DNA from: a virus | Taxonomy: Duplodnaviria; Heunggongvirae; Uroviricota; Caudoviricetes | Direction: 5' to 3' (one strand) | DNA: 64,000 bases | IMG/VR virus record: IMGVR_UViG_3300032893_000003 | Location: 14,633-78,632 of that record | Shown: positions 1 to 64,000 of the stretch, in pieces | Numbering within the stretch: the first letter of the stretch is position 1 | Layout: each line of letters starts with the position of its first letter | Program-made: the position numbers and the translations under genes | The notes under the pieces: generated by a model | What the model saw: the letters and a program-made list of their open reading frames with translations, nothing else | Database searches by the model: none | What the model was told of the DNA's origin: nothing

Positions 1-3000
1 TTTTCGTCAGCCAAAGTCGACTATGTTCTGCCGCATCCTACAGCGCTCTTTAGCCATTCGACAAATCTCGTCCCATTCCTGAAAAACGATCAGGGCAATC
101 GCACGATGATGGCAGCTAAAATGTTGGGTCAGGCTATTCCTCTCGTGAACCGAGAAGCCCCCAATGTTCAAACGATGTCACCATCAGGCAGAACATTCCA
201 CGAAGAATTTGGCGAAAGGTTTTCGCTTAAAGCGCCCGCCGAAGGCACCGTTACGGCTGTCACTCCTGACTACATTAAAATCGGAAACGAGAAGATAACG
301 CTTTATAATAATTTTCCTCTCAATCAAAAAACAAGTGTCCATCACCAGCCCCTTGTCAAAGTGGGAGATAAAGTTCGAAAAGGGCAGCTCATAGCAGATA
401 GCAATTACACCCAAGGTGGAACCCTTGCAGTCGGTAAGAATCTAAATGTCGCTTATTTAGCTTATCCTGGCTACACTTTCGAAGATGGTATTGTCATCAC
501 CGAAAGTGCCGCGAAAAAGTTAGCTGCTGAACAGACTTATAAACACGCCTTTAAACTCGAAGCTGGAAAAAAGGAAACAAATCTTCGACGGTTTTTAAGT
601 TATTATCCGAACACCATGACCAAAGATATGATGGGCTTGTATGATCCAGAAGGCGTTATAAAAAAGGGCAGCGTTGTTAAGCCAGGTCAAATCCTGATTG
701 CGGGTCTTAACTATGCCGCCCATTCGCCAGAGAACATGACCCTCAGACGCTTAAGCCGCACGCTTACAATCCCGTGGTCAAATGCAGCCGTGAAATATAC
801 GGGCGAATTTGAAGGTGTTGTCACTGATGTTGTAAAGCGCGGAGATGAAATCAACGTCTTCGTTAAGGCTATAGAACCTGCTAGAGAGTCGGATAAGCTA
901 GCCGGCGTCCATGGAAATAAAGGTGTTATCACGAAAGTCATTCCAGATAGCGAAGCTCCCCGGACTAAGGATGGTCGCATCCCTGATATCCTACTTAATC
1001 CACATGGTATCATCGGTCGGATTAATATGGGGCAGCTTTACGAATCAGCAGCTGGAAAGATTGCTCAAAAGACTGGAAAACCTTACGTTGTTACGAACTT
1101 TGATGAGCACGAGACAAATAAAAAAGTCGAAGCTGATTTAAAAAAGCACGGGCTTTCCGATACGGAAGAAATGTTCACAGCAGACGGCAAGTCGCTCGGG
1201 CACGTGAACTTTGGAAGCCCTTATATCCTAAGACTAGCAAAGACTGGTAAAACCGGATTCTCAGCGCGTATGCCTGGTCAAGGATACGATGTGAATCGAC
1301 AACCTGTTAAAGGTGGCGAAGAGGGCTCTAAAGCTCTTGACCAACTAACATTCTTCTCCATGCTTTCTCACGGCGCTAAGAAGAACTTACTCGATGCTCA
1401 CGTAAAATCTGAGCGAAATGACGAGTATTGGCATGCTATTGAAATGGGTAAGATTCCCCCCACTCCACACACGACTTTTGCATTTGATAAGTTTATGAGT
1501 CTATTGCGAGGTGCTGGGATCAATGCGGACAAGCGCGGACCTGAGTTCGTGCTCGCCCCTATGACTGATGAAACGACAAAGAAATTAAGCAAAGGAAAGA
1601 TCAGCGAATTTAATTTTCTTTACGGTAAGAATTTAAAAGAAATCAAAGGCGGGATGTTTGATACTCAAATCACAGGCGGCATGAATGGAACAAACTATGC
1701 CCATATCGAACTGCCGGAGCGTATGCCAAATCCCGTGTTTGAAAACGCGATTAAGTCCTTAGCTAACATCAAGCAGCCTCAGTATGACGCGCTGGTTGCA
1801 GGGACTATGCATCTCGGAAAAGATGGAAGGCTATCTCAGACCCCATCTCCTGGTTCAAAGACAGGCGGTCCGGCAATTGCGGAGTTACTAAAAAACGTAA
1901 ATCCGGAAACAGAGATCCCGCGGTTAAAATTGCTTTTAAAGAAAACCACTAATGAATCGGACATAAATAAAATCAACAAAAAGATTCGTTATCTGGCAGC
2001 TTTAAGAGACATGGGCACTTCGGCTGATGAAGCCTATACGCGCAAACTTGTTCCAGTAGTTCCTCCGCAATATCGGCCAATCCAAGAGATTCAAAATCGC
2101 GGGCTTGTGGTCTCGCCACCCAACTACTTATATCAAAGTTTAGGAATACTATCCGAGGCTCACGATCATCCGGTTATGAAGTTCCTTGATGATTCTGAAA
2201 AGACACAGTTGCGCGCCGAAACCTACAAGGCTTCGCGGGCATTAGCAGGACTTGAAGATGTCTACACCCGCGGCAAAAGTCAGCCCACTAGGGGATTCAT
2301 TTCCCAGATTACCAACGCCACGCCGAAACAAGGCTTCTTCCTTGATAAGCTCATCACAAAGAAACAAGATATCGCCGGCCGCGGAGTTATCGTAAATGGA
2401 CCTGATTTACACATGGATGAGATCGGCATACCCGAGAAAATGGCAAAAACCATCTTCAGACCATTCACCGTACGAGAGTTTACAACTGCCGGCTACAAAC
2501 CAGATATGGCAAGAAAAGAAATAGAAGCAGGGACCCCGCTTGCAAAGCGTATGCTTGAAGCTGCAATGTCTAAGCGCACAGTTCTCATGAATCGCGCTCC
2601 TTCGCTCCACAAGTTTTCCGTCATGGCTTTTAAACCACGGCTCACAGAGGGTCTTGCTGTCCGCGTTCCGCCTCTTGTGTTTAAAGGTTACAATGCCGAC
2701 GTTGACGGCGATACGGTCACTCTACACGTGCCCGTAAGTGAAGAAGCCATTCGCGAATCAACGAAGATGTTTCCGTCAAATAACTTATGGAAACCTGGCA
2801 CGGGCGAGCTCATGACAACTCCTTCACAAGAAGCCGCCATTGGACTTTATTTCTTGTCTCAGAGCGAAAAGGGCCGCGGTGTGATTAATAACGCCTTACC
2901 GCCAAAGTATCACGTAACAAGCACCTTATCAGCTAGGGCCGCAAAAGAGCTCTATAACAAAATCGCTAAAGAAGACCCTGTCAAATTCCCGAACATCGTC

Positions 3001-4686
3001 CACAATCTGAAACTCTTAGGCGATAAGTATGCTTATGAAAGTGGATTTACTTCCACCATCAGCGACACTATTGCCGATACTAAAACGCGAGATGCCCTCT
3101 TTAAAAAAGCTGATATCGAGGCAGATAAGCTCAGAAAAGCGATGAAGCCTGGTCTTGAGCGCGACAACAAAATCGCAACGCTTTACGAAAAGGCAGCGCA
3201 AGACTCTTATCAAAACATCAAAGAACAGCTCAAGAAAAAGGACTCAAGCTTTTACCACATGGTTGAATCTGGCGCGCGTGGGAAAAACGAACAGCTCATG
3301 CAAATGGTCTCAGCTCCAGGGATCGTGATGGATGCAAAGAACCACAAAGTTCCAGTACCTCTTAAGAAGTCCTATGCCGAGGGAGTCTCGACTTCCGATT
3401 ACTTCATGTCAGCCTATGGTGTTCGTAAAGGGATGATGGACAGATCCATCCAAACAGAAAAACCTGGCGCTATGAACAAGGACATCATGGCGGCTGCAGC
3501 TGACCACATTGTTCACGAAGTTGATTGCGGCTCTAAAAAAGGTGTGACGCTACCGCTATCAAGTTCGGATGTGCAAGACCGAGTTTTGGCGCATGACCAG
3601 CACGGACTTGCGCGCAATACACCCGTCACTCCACAAGTGGTTGCCGCTCTCACAAAAGCCGGAATTAAAGACGTGACAGTCAGAACCCCTTTGCGTTGTA
3701 ATTCCTCTAAGGGAGTTTGTGCCCACTGCTTTGGTAAAGATGAATTTGGTCAGCTTCCGCAAGTGGGAGACAACGTCGGAGCCAAATCGGGCCAGACAAT
3801 GACAGAGCCTGTAACGCAATTCGTCATGAAAACTTTCCACACAGGCGGCGTATCGACAGGCGCACCCACAGCCAAAGGCTTTGAACGCGTCAGCCAGCTT
3901 CTCAATATGCCTAGCTACGTGTCTGGTGAAGCAGCCCTAGCCCGCCACAAAGGCCGCGTGACAAAGATCTCTAAAACGCCAGCCGGAGGTTATGATATTC
4001 AAGTTGAGGGAACTCCCCACATCGCACGCCCCGGGCTCACACCTCAAGTTAAAGTTGGGGATGTCGTCGAGGCTGGAGACAAGCTCACAGACGGTGTTAT
4101 TCGACCCCAGGAGCTTTTAAAACACAAAGGAATGCTCGCTGCCCAGAATTACATCGTCGATGAGCTTAAGAAAACCTACGCCCAACAGGGCGTTCCCATG
4201 CAGCGAAAAGTCTTTGAAACCGTAGTTAGAGCCGCCACAAACAACACTCGAGTTGTCGAAGCTCCTAAGCACACAGACTTTTTACCAGGGGATATTATCC
4301 CCTATACCACAGCGCTTCATTACAATGAGACCAGGAACGTGACAGTTCCGACAGACTCGGCTGCCGGGTATTTCTTAAAAGAGCCTGTTGGCAAGCTACC
4401 ACAGTTTCACGAAGTGACCCCAAAAGATGTACAATACCTAAAAGATATGGGCCATAAGCAGCTCTCTGTCTTAAAAGATCCGCTTATCCATGCGCCCATT
4501 ATCAAAGGTATAACCGAAGTTCCAGCCTTCCGTAAAGACTGGATGGCGCAGCTTGGATATCGCTACTTAAAACGCACACTCACTGAGGGTGCGGCGCAAG
4601 CTTGGAAATCGAATGTCGAAGGAGCACATCCGGTGCCAGCATTCGCTTACGGAGCAGGTTTTGGTAAAAAGAAGGAGCACTACTAA
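1..4686 (+). CDS. rpoBC: Multisubunit-type RNA polymerase, beta C-terminal half fused to beta' (5'-truncated by window)
   Basis: Frame 1 is open from base 1 (VPFLKNDQGNRTMM resembles beta IPFLEHDDANRALM). Beta motifs DKLAGVHGNKGV and PDILLNPHG. Beta' motifs VLMNRAPSLH, catalytic NADVDGD, CNSSKGVCAHCFG and trigger loop EPVTQFVMKTFHTGG, with no stop between the halves. Confidence 0.95.
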   Translation, partial: FSSAKVDYVLPHPTALFSHSTNLVPFLKNDQGNRTMMAAKMLGQAIPLVNREAPNVQTMSPSGRTFHEEFGERFSLKAPAEGTVTAVTPDYIKIGNEKITLYNNFPLNQKTSVHHQPLVKVGDKVRKGQLIADSNYTQGGTLAVGKNLNVAYLAYPGYTFEDGIVITESAAKKLAAEQTYKHAFKLEAGKKETNLRRFLSYYPNTMTKDMMGLYDPEGVIKKGSVVKPGQILIAGLNYAAHSPENMTLRRLSRTLTIPWSNAAVKYTGEFEGVVTDVVKRGDEINVFVKAIEPARESDKLAGVHGNKGVITKVIPDSEAPRTKDGRIPDILLNPHGIIGRINMGQLYESAAGKIAQKTGKPYVVTNFDEHETNKKVEADLKKHGLSDTEEMFTADGKSLGHVNFGSPYILRLAKTGKTGFSARMPGQGYDVNRQPVKGGEEGSKALDQLTFFSMLSHGAKKNLLDAHVKSERNDEYWHAIEMGKIPPTPHTTFAFDKFMSLLRGAGINADKRGPEFVLAPMTDETTKKLSKGKISEFNFLYGKNLKEIKGGMFDTQITGGMNGTNYAHIELPERMPNPVFENAIKSLANIKQPQYDALVAGTMHLGKDGRLSQTPSPGSKTGGPAIAELLKNVNPETEIPRLKLLLKKTTNESDINKINKKIRYLAALRDMGTSADEAYTRKLVPVVPPQYRPIQEIQNRGLVVSPPNYLYQSLGILSEAHDHPVMKFLDDSEKTQLRAETYKASRALAGLEDVYTRGKSQPTRGFISQITNATPKQGFFLDKLITKKQDIAGRGVIVNGPDLHMDEIGIPEKMAKTIFRPFTVREFTTAGYKPDMARKEIEAGTPLAKRMLEAAMSKRTVLMNRAPSLHKFSVMAFKPRLTEGLAVRVPPLVFKGYNADVDGDTVTLHVPVSEEAIRESTKMFPSNNLWKPGTGELMTTPSQEAAIGLYFLSQSEKGRGVINNALPPKYHVTSTLSARAAKELYNKIAKEDPVKFPNIVHNLKLLGDKYAYESGFTSTISDTIADTKTRDALFKKADIEADKLRKAMKPGLERDNKIATLYEKAAQDSYQNIKEQLKKKDSSFYHMVESGARGKNEQLMQMVSAPGIVMDAKNHKVPVPLKKSYAEGVSTSDYFMSAYGVRKGMMDRSIQTEKPGAMNKDIMAAAADHIVHEVDCGSKKGVTLPLSSSDVQDRVLAHDQHGLARNTPVTPQVVAALTKAGIKDVTVRTPLRCNSSKGVCAHCFGKDEFGQLPQVGDNVGAKSGQTMTEPVTQFVMKTFHTGGVSTGAPTAKGFERVSQLLNMPSYVSGEAALARHKGRVTKISKTPAGGYDIQVEGTPHIARPGLTPQVKVGDVVEAGDKLTDGVIRPQELLKHKGMLAAQNYIVDELKKTYAQQGVPMQRKVFETVVRAATNNTRVVEAPKHTDFLPGDIIPYTTALHYNETRNVTVPTDSAAGYFLKEPVGKLPQFHEVTPKDVQYLKDMGHKQLSVLKDPLIHAPIIKGITEVPAFRKDWMAQLGYRYLKRTLTEGAAQAWKSNVEGAHPVPAFAYGAGFGKKKEHY

Positions 4687-4874
4687 TGTTTACCAAAGGG
4701 TTTGAAAAAACAGCGATCCGCCTCAGTAGAATCGGCAGTAAAGCCGGCCGTCATCTCGCGCGCCACCGGAAAGATTATCTCATGGGAGCTGCAGCCGTGG
4801 GCTCGTTAGGCACCGCTTACGGAGCCAATAAAAGTAAGGAACTTGAAAAAGACCAGGCCTCAATTAGTGCCTAA
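4686..4874 (+). CDS. Small protein with MFxxGFxKxA leader (putative head cargo)
   Basis: Starts MFTKGFEKTA; ATG overlaps the RNAP stop (TAATG). Confidence 0.8.
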   Translation: MFTKGFEKTAIRLSRIGSKAGRHLARHRKDYLMGAAAVGSLGTAYGANKSKELEKDQASISA

Positions 4875-4887
4875 AGGAGCATTATCA

Positions 4888-5448
4888 ATGTCCGATGAAA
4901 TGGTAAAACTTGCGACTGAAGAGCTTAGAGAAATCGCAGAAGCTAAAGAATTAAAAAAGCATGGTTTTGTGGGCGGGTTTAAAAAGACGGCTGGAAAAAA
5001 GAAAAATAAACTTCGCTTTAGCCCGATGATGAGCCAAAAAGAAATCTGCAAATACATTGATAAAAAATCCGATCACGTTCCAAAGACTGGCTATGCAGAA
5101 GGTCCCGCCGATCAATATGTCTGGCACTTTGAAAAATCACTTCCGTTAGAGTTTGCGAAAGCGATTAAAAAAGACTGGCTCGGATGGTTCCAGGACGAAC
5201 AAGACGAATGGAAGTATAACCACGGACCCTATGAACGGTCCAATCACTTTGATAAATGGTCTGATGAGCCAGAGCTAAAACCCATTATTGTGGTCAAAGG
5301 AACTGACGGCAGACTCCATATTTGGGACGGACACCATCGTATAGGCAAGTGCTTAACGATAGGTAAAAAAGAAATCCCAGCTATAGTTGGGGTACGAAAA
5401 GATGGTAAATCTGATCGCGGAAAACCCGTTGCAGAAAAGAAAAAATAG
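4888..5448 (+). CDS. ParB/Srx-like domain protein with internal leader motif
   Basis: AAGGAG RBS before ATG 4888; PIIVV...WDGHHRI ParB-like motif; HGFVGGFKKTA near the N-terminus. Confidence 0.7.
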   Translation: MSDEMVKLATEELREIAEAKELKKHGFVGGFKKTAGKKKNKLRFSPMMSQKEICKYIDKKSDHVPKTGYAEGPADQYVWHFEKSLPLEFAKAIKKDWLGWFQDEQDEWKYNHGPYERSNHFDKWSDEPELKPIIVVKGTDGRLHIWDGHHRIGKCLTIGKKEIPAIVGVRKDGKSDRGKPVAEKKK

Positions 5449-5450
5449 CC

Positions 5451-5762
5451 ATGTTCACCAACGGATTTTTAAAAATAGCTAAATTTGATATAGCCGCTGC
5501 CGATAAAGAAATCGACAAAGGTGTTCATAAGATTCAGGTCGATACTGCCTATAAATGGGGTGGACTTGCTATCGCGGCTTACCAGAGATATCTCAAGACT
5601 AAGGACCCCAAATGGCTATTTGATGGCGATGAGTACTATCACGAATCGGTTGAACATGCGGCTTTAACTGAATACAAAAACCCCAAAACTCTGAAAGCTG
5701 TGCAAAGACAAGTGGGGCCAATCAGAGAGAAATCCCATAAAGAATTTGGCGCACTGGAGTAA
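5451..5762 (+). CDS. Hypothetical protein with leader MFTNGFLKIA
   Basis: Tightly packed ORF carrying the leader motif. Confidence 0.8.
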   Translation: MFTNGFLKIAKFDIAAADKEIDKGVHKIQVDTAYKWGGLAIAAYQRYLKTKDPKWLFDGDEYYHESVEHAALTEYKNPKTLKAVQRQVGPIREKSHKEFGALE

Positions 5763-5764
5763 CA

Positions 5765-6922
5765 ATGTTTATCGAGGGGTTCTTAAAAATAGCTTATCTC
5801 GAAAAGCGCCCTTACAAGTCGCTCGAGATCGGTAAGCTCAACCCCTCAAAAGAAGATGAAGCCTGGACTGCCAAAATCGACGGAGCGCATACAATCATCA
5901 ACATGAAAAAGGGAAAAATGCCGAGGCTTTTTTCCCATAGAATTTCAAAACGCACGGGCAATCCTATCGAATACACTCCAAAGCTCACTCATATTAAGAA
6001 CAAAAGTCCTGTGACAGCAGTTCTGCGTGGCGAAACCTTTGCAGTCGATGAAAAAGGCAAAGCTGTCCATCCAGATACCGTCACAGCCATGCTCAACAGA
6101 ACGGTTGAAAGATCTCTAGAACTTCAGAAAGAAAAGGGCATAAAAACTAAAGTTGCTCTCATCGATGTCGACGAGATTGGCGGCAAATCTGCCTACAATA
6201 AGCCCTTTGAATTTAAGAGAAAATTTATGGAAGGAATAGCAAAGAAGAACCCAGACTTTGTTCTACCTTCTATTGCCTACACCCAGTCTGAAAAAAAGAC
6301 TTTACTCAAAAAAATTCAGACCCATAAACTTCCAGAGACTAAAGAAGGACTCATCGTCCACAACCTCCATGAGCCTGAAAAACCCTTTGCAAAAGCTAAG
6401 ATAACCGCTGACCATGATGTCTACGTGACAGGGATTTACAAAGAAGAAAGCCCTACTGGCCGTCAGCCTATGGCCGGGGGTTTTGAATATTCCTGGGATC
6501 CTGGTGGCGAGATGGTAGGTCGAGTAGGAACTGGCTTTAGCCACGCGATGAAAGTGGACATGCTTAAAAATCCTGAAGATTACATCGGACGGGCAGCCAA
6601 AGTAACGGCCCACGATATCTCTCGAAACAAGGTCTTAATGAAGCCTTCTTTTCAGGGCTGGCACGTGGAAAAGAATATAGGGGATAACCCAGGGTTTGCT
6701 AAGCAAACCGTGATCATAGATAAATCACTGGTCAAGGATAGGGCTCACGCCCAGACCCTGGCCAAACCCTTTGCCGATCGCATTTATACGTCCAGGGAGA
6801 CGGGCTCTAGCTTTCGTTTTAGACAGCTTCCGCCAGGAAAATTCGTCCCAGGGACGTTTAAGACCTTCAAACCTAAGGAAGGAATTGCTATAGTGTATGG
6901 ACAGCTTAAAAAGGAGAAGTGA
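5765..6922 (+). CDS. ATP-dependent DNA ligase-like protein with leader and an extra C-terminal domain
   Basis: AKIDG (KxDG adenylation motif), RGETF, KEGLIV, AKAK, OB-fold GRVGTGFS; N-terminus MFIEGFLKIA. Confidence 0.8.
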   Translation: MFIEGFLKIAYLEKRPYKSLEIGKLNPSKEDEAWTAKIDGAHTIINMKKGKMPRLFSHRISKRTGNPIEYTPKLTHIKNKSPVTAVLRGETFAVDEKGKAVHPDTVTAMLNRTVERSLELQKEKGIKTKVALIDVDEIGGKSAYNKPFEFKRKFMEGIAKKNPDFVLPSIAYTQSEKKTLLKKIQTHKLPETKEGLIVHNLHEPEKPFAKAKITADHDVYVTGIYKEESPTGRQPMAGGFEYSWDPGGEMVGRVGTGFSHAMKVDMLKNPEDYIGRAAKVTAHDISRNKVLMKPSFQGWHVEKNIGDNPGFAKQTVIIDKSLVKDRAHAQTLAKPFADRIYTSRETGSSFRFRQLPPGKFVPGTFKTFKPKEGIAIVYGQLKKEK

Positions 6923-6924
6923 CC

Positions 6925-7185
6925 ATGTTTACCGACGGATTTAACAAGGTGGCAAAAGAGCTTACTACCGCTGCGCGTAAAAAAATACCGAAGAGCGAGT
7001 TTGCTCTGCCTGGTGCACACAAAGGCGAAGCCAATGAAGGAAAGTATCCGATTCCTGATAAGGCTCATGCTCGAAATGCTTTGGCCCGCGTAAGTGCGTA
7101 TGGCACACCGGAAGAAAAAGCCAAAGTGCGCGCGAAAGTGCATAAGGAATTTCCGGAGATCGGCAAAGATCATAAAGAAGACTAG
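6925..7185 (+). CDS. Small phage protein (YPIPDKAHARNALARV domain, possibly DUF6582-like) with leader MFTDGFNKVA
   Basis: ATG 6925 after AAGGAG; the domain is recognised from memory only. Confidence 0.75.
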   Translation: MFTDGFNKVAKELTTAARKKIPKSEFALPGAHKGEANEGKYPIPDKAHARNALARVSAYGTPEEKAKVRAKVHKEFPEIGKDHKED

Positions 7186-7187
7186 CC

Positions 7188-7355
7188 ATGTTCGTCCGCG
7201 GCTTTGAAAAAACTGCTAAAATAAAAAAGCCGCAGAAGAAATGCGTCTGTGCTGACGATCGCCCTGGTATTGACCAAAATATTCGGGCACAGCGGCCAGC
7301 GGAATTAGTCGATCGCCCGCTTGAAGGAGGACACGATGTTTACAGCTGGGTTTGA
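7188..7355 (+). CDS. 55-aa leader-bearing protein missed by the ORF track
   Basis: Manual translation: MFVRGFEKTAKIKKPQKKCVCADDRPGIDQNIRAQRPAELVDRPLEGGHDVYSWV*. Confidence 0.75.
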   Translation: MFVRGFEKTAKIKKPQKKCVCADDRPGIDQNIRAQRPAELVDRPLEGGHDVYSWV

Positions 7356-7809
7356 AAAAACAGCCCTCTCAGTACCAAGCCCGGGTGCCGCTATCGGCGC
7401 TCTGAAAGGTACTGCGCGATCAGCGACTAAAGCTGTAAAAGGTGCCGTTGAAAAGTTCAAAGGGCGAGAGTACGAAAAAGGTGTTCAAGCCTTTAGAAAA
7501 GCGACCACTGGAAAAGCTCGCGAAACAGGCACTAGTCTTTATGGAGCGCGCGCGCGAAAGCTCCAAGCCAAAGGCAAAGCTCCATCTTTTGAAGAAGCTG
7601 AGCAGATGGCTAGAAAATCAAAAGCAGATGTCTATAAAAGAAAAGCCACCATGGCAGAAAGTAAAAAAGCACGCGAGCCCTCTTTCGCCCGCAAGCATCC
7701 TTTCCTGACTGCAGGCGGTTTGTATTTAGCCGGCCGCGCAGCTTTTGGCGGCGGTGATGAAGATAAGCAGACCTCGCCACAACCGCAAGTTTATCAACCT
7801 AACTATTGA
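7336..7809 (+). CDS. Basic Ala/Lys-rich protein with leader MFTAGFEKTA
   Basis: AAGGAGG RBS before ATG 7336. Confidence 0.8.
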   Translation: MFTAGFEKTALSVPSPGAAIGALKGTARSATKAVKGAVEKFKGREYEKGVQAFRKATTGKARETGTSLYGARARKLQAKGKAPSFEEAEQMARKSKADVYKRKATMAESKKAREPSFARKHPFLTAGGLYLAGRAAFGGGDEDKQTSPQPQVYQPNY

Positions 7810-7814
7810 TAGGT

Positions 7815-7836
7815 AATTAAAAGCCCTTGTGGGCTT
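7815..7836 (-). terminator. Possible intrinsic terminator
   Basis: Minus strand AAGCCC-ACAA-GGGCTT followed by TTAATT, at a convergent boundary. Confidence 0.45.
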
Positions 7837-8202
7837 GACACGGGGATCGCCCCCGCAGCGTTTCCCAAAGCTTGCCGCCTTGGGATAGGCTACGGCACAC
7901 CCAGCTCGTGGTTGGCGAAGAATGCTCTTTCTCAGCGTGTATAACAAAGAATGCTTAGGTGACGACTTCATCTTGACCTTTCTAAACTGACGAAACTCTA
8001 CAACTAGAACACTTTTGAAAGACACAGGCAGTTTCGAGATCCTCGCAGTTCCCCTCGAACTGGCGAAGACATCCTTGTGGTATTTGACAACATACATACC
8101 ATATAATGAATGCAATCCATTACGTCTCCCCTGAACACAGGAAGCTGTCTGTCCTCTTCGTACTCGCAAGCGACAATTCTGACGATTGTCTCTATTACTA
8201 TT

Positions 8203-8229
8203 CTTATACCCGAAAAAGGGCTATTTTAG
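8203..8229 (-). promoter_or_regulatory. Phage promoter motif copy (CTAAAA-N15-TATAAG)
   Basis: Nearly identical to the copy at 24625-24651. Confidence 0.6.
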
Positions 8230-8661
8230 GGGCTTATAAGCCGGACAACATACATCCCCGGGCGCGGTCCCAAGAAGAATGCAAGAATCCTCCTCTTTGC
8301 CGTCTTCGAGGCAGGGTCCATGCCTAAAGTAAGAACATCCCGCACACCGCGGAAGCTCACCTGAAGCAGACATAGCCTGCTTCACGGCGAGTGGATAATC
8401 TTTAAATTGGATGGGTTTCCAGATGCGTTTTAGGCGCTTGTGGTTACGCGCTTCTTGCCATAGAGGCCCCAGGTACATGAGCTTACTCTTTTCTTCGTAC
8501 ATAAGATCAGAGAGCTGCTCATCTGGAGCATCTATGAACTGTTTAAGGACAGGCCGCTCGTTAGAGAGGTCCTTGATAAAAGCTCTAAAACCATCGATGT
8601 CGTGATTAACATAGATCGCGTGGAGTCTCTTTCGTTCTCTTTTTAAAGCTGCCTTGTCCAT
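8221..8661 (-). CDS. Hypothetical protein, Cys-rich C-terminus
   Basis: 146-aa ORF with GAGG RBS; CAGC..C..C..C cluster. Confidence 0.75.
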   Translation of the reverse strand: MDKAALKRERKRLHAIYVNHDIDGFRAFIKDLSNERPVLKQFIDAPDEQLSDLMYEEKSKLMYLGPLWQEARNHKRLKRIWKPIQFKDYPLAVKQAMSASGELPRCAGCSYFRHGPCLEDGKEEDSCILLGTAPGDVCCPAYKPLK

Positions 8662-8673
8662 AATTACCTCAGA

Positions 8674-9102
8674 TCAAAAGGGTATAGCATCGTCTTGGTT
8701 AAAGGTCGGAGGTGGTGTTGCACTTCCTGGAGGAACAGGATCCGGAGCGCCAGCGCCGGCACGACCGTCAGGATTACCGCCTAAGAACTGAACAGTACTT
8801 GCTACAACTTCTGTCGTGTAATGCTTTTGTCCTTGTTGGTCATCCCAGCTTCGAGTTTGGAGTTCGCCTTCGACGTAAACTTGGCGACCCTTCTTGAGAT
8901 ACTTACCGCAGCTCTCAGCAATTTTGTTCCAGGCGATGACCCGATGCCACTCGACCTTTTCCTGTTTTTGTCCTTGGTTGTCCGTCCATTTTTTAGACGT
9001 TGCAATTGAGAGTTTAGCGACAGTCGCTCCTCCGTTTTGCAGAACCTTTACATCTGGATCTGCACCCAGATTCCCAATTAACTGGACTTTGTTTAAACTC
9101 AC
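8674..9102 (-). CDS. ssb: Single-stranded DNA-binding protein
   Basis: GTG start after GGAGG; LNKVQLIGNLGADP, EWHRV, VYVEGELQTRSW, acidic DDAIPF tail. Confidence 0.97.
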   Translation of the reverse strand: MSLNKVQLIGNLGADPDVKVLQNGGATVAKLSIATSKKWTDNQGQKQEKVEWHRVIAWNKIAESCGKYLKKGRQVYVEGELQTRSWDDQQGQKHYTTEVVASTVQFLGGNPDGRAGAGAPDPVPPGSATPPPTFNQDDAIPF

Positions 9103-9163
9103 CTTATCCTCCTCTCCCACCAATCGGCAGGCATCATGAAAGCATAATTGCTTTCTTAAAATT

Positions 9164-9190
9164 CTTATTACCTAAAGTAGGCTAAATTTG
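9164..9190 (-). promoter_or_regulatory. Promoter motif copy upstream of ssb (CAAATT-N15-AATAAG)
   Basis: Same spacing as the other copies. Confidence 0.45.
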
Positions 9191-9192
9191 AC

Positions 9193-9417
9193 CTATTCTA
9201 GATATTTACCAAGCCGTTCCCATCCAAGTCTTTCCCATACAAACAAGGGATAAGCATTTGGCATCATCTTTACAATACTGCCCTTATCATCAAAAATGGA
9301 CATCGTAAAAAATGTCAGGTCGCCATTAGGAATGGCAAGAAATATATCTCCTTCTGGACTGAGCCACCATTCCGAATGCTGGGCAACATCGATACCTTTT
9401 TGAGTTTCCATAGGCAA
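9193..9417 (-). CDS. Hypothetical protein
   Basis: 74-aa ORF filling the gap. Confidence 0.6.
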   Translation of the reverse strand: MPMETQKGIDVAQHSEWWLSPEGDIFLAIPNGDLTFFTMSIFDDKGSIVKMMPNAYPLFVWERLGWERLGKYLE

Positions 9418-9469
9418 ATATTGCCTAGTGAGATGACCGCAGTCAACAGTTGTGGTAGGATTTAGACCT

Positions 9470-10438
9470 ATGAAAGAAAAAAGCCCCTACGAAGGGACGC
9501 TAGATAAGCTTAACGGGAGAATGTGTCTTGGCCGCGTCATATTCATTGACAGCACTTCCCGCACTTGCCGCGTCCGAACTATCGGTGCTGCAATGTTCGG
9601 AACCGATGATCAAGACCTCCAAAACGTTAAATGTCAGCACCTTCTCTGGGATGGGGCTGGCAGTTACGCCGTCGCTATGCCAACTGTTGGAACCTACGTT
9701 ATCATTGCCTTTGTCAACTCAGAGCCAGTGATCGTAGGAGTCTATCCCTTAAGCAACACACTTGGCGGCGGCGGCAGAACTAATCAGCAAGATCTTTTAC
9801 CTGGAGATCTGGCCTTCGTTACAGCCACAGGTAGCCGCGTGGTTATTCGCTCGGCCGGCACAGTTGAAATCGAGAGCACTAAAGGCTGCCGCACCTACTG
9901 GTTTCCGACCAAAGAAACCATCAACACTGTCTGCCAAAACTACGAGCTTGAACCTACTGGCGGGTACCTTCACTGGACAGTCGATCAGGATACAGGCGCT
10001 ACGGTTTTAGACATCAAGGCTTTTGACAATGCAACCGTGACAAATGCCACTCGCCTTCAATTTGGAAGTGCTGATTCTGGTGCACTATTAGATCTTGCTA
10101 TCGGTCCTGTTGATGAGAACCTAGATATCACAAGCCCCGTCATGACCCTTCAAGTGCAGCCAGATGGCGGTACGACAATCAACGTCGGTGGAGGTCAGGT
10201 CACAATCTCTGTCACGCCTGATGGAAAAATAGATGTAAACACATCGGGAGATGCGAATATCACTGCAGGTGGAGATATCAACGTGACAGCTTCGGGAAAT
10301 GCTAACGTAAAAGCGGCTCAAATTGCGCTCAACGGCACATCGTCTGGGATTACCACTGCCAACTCTCACATGGGCGTCATCGATCTAATCACGGGTGCTC
10401 CGGTCATGCCTAGCACTACGACATTTGGAGATGTGTGA
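9470..10438 (+). CDS. Baseplate central spike (gp5/gpV/VgrG-like)
   Basis: N-terminal OB-like GRVIFID...MPTVGTYVIIAF; C-terminal beta-helix repeats (GDANITAGGDINVTASGNANVKA). Confidence 0.75.
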   Translation: MKEKSPYEGTLDKLNGRMCLGRVIFIDSTSRTCRVRTIGAAMFGTDDQDLQNVKCQHLLWDGAGSYAVAMPTVGTYVIIAFVNSEPVIVGVYPLSNTLGGGGRTNQQDLLPGDLAFVTATGSRVVIRSAGTVEIESTKGCRTYWFPTKETINTVCQNYELEPTGGYLHWTVDQDTGATVLDIKAFDNATVTNATRLQFGSADSGALLDLAIGPVDENLDITSPVMTLQVQPDGGTTINVGGGQVTISVTPDGKIDVNTSGDANITAGGDINVTASGNANVKAAQIALNGTSSGITTANSHMGVIDLITGAPVMPSTTTFGDV

Positions 10439-10647
10439 TGTTTGGAAGCAGCTGGCGAAAGCCAACATTTGAAGATTATCTGAAAGACGAAGGAAGCCTG
10501 GCAATGAGTGGCGGTGATCGCTATGAAGAAAAAAAGCGCAAGCTTGAGCGCGCTAAAGAAATAGCTGATGGCACGACACTTGGCACCTTTGAGCGCGACG
10601 ATGAAGTATGGGATCTAGTTAATAGAATCGAACAAGAGGAGATTTAA
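10438..10647 (+). CDS. Hypothetical protein
   Basis: ATG overlaps the spike stop (TGATG). Confidence 0.6.
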   Translation: MFGSSWRKPTFEDYLKDEGSLAMSGGDRYEEKKRKLERAKEIADGTTLGTFERDDEVWDLVNRIEQEEI

Positions 10648-10648
10648 A

Positions 10649-10939
10649 ATGGGATTAAAATGGTTTTGCGATCTAACCGGCAAAGAAATTTTTATGAACC
10701 CACCTACGGAGCCTAAACCTACTGAAAACATTATTCAGTACAAAACTATGGGCCCTAACGGAAAGCTTCAAGTGCACAGTATGCTCAAACCTAAATATGT
10801 AAAAGAGAAGGCTTACCTCTTACGTCTTGCTGCAGGGTTTAGCGAAATCCAGCTCAGTCTCAGCGAAGAAGGAATGGAGCAACTAAAGCCAGAGATAGAC
10901 GCTCTTTTTAACAAAATGGAGAATATTTTAAACAAATGA
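10649..10939 (+). CDS. Hypothetical protein
   Basis: GAGGAG RBS, operonic. Confidence 0.7.
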   Translation: MGLKWFCDLTGKEIFMNPPTEPKPTENIIQYKTMGPNGKLQVHSMLKPKYVKEKAYLLRLAAGFSEIQLSLSEEGMEQLKPEIDALFNKMENILNK

Positions 10940-11529
10940 TCAGTGGAGCAGCCTGGGCCGCAGACTTGTATGCACAGTTTACCGGTATCGGCTTTGACGG
11001 TGCTCAGCTTAGCAACTTCACAAGTTTTGTTGGAAACGGATCCGCGAATCACGTCATAGGTCAGAGTTTTATGACCATGGACACTGGAGTTGTAGCCGGA
11101 AGTGGAATGGGCACCGGTATGGGAATAACTGGCATCTCCTCTTCGAATATTTCGGATAATATCTATTCCCTGTGCGTACAATCCTTTGGGCAAGCAGGTC
11201 CAAAACTTCGCGATTTCACGGATGCGATCGGTCGCGCCTGCGTGACAGCACTTGGACAGGCAACTTTAATGTCCACAGATAGCCCAGTCTTCGCGGGGAC
11301 GGGCATGATTGATATTGGCTCAATCACGGTGAGCGGAGACGCCTGGGGGTCCAGTATAGAGACGCAGGGCGCAAGTTTTGTTGGCTCTCAGTGGCCAAAC
11401 TTCACAAAAGCTATTGGGCAGGGACAAGCTATGGAAGTCCTTGCCGCGGGTACCGGAACGCTTACAATAACTGGCACAGGCTCCCCCGGGTCGCCTGGCA
11501 CTGGGACAGGAACTGGAACGATTTCCTAG
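10936..11529 (+). CDS. Gly/Thr-rich putative virion protein
   Basis: ATGA overlap; internally duplicated G-rich halves. Confidence 0.7.
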   Translation: MISGAAWAADLYAQFTGIGFDGAQLSNFTSFVGNGSANHVIGQSFMTMDTGVVAGSGMGTGMGITGISSSNISDNIYSLCVQSFGQAGPKLRDFTDAIGRACVTALGQATLMSTDSPVFAGTGMIDIGSITVSGDAWGSSIETQGASFVGSQWPNFTKAIGQGQAMEVLAAGTGTLTITGTGSPGSPGTGTGTGTIS

Positions 11530-11638
11530 ATTGCAGCCTTTTGAGATGCTAAAATAACAGGGTCTCGTCACTTTAGAGGCTAGACCACTTGTTTTATATG
11601 ACATATATAGTTAATCTTGACATTAGGAGTAAAAGCGC

Positions 11639-13810
11639 ATGGCCCTCGAAAACTTATTTGCGATAGAACCTACTCTACCGAACGTTCAAACCCACAAGAT
11701 GCCGGATAACTCCGAGCGTTGGGCCGAAGCTTTGACCACGTACATCCGCGAACAATATCCGGACATTGCAAAGATGCCCGTGACGGTTGAGATCCGTAAA
11801 AAAGATGAGCAAACCGGAACAGCTATCGGTGCCCTTCACATCATGTCTGAAGAAGCAAAAAAAGAAGTCCTTGTTCCGTTTGTTATCCGCAAGTTTGAAC
11901 TGAGTCCCCTTGATATCTGGATGGAACCAAAAACTCAGGAAGTTCACGCTCTTACGAAAGACACGTTTAAGGAACTTTTCTTCGTTCAAAGCCCTGCTGA
12001 GGGGCTTGATGCGCGTCCCACAGATTCAACTGGCACTTACTTCAATGATCCGAGCCTTTGGACTACAAACTATCCGCCGCTCCAAGGTCGTTACTCCTAT
12101 GCGTCGGCCGGCTTTCAAATGCTTGATGCACTTTCTGACACATTCTCTGCAGTCGATGGTGAAGTTTTCAAGCAAACTCTTCGTGAAAATCCGATGCTTG
12201 TAGCGAAATTCCAAAAGCATGGCTACGCCGAAGTTATTGAAAAGCTTGCCAGAAAAGTCTATCCGAATAGCAATGATTACACAGCGGCCGCCATGCAATT
12301 AATTCCTGTTGCGGCAGCCAGTGTTAAAAAAGAAGATCCTGATAAGTACTCTCTACTTTCCAGCATCGAGGGTCTCTTTGATACCATGCAGGTGCAAAAG
12401 TTAGATCGCCAGGATATGCAAAAGTTCCTTTCTAAAATCACAGGCAATCCGCAAGATTTCTTAAATGAAGTCGACGCCGAAGGTGAAAAAATGCTTGTCG
12501 TAAGGAAGCCTGCGCCTGGCATCTTCGTCTATGATGAGATGGCACAGCAACCGGCTCCTGAAATGGCCACTGACTTTGCTCTCTACCGCGTTAAGACCAA
12601 AACCGGTATGCAGGTCGACGGGATCGTAATTCCTAGTGTTGTGAACTTCAGTGGCGGTCGCTTGCCCATGAAACTCTTTATCTCGCGCACACACTCAAGC
12701 TTCCAGCCTAATATCGCAGGCATCCGCCTTGTCGATACCGATGATAAAGACATGACAAAAAAGATCCTACAACCATGGGATATTCGTGTTGGCGCAACTG
12801 GCACTTTTATCTACATCGATGATGGTAAAGCTGTCGCGACCGAACCCGTAACAATTAAAGCCATTGAGGATTATTGCGGTCCCTTGACCGTCGTGGATAT
12901 GAAAGGGCGTACGTTTAAAGTTGAGCGCGGCTTCGGTGATTTCTTCACAAAAGAAGAACGCGAATCAAGTGCTCCTATGACGGCACAGCCAAAAATGCCT
13001 GGTGCTCCTAAGCAAAAGCGCGTTTATCTCGATGCCCACGGATTTCTCGAAGTTCGAAAAGACATCTTCGTTATCCCGCGCAAAATGTGCTGGGTCCCTA
13101 TGAGCGGCTTTAACGACGTTACCGCTTCTCCTGGAGAATGGATTACCAAAGAAGCTGCCGCAAAAATGGAGCTTGATCCTCTCACTATCCACTATACAGG
13201 GATTGTCTACGATGTTAGCGGAGCCGGTCTTCCAAAGCTCGCCCTAAGTGAGCGGGAAACCAAAGTTCTTCTCGCTACCGCAGGCGTTCCGCTCGAGAAG
13301 ATTGCAGCTATCTTAAAGCGCGCCAAATCGCCTTTAAAAGCTAAAGTCCACGGGGTTGATCGCCTGGAGCCCAAAGCTTCGAAGGTTTCTAAAAACGCTA
13401 AGCTCATTGCAAAAATCTCATCGATTGTCGATGGCTTAAAGAAAAACCTCATCAAAGAAGCAGCCGATCTGCCCGAGGATAGTGATGCCACCGTTGATGC
13501 TTTACTGTCTCTTAACTTTCTAAATCCAAACAATCTGGCTAAATTCGTGGCCTATAAGCCCGTCTTTGATAAGGTCTTAGACTATTTAGCCGAACTCACG
13601 CTTGCCTCACGACTTGGACTAAAAGACATTAATGAAGGGTCGACGGTTCTTGCCATGTCAAAGCTCATGGAGGTCTGCGACGGTCTTCATAAATTACAGG
13701 CTTCAGTCAAACGTCCAAGCACTAAGACAGCAGCAACCGTACCCCCTACAAAGGGTAAACGGTATTTACCCTCCAAACGGGGTAAACTCATCGCTGCGAT
13801 CGGCGGGTAA
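11639..13810 (+). CDS. Large putative head protein with several K-x-A sites
   Basis: 723 aa, AGGAG RBS; EKLAR, TKEAA, EKIAA, IKEAA, TKTAA. Confidence 0.7.
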   Translation: MALENLFAIEPTLPNVQTHKMPDNSERWAEALTTYIREQYPDIAKMPVTVEIRKKDEQTGTAIGALHIMSEEAKKEVLVPFVIRKFELSPLDIWMEPKTQEVHALTKDTFKELFFVQSPAEGLDARPTDSTGTYFNDPSLWTTNYPPLQGRYSYASAGFQMLDALSDTFSAVDGEVFKQTLRENPMLVAKFQKHGYAEVIEKLARKVYPNSNDYTAAAMQLIPVAAASVKKEDPDKYSLLSSIEGLFDTMQVQKLDRQDMQKFLSKITGNPQDFLNEVDAEGEKMLVVRKPAPGIFVYDEMAQQPAPEMATDFALYRVKTKTGMQVDGIVIPSVVNFSGGRLPMKLFISRTHSSFQPNIAGIRLVDTDDKDMTKKILQPWDIRVGATGTFIYIDDGKAVATEPVTIKAIEDYCGPLTVVDMKGRTFKVERGFGDFFTKEERESSAPMTAQPKMPGAPKQKRVYLDAHGFLEVRKDIFVIPRKMCWVPMSGFNDVTASPGEWITKEAAAKMELDPLTIHYTGIVYDVSGAGLPKLALSERETKVLLATAGVPLEKIAAILKRAKSPLKAKVHGVDRLEPKASKVSKNAKLIAKISSIVDGLKKNLIKEAADLPEDSDATVDALLSLNFLNPNNLAKFVAYKPVFDKVLDYLAELTLASRLGLKDINEGSTVLAMSKLMEVCDGLHKLQASVKRPSTKTAATVPPTKGKRYLPSKRGKLIAAIGG

Positions 13811-13834
13811 TATGCGTGAGGGAATGGCTTATGA

Positions 13835-14758
13835 ATGACAAATTCTCGCCTGCCGTTCCACAAGCATCTTAAATGGCTTATTCTCGAAGGTAACTCGTAC
13901 GAGAATGTCTGCGAGTTTTACGAAAATTTACAGTTCCCAGAGCCCACAGAATCTTATTTCCAGAACCTAAAGGACGATGTTGATAGCCTTCCCATTCCGC
14001 CTATCACAAGGCGCAGGCTCGGGAAAAAAATTTACCACGAAAACGACGTTTTTGTGTGGAAAAAGCTCGATCTTGAAGAGATCTATCTTCATCGACTAAA
14101 AGGCGCTAAATGGAGCGGAGTCTTAAAGATTCTAAATAATCCAATCCTGCGGGTGGCAATTGATTGTTGCCTCATTGCCAGTGTCGACCTTGAGGAGCTA
14201 GGGCAGCTCGTTATCACAGCATACAATACCGAGATCGATGAGAACTCAGCAAAGATATATAAAAAATATTTCTTCGATGCTGAGTTGATGAAGCGAAATG
14301 ATTGGCAGAGTTATCTTAATTTGCTGGCTAGCGATCGCTATACCTATACGCGGGTATTTGCAGCGCTCACAAAGAGCCGTGATGAGGTCTTGCATCTCGT
14401 AGGGATGCCAACCAAGGCACAGTTCGGAACTATGCTTAAAAACGTCATGAACACCGCTCATTACCGCTTTGAGTACTTCGCTAGGCAGAACGGTCCGGAT
14501 GCTCAAGAGCAGGCTAGGAAGTGGGCTAAGATTCTTATGGATGCCGGCGCGAAACATGAGAAGTTTGGGGCTACGGACGCCACAGATTTCGCCAACCTCA
14601 TCCAAACAGAATTCCACTACATAGAAAGCGACATACAAACAGTGACCCCCGAAATGCTCGCCGACGCTAAGCCAAAAGCGCTTGAAAAAGAGCCCGAACG
14701 CAATGTCCCAATTCCTCCTGAAGGCGCAGCGTCAGGCAGACCCGCGAACGACATTTAA
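13835..14758 (+). CDS. Hypothetical protein (position suggests a packaging or small-terminase role)
   Basis: 307-aa helical ORF upstream of the terminase block; function inferred from synteny only. Confidence 0.55.
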   Translation: MTNSRLPFHKHLKWLILEGNSYENVCEFYENLQFPEPTESYFQNLKDDVDSLPIPPITRRRLGKKIYHENDVFVWKKLDLEEIYLHRLKGAKWSGVLKILNNPILRVAIDCCLIASVDLEELGQLVITAYNTEIDENSAKIYKKYFFDAELMKRNDWQSYLNLLASDRYTYTRVFAALTKSRDEVLHLVGMPTKAQFGTMLKNVMNTAHYRFEYFARQNGPDAQEQARKWAKILMDAGAKHEKFGATDATDFANLIQTEFHYIESDIQTVTPEMLADAKPKALEKEPERNVPIPPEGAASGRPANDI

Positions 14759-14759
14759 C

Positions 14760-15320
14760 GCCCAGCGCATTTGGAAAATTTGAAAAAGCACCCAGTTGAC
14801 ACCCGCCGCGTCATCATGACGTTTTCGTAATAATTCTACGCACAGCGTCTACTAGACACACTGTGCTAATCCAATAGGATACTTTTATACCGTATAGTTA
14901 AAGTAGTGAATCATGTTACAGTGACAATTTTTGCGCTGCCTTTAAAAAGGGCACTCTGTGCATCAAGATGATGAAACTGCTCGGATAAAAAATTGATGCA
15001 GCGGGTGTCATTAATGTAATAGGAAAACGCTATAATATATATGTGTGCGTAATGAAAAATTAAACACAAATATATATTTACCCGCATTTTTCAAAATTAT
15101 TTTTTCCATATACCCTTCTTATTTTGTAAGAGGTTTTAGATTACAAACCTATCTTGTTTAGTTACGACTCGGAAAGTCATTTCCTATTTGGATGTCACAC
15201 AAATTTGCATCATGTCTTGTGTCACATCCCTCCCGTTTATGTAACGAGTTTTATAGCGTCGGCGATATAAAGGCTTGTCTATATCGCCGAACGTATAGAA
15301 TCGCGTTTATAGAGCCACCC
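14760..15320. other. AT-rich non-coding region with multiple inverted repeats
   Basis: TGCATCAA/TTGATGCA (14959-15000), GGATGTCACACAA/TTGTGTCACATCC (15190-15229), TCGGCGATATA/TATATCGCCGA (15259-15290). Confidence 0.6.
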
Positions 15321-15411
15321 TGTGCGTCCTAGATGCCTTTTAACTTGCCCTCCAGATGTTTCTAGCTCATCATTCAGGAATAAACTTTTACACCGCCAAA
15401 AGGGGGACTCA

Positions 15412-15828
15412 ATGAAACGCACTTTGTTATTTTGTTTGTCGGCTGTGGCTCTGACATTAGCCGGCTGCCATTCGTCTGTTGTAAACAACGTCGTCTGTCC
15501 GGTTGAGACAGCCGTTGTAAATACTGTCGCAGTCACAATCGCTTCTGACCTTCAGTGCTCTAATCAAGCAGCCATCGTGACTTCAATTCAGGCAGTCGCT
15601 GCTAAAGCCAATATCTGTACTTCAACTGCAGCTATGCAGATTGGAAAACCCAAAGCCAAGGTACCGCTTAAGTCTGTTGGTAGCGATATCTGTCAGACAG
15701 TGGCCGATGGTCTTGTTGGGACTTTGGTCTCTGGCGCTATTCCCACAGCTTGGGGATGTACCGCGACCACAGCCACAGCCTCGCTTACGACTCTCGTGAA
15801 CGGCGCTTGTGCTAAAGCCTTTCCGTGA
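15412..15828 (+). CDS. Cys-rich lipoprotein
   Basis: MKRTLLFCLSAVALTLAGC lipobox; GGGGGA RBS. Confidence 0.8.
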   Translation: MKRTLLFCLSAVALTLAGCHSSVVNNVVCPVETAVVNTVAVTIASDLQCSNQAAIVTSIQAVAAKANICTSTAAMQIGKPKAKVPLKSVGSDICQTVADGLVGTLVSGAIPTAWGCTATTATASLTTLVNGACAKAFP

Positions 15829-15837
15829 ACATAGTCT

Positions 15838-15865
15838 AGCGCCCTCTTGCGGGGGCGCTTCCTTT
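15838..15865 (+). terminator. Intrinsic terminator-like hairpin
   Basis: AGCGCCCTC-TTGC-GGGGGCGCT then TCCTTT. Confidence 0.5.
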
Positions 15866-15883
15866 GGTGCACTATGACTGGAT

Positions 15884-16522
15884 ATGCACCGCAAACCACC
15901 ACACTTCATCCCAATAATCAGAGACGGAATTAAATACTGCGGAGTCCCCGATTGCGAACGCCCCCAGAAAGCGCGCGGTGTTTGTTCTGTTCATTATCAG
16001 CGCATTACTACAGGCGGCGGAGATGCTTTGAGAGATAGTCGTCTATCAGAAGCTATTTGTAAATTTCCTAAATGTAAGCGGAAACATTATGCCAAAAATA
16101 TGTGCCGTTGGCATTATAATCGCGACCCTGATACGCAGGTCCGTATTCGCACTTGGTGGCGTTCAGAGAAAGGTCGACAGCTTTCTAAAAAGACCAACGA
16201 TACTCGCCGCTTTTCTCCTGAAGGCCGTTATTCTATGGGTCAGTATCATGCAAAGACGCGCCAAAGGGAATGGACCCTATCCCTACAAAAATTTTCGGAA
16301 CTGATTAAACTTCCGTGTTCCTATTGTGGAACTCTTCCGCCACCGAAATACTGCGGAATCTGGTTAGATCGTAAAGATACGGATGGCAACTACTCAGAAG
16401 ATAACGTGACTCCCTGTTGCGCTCTCTGTAATCGCTTGAAAAATGATTTGCTAACACACGAAGAAACTCTGGAATTAATCAAGCGCCTCCGAGAACTACG
16501 TGGCGGTGTCGTTTGGTCATAG
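15884..16522 (+). CDS. HNH-like (homing) endonuclease with N-terminal Zn-finger repeats
   Basis: Two C-x4-C...C-x2-HY repeats; CSYCG...LDRKD...YSEDNVTPCCALCNRLK. Confidence 0.8.
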   Translation: MHRKPPHFIPIIRDGIKYCGVPDCERPQKARGVCSVHYQRITTGGGDALRDSRLSEAICKFPKCKRKHYAKNMCRWHYNRDPDTQVRIRTWWRSEKGRQLSKKTNDTRRFSPEGRYSMGQYHAKTRQREWTLSLQKFSELIKLPCSYCGTLPPPKYCGIWLDRKDTDGNYSEDNVTPCCALCNRLKNDLLTHEETLELIKRLRELRGGVVWS

Positions 16523-18237
16523 AAGATGAAGATGTCGAAACAGACGGGAAGAACCCTTTAGAATACAATAAATACGCGTCTTCGCGCCAACGATTAGAAA
16601 AAGCGATTCGGCCCCATAATGCGTTCAAAGTCAGTGAAAGTTTTTTTACCAAATACGGCCAGAAAAATATTTTTAGGGCAGCCAAATCGCAGTGGGTTCA
16701 TAACCTAATTTATTTAGATGGAAAAAGATTTGATTTCACTGGGCGAGATTATCTTCGCCCCATCTATGACTCAAATTACCAACACAAACTTTTAAAAACT
16801 GGGAGACAGGTTGAAAAATCGACCATGCTTGCAAATGAGTTTATTACGAACTCCTGCATTATCCCTTATTTCAAAACACTGTATGTCAGTCCTAGCCATG
16901 ATCAGACACGGCAATTTTCAAACGCTAAACTGAAGCCGTGGATAGAAGACTCTCCAGTCATTATGAAGTACCTGCAGTCAAGTTCCGTAAGTCGCCAAGT
17001 TTTCGAAAAAAGTTTTTCCAATGGCTCCATAGGATTTTTACGTTCAGCTTTTTTAAGTGCGGATCGTACCCGTGGAATCTCAGCGGATTGTTTAAATATA
17101 GATGAAATTCAAGACATTCTGACTGCTAATATTCCGGTAATGCTTGAGACTCTATCCCACTCTAAATACGGATGGAAACTATTTTCCGGTACCCCGAAGA
17201 CTTTGGATAATCCCATAGAATTTTATTGGCAAGAATCATCTCAGTGTGAATGGCTAGTAATTTGTGATCATCATGTCCCTGTACATTATAACTATTTAGA
17301 CGAGAAGTGTATCGGGCAAGAAGGAATTATTTGCAATAAATGCGGTCATCCGATCGATCCCCAGAAGGGCAAGTGGATCGCATTTAGTAGTAATCGCGAT
17401 ATTATGGGATTTAGAATTTCTCAGCTCCAGGTTCCTTGGATGCACACTCCAACAAAGTGGAAGGAAATTTTATGGAAACTGAAAAACTATTCTAAAGGGC
17501 TATTTTATAATGAGGTTTTGGGCATTAGTTGGGATAGTGCTTCAAAGCCTGTCACGCGCACAGAGCTTATTGCGTGTTGTTCCTCAAGCCACGCCTTCCG
17601 GATTGTTCCAGATGGTTTTACAAAATCAAATCATGTCTTTGCTGGAATTGATTGGGGGGAAGGTTCAGATGGAAGTGAGCGCGGGATGAAGGGGAAACTT
17701 AAAAATGCCTCTTATACGGTCTTAACTTTGGGGTGTTATCTCACGCCTCATGTTTTTTATCCGTTCTTCATGAAGCGCTATACAGGTGAGGAAGCGCTTC
17801 CTTCAAACTGCGTGAGAGATATTATTAAAATTTGTAAGCTTTTTAATGTGGCATGTATCGGTGCTGACTGGGGACATGGATGGGGAGTGAATGAACAGCT
17901 TGAACAAGCGTTTGGAGTCCCTAAGGTTATAAAATGGCAGTATGTCGGAATGCAGCGCGAGCGTAAAAAATTTGATCCTGTTGGATTAAAAATCCAAATC
18001 AATAGAACTGAAGTGATGACGGATTTTTTCACAGATATAAAAAAACAAAGATACTGTTTCCCGCCCTGGGCCATCATGCAGTCCTTTCTGTGTGATGTGG
18101 AGCATATCCACGCGGAATTTGGCACCGCCATTGCGACAAATCTTATTAAGTATGATCACAGACCGAGTGAGCCGGATGATGCGGCTCACTCCATCATTTT
18201 GTGCCGCGAGACTGCGGATCATTTTTATCACCCCTGA
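16513..18237 (+). CDS. terL: Terminase large subunit, GpA-like
   Basis: Walker A-like KTGRQVEKST, Walker B LNIDEIQD, GTPKT, nuclease AGIDWG and PDDAAHS; TTG start uncertain. Confidence 0.9.
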   Translation: MVIEDEDVETDGKNPLEYNKYASSRQRLEKAIRPHNAFKVSESFFTKYGQKNIFRAAKSQWVHNLIYLDGKRFDFTGRDYLRPIYDSNYQHKLLKTGRQVEKSTMLANEFITNSCIIPYFKTLYVSPSHDQTRQFSNAKLKPWIEDSPVIMKYLQSSSVSRQVFEKSFSNGSIGFLRSAFLSADRTRGISADCLNIDEIQDILTANIPVMLETLSHSKYGWKLFSGTPKTLDNPIEFYWQESSQCEWLVICDHHVPVHYNYLDEKCIGQEGIICNKCGHPIDPQKGKWIAFSSNRDIMGFRISQLQVPWMHTPTKWKEILWKLKNYSKGLFYNEVLGISWDSASKPVTRTELIACCSSSHAFRIVPDGFTKSNHVFAGIDWGEGSDGSERGMKGKLKNASYTVLTLGCYLTPHVFYPFFMKRYTGEEALPSNCVRDIIKICKLFNVACIGADWGHGWGVNEQLEQAFGVPKVIKWQYVGMQRERKKFDPVGLKIQINRTEVMTDFFTDIKKQRYCFPPWAIMQSFLCDVEHIHAEFGTAIATNLIKYDHRPSEPDDAAHSIILCRETADHFYHP

Positions 18238-18428
18238 TGTTCTAACGGAACTTCGTCGCCCTCTTCAAGCTGATTTTCTAGAAAACTTTCTCTTCGAAGC
18301 TCTGCTTGATACTCCAGCATTTCAAGGCGATTTTGCGCTTCACGCTCAATTTCCCAACTCATGGGCCTTCTGCCGAGAGTGGTTTCTAAATGCTCTTCTG
18401 CGTCATAGTAGATGTCTTTGTAATCCAT
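18228..18428 (-). CDS. Acidic hypothetical protein
   Basis: GAGGAGG RBS. Confidence 0.7.
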   Translation of the reverse strand: MDYKDIYYDAEEHLETTLGRRPMSWEIEREAQNRLEMLEYQAELRRESFLENQLEEGDEVPLEHQG

Positions 18429-18664
18429 TTGTCCTCCTCGTTGACTTCTGTGATGTGTAAGCCTTCAGCCTCTGTCCATAAAATTTTCCGAGTCCATTCT
18501 CCGTAGATCCAGAGCCTTGAACCCCAGTCACTCATGTCTTCTTTATCCACAGACTGCATGGCTTTTCTCTTTGCTTCTTCAATACTCTCAGCCTGAACAT
18601 AAACGGTTCCGACTGCCGGAACCATCACTTGTCCAGTGACTTTGAAAGTTTTTTCTTCGTGCAT
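18386..18664 (-). CDS. Hypothetical protein
   Basis: AAGGAGG RBS, downstream of a promoter motif. Confidence 0.7.
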   Translation of the reverse strand: MHEEKTFKVTGQVMVPAVGTVYVQAESIEEAKRKAMQSVDKEDMSDWGSRLWIYGEWTRKILWTEAEGLHITEVNEEDKWITKTSTMTQKSI

Positions 18665-18686
18665 TTTATTAAACCTCCTTTGTTTA

Positions 18687-18713
18687 CTTATAACAACAAA
18701 GGTTTGGTTTTTG
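18687..18713 (-). promoter_or_regulatory. Promoter motif copy (CAAAAA-N15-TATAAG)
   Basis: Exact consensus and spacing. Confidence 0.65.
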
Positions 18714-18718
18714 ATCGG

Positions 18719-18758
18719 TAAAAAAAGAAGAAGAAGGAGGGGCTTTTAAACCCCTCCT
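18719..18758 (-). terminator. Intrinsic terminator closing the RAMP/repeat unit
   Basis: AGGAGGGG-TTTAAAAG-CCCCTCCT followed by TCTTCTTCTTTTTTT. Confidence 0.75.
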
Positions 18759-18764
18759 CAAGAT

Positions 18765-19985
18765 GACACCTTACGGTACCCTGCTAAAGCTGTAGCTCGC
18801 AACACTTTACCTATACTATGCCACGCTGTACTTCGCTTTTGCCCAACATAACGATGCGACGCCTTGCCTTCACGTTACTTTACCTCGAGATACTACGCCC
18901 TCGCTTTGCCATAGGGCACGCCACCTCGCCCTGCCGCTACTTGACATTGGCTGACCATATTGCGCTTCGCCTCACCTTGCCAGAGCTAGACAAGAGACCG
19001 CCTCACTTTGCCTTCACATTGCTAGACTAAACTTCGCCATAACCTTACTGTAGGGAGCTTCGCCATACTTATGCCGCAACGAGACCTTGCCTTACTTCGC
19101 CAAACCATAACCACGCAATGGGGTACACCAGATCGCTTTACCTCTACGCCACCGCAAAATTACGATACTTGACCTCAAGATACCATACCATCGCTGAACC
19201 TGAGTTCACGACACCTGTGCCTAATATGACATTACTTTACCTTAACTGGGCTGTGCGTCGCAAAACCAAACCAAAACGATGCCTCGTGGGACTTTACCAT
19301 ACTCCACTCGCGCCGGATCTTACTTCGCGCTAGGGTGCCACAACGTTACCGCGTAAAACAGGGCTTCGCCGCAACGTAGCTTTACCATACCTTGCCGACA
19401 CGAGACCCCAAACGAACTCAACCGGATCACACTGAAGCTGTACCAAATATGGCTTTACTGTGCCTTTACCGTGTTAGACATAACTGGACCGTGCCCTTAC
19501 TATACCTCAAGCGACACCGCCCCACTGTACCTCTGCCATACGTGACAAGCTAGACTGTACTATACCAACACTCTGCACGACATCACAGTGCCTGTGCTAG
19601 ACTGTACTAGGCTTATGCGTGACATCGCTATAGTTCACCCAGCCGTTGCAAAACAAAGGAAAACGTCAGAATGCCGTGGCCTCACTGCGCCCAACTTAAG
19701 CTCTACTGAAAATAACTAGGCGGTGCTTTACGAAAGCAAAACTTGATTTTACTCTGCCATACCTTGGCGCAACACCAAGTCACCTCAGCACACGATGCCG
19801 TTACTATACTAAACTATGCCCTACAATACTCACACAGCACATCAGAATGCCTGAGCGTGCAAAAACTTTGCTACACCAGACTGTCGGTACAATGCCGGCA
19901 CTATATTGCACTCCACCTTGCCCTAACAGGACACAACGCAGCTATAAGACACTTTGCCCTAGCGGGGCACAGCGTAGCAATGCAG
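18765..19985 (-). repeat. Degenerate period-5 array, (R/N)GY-NN, candidate guide-RNA array
   Basis: Example minus 19120-19076: GGT-tat-GGT-tt-GGC-ga-AGT-aa-GGC-aa-GGT-ct-CGT. GY recurs every 5 nt (occasionally 6) over about 1.2 kb; no credible ORF or RBS. Confidence 0.85.
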
Positions 19986-20900
19986 TTACTGAACAGCTTC
20001 GGCGCGCTTATCGCGATAGTCATGAAGTGCGTTTAGCTCATGAGAAAATACCCCCCAGCCTGCGTTCCTCCATTGTCCGAGTCCGCAGAAATACTCCCCG
20101 TATTCAAAGAGTGTGCGCAACACGTCCTCTGTAACAGCGGAGTTTTTCAACACTCGGATATTAAATTCAAAAGAAGCGCCGGCTGGGATGATCTCGGACT
20201 TAGCTAACGTCACCCGCGGCCCTTGAGCTGTAATGACCCGAAGAGAGCGCTGGAGATGTTTGGGATTCCCATGCTCATCGCGCCTGATATCACGGTCAGC
20301 TACAATGAACTGCTCTGTGCACCTAACGTGTTGGTTAATCAGCATCTGCGTGTAGGAAGCTGAGTGGAGCACTGTGCCCTTTTTAGCAGGCATTGTGCGC
20401 GCAATAGCTTCAGCCGCAGCCTTTAAGTAGCCATAGATCATGTGATCGCCAATACAAGGCCGGTTTGTTTTTTTATCCCAAAAGAAGATCGTTGTTCCTT
20501 TGGTATCAAGCTCTTCGAAGGTTTCTTTAAGCTCGTCGAGCTTTCCAGAAAGTGCCGCTTCCCGCTGTTCAGGGGTGAATTTGTAGCCAACCATCTCTTC
20601 GAGTTTGTCGATAGTGCGCTCAATCTCCTCTTTGCTTTTCTCAGGCGAGATGTCCATTTGTCCTAAGTACTTGTTGATGGTCGTATTGATCTTACTTTTT
20701 TCCATGATGAGCTTTCGCTGCTTCTCATGGATGTGGGTGTCAAGTACATAAGGGTCAGCAGGGTTAGTGCCGAGCATATCACGGATGAGCGTGAGCTTGA
20801 CCCGGTATTCATCGAAGATTTTTGAAGGCCCGCTTGGAGTTTGCTTGGCAAGCGTTGCCGAGACTGCCTGGGCTTTTCCTTCAGTTGTTGTTTGGGACAT
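19986..20900 (-). CDS. Stand-alone RAMP/Cas7-like protein (Vipr-like)
   Basis: N-terminal YRVKLTLIRDMLGTNP strand, IGDHMIYGYLKAAAE (cf. Cas7 IPGSSxKGxLR), SEIIPAGASFEFNI and C-terminal Gly-rich loop GLGQWRNAGWGVF; AAGGAG RBS. Confidence 0.8.
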   Translation of the reverse strand: MSQTTTEGKAQAVSATLAKQTPSGPSKIFDEYRVKLTLIRDMLGTNPADPYVLDTHIHEKQRKLIMEKSKINTTINKYLGQMDISPEKSKEEIERTIDKLEEMVGYKFTPEQREAALSGKLDELKETFEELDTKGTTIFFWDKKTNRPCIGDHMIYGYLKAAAEAIARTMPAKKGTVLHSASYTQMLINQHVRCTEQFIVADRDIRRDEHGNPKHLQRSLRVITAQGPRVTLAKSEIIPAGASFEFNIRVLKNSAVTEDVLRTLFEYGEYFCGLGQWRNAGWGVFSHELNALHDYRDKRAEAVQ

Positions 20901-20943
20901 AGGATCTCCTTTTGTTTGACTGCGGATTTATTTCCGCACACGA

Positions 20944-20970
20944 CTCATAACAATAAAGGAGTGTTTTTTG
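20944..20970 (-). promoter_or_regulatory. Promoter for the RAMP/array unit (CAAAAA-N15-TATGAG)
   Basis: Consensus match 44 bp upstream of the start codon. Confidence 0.65.
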
Positions 20971-20976
20971 ATAGGT

Positions 20977-21000
20977 AAAAAAAGCCCCTTGGGAGGGGCT
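20977..21000 (-). terminator. Intrinsic terminator insulating the RAMP unit
   Basis: AGCCCCTCCCAAGGGGCTTTTTTT. Confidence 0.75.
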
Positions 21001-21184
21001 ATGCGGGATCTTCGCCAATGATCTTTGCTACAAAATCATCTACGAAGGCATCAAACTCATCTGGTTCAACAGCGGAATGCACCTCCACTTCTATTTTATT
21101 CGGATACCGTATAAGTAATATCGTACCCACAGCTTTTCCCGTGGGATCCCTCGCAACTAGAACTAATTTCCTTGTAAATTCCAT
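20999..21184 (-). CDS. Hypothetical protein
   Basis: AAGGAG RBS. Confidence 0.65.
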   Translation of the reverse strand: MEFTRKLVLVARDPTGKAVGTILLIRYPNKIEVEVHSAVEPDEFDAFVDDFVAKIIGEDPA

Positions 21185-21200
21185 CCGTTCTCCTTTCGAA

Positions 21201-21230
21201 TAAAGAGCCCCCTTGGTAGGGGGGGGCTCT
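21201..21230 (-). terminator. Intrinsic terminator
   Basis: AGAGCCCCC / GGGGGCTCT stem then TTA. Confidence 0.55.
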
Positions 21231-21238
21231 AGCTTTGG

Positions 21239-21565
21239 CTAATCTGTCGGATCCTTGGGGCCAAATATCTTATCCACGGCCTTGTCTGCTTTCCGAAGAA
21301 TTTCGTTAAAGACTTCATGTCCCTCCGGATCTATAATCTTATCGATAAATTCTCCAGCATCTTGGGCTTTATCTAGCACTTCTCCAATAATTTTCAAGAG
21401 AGGTTCTGGGTCGAGATGGGAGCCTCCGTAGCTGAGCGTTACGAGCTGCTTAATCATATCTTTGGCATCCTCGTAATGCATATCTCTACCGTCCGGATCA
21501 TCAGCAGTTTTCTGGAAAAAATGCTGTGCTATAAGCCTGAATAGTTCTGATTCTTCAAATTTCAT
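21239..21565 (-). CDS. Hypothetical protein
   Basis: GGAGGG RBS, ATGA overlap. Confidence 0.7.
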   Translation of the reverse strand: MKFEESELFRLIAQHFFQKTADDPDGRDMHYEDAKDMIKQLVTLSYGGSHLDPEPLLKIIGEVLDKAQDAGEFIDKIIDPEGHEVFNEILRKADKAVDKIFGPKDPTD

Positions 21566-21867
21566 CGCCCCTCCTTCTCGGCCAAAGCCGCAAGTTCAAC
21601 TACAATATCGTCCGCAGCGTCCATAGACTTTGCGAGCTCCTTAAGATCCAATTCCACGCTGTAGCTATTGATTGTACAGATACGGAACTGTAGATCTCCT
21701 AGGAGTAACAAGTCCTTCCTCCATTTTTCATACGTCTGATCTAGGACGCCGCCTGCCCGTGCATGATCAAAGCGTTCCTTAACACTCTCCATAACGGGCT
21801 TTAAGTTTTCAATCCAGCGGTCAGCCCGTTTTAGAATTTGTTTTTGTTCGTCAGTCAGCGTTTTCAT
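21562..21867 (-). CDS. Hypothetical protein
   Basis: AAGGAG RBS. Confidence 0.7.
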   Translation of the reverse strand: MKTLTDEQKQILKRADRWIENLKPVMESVKERFDHARAGGVLDQTYEKWRKDLLLLGDLQFRICTINSYSVELDLKELAKSMDAADDIVVELAALAEKEGR

Positions 21868-22126
21868 GGATCTCCTTTCGTGATTTCTTTTTAATCTTCT
21901 TTTTAATATTTCTTTTCTTCGTAGCTGGTGCGCGCTTAACTACTGGCTTTTCGGCGTAAAATGCTTTTTCAAGCTCAGCATCTGAGTCGGCAGCAACGGT
22001 CATCGTTTGGGGCGGTGGTTTACTTGTATCGACAACGATCTCGTTATTTGGCAAATCTATGCCCGTCATGAGTCCACTACAGCCTGTCAGTAGCACGGCG
22101 ATTAGAAAGAATTTTAGTTCGTCCAT
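21851..22126 (-). CDS. Putative lipoprotein with basic tail
   Basis: FFLIAVLLTGC lipobox. Confidence 0.65.
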   Translation of the reverse strand: MDELKFFLIAVLLTGCSGLMTGIDLPNNEIVVDTSKPPPQTMTVAADSDAELEKAFYAEKPVVKRAPATKKRNIKKKIKKKSRKEIHENAD

Positions 22127-22182
22127 AATGTCTCCTTTTAAATAGGAATTAGGTCCCTCTTGGGAGAGGGACCTGTCTTTGG

Positions 22183-22461
22183 CTATTTGTGCGTTGCGCG
22201 CCAGTAGGCCACGAGAACCCTGAATATTTCTGAGGCACCCATTCCAAGAAAGGCAAAGGCTATTCGCTCATACCACAAAGATTCTTCAAGGGCTTTATAG
22301 GCTCCTTTGAACTTCTTTGATGCCTTTCTCAGTTTATGGATCCAGAGAGGTTCTAATACCGTTTTGGTTGCAGGTCCTGTTATCTTAAGCGTTGGGTCTG
22401 TTACTGGTACTAATTTCCCTTCGGTATTCTCGCGCATTTTTATTGCTTTATTGCCATCCAT
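22183..22461 (-). CDS. Hypothetical membrane protein
   Basis: AAGGAG RBS; C-terminal hydrophobic segment. Confidence 0.65.
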   Translation of the reverse strand: MDGNKAIKMRENTEGKLVPVTDPTLKITGPATKTVLEPLWIHKLRKASKKFKGAYKALEESLWYERIAFAFLGMGASEIFRVLVAYWRATHK

Positions 22462-22471
22462 TCAGACTCCT

Positions 22472-23254
22472 TTAGTTTGGTACGAATACAACTTGCGGTG
22501 GATATGCTACGCTGAGGGGCATACTAGTTGTCACAGCCGTTACAGGAGTGTCATCGTATCCGGTGATGGCGGTATTCTTACACGAGGAGCTAGTATTTAG
22601 ATCTATATATGAGGCGTACGTAATCTGGCGTACCGAAGGACCTGTTGCCTTATATATCAATCCTGTACTTGCTGTAGTACCAGCAAAATGTGTGAGTGAG
22701 TTCATAATGGCTGGTGCTTGCATATAAGTGGACCCTGTGCAATTGGCTCCTGTGTAATATAGCAGGTACCACGATTGCATCACAGCCACTGTATTGCCCG
22801 CGCCTCCTATTTGTAATACCGGCACATAGGTGACTACCGCGCTATCTGTGCTGTCATAAACCGTGAAGTTGCCGTTATACTGAAGCCCCAGGTATTGGGT
22901 CCCGATTTGCACTCCATTGGCATCCTTCGCCACGAAACCTCCATTCCCTCCAGCAGGACCTGTAGGACCTGTAGCGCCCTGCGGACCCGTGGCACCCGTA
23001 GCGCCAGTAGGACCTTGAGGTCCTTGCGGACCTGTGGCTCCAGTGGCACCTGTTGCGCCGTTAGCCGCTAGAGCTGAAGAGCCATCAGAACATGAGAATT
23101 CGGCACCTCCGGCTGCTTGATTTACAGAGCAGCCGCTAGAGGCTAGAGCATTAGGTGCGCCTACTGAAGGAGCCGAAGCTGTCGTCGTGGTGCTAGTGCC
23201 TCCAAGGCAGGCAGTAAGTGACAACGATGCGAGTAATAGAATTAGATATTTCAT
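22472..23254 (-). CDS. Collagen-repeat lipoprotein
   Basis: MKYLILLLASLSLTAC lipobox; about 13 G-X-Y triplets (GATGATGATGPQGPQGPTG). Confidence 0.8.
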   Translation of the reverse strand: MKYLILLLASLSLTACLGGTSTTTTASAPSVGAPNALASSGCSVNQAAGGAEFSCSDGSSALAANGATGATGATGPQGPQGPTGATGATGPQGATGPTGPAGGNGGFVAKDANGVQIGTQYLGLQYNGNFTVYDSTDSAVVTYVPVLQIGGAGNTVAVMQSWYLLYYTGANCTGSTYMQAPAIMNSLTHFAGTTASTGLIYKATGPSVRQITYASYIDLNTSSSCKNTAITGYDDTPVTAVTTSMPLSVAYPPQVVFVPN

Positions 23255-23274
23255 ATAAATCTCCTTTAATTAGT

Positions 23275-23493
23275 TTATTTTAAAGCTCCGGGTCTTTCTG
23301 CGCAGAGATCGTGAAATCCCTGAAACCCGATTGCTGGAATGGCTAATACACCATAGATTACATTGAACATACAAACCTGGACGGTCTCTACATTCTCTGC
23401 ATATCTCTGGCTTAGGTCGCGCTTCTCGGCACTGGCGCACCCCATGACGGCCAGAAACAGAAGCATCACGATGAACAGAAAGAATAGTTTCAT
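23275..23493 (-). CDS. Small putative lipoprotein
   Basis: MKLFFLFIVMLLFLAVMGC; GGAGG RBS. Confidence 0.65.
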   Translation of the reverse strand: MKLFFLFIVMLLFLAVMGCASAEKRDLSQRYAENVETVQVCMFNVIYGVLAIPAIGFQGFHDLCAERPGALK

Positions 23494-23502
23494 TTAAACC
23501 TC

Positions 23503-23802
23503 CTATGGCACCAGCGCAAGAGCTACGTCTCGTGCCATTTTCTTAAATACTTCTTTTCTGAGTTCCGCGAGGCATTCATCAATACACTCATACGTGAAGT
23601 TATCCACGTCGCCCTTTTCGGCAGCGTCATAGAGCAGATTTCTTATGAACGTTAAGTGATTGATCGTTTTCTTGATCCCTCCGGATTGTTCTCTCAGATA
23701 AACACGATCTTCTTGCGGTATCTTTTTCATATAGGCGGTGGCTTCTCTTCGTGAATAGCCCACCACTTTTACGAGCAGATCTTTGATTTCTTTGGTCGTC
23801 AT
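23503..23802 (-). CDS. Hypothetical protein
   Basis: GGAGGAG RBS, ATGA overlap. Confidence 0.7.
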   Translation of the reverse strand: MTTKEIKDLLVKVVGYSRREATAYMKKIPQEDRVYLREQSGGIKKTINHLTFIRNLLYDAAEKGDVDNFTYECIDECLAELRKEVFKKMARDVALALVP

Positions 23803-24167
23803 AACTCCTCCACAATTTGCTTAAACTTCTGATATGTTGAAAACTCTTTAAACCTGAGCAGCCTGGCGATCCACCGTTTCGGAAGACACGTTTCTTGTGC
23901 CCAGCCATTTAGACAATCTTCAACCGTCTGTACATGGCCTCTTAAAATCTTTAGGACATATTGATCAACTTGATGGGGATCGAGCACGACAACAAGTTCT
24001 GTATCGTCGGCAATCTCTTCCATCAATGTCAGGCCAATATTGTCGGTCAGATCTATCACAGACTGTGTCGCACCTTTTTGTTTTACGAGACTGACTGCTT
24101 TCTCTCTGACCTTTTTTGCGACTATAAGAGACATTTGCTTTTGGATATCAAATAACTCTGGCTTCAT
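23799..24167 (-). CDS. Hypothetical protein
   Basis: Start moved to ATG 24167 (AAGGAG RBS). Confidence 0.7.
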   Translation of the reverse strand: MKPELFDIQKQMSLIVAKKVREKAVSLVKQKGATQSVIDLTDNIGLTLMEEIADDTELVVVLDPHQVDQYVLKILRGHVQTVEDCLNGWAQETCLPKRWIARLLRFKEFSTYQKFKQIVEEL

Positions 24168-24183
24168 AATAAATCTCCTTTGT

Positions 24184-24327
24184 TTATTCCTCTTCATTTT
24201 CATAGATCAGAAACTCGATAAAGGATGCTAGAACCCACAAAACAATGAGCCCTATAATCACTAAACCTGTTTTCCAGATCCATGGATTTGCGATAACAAG
24301 AAAGTAGATCCAGATTGGGATCACCAT
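24184..24327 (-). CDS. 47-aa membrane peptide missed by the ORF track
   Basis: GGAGG RBS; MVIPIWIYFLVIANPWIWKTGLVIIGLIVLWVLASFIEFLIYENEEE*. Confidence 0.65.
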   Translation of the reverse strand: MVIPIWIYFLVIANPWIWKTGLVIIGLIVLWVLASFIEFLIYENEEE

Positions 24328-24370
24328 ATAAACCTCCATAGTTAAGTCGAATCTTGATTAGTCCTTTGGA

Positions 24371-24412
24371 AGCCCTACACTAAAAGGTGTTCTGCACTCT
24401 TAGTGTAGGGCT
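24371..24412 (-). terminator. 13-bp perfect hairpin
   Basis: AGCCCTACACTAA / TTAGTGTAGGGCT. Confidence 0.55.
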
Positions 24413-24468
24413 GACGGTATGGACAAATACCGTATAAATTTGTTGAAGGAATTGCTTCCTTCAAAGAC

Positions 24469-24495
24469 CTTATACCGGAAAAAGGGGTTATTTTG
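24469..24495 (-). promoter_or_regulatory. Promoter motif copy (CAAAAT-N15-TATAAG)
   Basis: Consensus match. Confidence 0.65.
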
Positions 24496-24534
24496 CCTCT
24501 GTATAGAATAGGTAAGTTTTCAGCTGGTCCTTAG

Positions 24535-24573
24535 AAAGAAAGCCCCTACATGGACATATATCCATGTAGGGGC
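24535..24573 (-). terminator. 13-bp perfect hairpin with U-rich tail
   Basis: GCCCCTACATGGA-tatatg-TCCATGTAGGGGC then TTTCTTTCT. Confidence 0.65.
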
Positions 24574-24624
24574 GAAAGGAAAGTTCAAGGCCAATTCCAA
24601 AGTTTAAATTTTGCCTCTAAAATT

Positions 24625-24651
24625 CTTATACCCGAAAAAGGGCTGTTTTTG
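24625..24651 (-). promoter_or_regulatory. Promoter motif copy (CAAAAA-N15-TATAAG)
   Basis: Exact consensus. Confidence 0.65.
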
Positions 24652-24652
24652 C

Positions 24653-24847
24653 CTAGGCGTTTGGACCTGGTTTTTGACCTTTTACATAGCCACTTACGTT
24701 GACTTCTGGCGGGGTGCCGATATCGATGTATTTCGCACCAGTGCGTAGCTTTAGCCGATCGCGCGCGATGGAAGGACCTAATGTTTTAGCTATTTGAGTT
24801 TCTCCGCGGAGTGCTTTGGTTAGTCCTTTTAAAAAGCTCATAGGCAC
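24653..24847 (-). CDS. Hypothetical protein
   Basis: 64-aa ORF continuing the operon. Confidence 0.55.
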   Translation of the reverse strand: MPMSFLKGLTKALRGETQIAKTLGPSIARDRLKLRTGAKYIDIGTPPEVNVSGYVKGQKPGPNA

Positions 24848-24880
24848 ATTGTGCCAGAAAGTCTGAGTAAGTTCAATTTG

Positions 24881-25336
24881 TTATCTCGTGGGCGGTTTTT
24901 GTGTAATTTGGCTACGCGGCACAAACCCGTAGGAATGCTGGACTGGGGGTTTTTGTGTAATCTCCCGCAGCAGCCTTAAGTACAGCTGTCCTATCACGCT
25001 ATTCCCCCTATGAATTGTAATTATATCTGAAGCTATTATCACTTCTTCAGGTATACCGAATTCCGGAATAATAACGGCGTTTGAACATTGGCAAGAACTT
25101 TCCGTTTTACCAAGATTGAAAGAAAACTCGATGGGATATCCCAGTCGCATTGAAGTTGGTTCAACCTCGATGGGGTCTTCGATGACCCCAACAAGAGTTG
25201 TGACTTCTAATGAGACCATAGCGACAAAAAGGTCAGCGGGTTCTTTTGAAGTGAGCGCGGCAAGTGAAATCATAATATATCTCCTACTGAATAACCTATA
25301 CCATAAATAACGCTTATTTAGTCCAACAGGGAGCAA
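24881..25336 (-). CDS. Hypothetical protein
   Basis: Overlaps the polymerase end; start uncertain. Confidence 0.6.
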   Translation of the reverse strand: MLPVGLNKRYLWYRLFSRRYIMISLAALTSKEPADLFVAMVSLEVTTLVGVIEDPIEVEPTSMRLGYPIEFSFNLGKTESSCQCSNAVIIPEFGIPEEVIIASDIITIHRGNSVIGQLYLRLLREITQKPPVQHSYGFVPRSQITQKPPTR

Positions 25337-27206
25337 GGTGCCCCTCGACCTGCATTGGTACTTTTGAAAGCATTTTATTGGCTTCCTCGATCATGATTTT
25401 CTTTTGAAGTTCATGAGCTTCTTGACCGCAGGATGCGGCTACGTCTTGGACGATCTCATCATAGACAGAGTTGTACATTCGCGCGTCGTAGCCCCGCTTT
25501 TTATTCTCCTTTCGTATGCGAGCCATGGAGCGTTTTGTAAAATCCGCGTTAAGTGACTGGATATGGAAATTGGCACCCTCTCTGCGGATGGCTGAAAGGT
25601 GTGCATTAACGCGTCTATCGACTTCAGCCTTGATGTCCCATTCCATAGATTCGCTAACTGGAATCCGCCCGTTTTTTGTCAGCTCTGCCGTTACCTTTTC
25701 TTTGAGCATTTCTTCATTGGGTCTGAACCACGAGCGTCGTCGACCGTTGATGTTGGAAGCGTGGAAATCTCTGGAGGCTGCGTATTGTTTATCGGTCAGC
25801 CATTTGATGGTTGTTCTAAATGTGCTCTTATATTTGTCAAAGAGCTTTACACAATCATCGAATGTGATGGGGCTACCCATACCATTTAGTTGTTCATAAA
25901 GCGAGCCGGGGCCCATTCCGTAGGCAAGTCCGAAGTTTAGCGTTTTTGTCGGATCGCGCAGGGCTTTATTTTCATTTGTTTTTGTTACTTCTTTATTAAA
26001 AAGCATTGTCGCAACAAAGCAGTGAAAATCTACCCCTGAGTTAAACCCCTTGACCATCAGCTCGTCACCACTAAGATCGGCCATGATGCGAAGTTCGGCG
26101 GCTGAATAGTCAACCGTCGAAATCAGGCGGTTATCATCAGTGACGAAAGCATTCCGATATCGCTTATCCCTCGGGATGTTCAGACAGTTTAGCCCGCCAT
26201 AGCAAGCGGGTCTTCCTGTCTCAGTTCCATATGGGTTCATGCGGAAGTGAACACGCCCTGTGACGGGGTGGATGGCTTTTAGGTATTGATCCCCGTACGT
26301 CCCAGTAAGTTTGACAGCGGATCTGTAAGCTTCAAGGGCTTGAATGACGGGATAAGACCTGATTTTTCGCTGGGTCTTTTTATTGGTGTTTTGAATGAGC
26401 GCGCCATCAACTTTAATGTTGAGCCGCTGAAGAGCTGACAAAACGTCCGGCTGGGAATCGTAGTTGATGACGAGCTCACCAAAGAGATCTCGATCGCATA
26501 CCGGATCTAAGATCGCATCCAATCTTAGCTTAGCCTCCTTTGCTTTCGCTTCGTTTTCTGTCATGATGCGTTTCCAGGCGGCTTCATTGATCTTTTGCCC
26601 GTAAAACTCGATATCGCCAAAGGCCTGAATAGCGGCGCACTCTGTATTGATCCAGGTGTTGAGGACTCCTAACTCTTTTGCCTTTTCCTGCATCGCTTTT
26701 GCTAGCGGAAACATATAGAAGGAGTCAGTAGCTGAGTACTCAATCTGTTCTTTGGAGAAATCGCCGCGGTGACCAATGAAAGAAGCCTGGAGGGTTTTAT
26801 CGACTTCGATGTTACAGTATTTCTTTAGGACGTCGTCCAAACCGTAGCCTGAGAACTGACTTCCAGCAGTCATGGCATATTCGCCAAGCATTGTGCAATA
26901 AAGGCGTTCCGTGTCGACGCCTATAGTGCCTTTGCTCATCAAATACTCAAACACGGCGTTGTGGGAGAGCTTTATGATATCTTCGCTCTCTAGAAGCGGG
27001 GCCATAATTTTTAAATTATCGGCATTTCGCGTATCAACAACATAGGCGTGTTTTTCAGTTGAAAAGGAGGCGAGGGTTGCGACATCTCGGTGTGGATCTG
27101 TTCCAGTAGTCTCAAGGTCGTATCCAAGAACGCGCTCATTCCTGAGTTCTTGGCATACGCGTTCAGCGTGTGCAGGTTCTCTAACGTAAGTGTGTGGTAT
27201 TGCCAT
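25314..27206 (-). CDS. polA: Family A DNA polymerase with 3'-5' exonuclease domain
   Basis: ExoI GYDLETTG, ExoII HNAVFE, ExoIII YSATD; motif A VDYSAAELRI, motif B RDPTKTLNFGLAYG, motif C VYDEIV. Confidence 0.95.
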   Translation of the reverse strand: MAIPHTYVREPAHAERVCQELRNERVLGYDLETTGTDPHRDVATLASFSTEKHAYVVDTRNADNLKIMAPLLESEDIIKLSHNAVFEYLMSKGTIGVDTERLYCTMLGEYAMTAGSQFSGYGLDDVLKKYCNIEVDKTLQASFIGHRGDFSKEQIEYSATDSFYMFPLAKAMQEKAKELGVLNTWINTECAAIQAFGDIEFYGQKINEAAWKRIMTENEAKAKEAKLRLDAILDPVCDRDLFGELVINYDSQPDVLSALQRLNIKVDGALIQNTNKKTQRKIRSYPVIQALEAYRSAVKLTGTYGDQYLKAIHPVTGRVHFRMNPYGTETGRPACYGGLNCLNIPRDKRYRNAFVTDDNRLISTVDYSAAELRIMADLSGDELMVKGFNSGVDFHCFVATMLFNKEVTKTNENKALRDPTKTLNFGLAYGMGPGSLYEQLNGMGSPITFDDCVKLFDKYKSTFRTTIKWLTDKQYAASRDFHASNINGRRRSWFRPNEEMLKEKVTAELTKNGRIPVSESMEWDIKAEVDRRVNAHLSAIRREGANFHIQSLNADFTKRSMARIRKENKKRGYDARMYNSVYDEIVQDVAASCGQEAHELQKKIMIEEANKMLSKVPMQVEGHLAPCWTK

Positions 27207-27239
27207 AAAGTACCTCCTTAGTTCTTATTACAGGAGTCT

Positions 27240-28196
27240 TTAAAGTTTGGCGTAGATGCTATCAAAATATTTCACGAATGTTTCGGGGTTCCAGTAAGTT
27301 TCCATCCAGGCGCGCGCTCTTTGTCCTAATGACTTAGCCGCGGCGTGATCATACATAATGGACTCGATGGCTTTGGGGAGATCGTAAATGTCCGATTGGA
27401 TGTACGGCAACTTTCGGACATTTTCCTCACCTATGACTTTTGCCATTGCCTGTTTGGTGAGATCATCGAGATTGCCGATTGTGGCGCACCCGAAGGCTAG
27501 ATATTCAAGAAAGGATAGGTGGTAAGATCCCGTTATCACTTCCTCAATTCCAATAGTTGACCAGCGTTTGCGCATCATTGTGTCTTCGTAAGGTGTGTTA
27601 ACGATGATATCAACAGGAACGCGCCGGCCAATCTTTTGAAGAAGCGGCATAATAGTTGGATAGCCTTTGTCATCCCACCCCTTTAGATTCGTATTGCTTG
27701 GGGCGTAAGAAATCATCGTTTGTTTAAAGTCTCTGGGAAGACATCTGTACAGATTGTCAAAAATGGGAAGAACGTTTGGGACAACAAAGTCCACTTCTGG
27801 GTAAAGGCGCACCTGATATTGCGCCACAATGGCTCGCTTACCAGCGAAGAACTGATCGTTGAGGGTATCTTCGAAGGATTCAATCCCTTGGCGCGGGGAA
27901 TGGTATTGAATCAAGCATCTTTTTTTCTTAACTATTTCAATTAAGTGCGGGTGCACTTTAAAGATTTCTTGCGACCAGGCGAAGTTGTGGAAATGAACGA
28001 TGTCAGCTTCCTCAACGTACGCCGTTATTTGTTCCTGGGTCATGGTTGTCCAGATCTTCCCACCGACAAATATCTTGTTTGTGTTCGATTGCCGGTGCAA
28101 CACAGCCTGTGCGCTGTGTCCGAATTGGCGCTGGATGTTTGCCAGATTCGACGGCGAGTTAGAAAGTGGGGTGTTACTTAAGTGCAGGATGTTCAT
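27240..28196 (-). CDS. GT-B (family 4-like) glycosyltransferase
   Basis: MNILHLS start, ADIVHFHN, IGIEEV..SYHLSFLEYLAFGCATI, ARAWMETYWNPE. Confidence 0.7.
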   Translation of the reverse strand: MNILHLSNTPLSNSPSNLANIQRQFGHSAQAVLHRQSNTNKIFVGGKIWTTMTQEQITAYVEEADIVHFHNFAWSQEIFKVHPHLIEIVKKKRCLIQYHSPRQGIESFEDTLNDQFFAGKRAIVAQYQVRLYPEVDFVVPNVLPIFDNLYRCLPRDFKQTMISYAPSNTNLKGWDDKGYPTIMPLLQKIGRRVPVDIIVNTPYEDTMMRKRWSTIGIEEVITGSYHLSFLEYLAFGCATIGNLDDLTKQAMAKVIGEENVRKLPYIQSDIYDLPKAIESIMYDHAAAKSLGQRARAWMETYWNPETFVKYFDSIYAKL

Positions 28197-28618
28197 GGGA
28201 TTATTAGCTCTTTAACGAAAAGATCTTGGAACTTTTTTGAAAAGCGGATCCATATCGGCTTTGCAGGGTCGAAGTTGTATTCGAAAATCTCCACCCCACT
28301 TTCGTCGGTGTAATGGATATAGCCACGCTTTCTAAGCCCGTTTAGACCCGCTGCGACATGGCGGGGGTCAAAGCCGCACTGTTCAAACCCCCAGATGATA
28401 TTGCCCATCATTCCCTCGGCGACGAATCCAGCTTTTTTAAAGCATTTGTTGAGTTCAATAAAGACCATGGTGTCGGGCCCGTTTGCGGCTGCAAGTTCAG
28501 AAGGAACGTGCGTGATGCCCCGATACGGTGTTAAAATGATTTTTAACGGTTCTTTTGTTGGATCAACTAGAAGGCTAGATGGTAAAATAACTGACGGCTG
28601 TGGCTTAGGGTCCATCAA
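28193..28618 (-). CDS. Hypothetical protein
   Basis: GGAG RBS, ATGA overlap. Confidence 0.65.
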   Translation of the reverse strand: MMDPKPQPSVILPSSLLVDPTKEPLKIILTPYRGITHVPSELAAANGPDTMVFIELNKCFKKAGFVAEGMMGNIIWGFEQCGFDPRHVAAGLNGLRKRGYIHYTDESGVEIFEYNFDPAKPIWIRFSKKFQDLFVKELIIP

Positions 28619-28730
28619 AGTAAATCTCCATAAACGTCTTAAAAAGGGCGCTTAATGAAGGATACCGAGCCTAATTGTCTTAAACAAGTATATTGTGGCG
28701 TGTTGATCGAGCTGATAAACTTGGAGCGTT

Positions 28731-29069
28731 ATGTTTATAAAAGGATTCCATAAGCTGGCTGTGGCTGTCGTGACCATGACTCCTGAAGAATATTTCCAAA
28801 CGGTTGGGGAAAAAGATCCCTACATGGGTGCCGTAGGCGGTGCAGCTCTCGGGGCTTTGCATGGGCTGCGCAAAGGTAAAAAGGGCGGCAAAGGTAAGGC
28901 TGGTTTGATCGGGGCTGCGGCCGGTGGGGCGGCAGGCGCGACGGCTGGCCATTACGGCGGCAAACTCTTGCGGCGCTATCAAACAGGTAAAGTACATCGA
29001 ATGGCTGAAGAATTGAAATTGCGATCAACGCCGGCTCGAAAAGCCTATATGCATCACGAGGAGGACTAA
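28731..29069 (+). CDS. Gly-rich protein with leader MFIKGFHKLA
   Basis: First gene of the head module; GGAG RBS. Confidence 0.8.
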   Translation: MFIKGFHKLAVAVVTMTPEEYFQTVGEKDPYMGAVGGAALGALHGLRKGKKGGKGKAGLIGAAAGGAAGATAGHYGGKLLRRYQTGKVHRMAEELKLRSTPARKAYMHHEED

Positions 29070-29072
29070 GTC

Positions 29073-29924
29073 GTGACATTTTCTAAAGAAGTTCTTAACG
29101 AATTTGCCAAACTAGCTGCTGACAATTATTTGAAAAATAAAACGCCTCTTAACAAATCTCTGCAAAAGATTGCAAAAGACGAATCTTTGGAACCCCATCA
29201 AATTGAATACGTTGCGGCGACTGCTAACCACAACGTCTGGGAAAAGCTCTATGGGATGGACAAAAAGGCAAGTTACGATTTCCCCGTTGCCGACCCCGTG
29301 GCCATTATTGGCGATCTTCAGGTAAAGCCTAAAGTCATCAAGGAAGCATCTCTTGATTATTTGGGCGCTCCATCAGCGCACGGGTTTACCGAAAAGACGG
29401 CCTCTATTGAACTTGATAGCCTTGACAAAATTGCTGCAAAAAAACGTCTTCTTAAAAAACAGCTCCAAGAACGTATGGAGAAATGCTCTGTCGCAAAGGA
29501 GGAGTTTGAGCGTCAGATGTTCGTTCTTCATTCCCGCTATGAAGAGCATGAGCGCGACCTGATTAAGCAAGCCCGGACTCTGATCCTTGAGCAGCCGTTT
29601 GAGCTGCGCGGCGAGGCTATGATAAAAATTGCTGAATTTGTAAACGCAGCCTGTGGTGATGAAAAGACCTTTGCCCGCGGAATCATGAAAAAGCTTGCGG
29701 CTGTTGTTAAGGGTCAAGGGCTTATTAAGCAGGCCGATCTCAAAGCGCCGGAAGAGTATATCGCTGATAAACTCCCCGCTAAGATCGTAAATGGTCGCCA
29801 CGCGCTTTACATTACGATCCAAACTCTTCGAAATATCCGTCAAGAATATGATTCTTTGAACCGCGGCTATGAAATCGTGGATAGCTCGCTACCGGAGTTG
29901 AAGGAGAAGATCCGTGGTCTCTAA
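29073..29924 (+). CDS. Putative head/core protein with K-x-A sites
   Basis: GTG start, GAGGAGG RBS; FAKLA, IKEAS, EKTAS, DKIAA, IKQAD. Confidence 0.75.
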   Translation: MTFSKEVLNEFAKLAADNYLKNKTPLNKSLQKIAKDESLEPHQIEYVAATANHNVWEKLYGMDKKASYDFPVADPVAIIGDLQVKPKVIKEASLDYLGAPSAHGFTEKTASIELDSLDKIAAKKRLLKKQLQERMEKCSVAKEEFERQMFVLHSRYEEHERDLIKQARTLILEQPFELRGEAMIKIAEFVNAACGDEKTFARGIMKKLAAVVKGQGLIKQADLKAPEEYIADKLPAKIVNGRHALYITIQTLRNIRQEYDSLNRGYEIVDSSLPELKEKIRGL

Positions 29925-30093
29925 GGGATTTGTTAAAGGCTTTTCTAAAACTTCTGGTGTACTTGGCACTGTTGCAAAGAAAACTATCGGTGCTTTGGGC
30001 GGTCCTTTGAACGTTGGGCTAACCCTTTTGGGTGCTGGTTCTGAGGCGGCCGAAGGCATGAAGAAGATGAAAGCGGCTGGTGTGAGGACTTAA
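29914..30093 (+). CDS. 59-aa leader-bearing protein missed by the ORF track
   Basis: GTG after AAGGAG; MVSKGFVKGFSKTSGVLGTVAKKTIGALGG...GVRT*. Confidence 0.7.
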   Translation: MVSKGFVKGFSKTSGVLGTVAKKTIGALGGPLNVGLTLLGAGSEAAEGMKKMKAAGVRT

Positions 30094-31307
30094 TGAAGAA
30101 AGTTGCTGAACAAGCTCAACATGATTTAGATTGTCTCTTGAAGCTCGCGGCGACCCGCAAAGGCATCAACTGGGAGTGGGCTAAGTCTGTTGCAGCACCT
30201 TTGCTTGGGACTTTGGCGGCGGCTGGCACAACGGGTCTTGCGGCATATTACTTCAGCAAAAAAGACCGTGAAAGACACGAACAAGATTTGACTAATAGTC
30301 TCAATGTTTTGAGGAAGAGCCCTGAACTCGCTAAGAAAGAACCGCAGAAATTAATTGAGCGGTTTGGTGAGTTGACGGTTATTTCTCCGACTATTGCAAA
30401 GAGCCCGACACTCGCGGCAAAACTTCTTCAAAATAAAATCGATACGGGATTTGACCCTGATGATATCCACAGACTGACTGCAATTGAAAGTGGTGTTGCT
30501 CATCAGGGGGGCATCCACCCGGGCGCGGCCGGTATGGCGAGTGCAGCGTCCACGTTTCGGACAATGGTTCAAACTTTTGGACCGACTATGTATCACCACA
30601 TCCATGAAAGCACAAAGAAACGCGGCCGGCAGTTAGAGGATCTTGAGAAAAAAGAAGAAGAGCAAAATCTTGAGGCAATGGCTGAACGTTTCGCAGACAA
30701 AATGATGAAAAAAACTCAGGCGGGGTCTATGGAAAAAAAGAGTTCTGAACAACGTGTGAGCGATGAATGCTTAGGGCAGATGCTTGCTGAACGCTTTATA
30801 TTATTGAAGACGGCAGGTGTAGGCGATCTTCTAGCAGGGGGCGCTAAGCGTTTTGGCGAACAGCTTTTGTGGGCAGCTCCCGCTCTGGCTTTGGGTGGCG
30901 GCATCGAGCTTGTAAGACAAGCTATCGAAAGCCGGCGAAACAGAGCTCTTGAAGACCAGGCCGATAAGAACTTTAAAGTCATTATGAAGGATAGCGATGT
31001 CGCTAAGGGAAATCCGCAGATTGCTCTAGAGGCATTTAATACGTTAAAGGCTGTTGCTCCGTCTTTAGCTGCGCGGCCGCTTGTAGCAAATACGTTTATT
31101 GATCATGTTGTCACTCAAGGACGTTTGGCACCGGATACCGTTCAGCAAATCGCTGAAGCTGAGAACCAAGTTCGTGGCATTGGGGCTCCTGGACAAAAGC
31201 GCCCGAGCTTTGGCTTTATGTCCGAGCTTAAAGGAGCTATGGGTCTCATGGAATCAAAGTCAGATATGCCTAAAAGTCGTACCGCCAAGAAGGGGTATCT
31301 AAAATAA
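30093..31307 (+). CDS. Putative internal head protein (two related halves)
   Basis: KKVAE, LKLAA, LKTAG; the segments ISPTIAKSPTLA and VAPSLAARPLVA repeat. Confidence 0.7.
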   Translation: MKKVAEQAQHDLDCLLKLAATRKGINWEWAKSVAAPLLGTLAAAGTTGLAAYYFSKKDRERHEQDLTNSLNVLRKSPELAKKEPQKLIERFGELTVISPTIAKSPTLAAKLLQNKIDTGFDPDDIHRLTAIESGVAHQGGIHPGAAGMASAASTFRTMVQTFGPTMYHHIHESTKKRGRQLEDLEKKEEEQNLEAMAERFADKMMKKTQAGSMEKKSSEQRVSDECLGQMLAERFILLKTAGVGDLLAGGAKRFGEQLLWAAPALALGGGIELVRQAIESRRNRALEDQADKNFKVIMKDSDVAKGNPQIALEAFNTLKAVAPSLAARPLVANTFIDHVVTQGRLAPDTVQQIAEAENQVRGIGAPGQKRPSFGFMSELKGAMGLMESKSDMPKSRTAKKGYLK

Positions 31308-31310
31308 TAT

Positions 31311-33152
31311 ATGGACAAGCGGCTCATCTTTCCCAAGAATAACGGCCGCGAACGAGACATCTTTTTTGTCCGTGAGGACCGTCTTTATCTTCAGAAACAC
31401 GCGACCGCTTATCATCCGCGCGTTCAAGAATACATCTCTAAAGCAAAGCCCATGGAGGGTCTGATACAGATTCTTCTAACTGCCCTTGGCGGCTGGCCCT
31501 ATTGGCCACAAAACGTGAATGGAGATCGATTTTCTGTGCCGGCACTGTCCCACGAGGGACAAGATTACGGCTATCAGACATTCGTGAGTAACGCTAACTA
31601 CTTCGTCCATCACGTGAATAAAGATCCGGCTCTGGCGAAGGGCAAAGTTTTAGCGGCTGTGTGGAATGAAAGGGCAAAGCGAGTCGAGCTTGTGATCGGA
31701 ATTAATCCTGAGCTTGACCCCGATGCTGTTCGCGAGATCGATGCTGGGAATAATTTGGCATTTAGTATGGGCTGTAAACTCCCGTTTGATGTTTGCTCTA
31801 TTTGTGAAAATAAAGCAAAGACCAGACTCGAGTATTGCGATCATCTTCGCTATCAAATGAACCAAATAGATCCTGTAACTGGCATGCTTGTGGGTGCCTG
31901 GAATCCATTTCCCAAGTTCTTCGACATTTCCCGCGTTCTTATTCCGGCCGACAAGACGGCTTATATGTGGGAGAAGATTGCAAGTGCTGCCACTCCCCTA
32001 TCTAAAATGGGTTCTGCGGAGCTTGCAGAAACGCCGGCAAAATACTGGTTTGATGAGCAGTATCTAACCGAAAAAGTGGCAATGAAAACCGAGGCTTGGG
32101 CTGAGAAAACGTCAGCAAAAAAGTCGGCGAGTATCAACAAGCGCTCCACCATCACCAAGGAAATCCCCGTGACGAGTGTTAAACCTCTATTTATAGAGAA
32201 GATGCGACGAACAATACCGGTCATTAAGAATCTTCTCGACAAGTCGGCTGCCGACCTGGACATGGACCAATTAAAGGGATTTTCTTTACCTCAAATTTTG
32301 AGCACCCTTTTGGCATTGGGCGTGGTGCCAAAAGCTTCGGAGTCTAGCACGATTTATAACCTCTTTTCTAAGGACTCTAACCAAGATGCTAATGCATTCG
32401 GGCCGCAGGCTTTTTCACCGCTTCTTGCACAGAGACTTTTACCAGTCGCCGCAGAGCGTTCATTTGCGCGGCCAGTGCTACTTCGACGAATCGTGTTACT
32501 TTCTTGCAAACCAACAGAAGAGTTAAAGAAAATGGCTGCCGACGAGCGTCACAAGGGCTCATTTAACGCGGGGCTCGGTGCGGGATTGTTAGCCGCGGCT
32601 TTGGCGTTCAGTGGCAATCATGTTGTGCTGGGAAATTTGCTTGCCGAACATCCCTTTTTGACAGCCTTATTTGGGGCGACCATGATTCGCACTTTGCGAA
32701 GCCTTGGGGATTCGCGGCCGATAACAACCGGACAATATACTCTTGCGGAACCTGGCAATCCTTTATATAATAACGACTGGCAGAGACGTTTTGCCGAAGC
32801 GCAAGCACGACCTGTCACGGTTATAAAAACCGGTGCTGAGAACGAAAATTTATTCGAAAATACTTTTGGAGGCATTCCATTTTTGTTTGCCATTGAAGGT
32901 GTTAATCAGCAACCGGCAATCAAATTGTTTGAAAACAATCCGAACATTTTTAACAGTAGCTTGATGACAAAAGAGTCCAGCGACGTAGGGCAAGAGATTT
33001 CCCATCTTTTAACCTCCGCGCGCAGATTCCTAAAATCAGCTTCCTTGGAAGACCTAAACTTCTTGGAAGCCGTACCAGATCCAAGCCGAAATTCAGTCTG
33101 GGATTTAGCGATACTCAATGCTGCGGATAAGATTGTAAGGAAGTTAAGCTAA
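31311..33152 (+). CDS. Prohead maturation protease with C-terminal extension
   Basis: YFVHH, FSMGC (putative catalytic Ser), CSIC...YCDH, FFDISRVLIPAD; domain ends WEKIASAA; upstream of scaffold and capsid genes. Confidence 0.75.
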   Translation: MDKRLIFPKNNGRERDIFFVREDRLYLQKHATAYHPRVQEYISKAKPMEGLIQILLTALGGWPYWPQNVNGDRFSVPALSHEGQDYGYQTFVSNANYFVHHVNKDPALAKGKVLAAVWNERAKRVELVIGINPELDPDAVREIDAGNNLAFSMGCKLPFDVCSICENKAKTRLEYCDHLRYQMNQIDPVTGMLVGAWNPFPKFFDISRVLIPADKTAYMWEKIASAATPLSKMGSAELAETPAKYWFDEQYLTEKVAMKTEAWAEKTSAKKSASINKRSTITKEIPVTSVKPLFIEKMRRTIPVIKNLLDKSAADLDMDQLKGFSLPQILSTLLALGVVPKASESSTIYNLFSKDSNQDANAFGPQAFSPLLAQRLLPVAAERSFARPVLLRRIVLLSCKPTEELKKMAADERHKGSFNAGLGAGLLAAALAFSGNHVVLGNLLAEHPFLTALFGATMIRTLRSLGDSRPITTGQYTLAEPGNPLYNNDWQRRFAEAQARPVTVIKTGAENENLFENTFGGIPFLFAIEGVNQQPAIKLFENNPNIFNSSLMTKESSDVGQEISHLLTSARRFLKSASLEDLNFLEAVPDPSRNSVWDLAILNAADKIVRKLS

Positions 33153-33163
33153 GGAGAAAACTC

Positions 33164-33820
33164 ATGGCCACATTGGAAGAAATTTTGGCAGAGGTAGGGC
33201 TTGGCGAATCTTCGCAAACGAAGACAGCAAGCGCTGCAGCTCCAAGTACAAAGGAAGTGAACGAAGTTTTGGAAAACCTAGGTCTTAATGAAAAAGTTGT
33301 TGAGGCTGAGGGCGTAACCAAAACTGCATCTGACGAAAGGACAAGTATGGGACTGACAGATCTTTACGAAAACATTTTCGGTAGCAATGGTGAAACCGCT
33401 GCCGCTGCTCCTGCCGCTGAAGCCGGCGCTGAAAAAACCGCTGCTGCTACAGCCGAAGCTGCTCCCGCAGGCGAAGTTTCCGACGAACCCTCTACAAATT
33501 TGGGTGAGTTGACTGGCATTTATTTCAATGTCATGCACGATGCTTGCATTGAAAAGATCGCTGGCGATCTTGAGATGGAAGCTGGCTCTGGCTACAAACC
33601 GCAAGAGCACGCTGGTTCTACTGGCGAATTGTCTCGGATTGTTGGTCAGGAAGGCGACCCCGCTGTACCGAACAACTATGACGCCTCAAGCGGTGCCGGT
33701 TTGAAAGCCAACCCCGGTAACCAAACTCCCTATTCGCTGAAAGCTCAAGCTCAAATCAAGGCGATTTTAAAACGTCGCACGAAGATGGAGCCGGGCGATG
33801 TCGGCGGATATAACGAGTAA
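33164..33820 (+). CDS. Acidic scaffold-like protein
   Basis: AAGGAG RBS; QTKTAS, VTKTAS, AEKTAA, IEKIAG. Confidence 0.65.
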   Translation: MATLEEILAEVGLGESSQTKTASAAAPSTKEVNEVLENLGLNEKVVEAEGVTKTASDERTSMGLTDLYENIFGSNGETAAAAPAAEAGAEKTAAATAEAAPAGEVSDEPSTNLGELTGIYFNVMHDACIEKIAGDLEMEAGSGYKPQEHAGSTGELSRIVGQEGDPAVPNNYDASSGAGLKANPGNQTPYSLKAQAQIKAILKRRTKMEPGDVGGYNE

Positions 33821-33847
33821 CTTTGAGAAGAAAGAAGGAGTTCAAAT

Positions 33848-34672
33848 ATGGATTTAGAGCAAGTAATTGAAAAAATGAGTCCGGAAGAACAAAAAAAGTT
33901 CTTGAATCTGGAGTTGCCTGAGGAACTGGAAAAAGAAGCCGCTGCCGAAGTTGCAGAAGCTGATTTCCAAAACGCTCTGTACGCCTACGGTGCTTTGACA
34001 GCCGATGTAGAAATCGAGTCTGAAGAAGCCGGCGAAGCGGGTCTTAGCAAAGAAGCTTCTGAAAACTTCTCTGCTGCTGAAGCTGAGATTGCTGAAGCCA
34101 TCGAAAACGGCTATTCCGAGCTTGGCTTGGATGAAGTCGAGAGCGATGAAGAGCTTCACAAAACGGCCATGGCCGCTGCTGCTTTGATTTTTGAAGGCTA
34201 CTGCGATCAGATGGAAAAAGTCGCAAAAGGCAAAGTTAAGGGCTTCATGGGCGCTATGAAAAAGCACATGGGCCGCGCAGCTGAAAAAGCAAAAGCTCTT
34301 GGTTCTGCTGCTATGAAGCACGGCAAAAAGGGTGTGGCTCTTGTTAAAAAGCACCCGGGTAAAGCAGGCCTTATCGCTGCTGGTACCGCTGCTGCTGGCT
34401 ACGGCGCTCATCGCATGATGAAGAAAAAAGCCGATGAGCTGACAGCTGCTGAGCTCGTGGACATGGCACTTGAGAAACAAGCTACTTTGGATGTTATCGC
34501 TGACGGCGTTGAAAAACTAGCCGCCCACGGTAAAGGAAAAGGTGGTATGATTGCTAAAGGTCTGAAACACCTGAAAGCCCACGGCAAAAAGCACGGTAAA
34601 ATGTACGGTGCGGGTGCCGCTGGCGGTGTGGCAGGCTACTTAGCAGGTCGTATGCACAAGAAGCATGAGTAA
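33848..34672 (+). CDS. Scaffold/internal head protein with acidic N-half and basic C-half
   Basis: EKEAA, SKEAS, HKTAM, EKVAK, EKQAT, EKLAA. Confidence 0.7.
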   Translation: MDLEQVIEKMSPEEQKKFLNLELPEELEKEAAAEVAEADFQNALYAYGALTADVEIESEEAGEAGLSKEASENFSAAEAEIAEAIENGYSELGLDEVESDEELHKTAMAAAALIFEGYCDQMEKVAKGKVKGFMGAMKKHMGRAAEKAKALGSAAMKHGKKGVALVKKHPGKAGLIAAGTAAAGYGAHRMMKKKADELTAAELVDMALEKQATLDVIADGVEKLAAHGKGKGGMIAKGLKHLKAHGKKHGKMYGAGAAGGVAGYLAGRMHKKHE

Positions 34673-34675
34673 GAA

Positions 34676-35146
34676 ATGGCAGTTAAACCGCTTAAGGATC
34701 TTTTAAAGGAAGCAGATGAGTTTAGCCGTACACTCGGCGAAAGCAAAACTGCTTCTCCTAAAGTGGCCGTTTCTGACGAGGTTGCTGAGTTCGCACAAGC
34801 GCTTTTGAATGCAGATTCGATTAGCGTACGAGATGAAGGGTTTGAAAAGACGGCACTAGCATTAAATAGAGCCGAAGCCTTACTGCAAATCCAGACCCTT
34901 CAGAAGATCGCCCAGTTCCGGAAGCAAGCTGCTGCGGCAGGTTTCTCACCGGAACAAATTGAAGAAGCGATCAACAAAATAGCAGCTAAGAAAGTTCACG
35001 AGAATTTACGTATTCTCACGGCTGTAGATGGCATCGCTTACCAAGGTAAGGATACATCGCTTGAGAAAAAGAAGATCCTCGCGCAACAAATGGGTCAAGC
35101 CAAGGACGACAAAGACTTGACCAAAAGTTTGGGGTACGGGCTATGA
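34676..35146 (+). CDS. Putative scaffold/internal head protein
   Basis: SKTAS, EGFEKTAL, QKIAQ, RKQAA, NKIAA. Confidence 0.7.
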   Translation: MAVKPLKDLLKEADEFSRTLGESKTASPKVAVSDEVAEFAQALLNADSISVRDEGFEKTALALNRAEALLQIQTLQKIAQFRKQAAAAGFSPEQIEEAINKIAAKKVHENLRILTAVDGIAYQGKDTSLEKKKILAQQMGQAKDDKDLTKSLGYGL

Positions 35147-35493
35147 GCAAGACGATTACTGTTGAACAGGTAAAGCTCGCCGGAGAACTTTTGAGACGTG
35201 AACACGTAGCTCGTTTGACGATTGAAAAAGAGGCAAACGACTTAAAGCTTGAAAAGCGCGCGATGAAAGTTGCATTTCGTGAAGTAGAGCTTGGAATTTC
35301 TGAGCCTTATAAAACGCACGATGAGTTCCTAAACAAGATCGCGAATCTTGTAAAAGAGGACTTAGATGTTGTGGAAAAGGCTCTCGAACTTGGATACGGA
35401 TCAGCTCGCAAAAATGGTGAGCTGGCTGAATCGGCGGGAAAAGAAATGGACCCGCTGTCACGTTGGGTAAGACACGGCGAAGTAACTGATTAA
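35143..35493 (+). CDS. Putative scaffold-like coiled-coil protein
   Basis: ATGA overlap, directly before decoration and capsid genes. Confidence 0.65.
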   Translation: MSKTITVEQVKLAGELLRREHVARLTIEKEANDLKLEKRAMKVAFREVELGISEPYKTHDEFLNKIANLVKEDLDVVEKALELGYGSARKNGELAESAGKEMDPLSRWVRHGEVTD

Positions 35494-35510
35494 GAAAAGG
35501 AGTATTAACT

Positions 35511-35981
35511 ATGGCTACGCAAAGTGAATTAGTCGCACCAATTACAGTTGACCTACGGGCACCTGACTTGGATTTCGACATCATCAAAGGTATCGAGCAC
35601 GTCAACTATCAAGACGGCGCGCTTGTGGACAAAACGTTAACAGTCGCTCCCGGTGACTGGATGACCAAAGCTTCAAACGGCTTTGTCGTTCCTGCAACTG
35701 GTAACGCTGTTCCGAACGTTTACCCTGTTTGTGTTGGTAACACTCAGTATGATTCTATCGCTACTGGTGATCTGACCGTGATTGTAAACGGCGGGTTCTT
35801 GTACCAAACGAACAAATTCGTCGCAGGTTCTTACACTGTAGGTCAAAACCTCTGTGTTAAAGACTTGGGCGGTGGTGAGCGCGTTCCGTCGGCCGCAGGG
35901 TCGAACGACGCGATCGTTGCTCGGGTTTATGATTATGATTCTGTAAAAGGAATCATGACCATTCAGGTTCTGGATCGATAA
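35511..35981 (+). CDS. Head decoration/cement protein
   Basis: Beta-rich 156 aa immediately upstream of the capsid gene; AAGGAG RBS. Confidence 0.6.
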   Translation: MATQSELVAPITVDLRAPDLDFDIIKGIEHVNYQDGALVDKTLTVAPGDWMTKASNGFVVPATGNAVPNVYPVCVGNTQYDSIATGDLTVIVNGGFLYQTNKFVAGSYTVGQNLCVKDLGGGERVPSAAGSNDAIVARVYDYDSVKGIMTIQVLDR

Positions 35982-36104
35982 TCCCCGCGGGTCGTAAACG
36001 ACCTGTTGTGGAGATGCTTTTGCATCTCTTTGGGGTACGGGCGGTTGTTTATTCAGCCGCTTTGAAATGCTAACGAAACGCCAACCTATGAAGGAGGAGG
36101 CAAA

Positions 36105-37028
36105 ATGTTTTCAGAAGAAGCAGCAACATTTAACAACCTGTTTATCGAGCGGATGGACACGCAAGATGGACAGACGAAGACTGCTCAGGCAGGTCAAGCG
36201 TTTGTACGCTCGTTCCTGCGTGAACATTCTGTTGCGCGCAAGATTTTACCACCCGAGTCAGTTACGCGCGCAGATCTGACTCGCTCTACCCGCCATGACA
36301 CGCTGATCAAAATCGTAGATTTTGAGCATCCGTCGACTGCGGCTGCGATTAACTTTCGCTCGGCTGGCCGTGAGCGCTACCTCCAAGGTAAGCGCTATGC
36401 TGTGCCCTTCTTCAAAGTAGAGAGCGATCTCTTCACGAAGAATGAAGCTGAGTTGCTCGCTTACGAGTACCCGATTACTAAAGTAATCGAAGAAAACTCG
36501 ATCAAGGACATCATGTTCGTAGAGGACTCTGTGTTCTTGTCAGCATCTGCTGGTGCTGTATTCAATAGCGGTAAACAAATCGCTTCTGCCGATACGCAAG
36601 TATCGCGCGCCAACTTGAACAAACTGTTCAAGATGATCGATGTGGATAAACTCCAGTCGATGATTTGTTTGATGACCAACGTCGATTTCGACGATTGGCA
36701 AACCCAACAGGCCACGGATGTCGGTTCGCCGATGGCATCTGCGATGACCGTTGACGGCTACAAACACGACCATATTATGCGTCGTCGTTTGATCGTCACG
36801 AACAAAGTGGACCTGCTGACCCCCGGGACTCTGTATGCCTACACGGATCCTCAGTTCTTGGGTAACTTCTTCATCTTGAACGATGTTAAGTTCTGGATTA
36901 AGAAGGAAGCTGATAAGGTTTTCTGGAAGACCTGGGAATATGTTGGCATGGGTATCGCCAACCTGCACTCTGTTTCTCAGATCACTTTGCAGGTTCCGCA
37001 AATTATCCCTGGCGGCGGAAGCTTCTAA
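36105..37028 (+). CDS. Major capsid protein (HK97-like fold, inferred)
   Basis: Strong AGGAGGAGG RBS, 307 aa, position after protease and scaffolds, own terminator; QTKTAQA near the N-terminus. Confidence 0.8.
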   Translation: MFSEEAATFNNLFIERMDTQDGQTKTAQAGQAFVRSFLREHSVARKILPPESVTRADLTRSTRHDTLIKIVDFEHPSTAAAINFRSAGRERYLQGKRYAVPFFKVESDLFTKNEAELLAYEYPITKVIEENSIKDIMFVEDSVFLSASAGAVFNSGKQIASADTQVSRANLNKLFKMIDVDKLQSMICLMTNVDFDDWQTQQATDVGSPMASAMTVDGYKHDHIMRRRLIVTNKVDLLTPGTLYAYTDPQFLGNFFILNDVKFWIKKEADKVFWKTWEYVGMGIANLHSVSQITLQVPQIIPGGGSF

Positions 37029-37054
37029 TAGCTTTCGTCTTTATAGACGGCTTA

Positions 37055-37094
37055 AAAAGGCTGGGCGCTGTATGGCACCCGGCCTTTTGTTTTT
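37055..37094 (+). terminator. Intrinsic terminator after the capsid gene
   Basis: AAAAGGCTGGG...CCCGGCCTTTTGTTTTT. Confidence 0.75.
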
Positions 37095-37153
37095 ATTGCC
37101 TACTTTGGTTGCTCATTGTATGCTTATAGTGGACTTATTAAAGGAGACACAAT

Positions 37154-37753
37154 ATGTCAGAAGAAAATAAAAGACCCACCAAAATACGTGTTACCAACAT
37201 CACCAGAAACCCAGGCGCTTGCTTTCTGGACCCGGGCGAAAAGTATGGCAATAAGCTCATAGCTCCAGGGCACTCGATGTTTTTCGATTGCCCGAACGGG
37301 AACTATCCGGAATGCACTGATGCATGGATCCAGAATAAGCAGGTTCGCATCGAGGATGCTAATTCTGGAACGCTACTATCGGGTGCGCCCATTAGTGGTG
37401 AGATTACGCCTGGGCTTGTATCGCCGGTTCGTCCGATGAGCGGTAGCCGCGATGATGATATGGATCCGTTTGGTGAAGATGACATCAATCTTGACGACGC
37501 TCGAGAAGCGGTTCTTCCTGGCCAACTGGCTGGGCACTCTCCGGTTGAAAATCGCGCACCTATGCGTCCGGATACACGACAGATGCAGGGCAATGCCCGA
37601 GTCAGTCTTGGAACGCGGGATGAAGGTAACGTGGTGGCTGGCGAGCTTTCGCCTATCCCTGGCGATCGGCCGCGGTCGGTTGATGAGTCTGACAAATTCA
37701 CAATAAAAGCGCCGCGATCTCACTCAGTTGGGGCTGTAATCGGCAAAAGGTAG
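37154..37753 (+). CDS. Hypothetical structural-region protein
   Basis: AAGGAG RBS. Confidence 0.7.
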   Translation: MSEENKRPTKIRVTNITRNPGACFLDPGEKYGNKLIAPGHSMFFDCPNGNYPECTDAWIQNKQVRIEDANSGTLLSGAPISGEITPGLVSPVRPMSGSRDDDMDPFGEDDINLDDAREAVLPGQLAGHSPVENRAPMRPDTRQMQGNARVSLGTRDEGNVVAGELSPIPGDRPRSVDESDKFTIKAPRSHSVGAVIGKR

Positions 37754-37786
37754 TCTGTGTAAATAAGCCGTGGTATCCTATATACT

Positions 37787-38266
37787 ATGGCTTTATTTGA
37801 CATGAGCGAACTAGACCAGAGGCGTATGAGTAAGGCGAAGAAATTCCTTCGCCTTTTTACCCAAGATACTCCCGAACTTAACCGCTTAATCCGAGGTTAT
37901 GAACTCAATGATGATAAGCTTGAGCTTGCTCTCATACTCACTATTAGCGATTGGAATACGACTACTCCCGTTATTGGTAAGACCACTATTGGGAACTTTC
38001 CGTCACTTTATCTTCTCCTTCATGGGGGTGCTATCCAGTGCTTGAAGATGGCGGGTCTTTATCAGTCGCGCAATGAGCTGACTTATTCATCGGGCGGGAC
38101 TAGCTTCATCCGTTCAAATAAGACTCCGTATTATCAATCATGGATTCAGAACTTCGCTTCTGAGTATGAGGCTAAGAAGTTAAATTACAAAATACAACGC
38201 AACGTCGAAGGCGGATACGGTAAGGGCCTAGGTAGCGAGTACGATTTAATTGGCTATGACTGGTAG
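37787..38266 (+). CDS. Putative head-tail connector/neck protein
   Basis: Synteny between capsid and sheath genes. Confidence 0.5.
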   Translation: MALFDMSELDQRRMSKAKKFLRLFTQDTPELNRLIRGYELNDDKLELALILTISDWNTTTPVIGKTTIGNFPSLYLLLHGGAIQCLKMAGLYQSRNELTYSSGGTSFIRSNKTPYYQSWIQNFASEYEAKKLNYKIQRNVEGGYGKGLGSEYDLIGYDW

Positions 38267-38274
38267 GCTTCGCA

Positions 38275-39186
38275 ATGGTTGATGTTTCATTCAAACTTTT
38301 CCAAGCGCTCCCTCTATCTCGCTTTCCGGCGAAGGTTCTTGTCACATGGCAAATGAACAAGGGTGGTGCTGACCTCGCGGACTACGAATTCTATGTAGAG
38401 CGCGGTGAGGCGACGGAGAATATTCCTGGGTTTCAGCACGTAGACATCTATCAAAACCCGCTGCCGGCGACAGAGCATTCGCCTACTGTAAACTTTGTTG
38501 CTATCAGTAAAGCAATCAGTGGTCTTGATAATCTTCAATACCTTGATTATTCAACTCTACTTGAGAGCTTAGCTAGAAATTTTTGGTACCGTATTCGTTG
38601 CAGGAAAATATCTACTCAAGAAGATATCCTTTCGAGTATGTTTTCTTACGAGGGGGTTCTTGATCCGGTAGGGATTTATGTCACTGATGAAATCAATTTC
38701 CAGTTGGAAGACGTGAGTGGTGTGCCCTCACTTGTGTATAATCGCAGACGTGGTGGAGTGCCGTGCGGTAAATGCTTTGATCCGATCCAGAAGAAGAGGC
38801 TTATCTCTCAGTGCACGAACTGCTATGGGACGAACTGGGAGAAGGGGTTTTACGATCCAATTGATTGCTATGTCGGCTATGACCCAAATCCTAAAAATGC
38901 CTTGATCACTCAGTGGGGTGAAGTTCAGGAAAATCAGTCACGTCTTTTGATGTCTAATTTTCCGGTACTTCAGCCAGGTGATATTATTCGAGAGATACGG
39001 ACCAATAGGCTTTGGAGAGTGGTGCGCGTAGATCTGACTGAGAAGCGCAGGACTTTGCTGCTTCAATTTCCAGTTGTAATGGAGATCAAGCCAGGAGACG
39101 TCGAATACCACATCGTGCAAGACGAGCGGCTTGCAGTCGATAAGATGGAAGAATTATCAAAAACCAAGAAGCTTCGGGAGTTTTAA
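38275..39186 (+). CDS. Putative neck/head-completion protein with Zn-binding Cys pairs
   Basis: PCGKCFD...CTNCYGT; C-terminal beta-barrel PVLQPGDIIRE. Confidence 0.55.
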   Translation: MVDVSFKLFQALPLSRFPAKVLVTWQMNKGGADLADYEFYVERGEATENIPGFQHVDIYQNPLPATEHSPTVNFVAISKAISGLDNLQYLDYSTLLESLARNFWYRIRCRKISTQEDILSSMFSYEGVLDPVGIYVTDEINFQLEDVSGVPSLVYNRRRGGVPCGKCFDPIQKKRLISQCTNCYGTNWEKGFYDPIDCYVGYDPNPKNALITQWGEVQENQSRLLMSNFPVLQPGDIIREIRTNRLWRVVRVDLTEKRRTLLLQFPVVMEIKPGDVEYHIVQDERLAVDKMEELSKTKKLREF

Positions 39187-39665
39187 TGTTCACGGAAGGT
39201 TTTGTTAAGACCGCTTACGACGAGCGGGAAGAGTATGAGAAAGCCAACAAGGTTGATAATGCCATCAGCAAATTCCCTCATGGAGAGAAACTCAAAGCCG
39301 GCGATCGTGTCGTTTATTACAACGATGATCGTGGATGGAAACGCGGTCCATGGGCCCACCATACGAAGGGCTGCTCACATGATGAAGCAATGGATAAGCC
39401 GAGGGATGCCTATGAAAAGGCTCTTAAGAAAAAGGGCATTAAAGACGGCTTTGAACTTTCGCGCGAAGTGGATAAAAAGTTCCCGCGGCATCATAATGGT
39501 GACTGGAAAAAACACGCAGTAGGCATTGGTGATCTGGGGACAGTCGTTAAGGTTGATAAAAAAGGCGGTCTACCGCGCTATGATATTACGTGGGACAAGC
39601 ATCCGGATTGCATCTGGCCTGGCTATCAGGCGCACGAGCTCAAAGTTCCGCCGAAGGGTATGTAA
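39186..39665 (+). CDS. Protein with leader MFTEGFVKTA
   Basis: TAATG coupling. Confidence 0.8.
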   Translation: MFTEGFVKTAYDEREEYEKANKVDNAISKFPHGEKLKAGDRVVYYNDDRGWKRGPWAHHTKGCSHDEAMDKPRDAYEKALKKKGIKDGFELSREVDKKFPRHHNGDWKKHAVGIGDLGTVVKVDKKGGLPRYDITWDKHPDCIWPGYQAHELKVPPKGM

Positions 39666-40036
39666 TGTTTACAAAGGGCTTTAAAAAGAAAAAAGACGCG
39701 GCGCGTATCAATACTGCCCAATTCTCTGAACTTGAGTCTGAGAATAAGCCGCTTTATCCCGCCCCGAACATAATTCAAAATGTTTCTGGTGCTGATAAAT
39801 ACGCCGCGGCAATGCCTGGATTTCAGCCTAATAAAGCCCCTCTTCAGGGATCGCACGGCGGTCTTAAGTCCCTTTCAGGGCCGGCCCGTGTGACAACGGA
39901 CCTTGGCAACTACGGCGCTCCCAAGGGGGCTGTGGGTGTGACAGGGGTCTCGAACACAAAGCCCTTCCAGAGGGCTATAGGTAAGTTTGGGCGCAAAGCG
40001 CGGATGGGGTTAACCCGAATAAAACGGGGGTTTTAG
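39665..40036 (+). CDS. Protein with leader variant MFTKGFKKKK
   Basis: True start ATG 39665 (TAATG coupling). Confidence 0.75.
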   Translation: MFTKGFKKKKDAARINTAQFSELESENKPLYPAPNIIQNVSGADKYAAAMPGFQPNKAPLQGSHGGLKSLSGPARVTTDLGNYGAPKGAVGVTGVSNTKPFQRAIGKFGRKARMGLTRIKRGF

Positions 40037-40347
40037 TGATAACCCTGCAGTCGATTGAACCGCTATTCTCTGAGGAATCGCCGATACCGAAAGACACGCT
40101 AAAAGCTGAGATCATAGAGGATTTTAAATTAAAGGAACTGACCGGCATCCCTGATCAAAACCTGGAAATCTCTTTTAACCCAGATGAAGGCAGTGATATA
40201 ATAATTAAGCTGATAGACCCGCACGCGGCATCGGGATATCTCGTCTTTCAAGACGAAGCAGCCTATAATGATTGGGTCAGCCGACAGCTCTATGAGCCGT
40301 CGCAGGGCGAAATCGAGGAGGCGGCTAACCGTGGCACAGGGTCCTAA
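40036..40347 (+). CDS. Acidic hypothetical protein
   Basis: GTG overlapping the previous stop. Confidence 0.65.
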   Translation: MITLQSIEPLFSEESPIPKDTLKAEIIEDFKLKELTGIPDQNLEISFNPDEGSDIIIKLIDPHAASGYLVFQDEAAYNDWVSRQLYEPSQGEIEEAANRGTGS

Positions 40348-40981
40348 CGCACATTTCATCGATCCGAACGAACGTTTCCCCAATAGCCTCAGATTCATGG
40401 AGAATGCTTTTTTGATTTTTCTCCAGGGAATGTTCTCGGCCTTTGACCCCGATGCAAACGGAAGTCTCCACTATGATGACAATGATGCGCTGACCAAAAT
40501 ACGTATCGAAGGACAAAATACCGACAACCTCGAGGCAGTCGACACTAGACCAAAGATCGTGGTAGCTCGCGGACCGGTAGGAATTCTAAAGAGCGGAATT
40601 AATAATTTCATTGGCTCTAGGAATCTATCTCCTGAAATGCGACGGTTTGCGACTATACGTAGTGGAACTGTAGGCATTAGTTGTTATAGCCGTAACGACC
40701 TTGAAGCTGATAGAATAGCTGAGATTTGTGCAGATGGCATCGAGTCGATGGTTAACGTGATCAGGACCTTTGGGTTCCTAGAAGTTAGATCACAACAAAT
40801 TGGCCAACGTGCTATGATAAAGTCTGATTCAAGACCCGAGCTTTTTGTAACTCCGGTGCTTATTAAAGCGCAGGTAACAAAGAACTATAAGCTTAATGTT
40901 GTGGATCCGGTAAAGCTCAGACAAATTATTTATGAGTTTATCGTCAATCCAGTGAATTTGAAAATACCACCCACTGTATAG
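40331..40981 (+). CDS. Putative tail terminator/completion protein
   Basis: GTG 40331 after GAGGAGG; directly precedes the sheath gene. Confidence 0.55.
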   Translation: MAQGPNAHFIDPNERFPNSLRFMENAFLIFLQGMFSAFDPDANGSLHYDDNDALTKIRIEGQNTDNLEAVDTRPKIVVARGPVGILKSGINNFIGSRNLSPEMRRFATIRSGTVGISCYSRNDLEADRIAEICADGIESMVNVIRTFGFLEVRSQQIGQRAMIKSDSRPELFVTPVLIKAQVTKNYKLNVVDPVKLRQIIYEFIVNPVNLKIPPTV

Positions 40982-41010
40982 TGGACAGAAGTTTAAAAAG
41001 GAGTGTGTAA

Positions 41011-42972
41011 ATGGCATCACTTGATTCTTTACCGCCATATCGTCAACCAGGTGTGACCGTAGAAGAAGTTTTTACTGGTGTAACACCGGCATTGGCGCTT
41101 TTTAGCTTAACTAACATCAATGTGGGCCCTGCCTTTCAAGTTGTTAGCTTAGGTTCCGCTGGAACTTACGATGGAAATCTGGACACGTTTTCGTACCCAG
41201 GTCAGATTGCGGGAAGTCTTGTCGACACTCGTGCATCTAACCCGAGTGATTTAATCAACTATCCGGTTCAGGTCTTGCTCAATAGCACGGTTATTTCATA
41301 CTTAACCGGAACGGCCGGCGTTGTGACGAGCGGAAACTTAAACACGTTTAGCGACAGCACTCCTAGCCAGTTTCAGAATGTTAAGGCTGGCGATGTTATC
41401 GTCGTCACTGGCTCTTCAAACGGGAATGACGGCTCTTACACAGTTCGCTCTGTTACGGATGATAACGACGTTCAGACAAATGAAACTTTCGCGGCGGCTG
41501 AAACCGGACTTCATTACACGATTCGCCGAAATGTTCAGGCGACAGCTGGCAATATCGATGTGACAGCGTCAGCGGTTATCACTCAAGCTAACTTTCAGTT
41601 GCCGGCTGGTTTAACCTACACCGATCCGAATCTTGGCACTCAGCCGGTTGTTTCAGCAACTGTGCTGGTAAATTACCGCGCACAACGTTTGGAATTGTCT
41701 GCTGACGTAGCGACTTTTACTACTCCGCAAGACATTCAGGCTGCTTTTGGGGTTGATCAGATTGTTCCTGAAAACCCGCTCGCGTTTGCTGCAAATCTGG
41801 CTCTCAATAACCAAGCTCCTTCGACGGACGTTTTGGCTCTTGATTTTCAGTTCTTGAATGACGAAGTTCTGTCTTACGAAGATGCCTTTGCGATTCTCGA
41901 AAATAACGATGAGTACGCCATAAACGTACTTACGCAGAACATCGCTGTTCACACAGCTCTTCAAGCACACGTGGATGCTATGTCTGAGCCGACCGCGAAG
42001 CTCGAGCGTGTGGGCATTATCAATGCTCAGCTTGTTACGACTGCGGTTGTTGTTGACGAAATTACCACTACCGGTGGCGATGGCATCACAGGACCTTCTG
42101 GTGGTCCGTTCCTGACGCTCTTGTCTAGCGCCAGCCACTTCTTAACAGACGGTGTTGTGCCGGGAATGTTCGTGAACGTAACGGCTCCTTCTGGTGTTGT
42201 CGGACGCTACCAAATTGCCGCAGTTAACAGTCAAACGAAAATAACCCTAGCAACGGGCCCTGCAACCTCTGCTACTGGCGTTACTTTCTTCATCGACATG
42301 AACCTAAGCCTCGATCAGCAAGCAAGCACGATGGCTGCTTATGCTGCGAGCCTTGGCGATCGCCGCCTGGTAATGACCTGGCCGGATGTCGTTAAGATTC
42401 CGTCTGGATCACAGACGCGCACATTGCCAGGATATTTCCTTGGCTGTTCCGTGGGCGCTTTGACCACGGCACTTCCGACGCAGCAAGGGTTCACTAACCA
42501 GAACGTTGCCGTGTACACAGGCGTTGTTCACAGTACTAAGTACTTCAGCAATGCTCAGTTGAACGTGCTGGCCTCTGGCGGGGTGATGATCTTCGTTCAA
42601 GATATCTTGAACGTAACGGCTCTTTACATCCGCCATCAGTTAACAACTGACAGGTCGGCAATCAAGTTTCAGGAATACTCAATCACCAAAAACGTGGATT
42701 TCATTGCGAAATTTATTCGCAAAACGCATCAGCAGTTCATCGGCAAGTACAACATTGTCGACAACGCTTTTGATGATTTGAAGACCAACGCTGGCGGTAT
42801 CGTGACCTTCTTGAAGGATACGACGAAGAAGCCGAAAATCGGCGGCGTTATTAGAAGTGGTAAGCTCTTAAGCGCGGTTCAGGATCCTGTCAACATTGAC
42901 TCAATTGTTGAGCAATGGAGTTTGGATATCCCGATTCCGCTTAATAACCTTGAAATCACAATATTCGTGTAA
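41011..42972 (+). CDS. Tail sheath protein
   Basis: N-terminal YRQPGVTVEEV; C-terminal LYIRHQLTTD...EYSITKNVDFIA...PIPLNNLEITIFV. Confidence 0.9.
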   Translation: MASLDSLPPYRQPGVTVEEVFTGVTPALALFSLTNINVGPAFQVVSLGSAGTYDGNLDTFSYPGQIAGSLVDTRASNPSDLINYPVQVLLNSTVISYLTGTAGVVTSGNLNTFSDSTPSQFQNVKAGDVIVVTGSSNGNDGSYTVRSVTDDNDVQTNETFAAAETGLHYTIRRNVQATAGNIDVTASAVITQANFQLPAGLTYTDPNLGTQPVVSATVLVNYRAQRLELSADVATFTTPQDIQAAFGVDQIVPENPLAFAANLALNNQAPSTDVLALDFQFLNDEVLSYEDAFAILENNDEYAINVLTQNIAVHTALQAHVDAMSEPTAKLERVGIINAQLVTTAVVVDEITTTGGDGITGPSGGPFLTLLSSASHFLTDGVVPGMFVNVTAPSGVVGRYQIAAVNSQTKITLATGPATSATGVTFFIDMNLSLDQQASTMAAYAASLGDRRLVMTWPDVVKIPSGSQTRTLPGYFLGCSVGALTTALPTQQGFTNQNVAVYTGVVHSTKYFSNAQLNVLASGGVMIFVQDILNVTALYIRHQLTTDRSAIKFQEYSITKNVDFIAKFIRKTHQQFIGKYNIVDNAFDDLKTNAGGIVTFLKDTTKKPKIGGVIRSGKLLSAVQDPVNIDSIVEQWSLDIPIPLNNLEITIFV

Positions 42973-43002
42973 TCAAGGACGAACTTTTTAAGGAGTGATT
43001 AA

Positions 43003-43725
43003 ATGGCAGCAATTACGGATTTTTCAAACTGGGACTATAGCAATTACCACGTCCAGCAGGAGCTGCAGGGCGGACAATTCGTTTCGGCTGAGACAAGCTT
43101 GATCGCTTCGGGTCCGCCGCAACTAAATGGTACTGGCCCTTACTCTGAAGTTCCTGTCGGGCAGGTCGGTGCTGTTTACCCTTTGGGTCTTATAGAGAAC
43201 GCCGGTATTTCGCAATCCAAACAGATCCAGAAGATCTTTGAGATCGGTTCTAGCCGCTCGTATTTCATCCCAGGACGCGTGATCGGCTCTGTGAGCATGG
43301 GCAGGATCTTTTACTACGGTCCGTCGCTCTTACGCGTGCTGTATGCGTATTACTTCAACAACACGAATAACATCAATATCGGTACGGTCGATCCGTCGAC
43401 AAACATTACCCTTGCCGACGGCAGCTTGGCACAGTCACCATTAGCGCGGCTGCTTGATACCGGCTCGAATACCTATCACCAAGTTCGGATGTCGCCTGGT
43501 GAAGATCATTTCTACATCAACCTGGCTTCTGACCTGTTTAACCAAGGATTCGGGCTTGCCTTCTACTTTAAGGATGCAAACTTCAACTCCGTTGGTGCTT
43601 TCTACTTAGAAAACACTTACCTTCAAGGCCATCAGTTCAGCGTGAGCTCCGGTTCAGTGCTGATCATGGAAGGCGTAAGCGCGCAGTATGATCGTATTGT
43701 GCCGATTAAACTTCTGAATGACTAA
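43003..43725 (+). CDS. Tail tube protein
   Basis: Follows the sheath; GLIENAGISQSKQIQKIFEIGSSRSYFIPG. Confidence 0.8.
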   Translation: MAAITDFSNWDYSNYHVQQELQGGQFVSAETSLIASGPPQLNGTGPYSEVPVGQVGAVYPLGLIENAGISQSKQIQKIFEIGSSRSYFIPGRVIGSVSMGRIFYYGPSLLRVLYAYYFNNTNNINIGTVDPSTNITLADGSLAQSPLARLLDTGSNTYHQVRMSPGEDHFYINLASDLFNQGFGLAFYFKDANFNSVGAFYLENTYLQGHQFSVSSGSVLIMEGVSAQYDRIVPIKLLND

Positions 43726-43735
43726 GAGGTGAGTC

Positions 43736-44071
43736 GTGTTCGTTAAGGGATTTGAGAAGACAGCGATGCTTACCGGCGCAGCGATTGGTGCACTTGGTGG
43801 TGGGGAACGTGATCCCCATACCGGCAAGAAAAAACACCGCGGTATCGGTGCCCTTCGAGGGGCTGCTACCGAACTTGGAGCTGGTGTCGGAGCCGGTCTA
43901 GGACGGTTGGCAGGACATCTCGCTACGCGAAAGTCTAAGGACCTTATGGTGCCTCTTTACGGGCAGGCAATCGGCAGCTTAGCGGGCTTCCTTCCAGGGG
44001 CTTTGGCAGGCTACCGGCTGACCAAAAAGTATGGTCCCAAGTACGAGCATGAAGTAAAGCATAAGAAATAA
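43736..44071 (+). CDS. Gly-rich protein with leader MFVKGFEKTA
   Basis: GTG after GAGG. Confidence 0.8.
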   Translation: MFVKGFEKTAMLTGAAIGALGGGERDPHTGKKKHRGIGALRGAATELGAGVGAGLGRLAGHLATRKSKDLMVPLYGQAIGSLAGFLPGALAGYRLTKKYGPKYEHEVKHKK

Positions 44072-44076
44072 GGCCT

Positions 44077-44148
44077 ATGTCTTTTCTTAGCGGGTTTTTA
44101 AAACTATCAGCTCAAAGGTTATCCAAAGAAGCTAAAGAGACGAAGTAA
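44077..44148 (+). CDS. 23-aa leader-only peptide
   Basis: MSFLSGFLKLSAQRLSKEAKETK*; its stop abuts the stop of a convergent gene. Confidence 0.45.
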   Translation: MSFLSGFLKLSAQRLSKEAKETK

Positions 44149-44634
44149 CTACTTCATCAGGATATAAACCATCCACAAATAAACAATTCCATAAGCCGAG
44201 TAAGTAATACCCGTAGCCCACCAGAAGTACTTATTGCTGTCTGATTTGGCTTGGGCTGCGGCGACGACGGCCGGATCAGAGCTTTTGTAGTCTTGGGCAA
44301 TTTGGGCCATTTCGGCTGCGGAGGCCACTTGGAACTGTCCGAAAAGTTCAGGATCGACTTTAAAACGATCGATTATGATGTGCGCGAGCATATCTATCGA
44401 GGCTACACAGATCATCAATAAAAGCGAAAAGTCCGCGCCTGAGACGATGTAATATACAAAGGTCAGTACAAGGGTTGAAATCGCGTGAATGGCCGCACGG
44501 ATCATGAGAGGTCTAACCCAGGCATTGCCAGGGGCGGTGGAAAGTCCTTCAGCGGTGTAGGCTGTTTGAAGCGGATAGTTCGCTATCCAGTGCTTTATCA
44601 AAAAGGCTCCTGCGAGCAAAAGGGCTGATCCCAT
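44149..44634 (-). CDS. Membrane protein (DUF3307-like)
   Basis: HWIANYPLQ, IHAI, LAHIIIDRFK; GGAGG RBS. Confidence 0.65.
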   Translation of the reverse strand: MGSALLLAGAFLIKHWIANYPLQTAYTAEGLSTAPGNAWVRPLMIRAAIHAISTLVLTFVYYIVSGADFSLLLMICVASIDMLAHIIIDRFKVDPELFGQFQVASAAEMAQIAQDYKSSDPAVVAAAQAKSDSNKYFWWATGITYSAYGIVYLWMVYILMK

Positions 44635-44642
44635 AATACCTC

Positions 44643-45365
44643 CTATGGCTTGTGCGCGTCGTTTCCAATGACTCTTTTAGAATTCTCTCTTATATAGCGC
44701 TCTTTTACCATGATTTTATCACGGCGATCGCTATCGAAGATAAACGCGCTCTGCGGCATAAAGAGCATGGGGAGTGGATCTGAACCTTCGGTGGGGGATC
44801 GGTAACCATATATCCAGACTTTATTTTGCAAATAGACCGGAAGTTCCGTGAGCTCAGGATCTTCTTTATGAAGGATCAGGTCGCAATCAAATGTAGATAA
44901 AAACTCTGGATTTACTTTCGTATGGCCGGCGCAGTAGATGCGCGCGAATTCTAGCTGAAAGCCGTAAGTCCCGTTGGAGTTTGGAATGAAATTAATGGCT
45001 TCTGTGATGTGTTCTTCAGTGATGTTGATCTTTTTTACTGCCCGTTTTTGAAAACCTTCGATGTAGGATACGCGCTCAGCTACCTTATCAAGAAGTCGCT
45101 GCGGACAGGCTAGATAGGGCTTGTCGGCTGCATCGGCAAACACGGCTCCTATTTCGTCAAGACCACCGATGTCCATATTTGAAGCTCCGAGAGGCACGAT
45201 CATCCCGATCTTGTTAAGTGGTATGCCTAGAATCTCTAGGCGCGCTGGAGCTTGCGGTGGGCAGCCAATGAGTACGTTACTGTCGTGAGTTTGGATAAGC
45301 CAGCACGCAGGGATATTCGGCCATCTACAAAAAAGATTTCCTGTGCCTAAGGCTCTAAGCTTCAT
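44643..45365 (-). CDS. Degenerate metallo-beta-lactamase/RNase Z-like fold protein
   Basis: MKLRALGTG start and YCAGHT; canonical HxHxDH is absent. Confidence 0.5.
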   Translation of the reverse strand: MKLRALGTGNLFCRWPNIPACWLIQTHDSNVLIGCPPQAPARLEILGIPLNKIGMIVPLGASNMDIGGLDEIGAVFADAADKPYLACPQRLLDKVAERVSYIEGFQKRAVKKINITEEHITEAINFIPNSNGTYGFQLEFARIYCAGHTKVNPEFLSTFDCDLILHKEDPELTELPVYLQNKVWIYGYRSPTEGSDPLPMLFMPQSAFIFDSDRRDKIMVKERYIRENSKRVIGNDAHKP

Positions 45366-45877
45366 GTTCCCATACAGACCTTGCCGATCTGTTCCATCAG
45401 TTGAGGTATAGCGATATTTTCTAAGTTGGCGGCATCTAAGTTCCAGGCTTCGGCACCTTCGCGGATAACAAAACTTATTGCTTTAAGTTCATAATCAGCG
45501 CGCGGGAGGAAGATGTCCACCTGAAGGTTTGGAGGGATGATCTTATTTAAAATGATAACTGCCTCGCGCACGGCTCTGTCCAGAGCTTTTGGATTTGTCA
45601 GGTTCTTGTGCGGATGGAGCGGAGTGATATGGATCGCGTAGTTCGATTGTATGATTCCAAATTCAATGTCGAGCAGGCTATTTTTGGAATGCTTGGTTTT
45701 AACGACGTCAGCTTCGGCTTTGAGGGTATCTCCGAGAGCTATAGCAGCGTCCCCCTCCTTGATGAAGCCGTCTTTTTTTAAGACATCGATGAACGTATTT
45801 GTGTGCTCGCCCCAAGTCAGTCCTGTTTCCTCTTTAGCTTCTGGGTCTTCTTCGAAAAAGAATCTGTTGTTTCCCAT
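45362..45877 (-). CDS. Hypothetical protein
   Basis: Operonic, GAGG RBS. Confidence 0.7.
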   Translation of the reverse strand: MGNNRFFFEEDPEAKEETGLTWGEHTNTFIDVLKKDGFIKEGDAAIALGDTLKAEADVVKTKHSKNSLLDIEFGIIQSNYAIHITPLHPHKNLTNPKALDRAVREAVIILNKIIPPNLQVDIFLPRADYELKAISFVIREGAEAWNLDAANLENIAIPQLMEQIGKVCMGT

Positions 45878-46369
45878 TTAAGGCTTCCTCGCATCTTCGA
45901 GTGACGTGAAACAATCGACGGCTAAGTTAAGTGTATAGCGCCGTACAACCCCTAAAAAAAGATCGATGTCCCAGCGACCTTTGCGCCTCTGTATTGTAAA
46001 GCACTTTGTAGGGTCTAGCACTTCTTCGAGTGTGTAGTTGGACTTAATTTCTTTCATAACTACAGCTACATCTGGGAAGCCTATTAGAACTGCTGCGTGA
46101 TTTGAGGTGCCACGAATATTGTTTAGAAAGTCTGCTTGTTTAGCAGATACCTCGTGCTTTAGGCACTTCGATTCTTTCCGCTTGGGGAGTTCTCTTACGA
46201 ACTTGGCTTCGATAGCGTAAAAGCCGCCTTGATGAGATACACAGAAGTCTGGAAGGCCGACAACAAACCTATCGGTATTCGTCCAGATGACGGCTTCTTT
46301 GTGGTAATCTTTTAGATCACGTCTGAAGCTACTTTTAAAATCACTCTCGTTCGTCGCCAAGTTCCACAT
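45878..46369 (-). CDS. PD-(D/E)XK nuclease (VRR-NUC/resolvase-like)
   Basis: GLPDF...FYAIEAKF...VSAKQADFL. Confidence 0.75.
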   Translation of the reverse strand: MWNLATNESDFKSSFRRDLKDYHKEAVIWTNTDRFVVGLPDFCVSHQGGFYAIEAKFVRELPKRKESKCLKHEVSAKQADFLNNIRGTSNHAAVLIGFPDVAVVMKEIKSNYTLEEVLDPTKCFTIQRRKGRWDIDLFLGVVRRYTLNLAVDCFTSLEDARKP

Positions 46370-46736
46370 CCGCTGGTAAGATATTGAAACATCGAACTCT
46401 TACGCGCTCTTCGCCGTTAATACTGTCGGCGCGCATATAGCCTTCGACCAAGTACTCGTTGCCAACGATTAGGTCATTTAAGTAGGCGTCCACATTCTTA
46501 CCCAATACTTCATAGGTAAAAAAATTCTCGTGAAGACCTGGGGAACCGTCAGCTAAAGTGAAATGTTCATCAACTCTTAAAGTGAATGAGAGGATTTTTT
46601 TATAGTTTTTTAGGGTGATCACTTTGGGCTCATCAACCAACACGCCTGTGTGCGTCGTTTTGTTAATGTGCCGTCTAACCTTGCGTCGCATAAATCTCCT
46701 CATGGGCACACGGGGCACCCATGAGGATAGTATCAA
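46341..46736 (-). CDS. Second SSB/PriB-like OB-fold protein
   Basis: GVLVDEPK...SFTLRV...GNEYLVEGYMR; start uncertain. Confidence 0.55.
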   Translation of the reverse strand: MILSSWVPRVPMRRFMRRKVRRHINKTTHTGVLVDEPKVITLKNYKKILSFTLRVDEHFTLADGSPGLHENFFTYEVLGKNVDAYLNDLIVGNEYLVEGYMRADSINGEERVRVRCFNILPADVELGDERE

Positions 46737-48016
46737 GCCATTGGCGCAGCGGTCAATTGCTTGGTTCTTTGTTGAGTTAAAGCTCTAAGTCGGGCGGCCT
46801 GTCCAGGATGGTGGGGGCACTTGACTGCTGGACATATGGCACGGCCGCAGGCAAACCCGTCACCCAGGTTATTGACTGCGTTGAACATACAGCGCTGGCA
46901 TACGTAACCGCTCCTTGGGGGATGTACGCGCCTGTAGGCTTCGCAAGCCATGGAATAGTGGTCATAAGCATGGTTGCCTGAATGAAGGGGGTTTATAACG
47001 TCGCCACAAGAACAGAGCGGATGTCGTAAAGCCGTCACATTGACGTGCTTTGAGCAGTGTGTAGCAATCCCGCACAAGACACAAGTATCTGGAGCCTGAT
47101 TGGGCAGCTTCTCTAAGTCAGCCAGCGTATAAATCGAACAGCCATCGACGATAGCTTCGCCGCCTGTTTTAACATCTGGGATTAGTTTTCCATTATCCCC
47201 GACATCGAAGAGACTGCTATAAATGATGTGGTAGCGCGCTAAAAACGGCAAAGCTCTGGGGCTTTTAAACCACGTCATAACTCCCAGTGTGCACGCAAGC
47301 CAAAACAAATAATCCCCTGCAAGACCATCTTGAACTCTCGTGCGATCGTAGACGTCCTTCACGCGGCGATCTTCATAGATGAAGCATTCCAAGTGATCGT
47401 TTAACATCTCATCCACGAAGTTTTCAAGCCAACCAAAAGACCCCCAGACCACTTCCGACATTTTACTTAAAATGTGTTTCATAGCGGCTTCGCGATCTTT
47501 AAATTGCGGTGGGATGACGTTGTTGCGCAAGAAGTGTCGCATTCCTTCGTGCTCCATCATATTCTGGATAACTTTGTATGGCTTAAAGTCCCACCCTGGC
47601 TGATACTTGAAAACTTCCATCCGCGTTGGATCTAAGATGTCCTTTGTTACCCTGTGCTGATAGGTTATGAGCGAGGCGTCGTATTCTAATTGCACTAGGG
47701 TATCGACAAGGAAGAAGTAGGGCTCGCTATACTCGATTCGGCGAATGACTTCGTTACATGCGTCACGCACGGAGGAAAATTCCGAGCAAGATATACGCAG
47801 CTCCGACACAAAACCATCTACAAATTCGAGAAGATCTCGCGGAAGTTTGCCTTGTTGGATAACGTAATCAAACTGGCTGCACTCCCAAGTTTCAGTTGTT
47901 ATCTCAACGATCGGGCTTGTGCGCTTTGTAAACTTTTCTTCTGGAACTTCTAGAAAGTCGTCGTTAACTTTCCAGAGCTTAGAGTGATCGAGTAGTAGGT
48001 CAGCTGCATTATTCAT
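46733..48016 (-). CDS. Hypothetical protein with Cys/His-rich C-terminal Zn fingers
   Basis: 427 aa, GGAGG RBS; CVLCG, CSCG, CQRC, CPAVKC. Confidence 0.75.
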   Translation of the reverse strand: MNNAADLLLDHSKLWKVNDDFLEVPEEKFTKRTSPIVEITTETWECSQFDYVIQQGKLPRDLLEFVDGFVSELRISCSEFSSVRDACNEVIRRIEYSEPYFFLVDTLVQLEYDASLITYQHRVTKDILDPTRMEVFKYQPGWDFKPYKVIQNMMEHEGMRHFLRNNVIPPQFKDREAAMKHILSKMSEVVWGSFGWLENFVDEMLNDHLECFIYEDRRVKDVYDRTRVQDGLAGDYLFWLACTLGVMTWFKSPRALPFLARYHIIYSSLFDVGDNGKLIPDVKTGGEAIVDGCSIYTLADLEKLPNQAPDTCVLCGIATHCSKHVNVTALRHPLCSCGDVINPLHSGNHAYDHYSMACEAYRRVHPPRSGYVCQRCMFNAVNNLGDGFACGRAICPAVKCPHHPGQAARLRALTQQRTKQLTAAPMA

Positions 48017-48057
48017 AAGTCCTCCATGTTTCTAGAGGACTTATACCTAAAAATAAA

Positions 48058-48537
48058 TTATTTTTTCCTTTGATTTCGCTTACTTACAACTTCTGTTTTG
48101 GGTTCTTCTTCAACTTTTAGTTCACCCACAATCGTCTTTGGGGCTGCGACGACCGGAACATCTCCCACTAATTTTGTGGGATTTTTTTCAAGAAGTACAA
48201 CTTCCGGCTTTGCTGCCAGTTCGATGTCCGGCAAGCCAAACGAATCCTTCCCGGTCTTGTAGTGAACTTTAAAGGAGTGCTCTTTAGGAACATAAAAGCG
48301 TCCTGTGCGCGCTTTTGTTTGTCCCACCCATGCACGACCCTCAACCCAGGCTTCCCATTGGTCCTTGTCTTTGTTCATGCTGTGGAATTTTTCAACATGG
48401 ATTTTACTTTTCTCAACCCAGTAAATAGTGTCCCGAGTGTTCAATGCCTTTATAGCGCGGGTGACCGCGTGAGGAATAGCTTCTTTGGCATTTAGCTTGA
48501 TAGCGTCGCCTCTGCGACTGATCCCTTTGATAAGCAT
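48058..48537 (-). CDS. Hypothetical protein
   Basis: AAGGAG RBS, TAATG coupling. Confidence 0.7.
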   Translation of the reverse strand: MLIKGISRRGDAIKLNAKEAIPHAVTRAIKALNTRDTIYWVEKSKIHVEKFHSMNKDKDQWEAWVEGRAWVGQTKARTGRFYVPKEHSFKVHYKTGKDSFGLPDIELAAKPEVVLLEKNPTKLVGDVPVVAAPKTIVGELKVEEEPKTEVVSKRNQRKK

Positions 48538-48953
48538 TATTTTGCTCCTTTGATACGTTTTTCATGAACTTTCATGAATGTTTGTTTATAGCCTTTTGTG
48601 GTCACGCTACGAGACAGTTCTCTGAAGCGGATTGGATCTTCTTTCTGCATCTTGCGCAACTTGTCGCCAGGAATGTTGCCAATATTTTTTTCCCATTGAA
48701 GTCTGGTTGCTGAAACTGTGCGGGGCTTGCCGTCGCCTGAGTCGATTTTGTAGGCGACAAGTCCGTTACGCTCGAACTGGACTTTAAACGTCAAGTTAAC
48801 TTTACAAGGGAGCATATGGCTTTTTGTATAAACGTGGCCTTCGAATTTCACCACATCTTGAGGCTCTTCCTTGGCCGGATACTCGATTATCAGTTCCTTG
48901 CCGTCCTCATCTAGGTAAACGTACTGGATGTCCCGATCTTCTAGCCAGCTCAT
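48537..48953 (-). CDS. Hypothetical protein
   Basis: Start moved to ATG 48953 (AAGGAG RBS). Confidence 0.7.
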   Translation of the reverse strand: MSWLEDRDIQYVYLDEDGKELIIEYPAKEEPQDVVKFEGHVYTKSHMLPCKVNLTFKVQFERNGLVAYKIDSGDGKPRTVSATRLQWEKNIGNIPGDKLRKMQKEDPIRFRELSRSVTTKGYKQTFMKVHEKRIKGAK

Positions 48954-48990
48954 AAATCTCCTTAAAACCATACTCCCATATTTGATAGGT

Positions 48991-49016
48991 AAAAACAAGA
49001 AGCCCCGCGAGGGGCT
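48991..49016 (-). terminator. Intrinsic terminator
   Basis: AGCCCC-TCGC-GGGGCT then TCTTGTTTTT. Confidence 0.65.
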
Positions 49017-49020
49017 CCTT

Positions 49021-50373
49021 TTAAGCCTTGTAGCTTCCAAACCGCGTACTGCGATCTTTAACCACAAACTCTTTTAACATCTCAAGTAGCCCTGGTTTAT
49101 CAAGCCTCCAGAGATTCTTAAGCTTTTGGGACTGCCATTCCCTAAAGGTATTTGGGTCAATACCCCAGTGCTTAAGAACAGCCGCCAAATCCGGCAACCT
49201 AGCCATAAGTTCATACTTAATTCGCTCGGCGTCTGTGAGCTGTTCAGGGCTCACTAAAAGCTGCTTTGCGCGGTTGGATTCTTCTCTGATCTTCAGATCA
49301 GTCGAAACCCAGTCTACCGCTTCATCGCCAGCTTTAAATCCATACCATTCCCCTTCAATATCTACCCGTCCAGTTGGCGCGTGTTTTTCGATCCCCTCCT
49401 TTAGAGCTTGCTGGACCTCGCTCTTTAAAGCCTCGATCGCCTTAAGAGCGGATGCCAAGCGCGGAAGATCAGCATAGCTTCTCACATTTAGATCAAGCTC
49501 CCCGCGAGCCTTCTGCTCTCTGAGGGCTTGGTTCATCGTGCACTCTTGCGTTAGATGGCAATAGTCGCAGTGAGACCCAGGCTTTGCAGGATATTCTTGG
49601 TAGTTCTCGATCGCCCAGATTCGGCTCAAAATATAGCCTTCAAACTCCGCAAGCTCTTCTTGCGACCAATAAACTGGCGGGGCGTAGCAGTTCAGATTTG
49701 GGTGCGCATAATGTAGCACCGTCTTAATCTGATAACCTGGATAAAAGAGGCTCACAAGCCACGCATAAGCGCCCACCTGGAAATTATGGTCTTCATTCTT
49801 ATTTTTACTTGGTGTGCTTTTGTGATCTAAAATCACAACTGTTTTTGTGACCTCATCAACCGTTACTTGGTCGAGCTTTCCTCCAAAGAAAGCGGCCGAA
49901 TTTGGATATCCGTTTGCATCTTCATAGGACATAGCGACGTAAGCTTTCGCTGGCACGACGTTATCAAGGAACGAATCCTCTTCATAATACGCCACGGCGA
50001 ACGACTTCTCACACGACGTTGTTTTGTTGAGATACGGGCTTGGGTTAGAGACGTAAGCGCTTGCAGCGCCCTTAATCAAATCGATCTCTTCATACGATGC
50101 CGGAAACATACCAATAGCTTCTGATACCCAGTTAGAAATGAGAGATGGAGAGAGGCTTTGCTCCTCCACTTTTGCCATAGAGATTTTCGCTAGAACGTGG
50201 TGAATAGCGTTACCTCGAGCTGCGGCCGTAGTTGTGACGATGGATTTATCTTTCCGGATATATTGACCGAAAAATCGTTGGGGACATTTTGCAATGATAA
50301 GTCTTGATGGGGAGTAGGGTCCGTACTTTAGATTTGGTTGCACGTATCCCTTCGGCGGCTCTTGGTAAAGCAT
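49021..50373 (-). CDS. Cas4/RecB(AddB)-like PD-(D/E)XK exonuclease
   Basis: YSPSR...KCP, RGNAIH, GKLDQV...ILDHKS, QVGAY, HCDYC...C (four Fe-S Cys). Confidence 0.85.
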   Translation of the reverse strand: MLYQEPPKGYVQPNLKYGPYSPSRLIIAKCPQRFFGQYIRKDKSIVTTTAAARGNAIHHVLAKISMAKVEEQSLSPSLISNWVSEAIGMFPASYEEIDLIKGAASAYVSNPSPYLNKTTSCEKSFAVAYYEEDSFLDNVVPAKAYVAMSYEDANGYPNSAAFFGGKLDQVTVDEVTKTVVILDHKSTPSKNKNEDHNFQVGAYAWLVSLFYPGYQIKTVLHYAHPNLNCYAPPVYWSQEELAEFEGYILSRIWAIENYQEYPAKPGSHCDYCHLTQECTMNQALREQKARGELDLNVRSYADLPRLASALKAIEALKSEVQQALKEGIEKHAPTGRVDIEGEWYGFKAGDEAVDWVSTDLKIREESNRAKQLLVSPEQLTDAERIKYELMARLPDLAAVLKHWGIDPNTFREWQSQKLKNLWRLDKPGLLEMLKEFVVKDRSTRFGSYKA

Positions 50374-50449
50374 AATAAATCTCCTTAGTTGTTAGAGAAG
50401 TTTCTAACAACGAGTTGTAAATCCTAATTTAAGTCCTTATACCAGAACT

Positions 50450-50677
50450 TTAAGCTGCGTCGTCTGGCTCGAAGTCTTCGTTAACGGTGTCTACGTCGTC
50501 AGCAGGTTCGAAGTCGAGCTCTGCCGGACTTTCATCTTCCGTTGTGGGGCCGCTGTCTTCGACTTCATTATCGACTTCGTCGTAAACTTCGGTATCAGCA
50601 GTCAGATCTTCAACCGTTTCATCGCTTTCGTTCATAATTTCCTCTGCTTCCTCTTCAGGGGTTTTGTCTGTGGGCAT
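50450..50677 (-). CDS. 75-aa extremely acidic protein
   Basis: AAGGAG RBS before ATG 50677; 33 of 75 residues D/E by hand count, one Lys. Confidence 0.7.
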   Translation of the reverse strand: MPTDKTPEEEAEEIMNESDETVEDLTADTEVYDEVDNEVEDSGPTTEDESPAELDFEPADDVDTVNEDFEPDDAA

Positions 50678-50879
50678 ACATATCTCCTTTAAGTAATTGT
50701 GTCGCTTCCTCCACCAAAATCTGCAAAAGCTTTTCACGTACGTCAACCCCAAAAGAGGTTAAAACGCTAACCTCAACGGTACCTAGACATTCGGCTAACA
50801 ACCTAAACTGATTTTGATGAACGCGGCGACGAAGTGTCTTTTCGGCGGCATCCTTGATTTGATCAGGGCTTAGGGACAT
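50655..50879 (-). CDS. Hypothetical protein
   Basis: GAGG RBS. Confidence 0.6.
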   Translation of the reverse strand: MSLSPDQIKDAAEKTLRRRVHQNQFRLLAECLGTVEVSVLTSFGVDVREKLLQILVEEATQLLKGDMYAHRQNP

Positions 50880-51195
50880 TTTTAACCTCATCTAGAATGT
50901 CCTTCAAGTCTACGGCCATAGCGTCCGCTATCTGCTTCTGAGTAGTGTCTAATGTCTCGTAAAACTCTTTATCAGCTCTTTCCATGGTGGCGGCCACAAA
51001 CTCCTGGGAGGCGGCTATAACAGCCGGGCAGGGCTTTGTAAGAGCCCCTACGTCAGCCACACGAAGTTCTTTCTTACCCTCTTGCGTGTAAACCCATATA
51101 AAGTTCGCGCCGTGCCCAGTCAGAGTTTCAAGGCTTCTCAAGCCGTCATTGAAAAGGTTGGCTAATTTCACGTATTTGGGCAGTGCATCTTTCAT
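50863..51195 (-). CDS. Hypothetical protein
   Basis: AGGAG RBS. Confidence 0.7.
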   Translation of the reverse strand: MKDALPKYVKLANLFNDGLRSLETLTGHGANFIWVYTQEGKKELRVADVGALTKPCPAVIAASQEFVAATMERADKEFYETLDTTQKQIADAMAVDLKDILDEVKNVPKP

Positions 51196-51210
51196 AGGGT
51201 CTCCTAGCTA

Positions 51211-51238
51211 AAGAAAAGTGCCCCATCAGGGGCACTTT
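51211..51238 (-). terminator. Intrinsic terminator
   Basis: AAAGTGCCCC-TGAT-GGGGCACTTT then TCTT. Confidence 0.7.
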
Positions 51239-51241
51239 CAG

Positions 51242-52450
51242 TTAAAATAGCGGATTACTGTTTAAAGGCGATGCGGATGGGGTAGCGGGGGGCGGGGGCG
51301 TCGGAGCTGCCTGGGGCTTAGCCTCAGGGGCTTTCGGCGCTGCCTTAGCAGCTTTCTTGAGTTCCTTGATACGTCCTTTAAGGTACGTCACAAGCCGACC
51401 GACATCCGGAAATGCTTTGGTTGTAGTAAACCTATTTTCTTCAGAATTTTCTTTACCTAGAAGTAAAGCGATCTCTGCAAACAAAGGAGCCACGGACGGG
51501 TCATTTGCTCGCGCGCGGATGGCATCATCCGTTGATTGAGTCTGAGTTACAGACACCGGCTTTGTAGGTGATATCGCCTCTTTTGTAGGTTGATCGACAA
51601 AGGCTTCGACATCGGGATCTCCGGACTCAAGGAGCGGAACTCCTGTTGCTTCTGGCAGCAACTGACGTTCTTCTGGGGCTGCAAATGTTCCTGCGCGCCA
51701 TTGAAGAAGTGTTGCCCAGTTTACCGGATCGATCTTATCTCGAAACATCTTCTCATAATCTGCGAAGTTGATGTTCTCGATGTGCACTACATCCGTATCG
51801 CGCTTTGACAGATTACCCTGCTTATCAGGAAAATTGATTCCGACCTTCTTTTTGTAGGCTCTGAAAATCTGTCCTTTGAGCCGTCCACCGTAACCGTCAA
51901 ACGCTTTGTAGAACGCGCTTAAGGCATTCATCACGGCGTTGATGGACGTGTTATCCAAAGTAAAGATCGACAACATCGAATACTGTGGAATAATCACATC
52001 GAGGAACATATGCTCTGAGCATTTGCCGCCGATGTAATCAGGACAAGACCTATAGAGGCACTTTCTTTCAAAAGCCTTCGACATTCCAGGAAACGGATTA
52101 GCCGTCAGCCCGGGAACCTCAAGACCTACTTTAAAAAAGGCAGCTACACTCCCCATGCTCTGACCTGTTTTAGGATCGACATGGTTGTGCATACTTTTAC
52201 ACACAAGCTGGTTCTGGGAATAGAGCCTTAAGTCATCTCGGAAGAATTTCTGAATGTTGTTAGAGTTTACCGTAAAATAGATTTCAGTTGGTTTGTCGCC
52301 CAAAATGGGAACTAACTGGGGTGCGTCGTGCAGCGCAAAGTGGGGCAAGTTTTTGGGATATCCGGTAGCCGGATCTTTGATTCCACTTTTGATTTTTCCA
52401 TCACGGCGCGGAATGAACGAATCTGTGACTGTCAGTCCATTAATGGGCAT
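51242..52450 (-). CDS. Putative recombination/annealing protein (phage Gp3 RDF-like)
   Basis: GKIKSGIK...YPKNLPHF, QLVCKS, CLYRSC...KC, IFTLDNTS; Pro/Ala tail; close to the Cas4-like exonuclease. Confidence 0.5.
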   Translation of the reverse strand: MPINGLTVTDSFIPRRDGKIKSGIKDPATGYPKNLPHFALHDAPQLVPILGDKPTEIYFTVNSNNIQKFFRDDLRLYSQNQLVCKSMHNHVDPKTGQSMGSVAAFFKVGLEVPGLTANPFPGMSKAFERKCLYRSCPDYIGGKCSEHMFLDVIIPQYSMLSIFTLDNTSINAVMNALSAFYKAFDGYGGRLKGQIFRAYKKKVGINFPDKQGNLSKRDTDVVHIENINFADYEKMFRDKIDPVNWATLLQWRAGTFAAPEERQLLPEATGVPLLESGDPDVEAFVDQPTKEAISPTKPVSVTQTQSTDDAIRARANDPSVAPLFAEIALLLGKENSEENRFTTTKAFPDVGRLVTYLKGRIKELKKAAKAAPKAPEAKPQAAPTPPPPATPSASPLNSNPLF

Positions 52451-52499
52451 AATAAATCTCCTTTTATTTAGTTGTAACGGGTTCTATCCTACCGCGCAA

Positions 52500-52526
52500 C
52501 TTATATCGAAAACCAATTGATATTTG
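52500..52526 (-). promoter_or_regulatory. Promoter motif copy (CAAATA-N15-TATAAG)
   Basis: Consensus spacing, upstream of 51242-52450. Confidence 0.55.
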
Positions 52527-52527
52527 C

Positions 52528-52713
52528 CTATGTTTTGTCGGCAGACAATAGGTCTAATTTTTCTTTTATTGCAGCCATCTCATTTGCAACCATGGCACGT
52601 GCTGGCGCGGGTGCTGATGTTTTTTGAAGATCGTGCTCTTTCAAGCGCAATCGGCTGTACTCAGCCTGTAATTCTTCCACGAGCTGTTCTTTTTGCACAC
52701 CTAGCTTTTCCAT
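52528..52713 (-). CDS. Small coiled-coil protein
   Basis: AAGGAG RBS. Confidence 0.6.
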   Translation of the reverse strand: MEKLGVQKEQLVEELQAEYSRLRLKEHDLQKTSAPAPARAMVANEMAAIKEKLDLLSADKT

Positions 52714-52716
52714 GAG

Positions 52717-52962
52717 TTAACTCCTTTTATCTTTGTCCGGCGCGCTGATCGATACCGTAAGTTGGTTATCGACTATCGCGCTTAATAAAGCTCCTTCAAT
52801 TAAGAACGCTTCAGCAAGCCGTTCCTGATTCTCCAGGATAGCACGAATCATGTCATTTGGGTCCTTAGAATAACGTGCTTTTTCAGCCCTTTCACGCACC
52901 ATCTCCAATATATGCTGAAGTACTTTGTACGGATCCGTGGGACTTGAGACAGGCTTATCCAT
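52717..52962 (-). CDS. Hypothetical protein
   Basis: GGAGG RBS before ATG 52962. Confidence 0.65.
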   Translation of the reverse strand: MDKPVSSPTDPYKVLQHILEMVRERAEKARYSKDPNDMIRAILENQERLAEAFLIEGALLSAIVDNQLTVSISAPDKDKRS

Positions 52963-53020
52963 GAGGCTTCCCTCCTGACACATTAATTGTATCACGAGCT
53001 CGTAAGCCTTTTCTTAAAGT

Positions 53021-53695
53021 TTAATCTTCCTCGCCTGTATAGGCCTGGATGCGCGCGCCCTGCCCCTTTCTAAGTCGAGATTCAAATGACTTAGTGGCTT
53101 TGCGCGGGCGCTCACTATAGGGTCCTTGTCCTGCGTACCCGCGTGTAACGGTCGGGATCTCGTCATCCTCGCGCTCTTCTGGCTCACCCATAGCAGCGTC
53201 GAGAAATGCTTCGGCATTGCCTCCGGCATTTTTAATGTGGCTGTCTGAAAAAACCTTTTTTAGAGTTTCGTCTTCCTCATCTTCCGGCTCTTTAGCCGCT
53301 TCAGCTTCTGCTTGTTCTTCAAGGGATTTATTATTCTGGTCATCAACATCGCCCGAAAGTTCGTGTCCGGAGACCTCGTCCTTTAGCTCGATGCCTGAAA
53401 ACGCTTCTTCAACAGACGGAGCTGCCGCCGTTTCTTTATGAGCGTCCGCAAAAGTTTTCTTTGGAGCAGGTTTGACGGATAGAGAGGGCGTTTCCGCGTC
53501 TGTATCTACGTTGTAATTGAAAGTAACACTTTGCTCGACCCCCAGGAGCTCGGCACACTTCTTCGTAATGATCTCATCAAGAAATCCTGACAGTGTGCTC
53601 TCGATCGACCCCACCCCTTCGCCTGTGAGCATCGCTAGCGCGCGTAGCTTCCGCTGTGTCATCTCGCTGATAGGTAAATTAAGAGTGTCCGCCAT
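53021..53695 (-). CDS. Acidic protein with possible N-terminal ribbon-helix-helix
   Basis: TLNLPISEMTQRKLRALA. Confidence 0.65.
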   Translation of the reverse strand: MADTLNLPISEMTQRKLRALAMLTGEGVGSIESTLSGFLDEIITKKCAELLGVEQSVTFNYNVDTDAETPSLSVKPAPKKTFADAHKETAAAPSVEEAFSGIELKDEVSGHELSGDVDDQNNKSLEEQAEAEAAKEPEDEEDETLKKVFSDSHIKNAGGNAEAFLDAAMGEPEEREDDEIPTVTRGYAGQGPYSERPRKATKSFESRLRKGQGARIQAYTGEED

Positions 53696-53973
53696 TATTC
53701 TACCCTCCTGACCTTCTCAGAGGTTTCGGTAGCATGATACATAGGCACTTTCTTCTTATAAAGCCGTGCCTTTAAAGTTTCAACCTCTCGCTTCAATGTC
53801 GCATTTTCTGTTGTCAATTGTTCGGCTAGGGCCTCAAATTTCGCAGAATCGGTCGCAAAGTTAAGCTCCTCCCTTAAGAGAGCGATACCTTGACGAAGCA
53901 AAACTGCAGATGTTGTTTGAGATGCGATAGCTAAATCAAAAAGCTTTTGTGCGGTGAGTACGTCAGACGTCAT
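53695..53973 (-). CDS. Coiled-coil hypothetical protein
   Basis: AGGAG RBS. Confidence 0.7.
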   Translation of the reverse strand: MTSDVLTAQKLFDLAIASQTTSAVLLRQGIALLREELNFATDSAKFEALAEQLTTENATLKREVETLKARLYKKKVPMYHATETSEKVRRVE

Positions 53974-54038
53974 ATAAATCTCCTAAATAGGCAGTGGTTG
54001 CCTATTTGAAGACTATCAGCGAGAGAGGCGAGAGGCAA

Positions 54039-54719
54039 TTATTTTTTGCGGGGTTTAACCATAAAGGACGGTCCGCCGTCATCGATCCAGCCACAGCCCA
54101 GAGTCCAATGGGTTCGGCGTGTGGCCGTATAACGCAGGGGTACCTGTGACTCATCACTTGCAAATCCACAATCAAGTTCCCAAATCGTCTGCCCATGAAT
54201 TTTTCTATAGATGCTGCCGCCGCGGTGAGTATGGCCATGGACTACCGGCTGGAGATAATAATTCATGTGGTCGCCGAGCTTCATATAATGTCCGTGTATG
54301 TACAGCACACCGTCGAGTTCAAGCTCTTCTGAAGCGTCCATGATGGTCTTTACACCAGGAAATTCGAAGAGAGGCTGCATTGCCACCAAACTCTCGACCT
54401 CTGGACACATCTCTAGGATACGCTTGTCAGCGCGCACATCATGATTTCCGCGCAATTGGTAACAAACAGCTTTTGGATTGCCAGATTTGAGATGCTTCCA
54501 CATCGTCGCAGCGCCAAGTCTGCCTTCGGCAATTTCTTGCTTAGGCGTGCAAAGATTGTGAGTGCGCGCGAAGCGGCTGTGGGAGTACATATCGTAAAGA
54601 TCACCGAGCTGGATGATGACATCAGGCTTTCGCTCTTGGTTTAATTTGTAAATCCATGTGAGTGTATCTTGATCGTGCCAGGGAAAGTGAAGGTCGGGGA
54701 TCGCGAGGACTTTGCGCAA
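54039..54719 (-). CDS. Calcineurin-like metallophosphoesterase
   Basis: PDLHFP, LGDLYD, GNHD, IHGH, GHTH. Confidence 0.9.
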   Translation of the reverse strand: MRKVLAIPDLHFPWHDQDTLTWIYKLNQERKPDVIIQLGDLYDMYSHSRFARTHNLCTPKQEIAEGRLGAATMWKHLKSGNPKAVCYQLRGNHDVRADKRILEMCPEVESLVAMQPLFEFPGVKTIMDASEELELDGVLYIHGHYMKLGDHMNYYLQPVVHGHTHRGGSIYRKIHGQTIWELDCGFASDESQVPLRYTATRRTHWTLGCGWIDDGGPSFMVKPRKK

Positions 54720-54787
54720 ATGAACCTCCTAGATAGCTTACTTGGGCAAATTGTAAGCTATTTTGGAGCGTTTGTATCAAGGCGATA

Positions 54788-55018
54788 CTAAAACTGGCTT
54801 AACGTCTCGTCCTTTACTGACGGGATTTTCGTTAGGAAATCATGAAGATTTCTGATCGCTTCTTCCTCTGTTAACCCTGCAAGTTTAGTCGCTGGCGCGC
54901 CATGATTAACGTAATCCGCCAAATACTTTTCTTCAGGACCTACGCGCACTTTGCTCACCGTGACGTCACGGCCGAGCACTGATTTTAGTTCATCCTGGAT
55001 CTCATTTAGGGGCTTCAC
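54788..55018 (-). CDS. Hypothetical protein
   Basis: GAGG RBS. Confidence 0.6.
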   Translation of the reverse strand: MKPLNEIQDELKSVLGRDVTVSKVRVGPEEKYLADYVNHGAPATKLAGLTEEEAIRNLHDFLTKIPSVKDETLSQF

Positions 55019-55346
55019 TTGTAACCTCTACTGGCGCGGTTTCTTTAACCTCTGGTGTCGGTGTCGGTACAGCCGGCTCCGTTACAGCCACTTCCTCAGC
55101 TTGTTTAAGTAATGCCGCCAACGCCACAATATTGTTAGCGAAATCTATGTTTTGCTTAACAATCGCGCCGAACGTGTCGGAAGTATTCTCCAAAAAAATT
55201 GGATCAGCGCTCTCCGATGTCTCCGGATCTGGCAAACACATACCATAGCCGCCACCAAGAAGAATGTATGTGTCCCACCCGCCGTTATCGTTAGGAATGC
55301 GCCCTTGCCACAAAACTTTAAGGCCAACAAGTTTACTAAAATCCAT
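55002..55346 (-). CDS. Hypothetical protein
   Basis: AGAGGG RBS. Confidence 0.65.
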   Translation of the reverse strand: MDFSKLVGLKVLWQGRIPNDNGGWDTYILLGGGYGMCLPDPETSESADPIFLENTSDTFGAIVKQNIDFANNIVALAALLKQAEEVAVTEPAVPTPTPEVKETAPVEVTSEAPK

Positions 55347-56340
55347 CTGGAATCCCCTCTACCGCCTTCATGACATCATTGAACGGCGTTTTTAAAATTG
55401 TCGTCCGATCCTCGTCGAATCCATAGACTACGGTATCATTAGTCGCAGTTTCGCGCTTCTGAATAATACCAAAAACGTCGCCATGCAAGTTATCGATATA
55501 ATGGATAAAAGCGGCTTCCGGACACGCAAAGGTCATAGGACTTCCCCACCTTTTAAAGCGATGGTGGGACAACACTACATGCATCATGTGGTCACGTACC
55601 TCTTCCGGTACGCCTAGTTTGTTGCAGGTCTCAAGGATCCGCGCCGCTACCATCGGAATATGACCGACTAAAATGCCTTGCAGCCGCTTCTTAAATCCAG
55701 GCTCTGTGCTGTACTCATAGATCTTGCCGAAGTCATGGAACATAACCCCGAACATACAGAGGTCTTTGTTAAGCGGCTTTTTAAAGAAGGGGAACTCTAA
55801 AAGCTTTTCGCATATTTGAAGCATCTGGAGAGTATGCTCTAAAAGCCCGTGCAGGAATGCATGATGCATTCCGGTCGCGGCCGGCGCTTTACGAAATAGC
55901 TCAGTTGACTCTGCGTCGAACAAACTCGCAGCAACCGATTTAAAAGTTTCGCTCTCAAATCCAGTCAAATATTTTTGAAAGTCGGTCCACATCTGCTCAG
56001 GATCGTAATCCGAAGTTTTAAAGAAATCTTTCTCGTCAAATTTAATCTTCGGGTGGCTAAAGCCATTTAGTTTTCCAGACAGCTTTTCTTTATATTCTGA
56101 AACTTGGATGCTCACTTCGTAGACTGCGCCGGCTTTCATGCCCAGGCAAGTGCCCGCATCATCAAGGGTGTGGTTCCACACATTGGCTTCGAGCGTGCCT
56201 GTTTTGTCAGCGAGAACTGCGACGACAAACGGTTCGTTGTTTGATGCTTTATACTTTTGGTTGAGCGCCTGGATCAAGTATAATTCTGTTACCGTCATCC
56301 CCGGTTTTAGGTCTTTTATCCATACCCTTTGATCGTTCAT
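55336..56340 (-). CDS. OB-fold plus HD-domain 3'-5' exoribonuclease (YhaM/Cbf1-like)
   Basis: LADKTG..ANVW, PAATGMHHAFLHGLLEH, FHDFGKIYEY, SHH, IDNL. Confidence 0.85.
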   Translation of the reverse strand: MNDQRVWIKDLKPGMTVTELYLIQALNQKYKASNNEPFVVAVLADKTGTLEANVWNHTLDDAGTCLGMKAGAVYEVSIQVSEYKEKLSGKLNGFSHPKIKFDEKDFFKTSDYDPEQMWTDFQKYLTGFESETFKSVAASLFDAESTELFRKAPAATGMHHAFLHGLLEHTLQMLQICEKLLEFPFFKKPLNKDLCMFGVMFHDFGKIYEYSTEPGFKKRLQGILVGHIPMVAARILETCNKLGVPEEVRDHMMHVVLSHHRFKRWGSPMTFACPEAAFIHYIDNLHGDVFGIIQKRETATNDTVVYGFDEDRTTILKTPFNDVMKAVEGIPDGF

Positions 56341-56662
56341 AATCCTCCCGAAACTGATTCAAATAGCCATCAAAATGATGACGCAAAACCATAGTGCTCG
56401 CTGAAAAAACTTCTTTGGGCTTTAGTTGACCGCCCGCAAGCATGACCACTGAAGCGATACTCTGAGCTGCGCACTGAAAAAAAGCACCTTGTACAATAGA
56501 CATCTGAATATGCTTTGGCAAATCCGCAAAGGGATTTGAGGCATCTTTCAGAATGATGGCGGGCTTTTTAAAAAGCTCTTCGATGACTGCGCCGAAAGCA
56601 CCGATCAGTGTTGTAATGCCCTCTTCAACAACTTCCCCGTACTGAAGTTTTTCTTTCTCCAT
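56249..56662 (-). CDS. Hypothetical protein
   Basis: AAGGGAG RBS; long overlap with the next gene. Confidence 0.6.
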   Translation of the reverse strand: MEKEKLQYGEVVEEGITTLIGAFGAVIEELFKKPAIILKDASNPFADLPKHIQMSIVQGAFFQCAAQSIASVVMLAGGQLKPKEVFSASTMVLRHHFDGYLNQFREDYERSKGMDKRPKTGDDGNRIILDPGAQPKV

Positions 56663-56785
56663 GGATCTCCCTTAAACATGGGCCGCCTCTACAGTAAAGT
56701 GGCCGGCAGCCTAACAATTAAAAGCTATGTCGGATGTCTGTAGAAATTCTAGTCAACCCACCACACCATCCCGAGCGACCGCGGA

Positions 56786-57238
56786 CTAGCGCGTACGCAG
56801 CTTTTTCTTCTTTTCTTTAGCCTTAATCTTTAATTCCTGGAATTCAACCATTTTCTCTAAAGCTATTGCGATGCGCTCCACGATATCGTTCCCTTCGGAA
56901 CAAAGTTTTTCCATGGCATTACGATGCACTTGCGCATGCCTCATTTCCTCAACAACGGCTTTTCTGTGGGCTCTAGCGTTTCCAATGTCTTCTGCTATTA
57001 AGAGACGCTGGGCTGCTTCTGCTTCGCGCTCTTTTAAGCCATTTTCGATAAACTTATCGAGGCGCGCGACATTAGCCATCAGAACCTGATCGCGCTCTTT
57101 TCCAACCTTTTCAAAATGAAGAACATTGGTTGTGAAATCAAGACTTTGCTTCTTAATCTCATCTCTAATCGATGCCTGTCCGAGCCTTACGTGCTGAATG
57201 ATGAGTTGCTCGATCTCTTCGCGTTTCAATCCGAACAT
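56786..57238 (-). CDS. Coiled-coil hypothetical protein
   Basis: AAGGAG RBS. Confidence 0.7.
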   Translation of the reverse strand: MFGLKREEIEQLIIQHVRLGQASIRDEIKKQSLDFTTNVLHFEKVGKERDQVLMANVARLDKFIENGLKEREAEAAQRLLIAEDIGNARAHRKAVVEEMRHAQVHRNAMEKLCSEGNDIVERIAIALEKMVEFQELKIKAKEKKKKLRTR

Positions 57239-57407
57239 CTTGTGTCTCCTTTTTTAAAGTTTTTATTCCTTGCTCAAACCCTATGATCATTCCCCGCATA
57301 TAGTCGTATTCCGATAACAGGATTCTGAAATCAAATGGGTGACCATCGCGCAATTTCTCGTGCTCTGGAAAGGTGCCATCATCGTTTTTAAACTTGTTCT
57401 GGGACAT
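57165..57407 (-). CDS. Hypothetical protein
   Basis: Operonic small ORF. Confidence 0.55.
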   Translation of the reverse strand: MSQNKFKNDDGTFPEHEKLRDGHPFDFRILLSEYDYMRGMIIGFEQGIKTLKKETQDVRIETRRDRATHHSARKARTGID

Positions 57408-57630
57408 TGCTGTACCCCACATCCGGATAAGCTTTCTTAAGATAGCTCATGGCATTTTTATAAAACGTAAAATGCGGGTTCGGATCAGAACCATCCTTAC
57501 CGATCTTAGGAACTCCGCAAACCGAAACGATGCGGTAAGCATTGTCTGGTCCCTGATGTGCGATCAGTTTTTTGACCCAGTTAATCGGGTCTATTGTACT
57601 TGGATAAGTTGTTGTGTTTTTCGCGCTCAT
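57388..57630 (-). CDS. Hypothetical protein
   Basis: AGGAGAG RBS. Confidence 0.6.
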   Translation of the reverse strand: MSAKNTTTYPSTIDPINWVKKLIAHQGPDNAYRIVSVCGVPKIGKDGSDPNPHFTFYKNAMSYLKKAYPDVGYSNVPEQV

Positions 57631-57805
57631 AGTCTCTCCTATCAAAAATTGCTTTAAAAATTGCTACCAAAATTAAAATTGCGATGAATCCAAATAATGC
57701 TAAGACGGGTAATAGCACTACATACCATGACCACTGGATCACGCCAGAAATCTTCAACGATACAAAGATAATCGTGAGTATAACGGGGACGTCAACACTC
57801 ATCAT
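57581..57805 (-). CDS. Small two-TM membrane protein
   Basis: AAGGAG RBS; LKISGVIQWSWYVVLLP. Confidence 0.65.
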   Translation of the reverse strand: MMSVDVPVILTIIFVSLKISGVIQWSWYVVLLPVLALFGFIAILILVAIFKAIFDRRDYEREKHNNLSKYNRPD

Positions 57806-57996
57806 TTCTCCTTCCTTCGCCAAACGATTACTTTGGTGTTCCAGTCCGCGTAACAATACACAAATGCAATCGGAGCCAGTAGAACTCCGAGCACAATATC
57901 TCCTACAGTAAGTTCGTCTTGATTAAAATATGACCATGTTAAAAGTAGGACTATAAGCACAGCCCAAACTATCCCGACGTATTCGTACCAAACCAT
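57802..57996 (-). CDS. Small membrane protein
   Basis: AAGGAG RBS; hydrophobic. Confidence 0.65.
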   Translation of the reverse strand: MVWYEYVGIVWAVLIVLLLTWSYFNQDELTVGDIVLGVLLAPIAFVYCYADWNTKVIVWRRKEK

Positions 57997-58043
57997 AATG
58001 AGTCTCCTTAAAGTAAAAAGATTATAGGAAAAAAGTTCCTAGT

Positions 58044-58340
58044 TCAAGGGCATTGATTGATGTATTTTAGCCGCCAATCATCAGCATCGGCTTGAACGCT
58101 AAGTGTGTGGTCGCGACAATTTTGGAGCTCCGCTCGGCTCTTTTCGACCTGTCCATAGCAAGTCAATAAGAGCTCCTGGTAAGTCCTAAGACTCTCTAAA
58201 ATGCCTTTATTGGGCTTGCACTTAGGGACGATAGGCGGAGCTGGACAGTGGACTTCTACTGTATTGGCATTATGCGGCGAATACCGTGGGGCGAGGAAGC
58301 CAATTATGATTCCGGCAAGGAATGCCATCATGACCTTCAT
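58044..58340 (-). CDS. Signal-anchored Cys-containing coiled-coil protein (possibly spanin-like)
   Basis: N-terminal TM helix; function speculative. Confidence 0.5.
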   Translation of the reverse strand: MKVMMAFLAGIIIGFLAPRYSPHNANTVEVHCPAPPIVPKCKPNKGILESLRTYQELLLTCYGQVEKSRAELQNCRDHTLSVQADADDWRLKYINQCP

Positions 58341-58498
58341 ATCGATATTATAGCTTATTTGTTTAATTTAGATAAACTAGCGGCAGCCCTTAGACTGGTT
58401 CTCAGATCCCCACAGAGGCTGTAAGTTAGTGAAATGAAAACACTTTATCTGTTCGCTGATACGAGTGCGCCTTTTCTCGATTGCTTCTGGCGTAGGCA

Positions 58499-59491
58499 TT
58501 AATCGACGGTTATCTCGTCTTCCGACCGTGCGCGGAAATAATCGTGGATCTCGTGCTGAAGGCGGGGCTTATCGCGCAGATACAAGAGACCCTGACGATC
58601 GTAAGCTAGGTCATGGTCTGGCGAGAAATGGTTCTCATAGAGAATCGCCCAGCGCTCACGGTAATAGCGTTTTTTCTTGGGGCCGTGGAACTTGTGCTCG
58701 ATGCGGGTTTTTACGAAGCCTAAATGCCCCTGAGTAATGCGATAAGCGTGTCCCTGCCACTCATGGCACTTGCGTTTGAAATCCTCGCCCATGCGCTTAT
58801 GGATCGATCTATCAACCTCGTTAATCATCGCCCAGGCCATGTGATGGTCAGCTGAACCTAAAATAGCCCAATCAATCAGCCCCCAACCGGGGATATTCTC
58901 CCAGAATAGACGAGTGCATGCCCACTGAAATCCCGAATGCGCGTACATATACGGCTGTGAGGGATGGGTTTGCTTAGGAACCCCAAGACGGTGCACGTAA
59001 CAAAAACTTTGGAAGTGCTTTAATACCTCGCCGTAAGGACCCAGATCAAGGCAATCTCTCCATGGCTGCACAACATGATAATGCTGTAGTTGATGAAGCG
59101 TTTCTTGAGCCCACCCAGGAGTAGTGTGGAAAATGTCCGTATCCGACCAGCATACATACCGCCAGTTTGTTGGCAGCAGATGCCGGACGGCTAAATTAAT
59201 CATGTTTTCTTTGTGCCAAAGTTCATGCGATGTCCGGAGTTGCAAATGCCGCGGATTATTAGGATCTGTTACTTCAAATTGGCGATCGCCAAACGCGATC
59301 TCAACTGCATAAACCTGAACATGCGGAGTCTCCTCCATCTGTTTGTACCATTCTCTAAAAAGGCGATAACGTGAGTGATAACGAACAGGATTAGAAATGA
59401 CACCGACTACGTGCAAGGTGTTGTCATGGGTTAGCTCAGGATTGTGTATGTGATTCGGAATATGGTCATGAATTGAACATACTGCTGACAT
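58499..59491 (-). CDS. GT-A-like glycosyltransferase-family protein
   Basis: LWHKENMINL, VCWSDTD (DxD-like), VVQPW; AGGAG RBS. Confidence 0.6.
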   Translation of the reverse strand: MSAVCSIHDHIPNHIHNPELTHDNTLHVVGVISNPVRYHSRYRLFREWYKQMEETPHVQVYAVEIAFGDRQFEVTDPNNPRHLQLRTSHELWHKENMINLAVRHLLPTNWRYVCWSDTDIFHTTPGWAQETLHQLQHYHVVQPWRDCLDLGPYGEVLKHFQSFCYVHRLGVPKQTHPSQPYMYAHSGFQWACTRLFWENIPGWGLIDWAILGSADHHMAWAMINEVDRSIHKRMGEDFKRKCHEWQGHAYRITQGHLGFVKTRIEHKFHGPKKKRYYRERWAILYENHFSPDHDLAYDRQGLLYLRDKPRLQHEIHDYFRARSEDEITVD

Positions 59492-59571
59492 TTGGAGTCT
59501 CCTAGGTTTTATATCGACGCGTCGTCAATACTCTAACCTAGGTTGACTAATTGTGGTACAACTTTCAAGCT

Positions 59572-59808
59572 CTAAACTGTTGGATGCACCCAGACAATTT
59601 TGGTCTTTCCCCCGTGGCCATGGATTTTCTCACACTTTTCAATCGATTCATACCATGTGACACTTGCATCTTCAGTCAGCCAGCAAAGGCTGACCCATCC
59701 GTTTGACCAGACAATCCCCTCAGCCACGATACCCGTACCACTGGTGCCGGATAGATCCTCAAGCCGCTCGAACCAGAACTGTCTCGGCGCGGACCTCAAG
59801 AGTTTCAT
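59572..59808 (-). CDS. Conserved phage hypothetical protein
   Basis: RLEDLSGTSGTGIVAEG...HGHGG motif. Confidence 0.7.
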   Translation of the reverse strand: MKLLRSAPRQFWFERLEDLSGTSGTGIVAEGIVWSNGWVSLCWLTEDASVTWYESIEKCEKIHGHGGKTKIVWVHPTV

Positions 59809-59809
59809 T

Positions 59810-60091
59810 TTAGTGCCTAAAGAGCTTATCCAGCTTATGTCTCAAGTCGTTTACTAATATTTCTTTGACCTCTTTTGTTGCGGATTTAGTTAAGGCCGCA
59901 ATCTTAGGTAAGGTCTCGAGAGGCGGCATAGCCTCTCCCCGCTCCCAGTTTGAAACAAACTGCGGGGATTTATAGCCAAGTTTGGTGGCAAGATCAGCCT
60001 GTGTTACCCCAGCCTTTATTCTATTTCTCTTAATAACCTGGCCAACTTCGGCCATAGCTTTTTCGCTGAACATTTTAAATTTCCTTTCCAT
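59810..60091 (-). CDS. XRE/Cro-CI HTH regulator
   Basis: RIKAGVTQADLATKLGYKSPQFVSNWERG. Confidence 0.9.
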   Translation of the reverse strand: MERKFKMFSEKAMAEVGQVIKRNRIKAGVTQADLATKLGYKSPQFVSNWERGEAMPPLETLPKIAALTKSATKEVKEILVNDLRHKLDKLFRH

Positions 60092-60137
60092 CGTTGAGCA
60101 ATCCTTTTAGCGTAAACCTTGTCAGCAGTAAACACTT

Positions 60138-60632
60138 TTAGTTAATGACTTGAAGAGTCTTTCGGTCATACCACCAACTTCGCCAATATTCTTGCGGCCA
60201 TTTTTTCAAATGGACCTTCGTAATACAGCGCATTTCATTGGCAGCTTTAACTGCTTTTTGAATGTCATAAAAAGGAAACCATATAATAATGACCTTCTTA
60301 GTGACATAGCTCGTGGCACGAAGTTTTTCCTCTTTTAAACAAAAAACTTCCATGGGAATAGCGTTGTCCGGCCCGCCCCACCATTTTACAGGCTTTGAAA
60401 CATCCAAGCTATGTGCTGCATATTCATAAACCGTTCCATCCTCCCAATCCATGACGACTTTCGACGACACCGCTTTTGGCTGCTCATCCATGCTGTCAAG
60501 ATCGTACTCCTCAATAGAGTATGACGTGTTAAAGCCGCCAACCCATTGGACTGCGAGCTCTTCTTTTGTAAATACCCGCGCGACGCGGTAATCGGAATAT
60601 TCGCCTGATGTAACTACCCAGCATTTAGCCAT
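60138..60632 (-). CDS. Hypothetical protein
   Basis: N-terminal SGEYSDY motif common in phage ORFs. Confidence 0.7.
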   Translation of the reverse strand: MAKCWVVTSGEYSDYRVARVFTKEELAVQWVGGFNTSYSIEEYDLDSMDEQPKAVSSKVVMDWEDGTVYEYAAHSLDVSKPVKWWGGPDNAIPMEVFCLKEEKLRATSYVTKKVIIIWFPFYDIQKAVKAANEMRCITKVHLKKWPQEYWRSWWYDRKTLQVIN

Positions 60633-61071
60633 TGGGAATCCTTTCTCTTACGCGATCATAAATAACAATGCTTCCAGCAACAGCCAGGTTGAGAGAGAAC
60701 GTACCCGGGAGTCGCACTAAGTGATGACATCTGGCCAGAACTTGTTCTGGCAAGCCATGGTCTTCGGCACCTAATAGATAAATAGCCCTGTGCGGATGCG
60801 AAAACTTCTCGATAGATATGCCCTCAGGTACTAACTCTAAGCCAACAAGTTTACAATCGCGCGGAATATTTTCGTAGAATTTATCAAACGATTCGTACTC
60901 AAAAAGTGGCGTGTGCCTCGTGGCTTTAACAGTGTCAGATGCCTGGTTGCGGTATCTGTGACCTATTGTAGCTAAAAATTTTGCGCCAAGAATGTGAGCG
61001 GTACGCCAGAGGCTACCGACATTAATGGAGCGTTTGGGGTGATATACAGCCACCCCGAAATAGCCTCTCAT
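60625..61071 (-). CDS. SpoU/TrmH-family RNA 2'-O-methyltransferase
   Basis: NVGSLWRTA, LGAEDHGL, SLNLAVAGSIVIYD. Confidence 0.9.
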   Translation of the reverse strand: MRGYFGVAVYHPKRSINVGSLWRTAHILGAKFLATIGHRYRNQASDTVKATRHTPLFEYESFDKFYENIPRDCKLVGLELVPEGISIEKFSHPHRAIYLLGAEDHGLPEQVLARCHHLVRLPGTFSLNLAVAGSIVIYDRVRERIPNG

Positions 61072-61096
61072 TTAAATCTCCTTGAAGTTTAAAAAA

Positions 61097-61163
61097 CGCG
61101 CGCAGGCTGTTTAGGTTCTCACAGCATTACTCCTAATTGCCCCGCTGGGGTTAACTGCGCGCG
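61097..61163 (-). ncRNA. Cloverleaf-like structured element (non-canonical)
   Basis: 9-bp closing stem CGCGCGCAG/CTGCGCGCG with arms CCCC/GGGG, ATTA/TAAT and GCTGT/ACAGC, followed by T6. Confidence 0.35.
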
Positions 61164-61167
61164 CCGT

Positions 61168-61728
61168 TTAGTATGCTTTATTACCATGGCGAAAAGAACG
61201 GGTCTTATTGTAATCCATCTTAAGACGCATTACTTTTTCAAGATCCCAGCCGTTCTTTTGAAAATATTTCTCAATAAGTCTCACAGCTCCAGATAGACAA
61301 TCATGCGCCGCCCCGAACTCGGCACGTGAGATAAGCTTTACAAAGTGCATATGATGCTCAAGCGGGTCATCGCTAATACTAAGACCGCCAGGAATCCATT
61401 CTTCAACTTGCCAACCTTTGTGACCAAAATAGTCAAGAATGCGAATGACCGCGTCTGCGAGCTCGACGGCTTCGCCCTCGGGCTTCAGACTTGGTGTCCA
61501 GTGCTTACTGTCCGGAGTGAATGCCATAGGGCCGTCAAGGCCGCGGTCATGCACCTGATAGATTGCCGGCTTTTTCGACCGCACTTCTTCCGTGGCCTCG
61601 GCGATCTCAGAAACGATGAGCATCCTGATAGCATCAAACGATTTCATCGGAACATCTTTATGTTGTTCCGACGGCCACCAGCCTTTTTCTTTTGCGGTCT
61701 CGTAGATTTCCGATATTAAGTGGTTCAT
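61168..61728 (-). CDS. MazG-like nucleotide pyrophosphohydrolase
   Basis: MLIVSEIAEATEE, EGEAVELADAVIRILD, KMDYNKTRSFRHGNK; AGGAG RBS. Confidence 0.8.
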   Translation of the reverse strand: MNHLISEIYETAKEKGWWPSEQHKDVPMKSFDAIRMLIVSEIAEATEEVRSKKPAIYQVHDRGLDGPMAFTPDSKHWTPSLKPEGEAVELADAVIRILDYFGHKGWQVEEWIPGGLSISDDPLEHHMHFVKLISRAEFGAAHDCLSGAVRLIEKYFQKNGWDLEKVMRLKMDYNKTRSFRHGNKAY

Positions 61729-61751
61729 AGATCTCCTAAATAAATTAACGC

Positions 61752-61874
61752 TATTTACAGTAATTCGTAAGCCCACAAAAGGCAAACAACAAAAAGACCA
61801 AAGCTATGAATCGAGATAGACGTGATGAGTTGAATCAAAGCAACAGTGGCTGCCCCAAACAATAGATTCTTCAT
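61752..61874 (-). CDS. 40-aa hydrophobic peptide missed by the ORF track
   Basis: MKNLLFGAATVALIQLITSISIHSFGLLLFAFCGLTNYCK*. Confidence 0.45.
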
Positions 61875-62071
61875 GTTAACCCCCAAAGCTACCATTATAT
61901 CCCCCTTATCTTCTAGAATGTAAGTGCTTGAAATAACTCAGTTGACGCTCAGCTCAGAGCATCAACGTCTAGTAACCTCTAGCAATAACTTCTAGTAAAT
62001 TATTGTAAACTGTCTTTATTTACTTATAACCAGAAACCAGGCGAAATCGCCCAGTTTCTGGTCATTAAGAT

Positions 62072-62932
62072 TTAAGCAGCTTGCGGAAGTTGTGCAGTCG
62101 GCACAGTGGCAGGTTTTTTAGCACCGCTGGTGGCTGGAAGCCGGCGCAGAGTGTAGAAGTCATCAGCGTACATTTCCATGTAAGCGTACGGCAAGAAGCC
62201 ATAGCCCGCTTGACCCCAAGAAACGCCCCAGCTATTTCGGAAGATGAACCACTGGTTCATATCATCATAGCCAACACATAGAAGCGCATGACCACCTTGA
62301 ATGGTATCGCCACGGCCGCCAGGCATTGGGATAATACCAGTCATTGCCGCCTGCTGGCTCAGAAATGAGCTGTAAACAGGGATACCAAAAAGGTGCGGGA
62401 ATCCATTAGCGAGGCAACGTTTAAGCTCCGTAAGGTCACTGAGTTCGTAAAAGAACGGTACCTTGTGATGGTAAGCCTCTCCATAAGCCTGAGAAGTCGG
62501 GCAGCGCAGGAGATTCGATTGCAGGTAGGGCCATGTGCTTTCGCGGGGTACGCCTTTTGATTGGACGGCTACGCAAGCATCTCGCAGTGTCGTGGCACCG
62601 GCATCCTGTCCAGTTGTCCCTTCAAGCGCGCGCTCATTCCAGTAAATAAAAAGCCGCGAAACGGGATCAAACTTGCCAGGAACATATTCCTGAGGTTGTG
62701 CGCCAGGTAGCGGAAGCTCTTGAAGTTCAAGAAACTCCACAGCACCGGCTGTGGCATTCCCACTACAAGAACCCATTTGCAGTTGGTCCATGACGGGAGA
62801 GCATTTGGGTCTTAGATCCATGCTCGCCGGCAAGATGAGGCGCGGAACCGCAAGCTCGATGTGTTTATATTGTTTGTCGTTTGCATCCTTAAGCGATGGT
62901 CGCCAGTTAAGGACACGCCCTTGAACTACCAT
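62072..62932 (-). CDS. Papain-like C1A cysteine peptidase
   Basis: DQLQMGSCSGNA, GGHALLCVGY, FRNSWG. Confidence 0.92.
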   Translation of the reverse strand: MVVQGRVLNWRPSLKDANDKQYKHIELAVPRLILPASMDLRPKCSPVMDQLQMGSCSGNATAGAVEFLELQELPLPGAQPQEYVPGKFDPVSRLFIYWNERALEGTTGQDAGATTLRDACVAVQSKGVPRESTWPYLQSNLLRCPTSQAYGEAYHHKVPFFYELSDLTELKRCLANGFPHLFGIPVYSSFLSQQAAMTGIIPMPGGRGDTIQGGHALLCVGYDDMNQWFIFRNSWGVSWGQAGYGFLPYAYMEMYADDFYTLRRLPATSGAKKPATVPTAQLPQAA

Positions 62933-62989
62933 GATATCCTCCTTTGGATAGGAGGATACATTGTAGACCCTAAATGGTAGTTTTAAAAG

Positions 62990-63066
62990 TGGAGGTCGTA
63001 GAGGGATTCGAACCCACGTAAAACGGATTTAGAGTCCGTCAGCATATGCCGCTCTGCCATACGACC
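62990..63066 (-). tRNA. tRNA with CUA anticodon (amber suppressor), tRNA-Cys-like body
   Basis: GGTCGTA/TACGACC acceptor stem, U73, encoded CCA; anticodon arm ACGGA-CTCTAAA-TCCGT; TTCGAAT T-loop. Confidence 0.9.
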
Positions 63067-63414
63067 TTATTTAGATTGCAAATCCTTGTCTGACTTGAGG
63101 CCTCTAATAGACCTTATGATCGTGCTAGAAAGGTGCGCATTTTTGGGATCACACACGAAAAAGACAATCGGAATTTTAATCCCGTAGCTTTCATACCACG
63201 TTTTGAGGCTTCGCTCATATTCAAAGTCCAGAATGTTTCTTAAGCCTCTAACGATGGCATCGTACGGATTTTTTGCCAAATAGTCTGACAAAAGCCCCGT
63301 CTCTTTAGTCACCGTTAGGATATGGACTTCATCAAAGACCTTCTTTGCTTGCTGGTAAATGTCTTCGTGCCCCTCGTGCCAGGGATTAAAAGAACCTGGA
63401 TATAAAGCTCGCAT
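63067..63414 (-). CDS. Short CoaD/PPAT-like nucleotidyltransferase
   Basis: YPGSFNPWHEGH, IVRGLR..DFEYE, LSSTIIR. Confidence 0.8.
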   Translation of the reverse strand: MRALYPGSFNPWHEGHEDIYQQAKKVFDEVHILTVTKETGLLSDYLAKNPYDAIVRGLRNILDFEYERSLKTWYESYGIKIPIVFFVCDPKNAHLSSTIIRSIRGLKSDKDLQSK

Positions 63415-63724
63415 CTGCCCACCTCAATGTGTAAATTAAACACGTCATGTGAATGGCTTGATCAGCTCCAATCGTGATCCAAAAGCCTTTCATGTTCTGC
63501 TTAAGGTAAAAGTTCTTACTCAGTTTTGACGTAATAAAATCTGTCACAAAGTGGGCTGCGCCGTTGATCACAGCATACTGCCAGCCGAGCACAAATAAAA
63601 AGACTGTGTACTCGCAGCAATGACAAGTAAGCCACGAAAGCGATTTGCTCTTGTTATCAGCCATGCGGCGGGTTTGAAAAATGAAATCGGCAATGAAATG
63701 AATCCAGATAACTAAATAAATCAT
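63386..63724 (-). CDS. DUF3307-like membrane protein
   Basis: HFIADFIFQT, HFVTD, GADQAIH. Confidence 0.75.
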   Translation of the reverse strand: MIYLVIWIHFIADFIFQTRRMADNKSKSLSWLTCHCCEYTVFLFVLGWQYAVINGAAHFVTDFITSKLSKNFYLKQNMKGFWITIGADQAIHMTCLIYTLRWADASFISRFF

Positions 63725-63771
63725 AAATCTCCAGTTGGTGTCGGGGCGAAGATCGCCCCGACTTCATGAGC

Positions 63772-64000
63772 TTACTTTACTTGAGCACTTAGCCAGGCGT
63801 CAACAAAGCCATTGCCCTGCTGTTCTTTTGTTAGTTTTATGTCGCGCGCCTTAAGCTGCGCTCCGCGGGATTTACTGATCGCAAGCACAGCCGCCACGTG
63901 GGGAGTGGCCATAGAAGTCCCATCCCATGTCGCAAACCCGCCCGGGATCGTTGATCTAACGGCAACCCCTGGAGCAGCATAGGCTATCTCCGGACCGAAA
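63772..64000 (-). CDS. Subtilisin-like S8 peptidase, C-terminal fragment (runs off the window)
   Basis: Manual translation: AAPGVAVRSTIPGGFATWDGTSMATPHVAA...GNGFVDA. Confidence 0.9.
   Translation of the reverse strand, partial: FGPEIAYAAPGVAVRSTIPGGFATWDGTSMATPHVAAVLAISKSRGAQLKARDIKLTKEQQGNGFVDAWLSAQVK

Follow-up and report, generated by a model that had tools for sequence, protein, structure and literature searches.

A ten-residue leader shared by unrelated proteins of an uncultured phage as a candidate capsid-loading propeptide

An uncultured phage with a genome of 175,168 bp, rated 100% complete and containing about 274 ORFs, encodes approximately 18 unrelated proteins, mostly small and basic, that begin with the same leader. 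Its consensus comprises ten residues at the protein N-terminus, one residue (X) followed by F-x-x-G-F-x-K-(T/I/V)-A. We consider it moderately probable that this leader is a propeptide recognised by the prohead protease of the phage, which would cut after the Ala, and that it loads a variable cargo into the capsid. In its last five residues the leader would hold a recognition site of the protease, a predicted serine protease in which a gp21/assemblin-fold domain is followed by a long C-terminal extension. Other substrates appear to be cut at this site as well: the capsid protein would be trimmed, the protease itself self-processed and the scaffold-like proteins chopped. Residues F2, G5 and F6, whose spacing from the free N-terminus is fixed, probably provide the affinity by which tagged proteins would be drawn into the assembling prohead. 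As cargo we envisage 15 to 21 proteins, for the most part small and basic and differing from phage to phage, together with a DNA ligase and a protein resembling ParB. They would be trimmed within the head and enter the host along with the DNA and the virion RNA polymerase.

Sequence, position and cargo of the leader

The analysis started from a window of 64,000 nucleotides of this genome, in which an earlier note had listed 13 copies of the leader. All 13 were found at their positions, and the window contains 10 exact copies. The rest of the genome adds eight copies, at genome coordinates 8031, 11452, 11856, 12056, 12401, 154344, 155206 and 155459. The genes concerned, in window coordinates, are the following.

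1..4686, + strand: fused beta/beta' RNA polymerase (2027 aa; its C-terminal three quarters lie in the window), flanked directly on both sides by leader genes
4686..4874, + strand: leader ORF starting MFTKGFEKTA, 62 aa, basic
4888..5448, + strand: ORF of 186 aa with the full motif G-F-V-G-G-F-K-K-T-A (coded by 4963-4992) located 24 residues inside the ORF and not at its start
5451..5762, + strand: leader ORF starting MFTNGFLKIA, 103 aa
5765..6922, + strand: ATP-dependent DNA ligase, 385 aa, with the leader ahead of the adenylation domain
6925..7185, + strand: leader ORF, 86 aa, phrog_16160 (function unknown)
7188..7355, + strand: leader ORF, 55 aa
7336..7809, + strand: leader ORF, 157 aa, very basic
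28731..29069, + strand: leader ORF, 112 aa, glycine-zipper-like, kept with its leader in five relatives
29914..30093, + strand: leader ORF, 59 aa, Gly-rich, GTG start, canonical motif starting at residue 6; a head-module core gene in relatives
39186..39665, + strand: leader ORF, 159 aa
39665..40036, + strand: ORF of 123 aa with a degenerate leader, MFTKGFKKKK, ending in K-K-K-K without Ala; the same body carries a full leader in relatives
43736..44071, + strand: leader ORF, 111 aa, glycine-zipper-like, GTG start
44077..44148, + strand: leader-like ORF of only 23 codons, a doubtful gene

Over the whole genome, the plus strand encodes the pattern F-x-x-G-F-x-K-x-A 15 times and the minus strand not once; a reversed-pattern control gave no match on either strand. 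When the last position was allowed to be Ala or Ser, the counts were 20 and 0. From residue frequencies, fewer than 0.01 matches to an N-terminal F2+G5+F6+K8 are expected by chance among the ~274 ORFs. The minus-strand genes are replication genes (DNA polymerase, exonuclease) and the plus-strand genes include terminase, head and tail genes. Strand and operon position are compatible with the late expression assumed in the earlier note. Leader genes are grouped in a few hot spots, and three copies fall in the tail/baseplate region of the genome.

Once the leader is removed, the protein bodies show no significant mutual similarity, except for Gly/Ala-rich low-complexity matches among three or four of them, in agreement with the earlier description of unrelated downstream sequences. 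The portability that the note had proposed extends beyond this genome, as the bodies of 66 tagged proteins, taken from this phage and its relatives together, form 44 sequence clusters. The cargo is basic, with a median pI of 9.75 versus 7.8, and a pI above 9 in 13/16 versus 91/274. The DNA ligase at 5765..6922 matches PF01068 at 34 bits (cut-off 26) and phrog_114 at 1e-20. A tagged homologue is present in one relative (L012), and a tblastn search with the tagged ligase against phage records found no match, yielding no leaderless homologue for comparison. The body of 4888..5448 resembles a ParB/Sulfiredoxin domain, a similarity to be taken as a lead only. Pfam gave no match for ten larger cargo bodies from relatives.

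The genome and its relatives were scanned for the motif. Four related phage records contain 11 to 21 copies each, with plus/minus counts of 21/0, 11/1, 0/12 and 11/1 and no match in the controls. The leader is kept across relatives whose core proteins share only 59-93% identity. Within one orthologue family it is the best conserved part, and in the five orthologues of 7336..7809 the leader and a short C-terminal motif are the only invariant parts. At the fixed positions, Gly is encoded by all four of its codons, Phe and Lys by both of theirs, and Ala by four. Because synonymous codons vary at the fixed residues, selection acts at the protein level, as the earlier note had argued, and the same randomisation rules out a DNA- or RNA-level element. 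The shared start could also go back to gene birth by duplication or cassette recombination, in which one 5' end was duplicated along with its ribosome-binding site and now has no function; this would account for the clustering of these genes in hot spots. Residues fixed amid randomised synonymous codons, and retention of the motif across the relatives as the best conserved part of orthologues, speak against such a relic, to which we give very little credence.

Among the 66 leaders, 21 start with M-(S/A/G)-F, and removal of Met would put these in the same N-terminal register as the M-F leaders; the aminopeptidase rule for Met removal is quoted in PMC10052503. The residue after the leader Ala, the candidate P1' position, is G or A in 29/66 leaders.

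A leader common to unrelated proteins could also direct them to a place other than the capsid or set their stability, as a membrane or secretion tag for small membrane-active proteins, a tail/baseplate assembly tag or a signal for a host protease. Several tagged proteins are indeed glycine-zipper-like or Gly/Ala-rich, three copies lie in the tail/baseplate region, and K-G-F resembles by eye the G/F junction of type IV prepilins. However, tagged proteins such as the DNA ligase and the ParB-like protein are cytoplasmic DNA enzymes, and the end of the leader matches the motif of the head module described below, not a tail motif. These observations make a destination of this kind improbable. A type IV prepilin leader or a Sec signal was rejected: the residues after G-F are polar or charged, with neither a hydrophobic helix behind the leader nor a Glu at +5.

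A single maturase of the RiPP-like radical-SAM type that acts on many substrates would likewise produce an N-terminal tag common to unrelated small proteins. The radical-SAM domain PF04055 is nevertheless absent from this genome, rated 100% complete, while controls were matched in 14/14 genomes, and the leader lacks the pattern of Cys, Ser or Thr residues that such substrates usually show. Recognition by a modifying enzyme is the least credible of the readings considered here, and its radical-SAM/RiPP form was rejected for want of a PF04055 maturase.

The head module and its protease

The K-x-A end of the leader recurs in proteins of the head module. The site [LIVMFY]-x-K-x-A-[SAGTQ] is found at 7.7 per 1000 residues in the head module versus 0.70 elsewhere, an 11-fold difference; the 20 sites counted exceed all 500 shuffles, which averaged 2.7 and reached 9 at most. 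The tripeptide K-T-A alone occurs 10 times in 2,586 head-module residues, where about one occurrence is expected. The genes involved are listed below in window coordinates.

29073..29924, + strand: head-module protein, 283 aa; five hydrophobic-x-K-x-A-(S/A) sites, conserved in position
30093..31307, + strand: head-module protein, 404 aa; L-L-K-L-A-A close to the N-terminus, and an internal L-L-K-T-A-G
31311..33152, + strand: predicted prohead protease, 613 aa, with an N-terminal domain of gp21/assemblin fold (residues 45-225) and a long C-terminal extension
33164..33820, + strand: scaffold-like protein, 218 aa, acidic and Ala-rich, with three K-T-A sites as conserved islands
33848..34672, + strand: scaffold-like protein, 274 aa; hydrophobic-x-K-x-A at four or five conserved sites
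34676..35146, + strand: head-module protein, 156 aa; two conserved sites, S-K-T-A-S (residues 23-27) and G-F-E-K-T-A (residues 55-60)
36105..37028, + strand: major capsid protein, 307 aa, with K-T-A at residues 25-27 in all relatives

In the scaffold-like proteins, the sites form conserved islands within otherwise variable sequences. The residue following the Ala, again the candidate P1' position, is S or A in 105/138 head-protein sites. Internal head-protein sites mostly carry L or M, not G-F, ahead of the Lys, and the F-x-x-G-F prefix was found at none of them. Since the internal head sites are devoid of this prefix, the leader is more than a cleavage site.

The N-terminal domain of the protease was clearly assigned to its fold only by a second-look structural alignment, Foldseek alone giving a weak match (best E 7e-3). 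This alignment gave a Z score of 10.0 with T4 gp21 (rmsd 2.8 A over 129 residues) and of 8.4-8.9 with herpesvirus proteases. At the sequence level, the protease had no match in Pfam, among PDB sequences or in a PDB profile search, and phrog_18299 matches it weakly (1e-5). The protein family counts 531 homologues in the protein collection, and the C-terminal extension comprises about 390 residues. Near its own N-terminus, the protease carries an invariant L-x-K-x-A at residues 27-31, with L27, K29 and A31 fixed in 22 sequences down to 44% identity; the motif reads Y-L-x-K-(T/H)-A-(S/T).

A co-fold of the protease domain with a leader protein scored 0.41, versus 0.00 for the best control, with runs agreeing in at least 34% of contacts and a partner pLDDT of at least 38. 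The mark used was reached by 58/80 solved complexes and 2/110 mismatched pairs in a benchmark, where passes at or below 0.60 were mostly wrong, except where the pairing had been probable beforehand. The model thus lends weak support to a pairing of protease and leader.

A cut at the K-T-A of the capsid protein would leave 280 residues. The first 27 residues are well conserved, which is atypical of a disposable propeptide. The AlphaFold model of the capsid protein, built from nine sequences, has a mean pLDDT of 30.8, at which the position of the K-T-A relative to the N-arm of the HK97 fold is not judgeable. This conservation favours another reading of the motif, in which hydrophobic-x-K-x-A docks onto the portal, a scaffold protein or the inside of the capsid, so that the leader would tether its protein in the head or elsewhere in the particle and stay in place. 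The many repeats of the motif in scaffold-like proteins are what a binding module would give, and the additional conserved residues of the leader are not needed for cleavage. Yet the motif is also found some 30 residues from the start of the protease and right at the beginning of unrelated proteins. Protease sites are distributed in this way in T4, phiKZ-like phages and herpesviruses, and a protease fold is present. On balance, docking without cleavage is unlikely, though less so than the other alternatives.

We return to the capsid-loading propeptide. The earlier note had interpreted the leader as a packaging tag ending in a K-x-A cleavage site. Two elements of this interpretation gain independent support, namely the portability of the leader and the match of its K-x-A end to a conserved-position motif of head-assembly proteins encoded near a gp21/assemblin-fold protease; entry into the capsid, removal of the leader and the position of the cut are inferences.

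Comparison with known systems

The closest likeness is with phage T4, whose internal proteins are also basic. Here, as there, a peptide of about ten residues stands at the N-terminus of unrelated, mostly small basic proteins (15-20 copies in this phage), it ends in a motif present as well in scaffold and capsid proteins, the other likely substrates of a gp21-fold prohead protease that the phage itself encodes, and the cargo set differs between relatives. The two peptides differ in sequence, X-F-x-x-G-F-x-K-x-A here versus MKTYQEFIAE in T4, and in the putative site, K-x-A with no Glu at the last position versus (L/I)-x-E. Unlike T4, this phage has a fused virion-type RNA polymerase, a capsid protein of 307 aa and a protease with a C-terminal extension of ~390 residues. 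It also has 15-21 leader copies per genome, compared with about four in T4, and its tag is known from sequence alone. The T4 capsid-targeting sequence of the internal proteins IPI-III and Alt was described by Mullaney and Black in 1996, as cited in PMC10052503. A literature search for the leader motif of the present phage returned no paper.

In the phiKZ-like giant phages, a gp21-family protease (gp245 in SPN3US, motif A-x-E) strips N-terminal propeptides from many head and ejection proteins (PMC10052503, PMC5694885). These phages also package a virion RNA polymerase, and their propeptides hold multiple sites. Their propeptides are long, however, and have no common ten-residue tag, and the P1 residue is Glu, whereas Ala is proposed here. 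A short common N-terminal leader is also taken off phage head proteins in the staphylococcal phage 80alpha, where ribosomal protein L27 and the phage capsid and scaffold proteins share a leader removed by the host protease Prp. That system relies on a host protease and another motif, is known from only two phage proteins and is not known to serve as a cargo tag.

Herpesvirus assemblin (UL26), with its release and maturation sites, has the same fold and is likewise fused to a long C-terminal assembly part (PMC4498786). Its sites Y-L-Q-A/T and V-Q-A/S are cut after Ala (PMC4498786), and their hydrophobic-x-A followed by Ser or Thr recalls the Y-L-x-K-(T/H)-A-(S/T) motif of the phage protease. 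By analogy with the assemblins, the cut in the phage proteins probably falls after the Ala. The herpesvirus site differs in that it is no portable N-terminal tag, and a Lys at P3 is outside its consensus.

Taken further, the leader could represent a second, independently evolved portable capsid-loading tag. A receptor would read X-F-x-x-G-F from the free N-terminus, and clipping after the Ala would fall to a herpes-like protease with a fused scaffold part. By means of this tag, an entire clade of uncultured phages with a virion RNA polymerase would deliver into the host 15-21 rapidly changing proteins, DNA-repair enzymes among them. We regard this broader proposal as an even bet. Should the leader act as a capsid-loading tag, the T4 principle, by which one short leader addresses any protein to the capsid, would extend to an unrelated lineage with a different protease specificity, and portable packaging tags would evolve repeatedly along with the taste of the protease. 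Dozens of proteins of unknown function would become candidate injected effectors (anti-defence, DNA-protecting, ligase), and a second, orthogonal tag would be available for loading foreign proteins into phage heads. A substrate motif would also be predicted for the large, uncharacterised prohead protease family of 531 homologues.

Occurrence in other phages

A collection-wide scan of IMG/VR contigs was done with a narrower, K-T-A version of the leader. It revealed three multi-hit contigs new to the clade. The protease is encoded in both of those tested (2/2), with 64% identity, and in none of three single-hit contigs.

Among cultured phages, the distant relatives Vibrio phage D181 and Salmonella phage Arash lack the G-F leader and show the same site grammar in head proteins. 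Arash is the one cultured distant relative with mass-spectrometry data. Its particle proteome comprises 116 proteins, replication enzymes among them, and for that reason gives no clean test of packaging; its "structural protein" labels cover many such enzymes, and the coverage figures of Table 2 cannot reveal N-terminal trimming (PMC10585845). In that analysis, the most abundant particle protein is a homologue of the fused beta/beta' RNA polymerase (PMC10585845). In D181, one protein of 269 aa holds eight sites, and small proteins start with MDKVA, MFKSAS and MSLVKEA.

Leader copies in the genome and in related phages

The phage record is a single contig of 175,168 bp with a completeness rating of 100%, and the window covers its positions 14,633-78,632. 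Its nearest cultured phages, Vibrio phages D181, D148 and D69 and Salmonella phage Arash, are distant (about 31-34% identity in the polymerase), and closer relatives are known solely as metagenomic contigs. We searched the whole genome, in any frame, for the coding pattern of F-x-x-G-F-x-K-x-A, the core of the ten-residue N-terminal leader, with the reversed pattern as a control. Results showed 15 matches on the plus strand, none on the minus strand and none for the control; when the last position was relaxed to include Ser, the counts were 20 and 0. All leader copies listed in the earlier note were present, and their restriction to the plus strand held genome-wide. Between 16 and 18 matches lie at ORF starts, and three are embedded, 24, 5 and 54 residues into the ORFs starting at window positions 4888, 29914 and 34676, respectively.

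Genes for the terminase, the head, the tail and a fused beta/beta' RNA polymerase all lie in plus-strand blocks, those for DNA polymerase and exonuclease in minus-strand blocks. The leader genes form groups between the portal gene (genome 9025-10887; 27% identity to the Arash portal, E 1e-80) and the RNA polymerase, immediately after the latter, and around and behind the head module. This polymerase is one ORF of up to 2027 residues with beta-like and beta'-like parts (window 1-4686, starting outside the window at genome 13235), whereas Arash has a separate gene for each part (gp206 and gp216).

The sequences following the leader are unrelated, as had been proposed: all-against-all BLAST of the leader-stripped bodies returned only Gly/Ala-rich low-complexity matches among 3-4 proteins. 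Synonymous codons also vary (for Gly, GGT 4, GGG 5, GGA 4 and GGC 3). Since codons are randomised at the fixed positions, selection acts on the peptide rather than on DNA or RNA. The codon pattern and the conservation of the leader exclude a duplication relic. A minus-strand ORF of 114 codons (window 28735-29079) lies exactly over a plus-strand leader gene (28731-29069); it is probably spurious, because the latter is kept with its leader in five relatives.

The same leader was found in relatives with 59-93% core-protein identity. Forward/reverse counts in the whole records of four of them were 21/0, 11/1, 0/12 and 11/1, and reversed controls gave 0. Among 2.9 million viral contigs scanned, 35 stretches of the M-F...K-T-A version were detected. 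Contigs with several matches were those already known from the clade and three further ones, of which both of the two tested encode this phage's head protease (64% identity); the protease was not found in the three single-match contigs checked. The bodies of the 66 tagged proteins form 44 clusters, and in one five-member orthologue family nothing but the leader residues and one short C-terminal motif is invariant. Positions 1-2, 5-6, 8 and 10 have a high information content, which drops to background from position 12 on; the selection filter had fixed positions 2, 5, 6 and 8 but not positions 1, 3, 9 and 10.

K-x-A sites and the head protease

The leader ends in a hydrophobic-x-K-x-A site that recurs in the head module (window 29073-37028; 2,586 residues). 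K-T-A occurs there 10 times, with about one expected. The pattern [LIVMFY]-x-K-x-A-[SAGTQ] gave 20 sites, against a mean of 2.7 and a maximum of 9 in 500 shuffles, or 7.7 per 1000 residues versus 0.70 in the remaining proteome. One such site lies near the start of the following protein.

36105-37028, plus strand, capsid protein (phrog_2522)

Its residues 25-27 are K-T-A in all ten relatives, one of them with K-M-A, and cleavage there would yield a 280-residue product. In scaffold-like proteins, K-x-A sites form conserved islands amid variable sequence. Head proteins of D181 and Arash share this grammar: eight such sites occur in one D181 protein of 269 residues, the aligned capsid-protein position reads L-T-K-E-A-G in D181 and L-V-K-E-A-G in Arash, and small D181 proteins start with M-D-K-V-A, M-F-K-S-A-S and M-S-L-V-K-E-A. 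Outside the head module, the highest number of sites in any one protein is in a 366-residue protein encoded upstream of the window (L001:490-1590 in genome coordinates), with five hydrophobic-x-K-(K/T)-A-(S/Q) sites, which may be another protease substrate or scaffold-like protein. In a 723-residue protein that matches no known family (window 11639-13810), 3-4 sites cluster within the final 220 residues; it is a possible processed virion protein.

The head protease (window 31311-33152; 613 residues, 531 homologues) has invariant His100, His101 and Ser152. Its N-terminal domain was modelled with a mean pLDDT of 78, and the closest structural match to the predicted fold of residues 45-225 was T4 gp21 (Z 10.0, rmsd 2.8 A over 129 residues), followed by herpesvirus proteases (Z 8.4-8.9). 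The protease itself carries the motif Y-L-x-K-T/H-A-S/T near its N-terminus, L27, K29 and A31 being invariant in 22 of 22 sequences; Arash gp222 aligns at 39% identity, N-terminal K-x-A included. Homologues in two relatives (P0046 and P0068) reach about 1000 residues and contain Pfam domains of inteins and homing endonucleases (PF14528, PF13403, PF05203, PF14890), so an intein lies inside the protease gene in some relatives. In the C-terminal extension (residues 275-613) are a hydrophobic stretch rich in Gly and Ala and another three K-x-A sites. Could this extension be a scaffold part or a cargo receptor?

Proposed function of the leader

The K-x-A motif thus has four kinds of location: the N-terminus of the capsid protein, the protease, the scaffold proteins (with many copies) and the start of unrelated small proteins. 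The prohead-protease sites of T4, (L/I)-x-E, and of phiKZ-like phages, A-x-E, are distributed in this way (PMC10052503). Herpesvirus assemblins, proteases of this fold joined to a scaffold part, cut after Ala (Y-L-Q-A/T, V-Q-A/S; PMC4498786), and by analogy we propose that the phage sites would be cut after Ala. The main alternative is that K-x-A is a docking motif that is never cut.

The leader is more than a bare site, since the F-x-x-G-F prefix is absent from all 138 internal head-protein sites; G-F precedes Lys in one of them, L or M being usual. In 21 of the 66 leaders, M-(S/A/G)-F replaces M-F. Methionine aminopeptidase removes Met before such small residues (rule quoted in PMC10052503), so both forms would leave exactly one residue before Phe, a common register which suggests that the leader is recognised from its free N-terminus. 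Together with the extra residues, this register suggests that the leader serves in targeting, like the T4 capsid-targeting sequence. The principle is common to both, but they differ in tag sequence, protease architecture, copy number and the specificity proposed here (P3 Lys, P1 Ala), and the lineage is not T4-like, with a fused virion-type RNA polymerase. No paper containing the leader motif strings was found in the literature searched. The leader is not followed by a hydrophobic segment, which makes a membrane or secretion signal unlikely. A radical-SAM-type modification tag was excluded, the genome encoding no radical-SAM enzyme.

On this reading the tagged proteins would be packaged, cut and injected. 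When the protease domain was folded together with a leader protein, the score was 0.41 (best control 0.00; runs agreeing in at least 34% of contacts; partner pLDDT at least 38), which lends weak support: 58 of 80 solved complexes reach this mark, as do 2 of 110 mismatched pairs, and passes at or below 0.60 are weak. In Arash particles, mass spectrometry found the polymerase homologue gp206 as the most abundant protein and also detected DNA ligase; this is weak evidence, because that preparation lists 116 proteins.

The composition of the tagged proteins fits capsid targeting. They are basic (median pI 9.75; whole proteome 7.8) and include an ATP-dependent DNA ligase, glycine-zipper-like small proteins and, as a lead only, a ParB/Sulfiredoxin-like protein. 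The latter is the body following the embedded leader in 4888-5448, with a D-G-H-H-R motif, an Atlas feature score of 0.92 and a structural TM of 0.48; its ParB/Sulfiredoxin match in Pfam was below significance.

What the first reader, a model, noticed from the sequence alone, without database searches (positions are those of the whole stretch)
18719..20970. Lone Cas7-like RAMP gene followed by a 1.2-kb (R/N)GY-NN pentamer array: candidate non-CRISPR RNA-guided system
Seen: a 304-aa protein with RAMP hallmarks (first-strand LTLIRDMLGT, Cas7-like HMIYGYLKAAAE, terminal G-rich loop GLGQWRNAGWG). Directly behind its stop on the same strand lie on the order of 230 degenerate 5-mers, each a near-fixed GY trinucleotide plus a variable dinucleotide (e.g. 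GGC-ga-AGT-aa-GGC-aa-GGT-ct). No cas1/cas2, cas5/6/8 or classical CRISPR array is present in the window. Established: RAMPs oligomerise along RNA with a fixed nucleotide step. Inference: the array is a guide RNA on which the protein binds each constant triplet, while the variable NN positions spell a gapped target code, perhaps against competing phages or host DNA. From memory this matches recently reported phage 'VIPR' systems (GGY/NN RNAs plus an ancestral RAMP). I cannot verify that here, and this array is looser (RGY/NGY), so it may be a divergent member.
Basis: partly seen in the sequence, partly recalled or inferred. Interest (0 to 1): 0.95.

Follow-up and report, generated by a model that had tools for sequence, protein, structure and literature searches.

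The report
Phage VIPR system, very long guide array
A 175-kb wetland phage carries a VIPR system, a CRISPR-related device first published in 2026 (one Cas7-like protein plus guide RNA made of five-letter repeats); here the repeat tract is very long, about 236 repeats cut into about 42 short modules, so it is a further example of a known kind, and its targets were not found.

Summary
ORF 19986-20900 (minus strand, 304 aa) folds as a Cas7/Csm3-type RAMP. Its five best AlphaFold-DB matches are exactly the five UniProt entries that the VIPR discovery preprint (bioRxiv 10.64898/2026.04.26.720920) names as its founding Vipr proteins.

Directly downstream on the same strand, 19985-18765 holds 236 units of N-G-Y-N-N. 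The tract has no codon periodicity and no excess RNA structure. It is the only such tract in the 175-kb genome.

The true period is 5.17 nt, not 5. One extra base falls about every sixth unit, giving roughly 42 modules of 5n+1 nt, most often 31 or 26. Most modules start with a canonical GG-Y-A unit.

The same grammar follows the homologous gene in seven other loci. Between sister phages the flanking genes are 74-76% identical, but the arrays share only one module.

I read this as a VIPR system of the published YNNNG-repeat, probably "staggered", tail-less kind. It has no accessory gene. Its G-loop is Q-W-R where SUSP1 has D-W-R, which fits the relaxed first G.

No targets were found in the phage itself, IMG/VR, JGI metagenomes or GTDB genomes. 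Expression could not be tested.

This scan has already reported VIPR loci in at least 17 other genomes. Verdict: new member of a known kind.

The parts
20983..21000 (-). Intrinsic terminator of the upstream gene; it insulates the cassette at its 5' side
   Evidence: Stem of 7 pairs, loop of 4, then a T-run
20943..20984 (-). 42-nt promoter-like element, copy 1 (TTTACC, 18 nt, TATTGT by eye). A 5' leader with an AAGGAG ribosome-binding site follows it, ahead of the ATG at 20900
   Evidence: Direct repeat D1, 86% identical to the copy at 18686-18727. Only two copies in the whole genome. Conserved upstream of vipr in L007. The promoter reading is inference
19986..20900 (-). vipr gene: a 304-aa Cas7-like RAMP. 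Beta-1 at residues 29-38, helical bundle insertion at about 52-129, RRM helix-1 at 152-167, thumb hairpin at 215-238, G-loop at 272-283 with Q276-W277-R278
18765..19985 (-). vrRNA array: 236 N-G-Y-N-N units in about 42 modules of 5n+1 nt. Probably co-transcribed with vipr
19583..19633 (-). The one module block shared with the sister phage (L007 10973-11023). It sits at a different offset in each array (352 nt here, 48 nt there)
   Evidence: Local alignment score 50, against at most 36 in 20 unit-shuffled controls
18734..18759 (-). Intrinsic terminator that closes the vipr-array transcription unit
   Evidence: Stem of 11 pairs, loop of 4, T-rich tail
18686..18727 (-). 42-nt promoter-like element, copy 2, in front of the next gene (18664..18386)

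Best explanation
This is a VIPR (Viral Interference Programmable Repeat) system of an uncultivated 175-kb wetland phage.

Shown. The gene encodes a Vipr-type RAMP. A 1.2-kb, strand-specific, non-coding N-G-Y-N-N array follows it inside one terminator-bounded cassette. The same pairing of gene and array recurs across a very large protein clade. The arrays turn over much faster than their flanks.

Inferred by homology with SUSP1 VIPR. The array is transcribed with vipr. One Vipr protomer binds each 5-nt unit, holding the G-Y (plus the preceding base) through the thumb and the G-loop W277/R278. The two following variable bases are presented for pairing with double-stranded DNA, skipping every third target base. 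Because there is no nuclease or other accessory gene, the outcome would be binding and transcriptional silencing of competing mobile elements.

Inferred from anatomy. The +1 phase breaks fall every 4-8 units, mostly in front of a canonical GG-Y-A unit. I take them as punctuation that divides the transcript into about 42 tail-less short guides (a 'staggered' array). Reading of the first G is relaxed because the residue that reads it in SUSP1 (D177) is Q in this clade.
For: Fold.
- AF2 model has pLDDT 73 and a beta-alpha RRM core, a thumb hairpin and a G-loop.
- Foldseek against PDB puts Csm3/Cas7 of type III and type VII on top, at E about 1e-6.
- The top five AFDB cluster hits are A0A1F4YLN4 (E 3.9e-16, 25% identity), X1U2U4, A0A2D6XG06, A0A661D0E2 and A0A0F9A1L0. 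These are the five VIPR seeds named in the paper's methods.
- A profile comparison aligns the G-loop with SUSP1 Vipr: CGVGDWRP against CGLGQWRN, probability 70%. In SUSP1, W178 stacks on G2, R179 holds Y3 and D177 reads G1.

Array.
- Periodicity and unit statistics.
- No 3-nt periodicity. RNA folding z = +0.74.
- Terminators lie on both sides, and no terminator-like site on the transcribed strand lies between vipr and the array.

Conservation.
- The same grammar and the same 5.1-5.2 nt period lie downstream of homologues at 87, 69 and 62% identity (L007, L001, L002/L003, L008) and of distant relatives (L106, L107, L108).
- Pooled over 159 phase breaks, 67% have GG-Y against a 26% background (p = 3e-26). 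N4 is A in 64% against 35% (p = 2e-9). Module lengths are 31, 26, 36 and 21 nt.
- Flanks are 74-76% identical to L007, while the array is not alignable apart from one module.
- The NN dinucleotides fit codon positions 1-2 better than the other sense frames in all five arrays and best of all six models in four (weak).
- The G-loop is G-x-G-Q-W-R in 205 of 270 clade members and never D-W-R.

Context. The record is a phage genome with 100% CheckV completeness and a terminase next door.
Against: - No target was found under any skip rule, whether in the phage itself, relatives' loci, IMG/VR, JGI metagenomes or GTDB genomes.
- No conserved vap gene was found, and no conserved 3' tail or ribozyme. 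The assembly and processing rules of SUSP1 therefore need not apply.
- Modules of 4-8 units specify only 8-16 bases, far fewer than the 18-32 of the 9-16-unit SUSP1 guides, which is little for specific DNA recognition.
- In SUSP1, changing GGY to AGY was among the GGY substitutions tested, and perturbing GGY abolished silencing. This clade must therefore read its RNA differently.
- Sequence similarity to SUSP1 Vipr is confined to about 50 residues.
Confidence: 0.82

Rival explanations
1. It is a VIPR system, but the phase breaks do not separate guides. The array is used as long multi-module guides or as one long filament. The extra base every sixth unit or so acts as a hinge or register reset, perhaps once per helical turn.
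For: - The SUSP1 binary filament has a six-subunit helical periodicity. The modal module here is six units plus 1 nt.
- Six units (12 specified bases) look too few for specific targeting.
- The paper notes frequent internal degeneracy within vrRNAs.
Against: - Module length varies from 4 to 8 units, not a fixed 6.
- The DNA-bound SUSP1 filament has five subunits per turn, not six.
- Modules mostly begin with a distinct GG-Y-A unit, which looks like a start signal.
- Seeds that cross a junction found nothing. That test is weak.
Confidence: 0.3
2. The array is a decoy or sponge, not a set of guides. As a long degenerate repeat RNA it would titrate the Vipr proteins of competing phages, or autoregulate the phage's own Vipr as a 3' UTR.
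For: - Satellites encode stand-alone vrRNAs that redirect a phage's VIPR to decoy sites (abstract of 10.64898/2026.10.15.759431).
- No targets were found.
- The array is very long and sits on the vipr transcript.
Against: - A sponge needs no variable positions. Yet the NN positions are highly diverse, turn over quickly between sister phages and have a codon-like composition.
- The array always accompanies its own vipr gene in the loci examined.
Confidence: 0.05
3. The tract acts as DNA, not RNA. It would be a phased protein-binding or curved-DNA element such as a packaging (pac) site beside the terminase gene. Two units span 10.3 bp, about one DNA turn.
For: - The array abuts the convergent terminase large-subunit gene here and in L007 and L008.
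- 31/3 = 10.3 bp is close to the DNA helical repeat (own arithmetic).
Against: - Base composition is strongly strand-asymmetric: G 0.32 against C 0.19 on the vipr strand.
- The tract is bounded by a terminator on that strand.
- It is hypervariable between sister phages, whereas a pac site would be conserved.
- It follows vipr homologues even where no terminase is adjacent (L001, L002, L107, L108).
Confidence: 0.03
4. An orphan CRISPR Cas7 remnant lies next to an unrelated low-complexity spacer region.
For: The best solved-structure matches are CRISPR Csm3/Cas7.
Against: - The AFDB hits closest to the model are the non-CRISPR Vipr seeds, not Cas7.
- There are 1,584 clusters of relatives, and the loci examined have the same gene-array layout.
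- There is no Cas1 and no repeat-spacer array.
- The array is highly non-random.
Confidence: 0.01

Closest known systems
Type II VIPR of Escherichia phage SUSP1 (Vipr ALH47069, KT454805 28474-29061; bioRxiv 10.64898/2026.04.26.720920 and .720927)
   Same: - Phage-encoded single RAMP with an RRM core, thumb and G-loop carrying W-R.
- A 5-nt repeat RNA encoded next to the gene, with a fixed G-Y and variable NN.
- No cas genes and no CRISPR array.
   Different: - The protein here is 304 aa (265-300 in the subfamily) against 195 aa, with a much longer helical insertion.
- The G-loop is Q-W-R instead of D-W-R.
- Units are N-G-Y-N-N instead of G-G-Y-N-N.
- One 1.2-kb uninterrupted tract of about 42 modules of 4-8 units replaces four vrRNAs of 9-16 units, each with a 3' pseudoknot tail.
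- No vap1-like neighbour.
- In my own scan of SUSP1, its arrays are runs of exact 5-nt register.
VIPR 'staggered vrRNA arrays' and the alternative 'YNNNG' repeat consensus (fig. S18 legend and type-classification methods of 10.64898/2026.04.26.720920)
   Same: - Tail-less contiguous arrays in which successive vrRNAs are offset by one nucleotide.
- A consensus with only G and Y fixed. This corresponds to the G-Y-NNN reading of the units here.
   Different: - The figure itself is not available to me, so the equivalence rests on the legend's wording.
- The paper did not confirm staggered arrays by RNA sequencing.
- Other staggered arrays reported by this scan have units of about 54-59 nt, against 26-31 nt here.
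AFDB cluster A0A1F4YLN4, one of the five founding Vipr structures
   Same: Best structural match to the model: E 3.9e-16, 25% identity, aligned over residues 29-293.
   Different: It is 229 aa, so it lacks part of the helical insertion. I could not establish its VIPR type or its array.
Class 1 CRISPR backbone subunits (Csm3, Cmr4, Cas7, type VII Cas7)
   Same: - Same fold: Foldseek probability 1.0, E about 1e-6.
- G-loop sequence similarity to Csm4 and Cas7.
- One protomer per fixed RNA step.
   Different: - A 5-nt step instead of 6-nt.
- The guide is a degenerate tandem repeat, not a spacer between repeats.
- No Cas5, Cas6 or large-subunit partners, and no adaptation genes.

Membership tests
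VIPR (Vipr protein + vrRNA) | Protein is a RAMP with an RRM core, glycine-rich loop and thumb | tested here: met
   AF2 model. Foldseek PDB top hits are Csm3/Cas7. G-loop GLGQWRNAGWG. The thumb hairpin 215-238 carries invariant R218, R221 and R229.
VIPR (Vipr protein + vrRNA) | Protein groups with bona fide Vipr proteins and not with CRISPR RAMPs | tested here: met
   The top five AFDB cluster hits are the five Vipr seeds listed in the paper. The G-loop aligns to SUSP1 Vipr at 70% probability. No phylogeny was made.
VIPR (Vipr protein + vrRNA) | Adjacent tandem pentanucleotide array with a fixed GGY-type scaffold and hypervariable NN | tested here: met
   236 units with G 86% and Y about 90-100%. 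The scaffold is N-G-Y, matching the paper's alternative 'YNNNG' consensus. Arrays are not alignable between sister phages.
VIPR (Vipr protein + vrRNA) | The gene-array association recurs in homologues | tested here: met
   L001, L002/L003, L007, L008, L106, L107 and L108 all carry a downstream array of period 5.1-5.3.
VIPR (Vipr protein + vrRNA) | Minimal non-CRISPR locus, mostly viral | tested here: met
   Virus record, 100% complete by CheckV, no Cas1. No CRISPR-like array. Terminase is adjacent. Only Cas1 was searched explicitly.
VIPR (Vipr protein + vrRNA) | Accessory vap gene ('typically' present, not obligatory) | tested here: not met
   Small neighbouring ORFs are not conserved between loci and have no Pfam family. 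A terminator separates the upstream ORF from vipr.
VIPR (Vipr protein + vrRNA) | vrRNA is expressed and co-purifies with Vipr | not testable with these tools
   No RNA run holds the locus.
VIPR (Vipr protein + vrRNA) | NN positions match natural DNA targets with a 1-nt skip | tested here: inconclusive
   No match above unit-shuffled controls in the phage itself or in relatives' loci. Seven exact-seed scans of public collections gave chance-level hits that did not extend. Only 6 of about 42 modules were tested, and without mismatch tolerance.
Type II VIPR (SUSP1-like) | Discrete vrRNAs of 9-16 GGYNN units capped by a conserved structured 3' tail; vap1 partner | tested here: not met
   Modules have 4-8 units. 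There is no recurring tail or Rfam structure. There is no vap.
Class 1 CRISPR-Cas effector | Repeat-spacer array plus Cas5, Cas6, large-subunit and adaptation genes | tested here: not met
   the neighbourhood is.

The most novel reading that the evidence does not exclude
The 5n+1 grammar would be a distinct VIPR operating logic, not mere degeneracy. In that grammar an extra base falls about every sixth unit, usually just before a canonical GG-Y-A unit, and this is conserved across the clade. Under this reading it works as built-in punctuation. One mRNA-linked 1.2-kb transcript could then be parsed into some 42 tail-less mini-guides, or phased once per filament turn, without ribozymes, tails or a Cas6-like nuclease. 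The clade-wide G-loop change from D to Q would free the first repeat base, so the code might read three variable bases per unit (G-Y-NNN) instead of two.
Probability: 0.2. Interest if true: 0.7.

Novelty: new member of a known kind. Interest (0 to 1): 0.45.

Why it matters
VIPR is a months-old discovery, and only type II has been worked out biochemically.

- This locus belongs to a very large, almost entirely metagenomic Vipr clade: 1,584 clusters at 50% identity.
- The clade's arrays are tail-less, far longer than the SUSP1 arrays characterised in the preprints, and built on a relaxed N-G-Y scaffold with a regular 5n+1 punctuation.
- If the modules are real guides, one phage carries about 42 of them.
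- The clade would be a natural test of how vrRNAs are delimited without tails or ribozymes.
- It would also test how few repeats suffice for DNA recognition.
- For genome annotation, it shows that such arrays are missed by tandem-repeat finders and by strict 5-nt models.

Tried and rejected
1. Pfam and PHROGs scans of the protein gave only sub-threshold, irrelevant hits.
2. tblastn against GenBank phages gave four weak hits in unannotated gut phage contigs. I did not follow them up.
3. Rfam search of 18000-21500 found no hammerhead or other family. The single hit was spurious.
4. Self-targeting and targeting of relatives' loci were tested with skip rules 0-3, an NNN rule and three junction models. 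Nothing exceeded unit-shuffled controls.
5. Seed searches:
   - The 8-unit seed of module 18976 in IMG/VR gave 96 hits. Of these, 85 fall in frame in two redundant protein families ([DE][DE]A[IM]QKQS), and none extends beyond the seed. I judge these to be chance hits multiplied by database redundancy.
   - Four 9-unit seeds gave 4, 0, 4 and 1 hits with no extension.
   - The 9-unit seed in JGI metagenomes gave 38 hits. The best family extends 9 of 16, which is not significant.
   - The conserved-module seed gave 0 hits in IMG/VR and 4 in GTDB genomes, with no extension.
6. Stop-triplet depletion in the N4-N5-N1 triplets was 34 observed against 43 expected, pooled. This is not significant.
7. 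I looked for a conserved vap among the small neighbouring ORFs and found none.
8. L008 and L009 are identical, so they say nothing about which array positions vary.
9. Sequencing runs: no RNA holder is listed. The only full holder is a wetland metagenome that may be the source.
10. A homo-trimer prediction for residues 29-296 returned no verdict.
11. My first guess for SUSP1 Vipr (ALH47003) was wrong. The real one is ALH47069.
12. The plus-strand ORFs of 53-97 aa inside the array are rejected as genes, because the tract has no 3-nt periodicity and is not alignable with the sister phage's array.
Full report
**Observation**

The minus strand carries a 304-aa ORF at 19986-20900 with the three quoted motifs.

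From its stop codon down to about 18765, the same strand is a degenerate pentamer tract.
- Identity at lag 5 is 0.381, against 0.259 in shuffles (z = 9.5).
- The spectrum peaks sharply at 5.169 nt, which is 31/6, and not at 5.0. Power is 18.7 at 5.167, 0.86 at 5.0 and 0.74 at 3.0. Neighbouring genes show 5-8 at period 3.
- An HMM segmentation gives 236 units of N-G-Y-N-N. G is 86%. Y is about 90-100%. The first base is A 37% and G 27%.
- Spacings are 192 of 5 nt, 41 of 6 nt and 2 of 4 nt.

The tract is G/T-rich on the gene's strand. It is no more structured than shuffles (z = +0.74). It is the only such tract in the 175,168-bp genome, which also has only one copy of the gene.

**The protein**

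Pfam and PHROGs are silent. Even so, the protein has 225 relatives among clusters at 90% identity. A profile search finds 1,584 clusters at 50% identity with E of 1e-3 or better, many of them about 200-230 aa.

An AF2 model built on 32 homologues (pLDDT 73) shows the RAMP layout. It has beta-1, a long helical insertion (about residues 52-129), RRM helix-1, a beta-hairpin thumb (215-238) with invariant arginines, and a G-loop just before the last strand.

Foldseek against the PDB returns Csm3 and Cas7 of type III and type VII complexes at E about 1e-6.

Against AFDB clusters, the five best hits are A0A1F4YLN4 (E 3.9e-16), X1U2U4, A0A2D6XG06, A0A661D0E2 and A0A0F9A1L0. These are precisely the five entries that the VIPR discovery preprint lists as its non-CRISPR RAMP founders.

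I located SUSP1 Vipr in KT454805 (28474-29061, minus strand). It is the best match of my profile in that genome. Profile comparison aligns the G-loops: CGVGDWRP against CGLGQWRN. According to the structure preprint, W178 stacks on G2, R179 holds Y3 and D177 hydrogen-bonds G1. Here W and R are kept and D is replaced by Q. Across 270 clade members the loop is Q-W-R in 205 and never D-W-R. This fits an array in which G2 and Y3 are fixed and G1 is free. The link is an inference from two clades only.

**The array's grammar**

The 6-nt spacings recur every 4-8 units, so the tract is a string of 5n+1 modules.

Pooling five loci gives 159 breaks.
- Module lengths are 31 nt (49 modules), 26 (42), 36 (23) and 21 (19).
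- At 67% of breaks the unit after the extra base is a canonical GG-Y, against a 26% background (p = 3e-26).
- The next base of that unit is A in 64%, against 35% (p = 2e-9).

The paper describes 'staggered' arrays whose vrRNAs are offset by one nucleotide, and alternative YNNNG repeats. I take this locus to be of that kind, but I could not see the figure.

In the SUSP1 binary filament there are six subunits per turn, and five when DNA is bound. The match with the modal six-unit module is noted, but I do not rely on it.

**Conservation and turnover**

The same grammar follows the homologous gene in:
- L007 (87% protein identity, a 175.8-kb contig);
- L001 (69%);
- L002/L003 and L008 (62%);
- distant long and short relatives L106, L107 and L108.

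Against L007, vipr is 76% and the terminase gene 74% identical in DNA. The array gives no BLAST alignment. A local alignment finds one shared block of about 50 nt, at 19633-19583 here and 10973-11023 in L007. It lies 352 nt into this array and 48 nt into the other. Guides are therefore replaced or reshuffled much faster than the genes drift.

**Transcription unit**

A terminator (21000-20983) ends the upstream gene. A 42-nt element follows, then a strong ribosome-binding site, vipr, the array and a second terminator (18759-18734). The 42-nt element occurs only twice in the genome. The second copy lies just after that terminator, in front of the next gene. No minus-strand promoter or terminator pattern separates vipr from the array. 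Co-transcription is therefore likely, but it is inferred.

**Targets**

Using the published rule (NN, one skipped base) and alternatives, I found nothing above unit-shuffled controls in the phage's own genome or in relatives' loci.

Exact seeds of 8-9 units from six modules were scanned in IMG/VR, JGI metagenomes and GTDB genomes. Hit numbers were at chance level and no hit extended beyond its seed.

The seeds are codon-like, so chance hits fall in frame in conserved proteins. This is a trap worth noting.

One indirect result: the NN dinucleotides fit codon positions 1-2 better than the other sense frames in all five arrays, and best of all six models in four of them. That is what the wobble-skip rule predicts, but the effect is small.

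**Comparison and verdict**

Every structural and contextual criterion for VIPR that I could test is met. The exception is a vap gene, which the paper calls typical and not obligatory. Type II features are not met: tails, 9-16 units and vap1.

The locus differs from the characterised systems in six ways:
- scaffold (N-G-Y);
- G-loop (Q for D);
- protein size;
- array length (236 units);
- module size;
- lack of any tail.

These traits appear to lie within the diversity the discovery paper already sketches. This scan has also reported VIPR loci in at least 17 other genomes.

I therefore class it as a new member of a known kind. The 5n+1 punctuation and the relaxed first base are the points worth an experiment.

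The habitat is a wetland metagenome, and no RNA data exist for the locus.

Noticed in passing
window 18686-18727 and 20943-20984: A 42-nt direct repeat (86% identical) brackets the vipr-array cassette and occurs nowhere else in the 175-kb genome. It is either a promoter shared by two adjacent units or a footprint of how the cassette was inserted or duplicated.
   Followed up: partly
L002 6001-9200 (= L160; contig_86640, 152 kb): One phage contig carries two vipr paralogues (265 and 274 aa) in convergent orientation. The first has a downstream array (6800-7400). The second has none downstream. A second G-rich periodic tract (period about 5.4) lies on the other side of it, at 8700-9150.
   Followed up: partly
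L108 851-1117: In a short-form relative (199 aa), an 88-aa ORF overlaps the vipr stop and precedes the array. It is a candidate vap gene that the long-form subfamily lacks.
   Followed up: no
window 15884-16522: A Cys-rich 212-aa ORF lies directly upstream of the terminase large subunit and overlaps its start. Its C-terminal motif looks HNH-like by eye, but Pfam gives no hit at E <= 0.01.
   Followed up: no
window 22472-23254: A 260-aa protein with a lipoprotein-type signal and a collagen-like G-x-y stretch (Pfam Collagen, E 6e-6, just under the cut-off). A collagen-repeat gene sits at the same relative place in L007 and L009.
   Followed up: no
window 18818-20134, plus strand: Five ORFs of 53-97 aa run antisense through the array. 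They exist only because that strand is poor in stop triplets. A gene caller could annotate them wrongly.
   Followed up: yes
window 18765-19985: Tandem Repeats Finder at default settings does not report the 236-unit array at all. Degenerate vrRNA arrays with phase breaks are invisible to standard repeat finders.
   Followed up: yes

What the first reader, a model, noticed from the sequence alone, without database searches (positions are those of the whole stretch)
18765..19985. Array is punctuated into 5n+1 modules at GGCA anchors and shows polarity
Seen: minus-strand GGCA anchors at 19958, 19922, 19896, 19851, 19820, 19799 and 19758 are spaced 36, 26, 45, 31, 21 and 41 nt. Five of six spacings equal 5n+1, because a 3-nt variable step often precedes GGC. 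By eye, gene-proximal pentamers often use TGY/CGY/AGY, while the distal about 400 nt is richer in GGY/AGY. Inference: the +1 slips mark guide boundaries or processing sites, and the gradient may reflect unit age or directional acquisition.
Basis: partly seen in the sequence, partly recalled or inferred. Interest (0 to 1): 0.7.

Follow-up and report, generated by a model that had tools for sequence, protein, structure and literature searches.

The report
Phage VIPR guide array, +1 punctuated
The 1.2-kb tract is the guide-RNA array of a phage VIPR system, a CRISPR-like RNA-guided DNA-silencing system first described in 2026 preprints; one extra base about every six 5-base units divides it into about 45 short guide modules, while the proposed gradient along the array is weak.

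Summary
The punctuation is real. On the minus strand, 18766-19984 holds 237 units of N-G-Y-N-N with a sharp 5.17-nt (31/6) period. There are 42 six-base steps. 33 of 44 modules hold 5-7 units (p = 9e-15 against random placement), and 31 nt is the commonest length. The unit after a step is GGY in 68% (24% elsewhere) and GGYA in 50% (10% elsewhere).

The gene just upstream (19986-20900, minus) encodes a lone Cas7-like RAMP protein. Its G-loop aligns with that of Vipr from phage SUSP1. The locus is therefore a VIPR system (bioRxiv 10.64898/2026.04.26.720920). It uses the relaxed YNNNG repeat, and its tail-less layout probably matches the "staggered" arrays that preprint mentions.

About 100 related loci show the same 5.1-5.26 nt period, a 31-nt modal module and a GGYA junction. 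Close relatives differ by whole modules. This supports the reading that the +1 steps mark guide boundaries.

The polarity claim is not supported. The first-base gradient is weak (rho 0.15, p 0.02, uncorrected), and related arrays change in a mosaic, not from one end. RNA ends were not mapped and no target was found.

This is a new member of a known kind. The scan had already noted the same punctuation in other genomes.

The parts
20983..21000 (-). Terminator-like hairpin with a T run just upstream of the vipr gene. It closes the preceding transcription unit, so vipr plus array form their own unit.
   Evidence: stem of 7 pairs (5 G-C), loop of 4, followed by TTTTTTT.
19986..20900 (-). vipr gene: a 304-aa lone Cas7-like RAMP protein (P0001) with the C-terminal G-loop GLGQWRNAGWG.
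   Evidence: No Pfam or PHROG family. AlphaFold2 model pLDDT 75. Foldseek top hits are type VII Cas7 and Csm3, E about 1e-6. VIA-align gives Z 12.4 to Cas7, Csm3 and Cmr4, and the top 35 hits are all CRISPR RAMPs. hhalign to SUSP1 Vipr gives probability 73%, E 3e-5 over the G-loop. 1587 clusters at 50% identity.
18766..19984 (-). vrRNA array: 237 units of N-G-Y-N-N (the preprint's YNNNG) in about 45 modules. It starts two bases after the vipr stop codon. Module 5' starts: 19984, 19958, 19922, 19896, 19882, 19861, 19830, 19799, 19763, 19732, 19696, 19675, 19644, 19613, 19592, 19566, 19547, 19531, 19495, 19464, 19433, 19407, 19396, 19370, 19339, 19308, 19272, 19241, 19215, 19189, 19158, 19142, 19106, 19075, 19069, 19038, 19012, 18981, 18935, 18899, 18868, 18837, 18811, 18785.
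   Evidence: Segmentation: G2 86%, Y3 99%; module lengths 31 nt (16), 26 (10), 36 (7). No ORF of matching extent on this strand. No Rfam family and no ribozyme. RNA folds no better than shuffles, z = +1.3.
18936..18981 (-). The longest module (9 units, 46 nt), used for the target search.
   Evidence: The NNx pattern scan gave 23 viral contigs in 3 gene families, about what chance gives.
18724..18759 (-). Intrinsic terminator that ends the vipr-array transcript: an 11-pair hairpin and a T-rich tail.
   Evidence: the sequence is visible.

Best explanation
This is a VIPR (Viral Interference Programmable Repeat) locus of a 175-kb uncultured phage.

Transcript (inferred): vipr and the array are transcribed together on the minus strand, from just below the hairpin at 20983-21000 to the terminator at 18734-18759.

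Filament (inferred from the SUSP1 structures): Vipr, a Cas7-like RAMP protein, polymerises on the RNA with one protomer per 5-nt unit. It grips the constant G-Y and exposes the variable bases for gapped pairing with DNA of a rival mobile element, which silences that DNA.

Punctuation (shown): the array is not one guide. An extra base, usually the first G of a GGYA word, shifts the register by +1 about every six units. This cuts the transcript into about 45 modules, typically G + 6 x (GY-NNN) = 31 nt.

Module as guide (inferred): each module acts as one short guide. Six units equal one turn of the six-subunit Vipr-RNA helix reported for SUSP1. The phase break, with or without cleavage at the junction, ends one filament and starts the next. 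It replaces the 3' tail or ribozyme that separates guides in other VIPR types.

What is shown: the periodicity, the punctuation, the junction motif, its conservation across the family, module-wise turnover, the RAMP fold and the G-loop match.

What is inferred: RNA processing, one filament per module, DNA silencing and the targets.
For: 1. Periodicity and regular +1 steps.
2. GGY/GGYA enrichment after each step.
3. RAMP fold and G-loop. The G-loop aligns with SUSP1 Vipr: GLGQWRN against GVGDWRP.
4. The preprints describe Vipr plus GGY/NN vrRNAs, the alternative YNNNG repeats, tail-less 'staggered' arrays, one protomer per repeat and six subunits per turn in the binary filament.
5. Nearly all of 80 related viral loci carry an adjacent array with a period of 5.10-5.26, never 5.00. 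Pooled module lengths peak at 31 (241), then 26 (147) and 36 (118). The window's own clade gives 31 nt for 28% of modules and 26-36 nt for 61% of 510.
6. The junction motif is conserved in 15 diverse arrays.
7. Modules behave as cassettes in close relatives.
8. Substitution rates between homologous modules: G2 0.023, against N1 0.103, N4 0.122 and N5 0.148.
9. Array content is not shared with relatives whose protein is 62% identical, and there are no long internal repeats. Both are expected of a guide repertoire.
10. Terminators bracket the unit, and the RNA is unstructured.
Against: - No RNA data, so neither transcription nor processing at the junctions is shown.
- Sequence similarity to the characterised SUSP1 Vipr is limited to about 50 residues around the G-loop. 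The profile search of PDB sequences scored it only E 0.63, and it dropped out with broader profiles.
- No target was found. The 9-unit module's hits fit chance. Other modules on those contigs hit 6 sites against 3.25 expected (p about 0.04). There is no convergence on two fully fetched candidate phages.
- Six-unit guides give only 12 read bases under the published NN rule, which is poor specificity, and they are shorter than the 9-16 repeats reported.
- No conserved accessory (vap) gene lies beside vipr.
- I could read only the legend of the preprint's Fig. S18, so the equation of '5n+1 modules' with its 'staggered arrays with 1-nt overlap' is my reading.
Confidence: 0.8

Rival explanations
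1. One continuous ribonucleoprotein. The whole 1.2-kb RNA is coated by a single Vipr filament, and the +1 base every six units only relieves helical strain once per turn. Modules are then not separate guides.
For: The period of 31/6 matches the six-subunit turn of the binary filament. No cleavage signal, ribozyme or tail was found. The long-range phase coherence (lags 31, 62, 93) is high.
Against: Module lengths vary (21, 26, 31, 36, 41, 46 nt), which a strict once-per-turn requirement would not allow. Relatives exchange, lose and gain whole modules bounded by the junction. The junction carries its own conserved word, GGYA, and in other clades GCAAN|GGCA.
Confidence: 0.12
2. Decoy or sponge RNA. 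The array soaks up or redirects the Vipr protein of a competing phage rather than guiding the phage's own protein.
For: The October 2026 preprint reports stand-alone vrRNAs in satellites and phages that redirect a rival's VIPR (abstract).
Against: Here the array directly follows a conserved vipr gene, with no terminator found between them. This pairing holds in about 100 related loci.
Confidence: 0.04
3. A DNA-level element. A 5.17-bp period is half a DNA helical turn, so the tract could be a structural or protein-binding DNA site, for example for packaging, since it lies next to the terminase gene.
For: 5.17 x 2 = 10.3 bp. The convergent terL neighbour is conserved in L002 and L004.
Against: There is no power at 10.3 bp. 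The motif is strand-specific (G-Y on the vipr strand; score 259 against -189 for the other strand). The tract is bracketed by terminators of that strand. Arrays follow vipr in phages with other neighbours. The variable positions turn over quickly while G2 is fixed.
Confidence: 0.03

Closest known systems
VIPR systems with 'staggered' vrRNA arrays and YNNNG repeats (bioRxiv 10.64898/2026.04.26.720920, Fig. S18 legend and methods)
   Same: - A lone viral RAMP gene followed by a long non-coding run of pentanucleotide repeats, with a fixed G-Y and variable other positions.
[quoted passage not shown]
- If each guide is written GG + (YNNNG) x n, neighbours share one G. That gives exactly the 5n+1 start-to-start spacing seen here.
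   Different: - The main text says sRNA sequencing confirmed the ribozyme-interspersed and single-vrRNA types, which leaves the staggered type without that confirmation in what I could read.
- The text I could read gives no module length, junction motif or statistics.
- Here the array is very long (about 45 modules) and modules are short (mode of 6 units, against 9-16 repeats reported).
- No vap gene is conserved.
- I could not place this protein in the preprint's types I-VII.
Type II VIPR of Escherichia phage SUSP1 (KT454805; Vipr structure 36pp; vrRNA about 100 nt)
   Same: A Cas7-like protein with the G-loop W-R pair. Pentamer repeats lie on the same strand as the gene. The system is carried by a phage.
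   Different: - SUSP1 repeats are strictly 5.0-nt phased GGY-NN, with G1 conserved. There are 4 vrRNAs, each ending in a structured tail, and a vap1 gene.
- Here the first base of inner units is as variable as N4 and N5, there is a +1 step about every 6 units, and there are no tails.
- SUSP1 D177, which reads G1, aligns with Q276 here.
- The protein is 304 aa against 195 aa, with a larger helical insert.
Class 1 CRISPR-Cas backbone (Cas7, Csm3, Cmr4) on crRNA
   Same: Same fold (Z 12.4). One subunit binds per fixed step of guide, with a thumb that flips bases out.
   Different: No CRISPR repeat-spacer array: Tandem Repeats Finder reports only short, unrelated repeats. The step is 5 nt, not 6. 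It is a single-protein system in a phage. No other cas gene was noticed nearby, though that was not searched exhaustively.

Membership tests
VIPR system | Lone RAMP protein (RRM core, glycine-rich loop, thumb) related to Vipr | tested here: met
   The fold matches Cas7, Csm3 and Cmr4. The G-loop is GLGQWRNAGWG. hhalign to SUSP1 Vipr gives probability 73%, E 3e-5 over 50 columns around the G-loop.
VIPR system | Full-length homology to an experimentally characterised Vipr (SUSP1 or P. fulva) | tested here: inconclusive
   Only the C-terminal 50 columns align. The PDB profile search scored SUSP1 Vipr at E 0.63, and it was absent with two other profiles. Vipr structures were not seen in the fold libraries.
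VIPR system | Adjacent non-coding tandem pentanucleotide repeats with a fixed GGY-like core and hypervariable other positions | tested here: met
   237 units of N-G-Y-N-N, with G2 86% and Y3 99%. This is the YNNNG variant named in the preprint's methods. Between homologous modules G2 changes 4-6 times more slowly than N1, N4 and N5.
VIPR system | Carried mainly by phages or proviruses | tested here: met
   The window lies in a 175,168-bp virus record with terminase, DNA polymerase and RNA polymerase subunits.
VIPR system | vrRNAs are expressed and co-purify with Vipr | not testable with these tools
   No RNA or protein data. Only terminators bracketing the unit.
VIPR system | Variable bases match natural targets in rival mobile elements under the 1-nt skip rule | tested here: inconclusive
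   The 9-unit module gave 3 gene families in IMG/VR, about what chance gives. Local searches with 34 window modules and 554 family modules did not exceed shuffled controls. There is no self-targeting.
VIPR system | Accessory vap gene next to vipr (typical, not universal) | tested here: not met
   None of six neighbouring small ORFs has a homologue beside vipr in related loci. None has a Pfam hit above threshold.
VIPR type II (SUSP1-like) | 9-16 strictly in-phase GGY-NN repeats capped by a conserved structured 3' tail | tested here: not met
   The period is 5.17, not 5.00, and modules hold mostly 5-7 units. No structure above shuffles. SUSP1 itself shows period 5.0 plus a tail.
VIPR 'staggered' arrays | Tail-less vrRNAs that abut, offset by one nucleotide | tested here: met
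   Module spacing is 5n+1, and the extra base is G in 30/42. The figure itself could not be seen, only its legend.
CRISPR-Cas | Array of identical 25-40 nt repeats separated by unique spacers | tested here: not met
   No such repeats were found by Tandem Repeats Finder or the repeat finder.

The most novel reading that the evidence does not exclude
The +1 register shift may itself be the guide delimiter. It would stop Vipr polymerisation after about six protomers, which is one helical turn, so that an uncut or simply nicked 1.2-kb transcript carries about 45 independent one-turn filaments. No tail, ribozyme or Cas6-like nuclease would be needed.

In this family the first repeat base may also have joined N4 and N5 as a third read position (GY-NNN). 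This goes with the D-to-Q change at the residue that reads G1 in SUSP1. A 31-nt module would then read about 18 target bases rather than 12.
Probability: 0.25. Interest if true: 0.65.

Novelty: new member of a known kind. Interest (0 to 1): 0.4.

Why it matters
VIPR systems were described only in 2026 preprints, and the tail-less 'staggered' arrays are mentioned there without experiments. This locus and about 100 relatives give that architecture numbers:
- a 5.17-nt period;
- a modal module of 31 nt, which is six protomers or one turn of the published filament;
- a conserved GGYA junction;
- module-by-module turnover.

Together these say how a phage can pack dozens of guides into one transcript without repeats, tails or ribozymes. 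They suggest simple tests: end mapping, and deleting the +1 base. The relaxed first base, together with the D-to-Q change in the G-loop, hints at a different reading rule. That would matter for anyone who wants to reprogram these small proteins.

Tried and rejected
- Rfam search of 18000-21000: only a sub-threshold viral UTR match, and no ribozyme.
- Tandem Repeats Finder does not see the 5-nt array; the units are too degenerate.
- blastn of the locus against 50,697 phage records: no match. tblastn of the protein found only four unannotated gut phage contigs and no cultured phage.
- Array content compared with L002-L005 and 76 further loci: nothing shared beyond 13-18 nt.
- Targets under the published NN-skip rule, in the phage's own genome and in fetched loci: not above shuffled controls.
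- Contiguous NNN reading: no significant local match. No exact 27-mer exists in IMG/VR for the 9-unit module; the best candidate matched 5 of 8 third positions.
- Sense stop-codon depletion in the variable triplets: 1-2 observed against 6-8 expected in the window, and 73 against 104 pooled over 26 arrays. This is suggestive, but it does not separate a 2-base from a 3-base code.
- In-frame ATG and SD-like words in decoded modules are at the level base composition predicts (8 against 7).
- Directional (leader-end) turnover was tested and rejected.
- SUSP1 Vipr could not be brought up by three PDB profile searches. I fetched it from KT454805 instead.

Full report
**What is in the sequence.** On the minus strand the tract 18766-19984 starts two bases after the stop codon of a 304-codon gene (19986-20900). 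It ends at an 11-pair hairpin with a T-rich tail (18734-18759). A second terminator-like hairpin (20983-21000) lies just upstream of the gene, so gene plus tract look like one insulated transcription unit.

The tract has no ORF of matching extent. It has no Rfam match above threshold, and it folds no better than shuffled sequence (z = +1.3).

**Checking the observation.**
- Base autocorrelation peaks at lag 5 (0.381). It then drifts to lags 11, 16, 21 and 26 and returns to full height at lag 31 (0.381), 36, 62 and 93.
- The Fourier spectrum has one dominant peak at 5.17 nt (31/6), and its only harmonic is near 2.58.
- In a sliding scan of the window this signal occurs only between 18750 and 19950.
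- A Viterbi/EM segmentation gives 237 units of N-G-Y-N-N (G 86%, Y 99%): 193 of five bases, 42 of six and 2 of four.
- The six-base steps are regularly spaced. 33 of 44 modules hold 5-7 units, against 20% for a geometric distribution (p = 9e-15). Shuffling the order of units drops the Fourier peak from 22.5 to 10.2 +/- 3.1 (0 of 300 shuffles reach it) and lag-31 autocorrelation to 0.299 +/- 0.015.
- Module lengths are 31 nt (16 modules), 26 (10), 36 (7) and 21 (3).
- The unit that follows a step is GGY in 30/44 against 47/192 elsewhere, and GGYA in 22/44 against 20/192 (p about 1e-8).
- Between successive G-Y pairs there are three variable bases (192 cases) or four (42 cases). The fourth is G in 30 of 42. 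A typical module can therefore be written G + 6 x (GY-NNN) = 31 nt.
- In inner units the first base is as variable (about 1.9 bits) as the fourth and fifth.

**The polarity claim.**
- Along the array the first base shifts only slightly towards G (rho 0.15, p = 0.02 uncorrected). Purine against pyrimidine gives p = 0.056, and the six-bin chi-square gives p = 0.37.
- The strong polarity is within each module: first unit GGYA, second unit purine-rich, then mixed.

**What the gene is.**
- The protein has no Pfam or PHROG family.
- It ends in GLGQWRNAGWG, the GhGxxxxxGhG glycine-rich loop of RAMP proteins. That naming rests on my own knowledge; the sequence is.
- An AlphaFold2 model (pLDDT 75) matches Cas7 of type VII, Csm3 and Cmr4 (Foldseek E about 1e-6; VIA-align Z 12.4, rmsd about 4 Å over 141-161 residues). 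The top 35 hits are all CRISPR RAMPs.
- Profile searches of PDB sequences hit Cas7 and Csm4 G-loops (E 1e-4 to 2e-3). One of them listed 'SUSP1 Vipr protein' weakly (E 0.63).

**Comparison with the literature.** That weak hit led to three 2026 preprints.
- VIPR systems pair a lone viral RAMP protein (Vipr) with vrRNAs made of GGY/NN pentamers.
- One protomer binds each repeat and forms a helix with six subunits per turn.
- The NN bases pair with double-stranded DNA, skipping every third target base.
- Natural targets are rival phages and satellites.
- The methods list alternative NNNGG, YNNNG and NNNNG repeats. The unit here is YNNNG.
[quoted passage not shown] The text says sRNA sequencing confirmed the ribozyme-interspersed and single-vrRNA architectures, which leaves the staggered one without that confirmation in what I could read.
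- Written as GG + (YNNNG) x n, neighbouring modules here share one G. That gives exactly the 5n+1 spacing, so I take this to be that architecture. I could not see the figure.

**Direct comparison with SUSP1.**
- I fetched SUSP1 (KT454805). Its vrRNAs are strictly 5.0-nt phased GGY-NN runs followed by a hairpin tail.
- hhalign of the family profile against the 195-aa SUSP1 protein aligns only the G-loop region (probability 73%, E 3e-5): GLGQWRN against GVGDWRP.
- In the cryo-EM preprint D177 reads G1, W178 stacks on G2 and R179 holds Y3. Here W and R are kept and D is Q, while G2 and Y3 are fixed and the first base is free.
- That correlation is suggestive. It rests on one short alignment.

**Relatives.**
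- The family is large: 225 proteins in the word-indexed search and 1587 clusters at 50% identity. None carries an informative name; where a source gives one it is 'hypothetical protein'.
- Of 80 related viral loci, nearly all have an array next to the gene with a period of 5.10-5.26, never 5.00.
- Pooled module lengths peak at 31 nt (241), then 26 (147) and 36 (118).
- In 20 arrays of the window's own clade (45-64% protein identity), 28% of 510 modules are 31 nt and 61% are 26-36 nt. The unit after a step is GGY in 81% and GGYA in 41%, and G is not favoured as the first base of other units.
- The GGYA junction recurs in 15 diverse arrays. Some clades also fix the last unit, for example GCAAN|GGCA.

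**Are modules functional units?**
- Array content is not conserved between phages whose protein is 62% identical. The window's array has no internal repeat longer than 18 nt.
- Among close relatives the arrays are colinear mosaics. L043 and L069 have three against five unrelated modules, followed by near-identical ones.
- Five phages of another group share some modules and replace others.
- L005 and L123, in the window's clade, differ by module loss, replacement and duplication with divergence.
- Ends of homology blocks pile up 5 nt before and 3-5 nt after module boundaries: 89 of 382 starts and 108 of 390 ends, where a flat distribution gives about 3% per position. These pairs are not independent.
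- Between homologous modules G2 changes at 0.023 per site, against 0.10-0.15 for N1, N4 and N5.
- Sharing by fifths of the array is 0.40, 0.51, 0.37, 0.19, 0.30 from the gene-proximal to the distal end, so there is no newer end.

**Targets.**
- Under the published rule, the 34 longer window modules have no excess of matches in the phage's own genome (2 perfect against 4.1 expected) or in the fetched loci.
- The one 9-unit module gave 23 viral contigs that collapse to three gene families, all in-frame coding matches. That is about what its 18 fixed bases predict by chance.
- Other modules hit those contigs slightly more often than shuffled ones (6 against 3.25 modules, p about 0.04).
- Two candidate phages fetched in full show no convergence.
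- A pooled test with 554 modules of the family was also flat (92 against 63-90).
- Targets therefore remain unknown.

**Neighbours.** No small ORF beside vipr is conserved in relatives. Only the convergent terminase gene is, in L002 and L004.

**Verdict.**
- The punctuation into 5n+1 modules at GGYA anchors is real, regular and family-wide.
- It most likely marks the boundaries of short guides in a tail-less VIPR array.
- The array-wide gradient is marginal and does not reflect directional growth.
- The system and probably this architecture are already in print, and earlier reports of this scan reached the same reading on other genomes. This is a new member of a known kind, with some quantitative detail that the accessible text does not give.

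Noticed in passing
L076:4551-8450 (IMGVR_UViG_3300035520_000350, a 243-kb contig): A related Vipr gene is followed by runs of 5.1-nt periodic sequence spanning about 3.5 kb, to the end of the fetched stretch. That would be about 100 modules, far larger than any array described in the text I read.
   Followed up: partly
window 18936-18981 and 18900-18935 (minus strand): If the three variable bases of each unit are read contiguously, two neighbouring modules spell a Shine-Dalgarno-like word, a 5-base gap and ATG (AAGGAGG-AAGCA-ATG and AGGGAGG-GCGCC-ATG). Overall, in-frame ATG is at the level base composition predicts (8 against 7), so this may be chance.
   Followed up: partly
window 19549-19562 and 19596-19609: An exact 14-nt repeat (minus strand TAGTACAGTCTAGC) links two modules 47 nt apart. 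It is a trace of partial module duplication, the same process seen between L005 and L123.
   Followed up: partly
window 16513-18237 (+) with 18386-18664 (-): The terminase large-subunit gene converges on the vipr-array unit, with one 92-aa ORF between them. The terL-vipr neighbourhood is kept in the relatives L002 and L004, while the small ORFs are not.
   Followed up: partly
window 22472-23254 (minus strand): A 260-aa ORF with a collagen-like Gly-X-Y repeat (Pfam Collagen E 6e-6, just under threshold) lies upstream of the VIPR unit.
   Followed up: no
L029:4687-4746, L024:4707-4766, L038:4677-4736, L059:4567-4626: In the clade whose protein is about 38% identical, a stretch of irregular short modules (19, 16, 14 and 11 nt) inside the array is conserved in all members, while the flanking modules vary. 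It could be a structured or regulatory element within the array.
   Followed up: no
L083-L105 (marine-type viral contigs): About 19 contigs share a conserved coding stretch (K-E-D-A-I-Q-K-Q-S) that matches all 18 read bases of the window's 9-unit module. Two further window modules have perfect matches in subsets of the same contigs. This is a weak lead to a target (p about 0.04) and was not established.
   Followed up: partly
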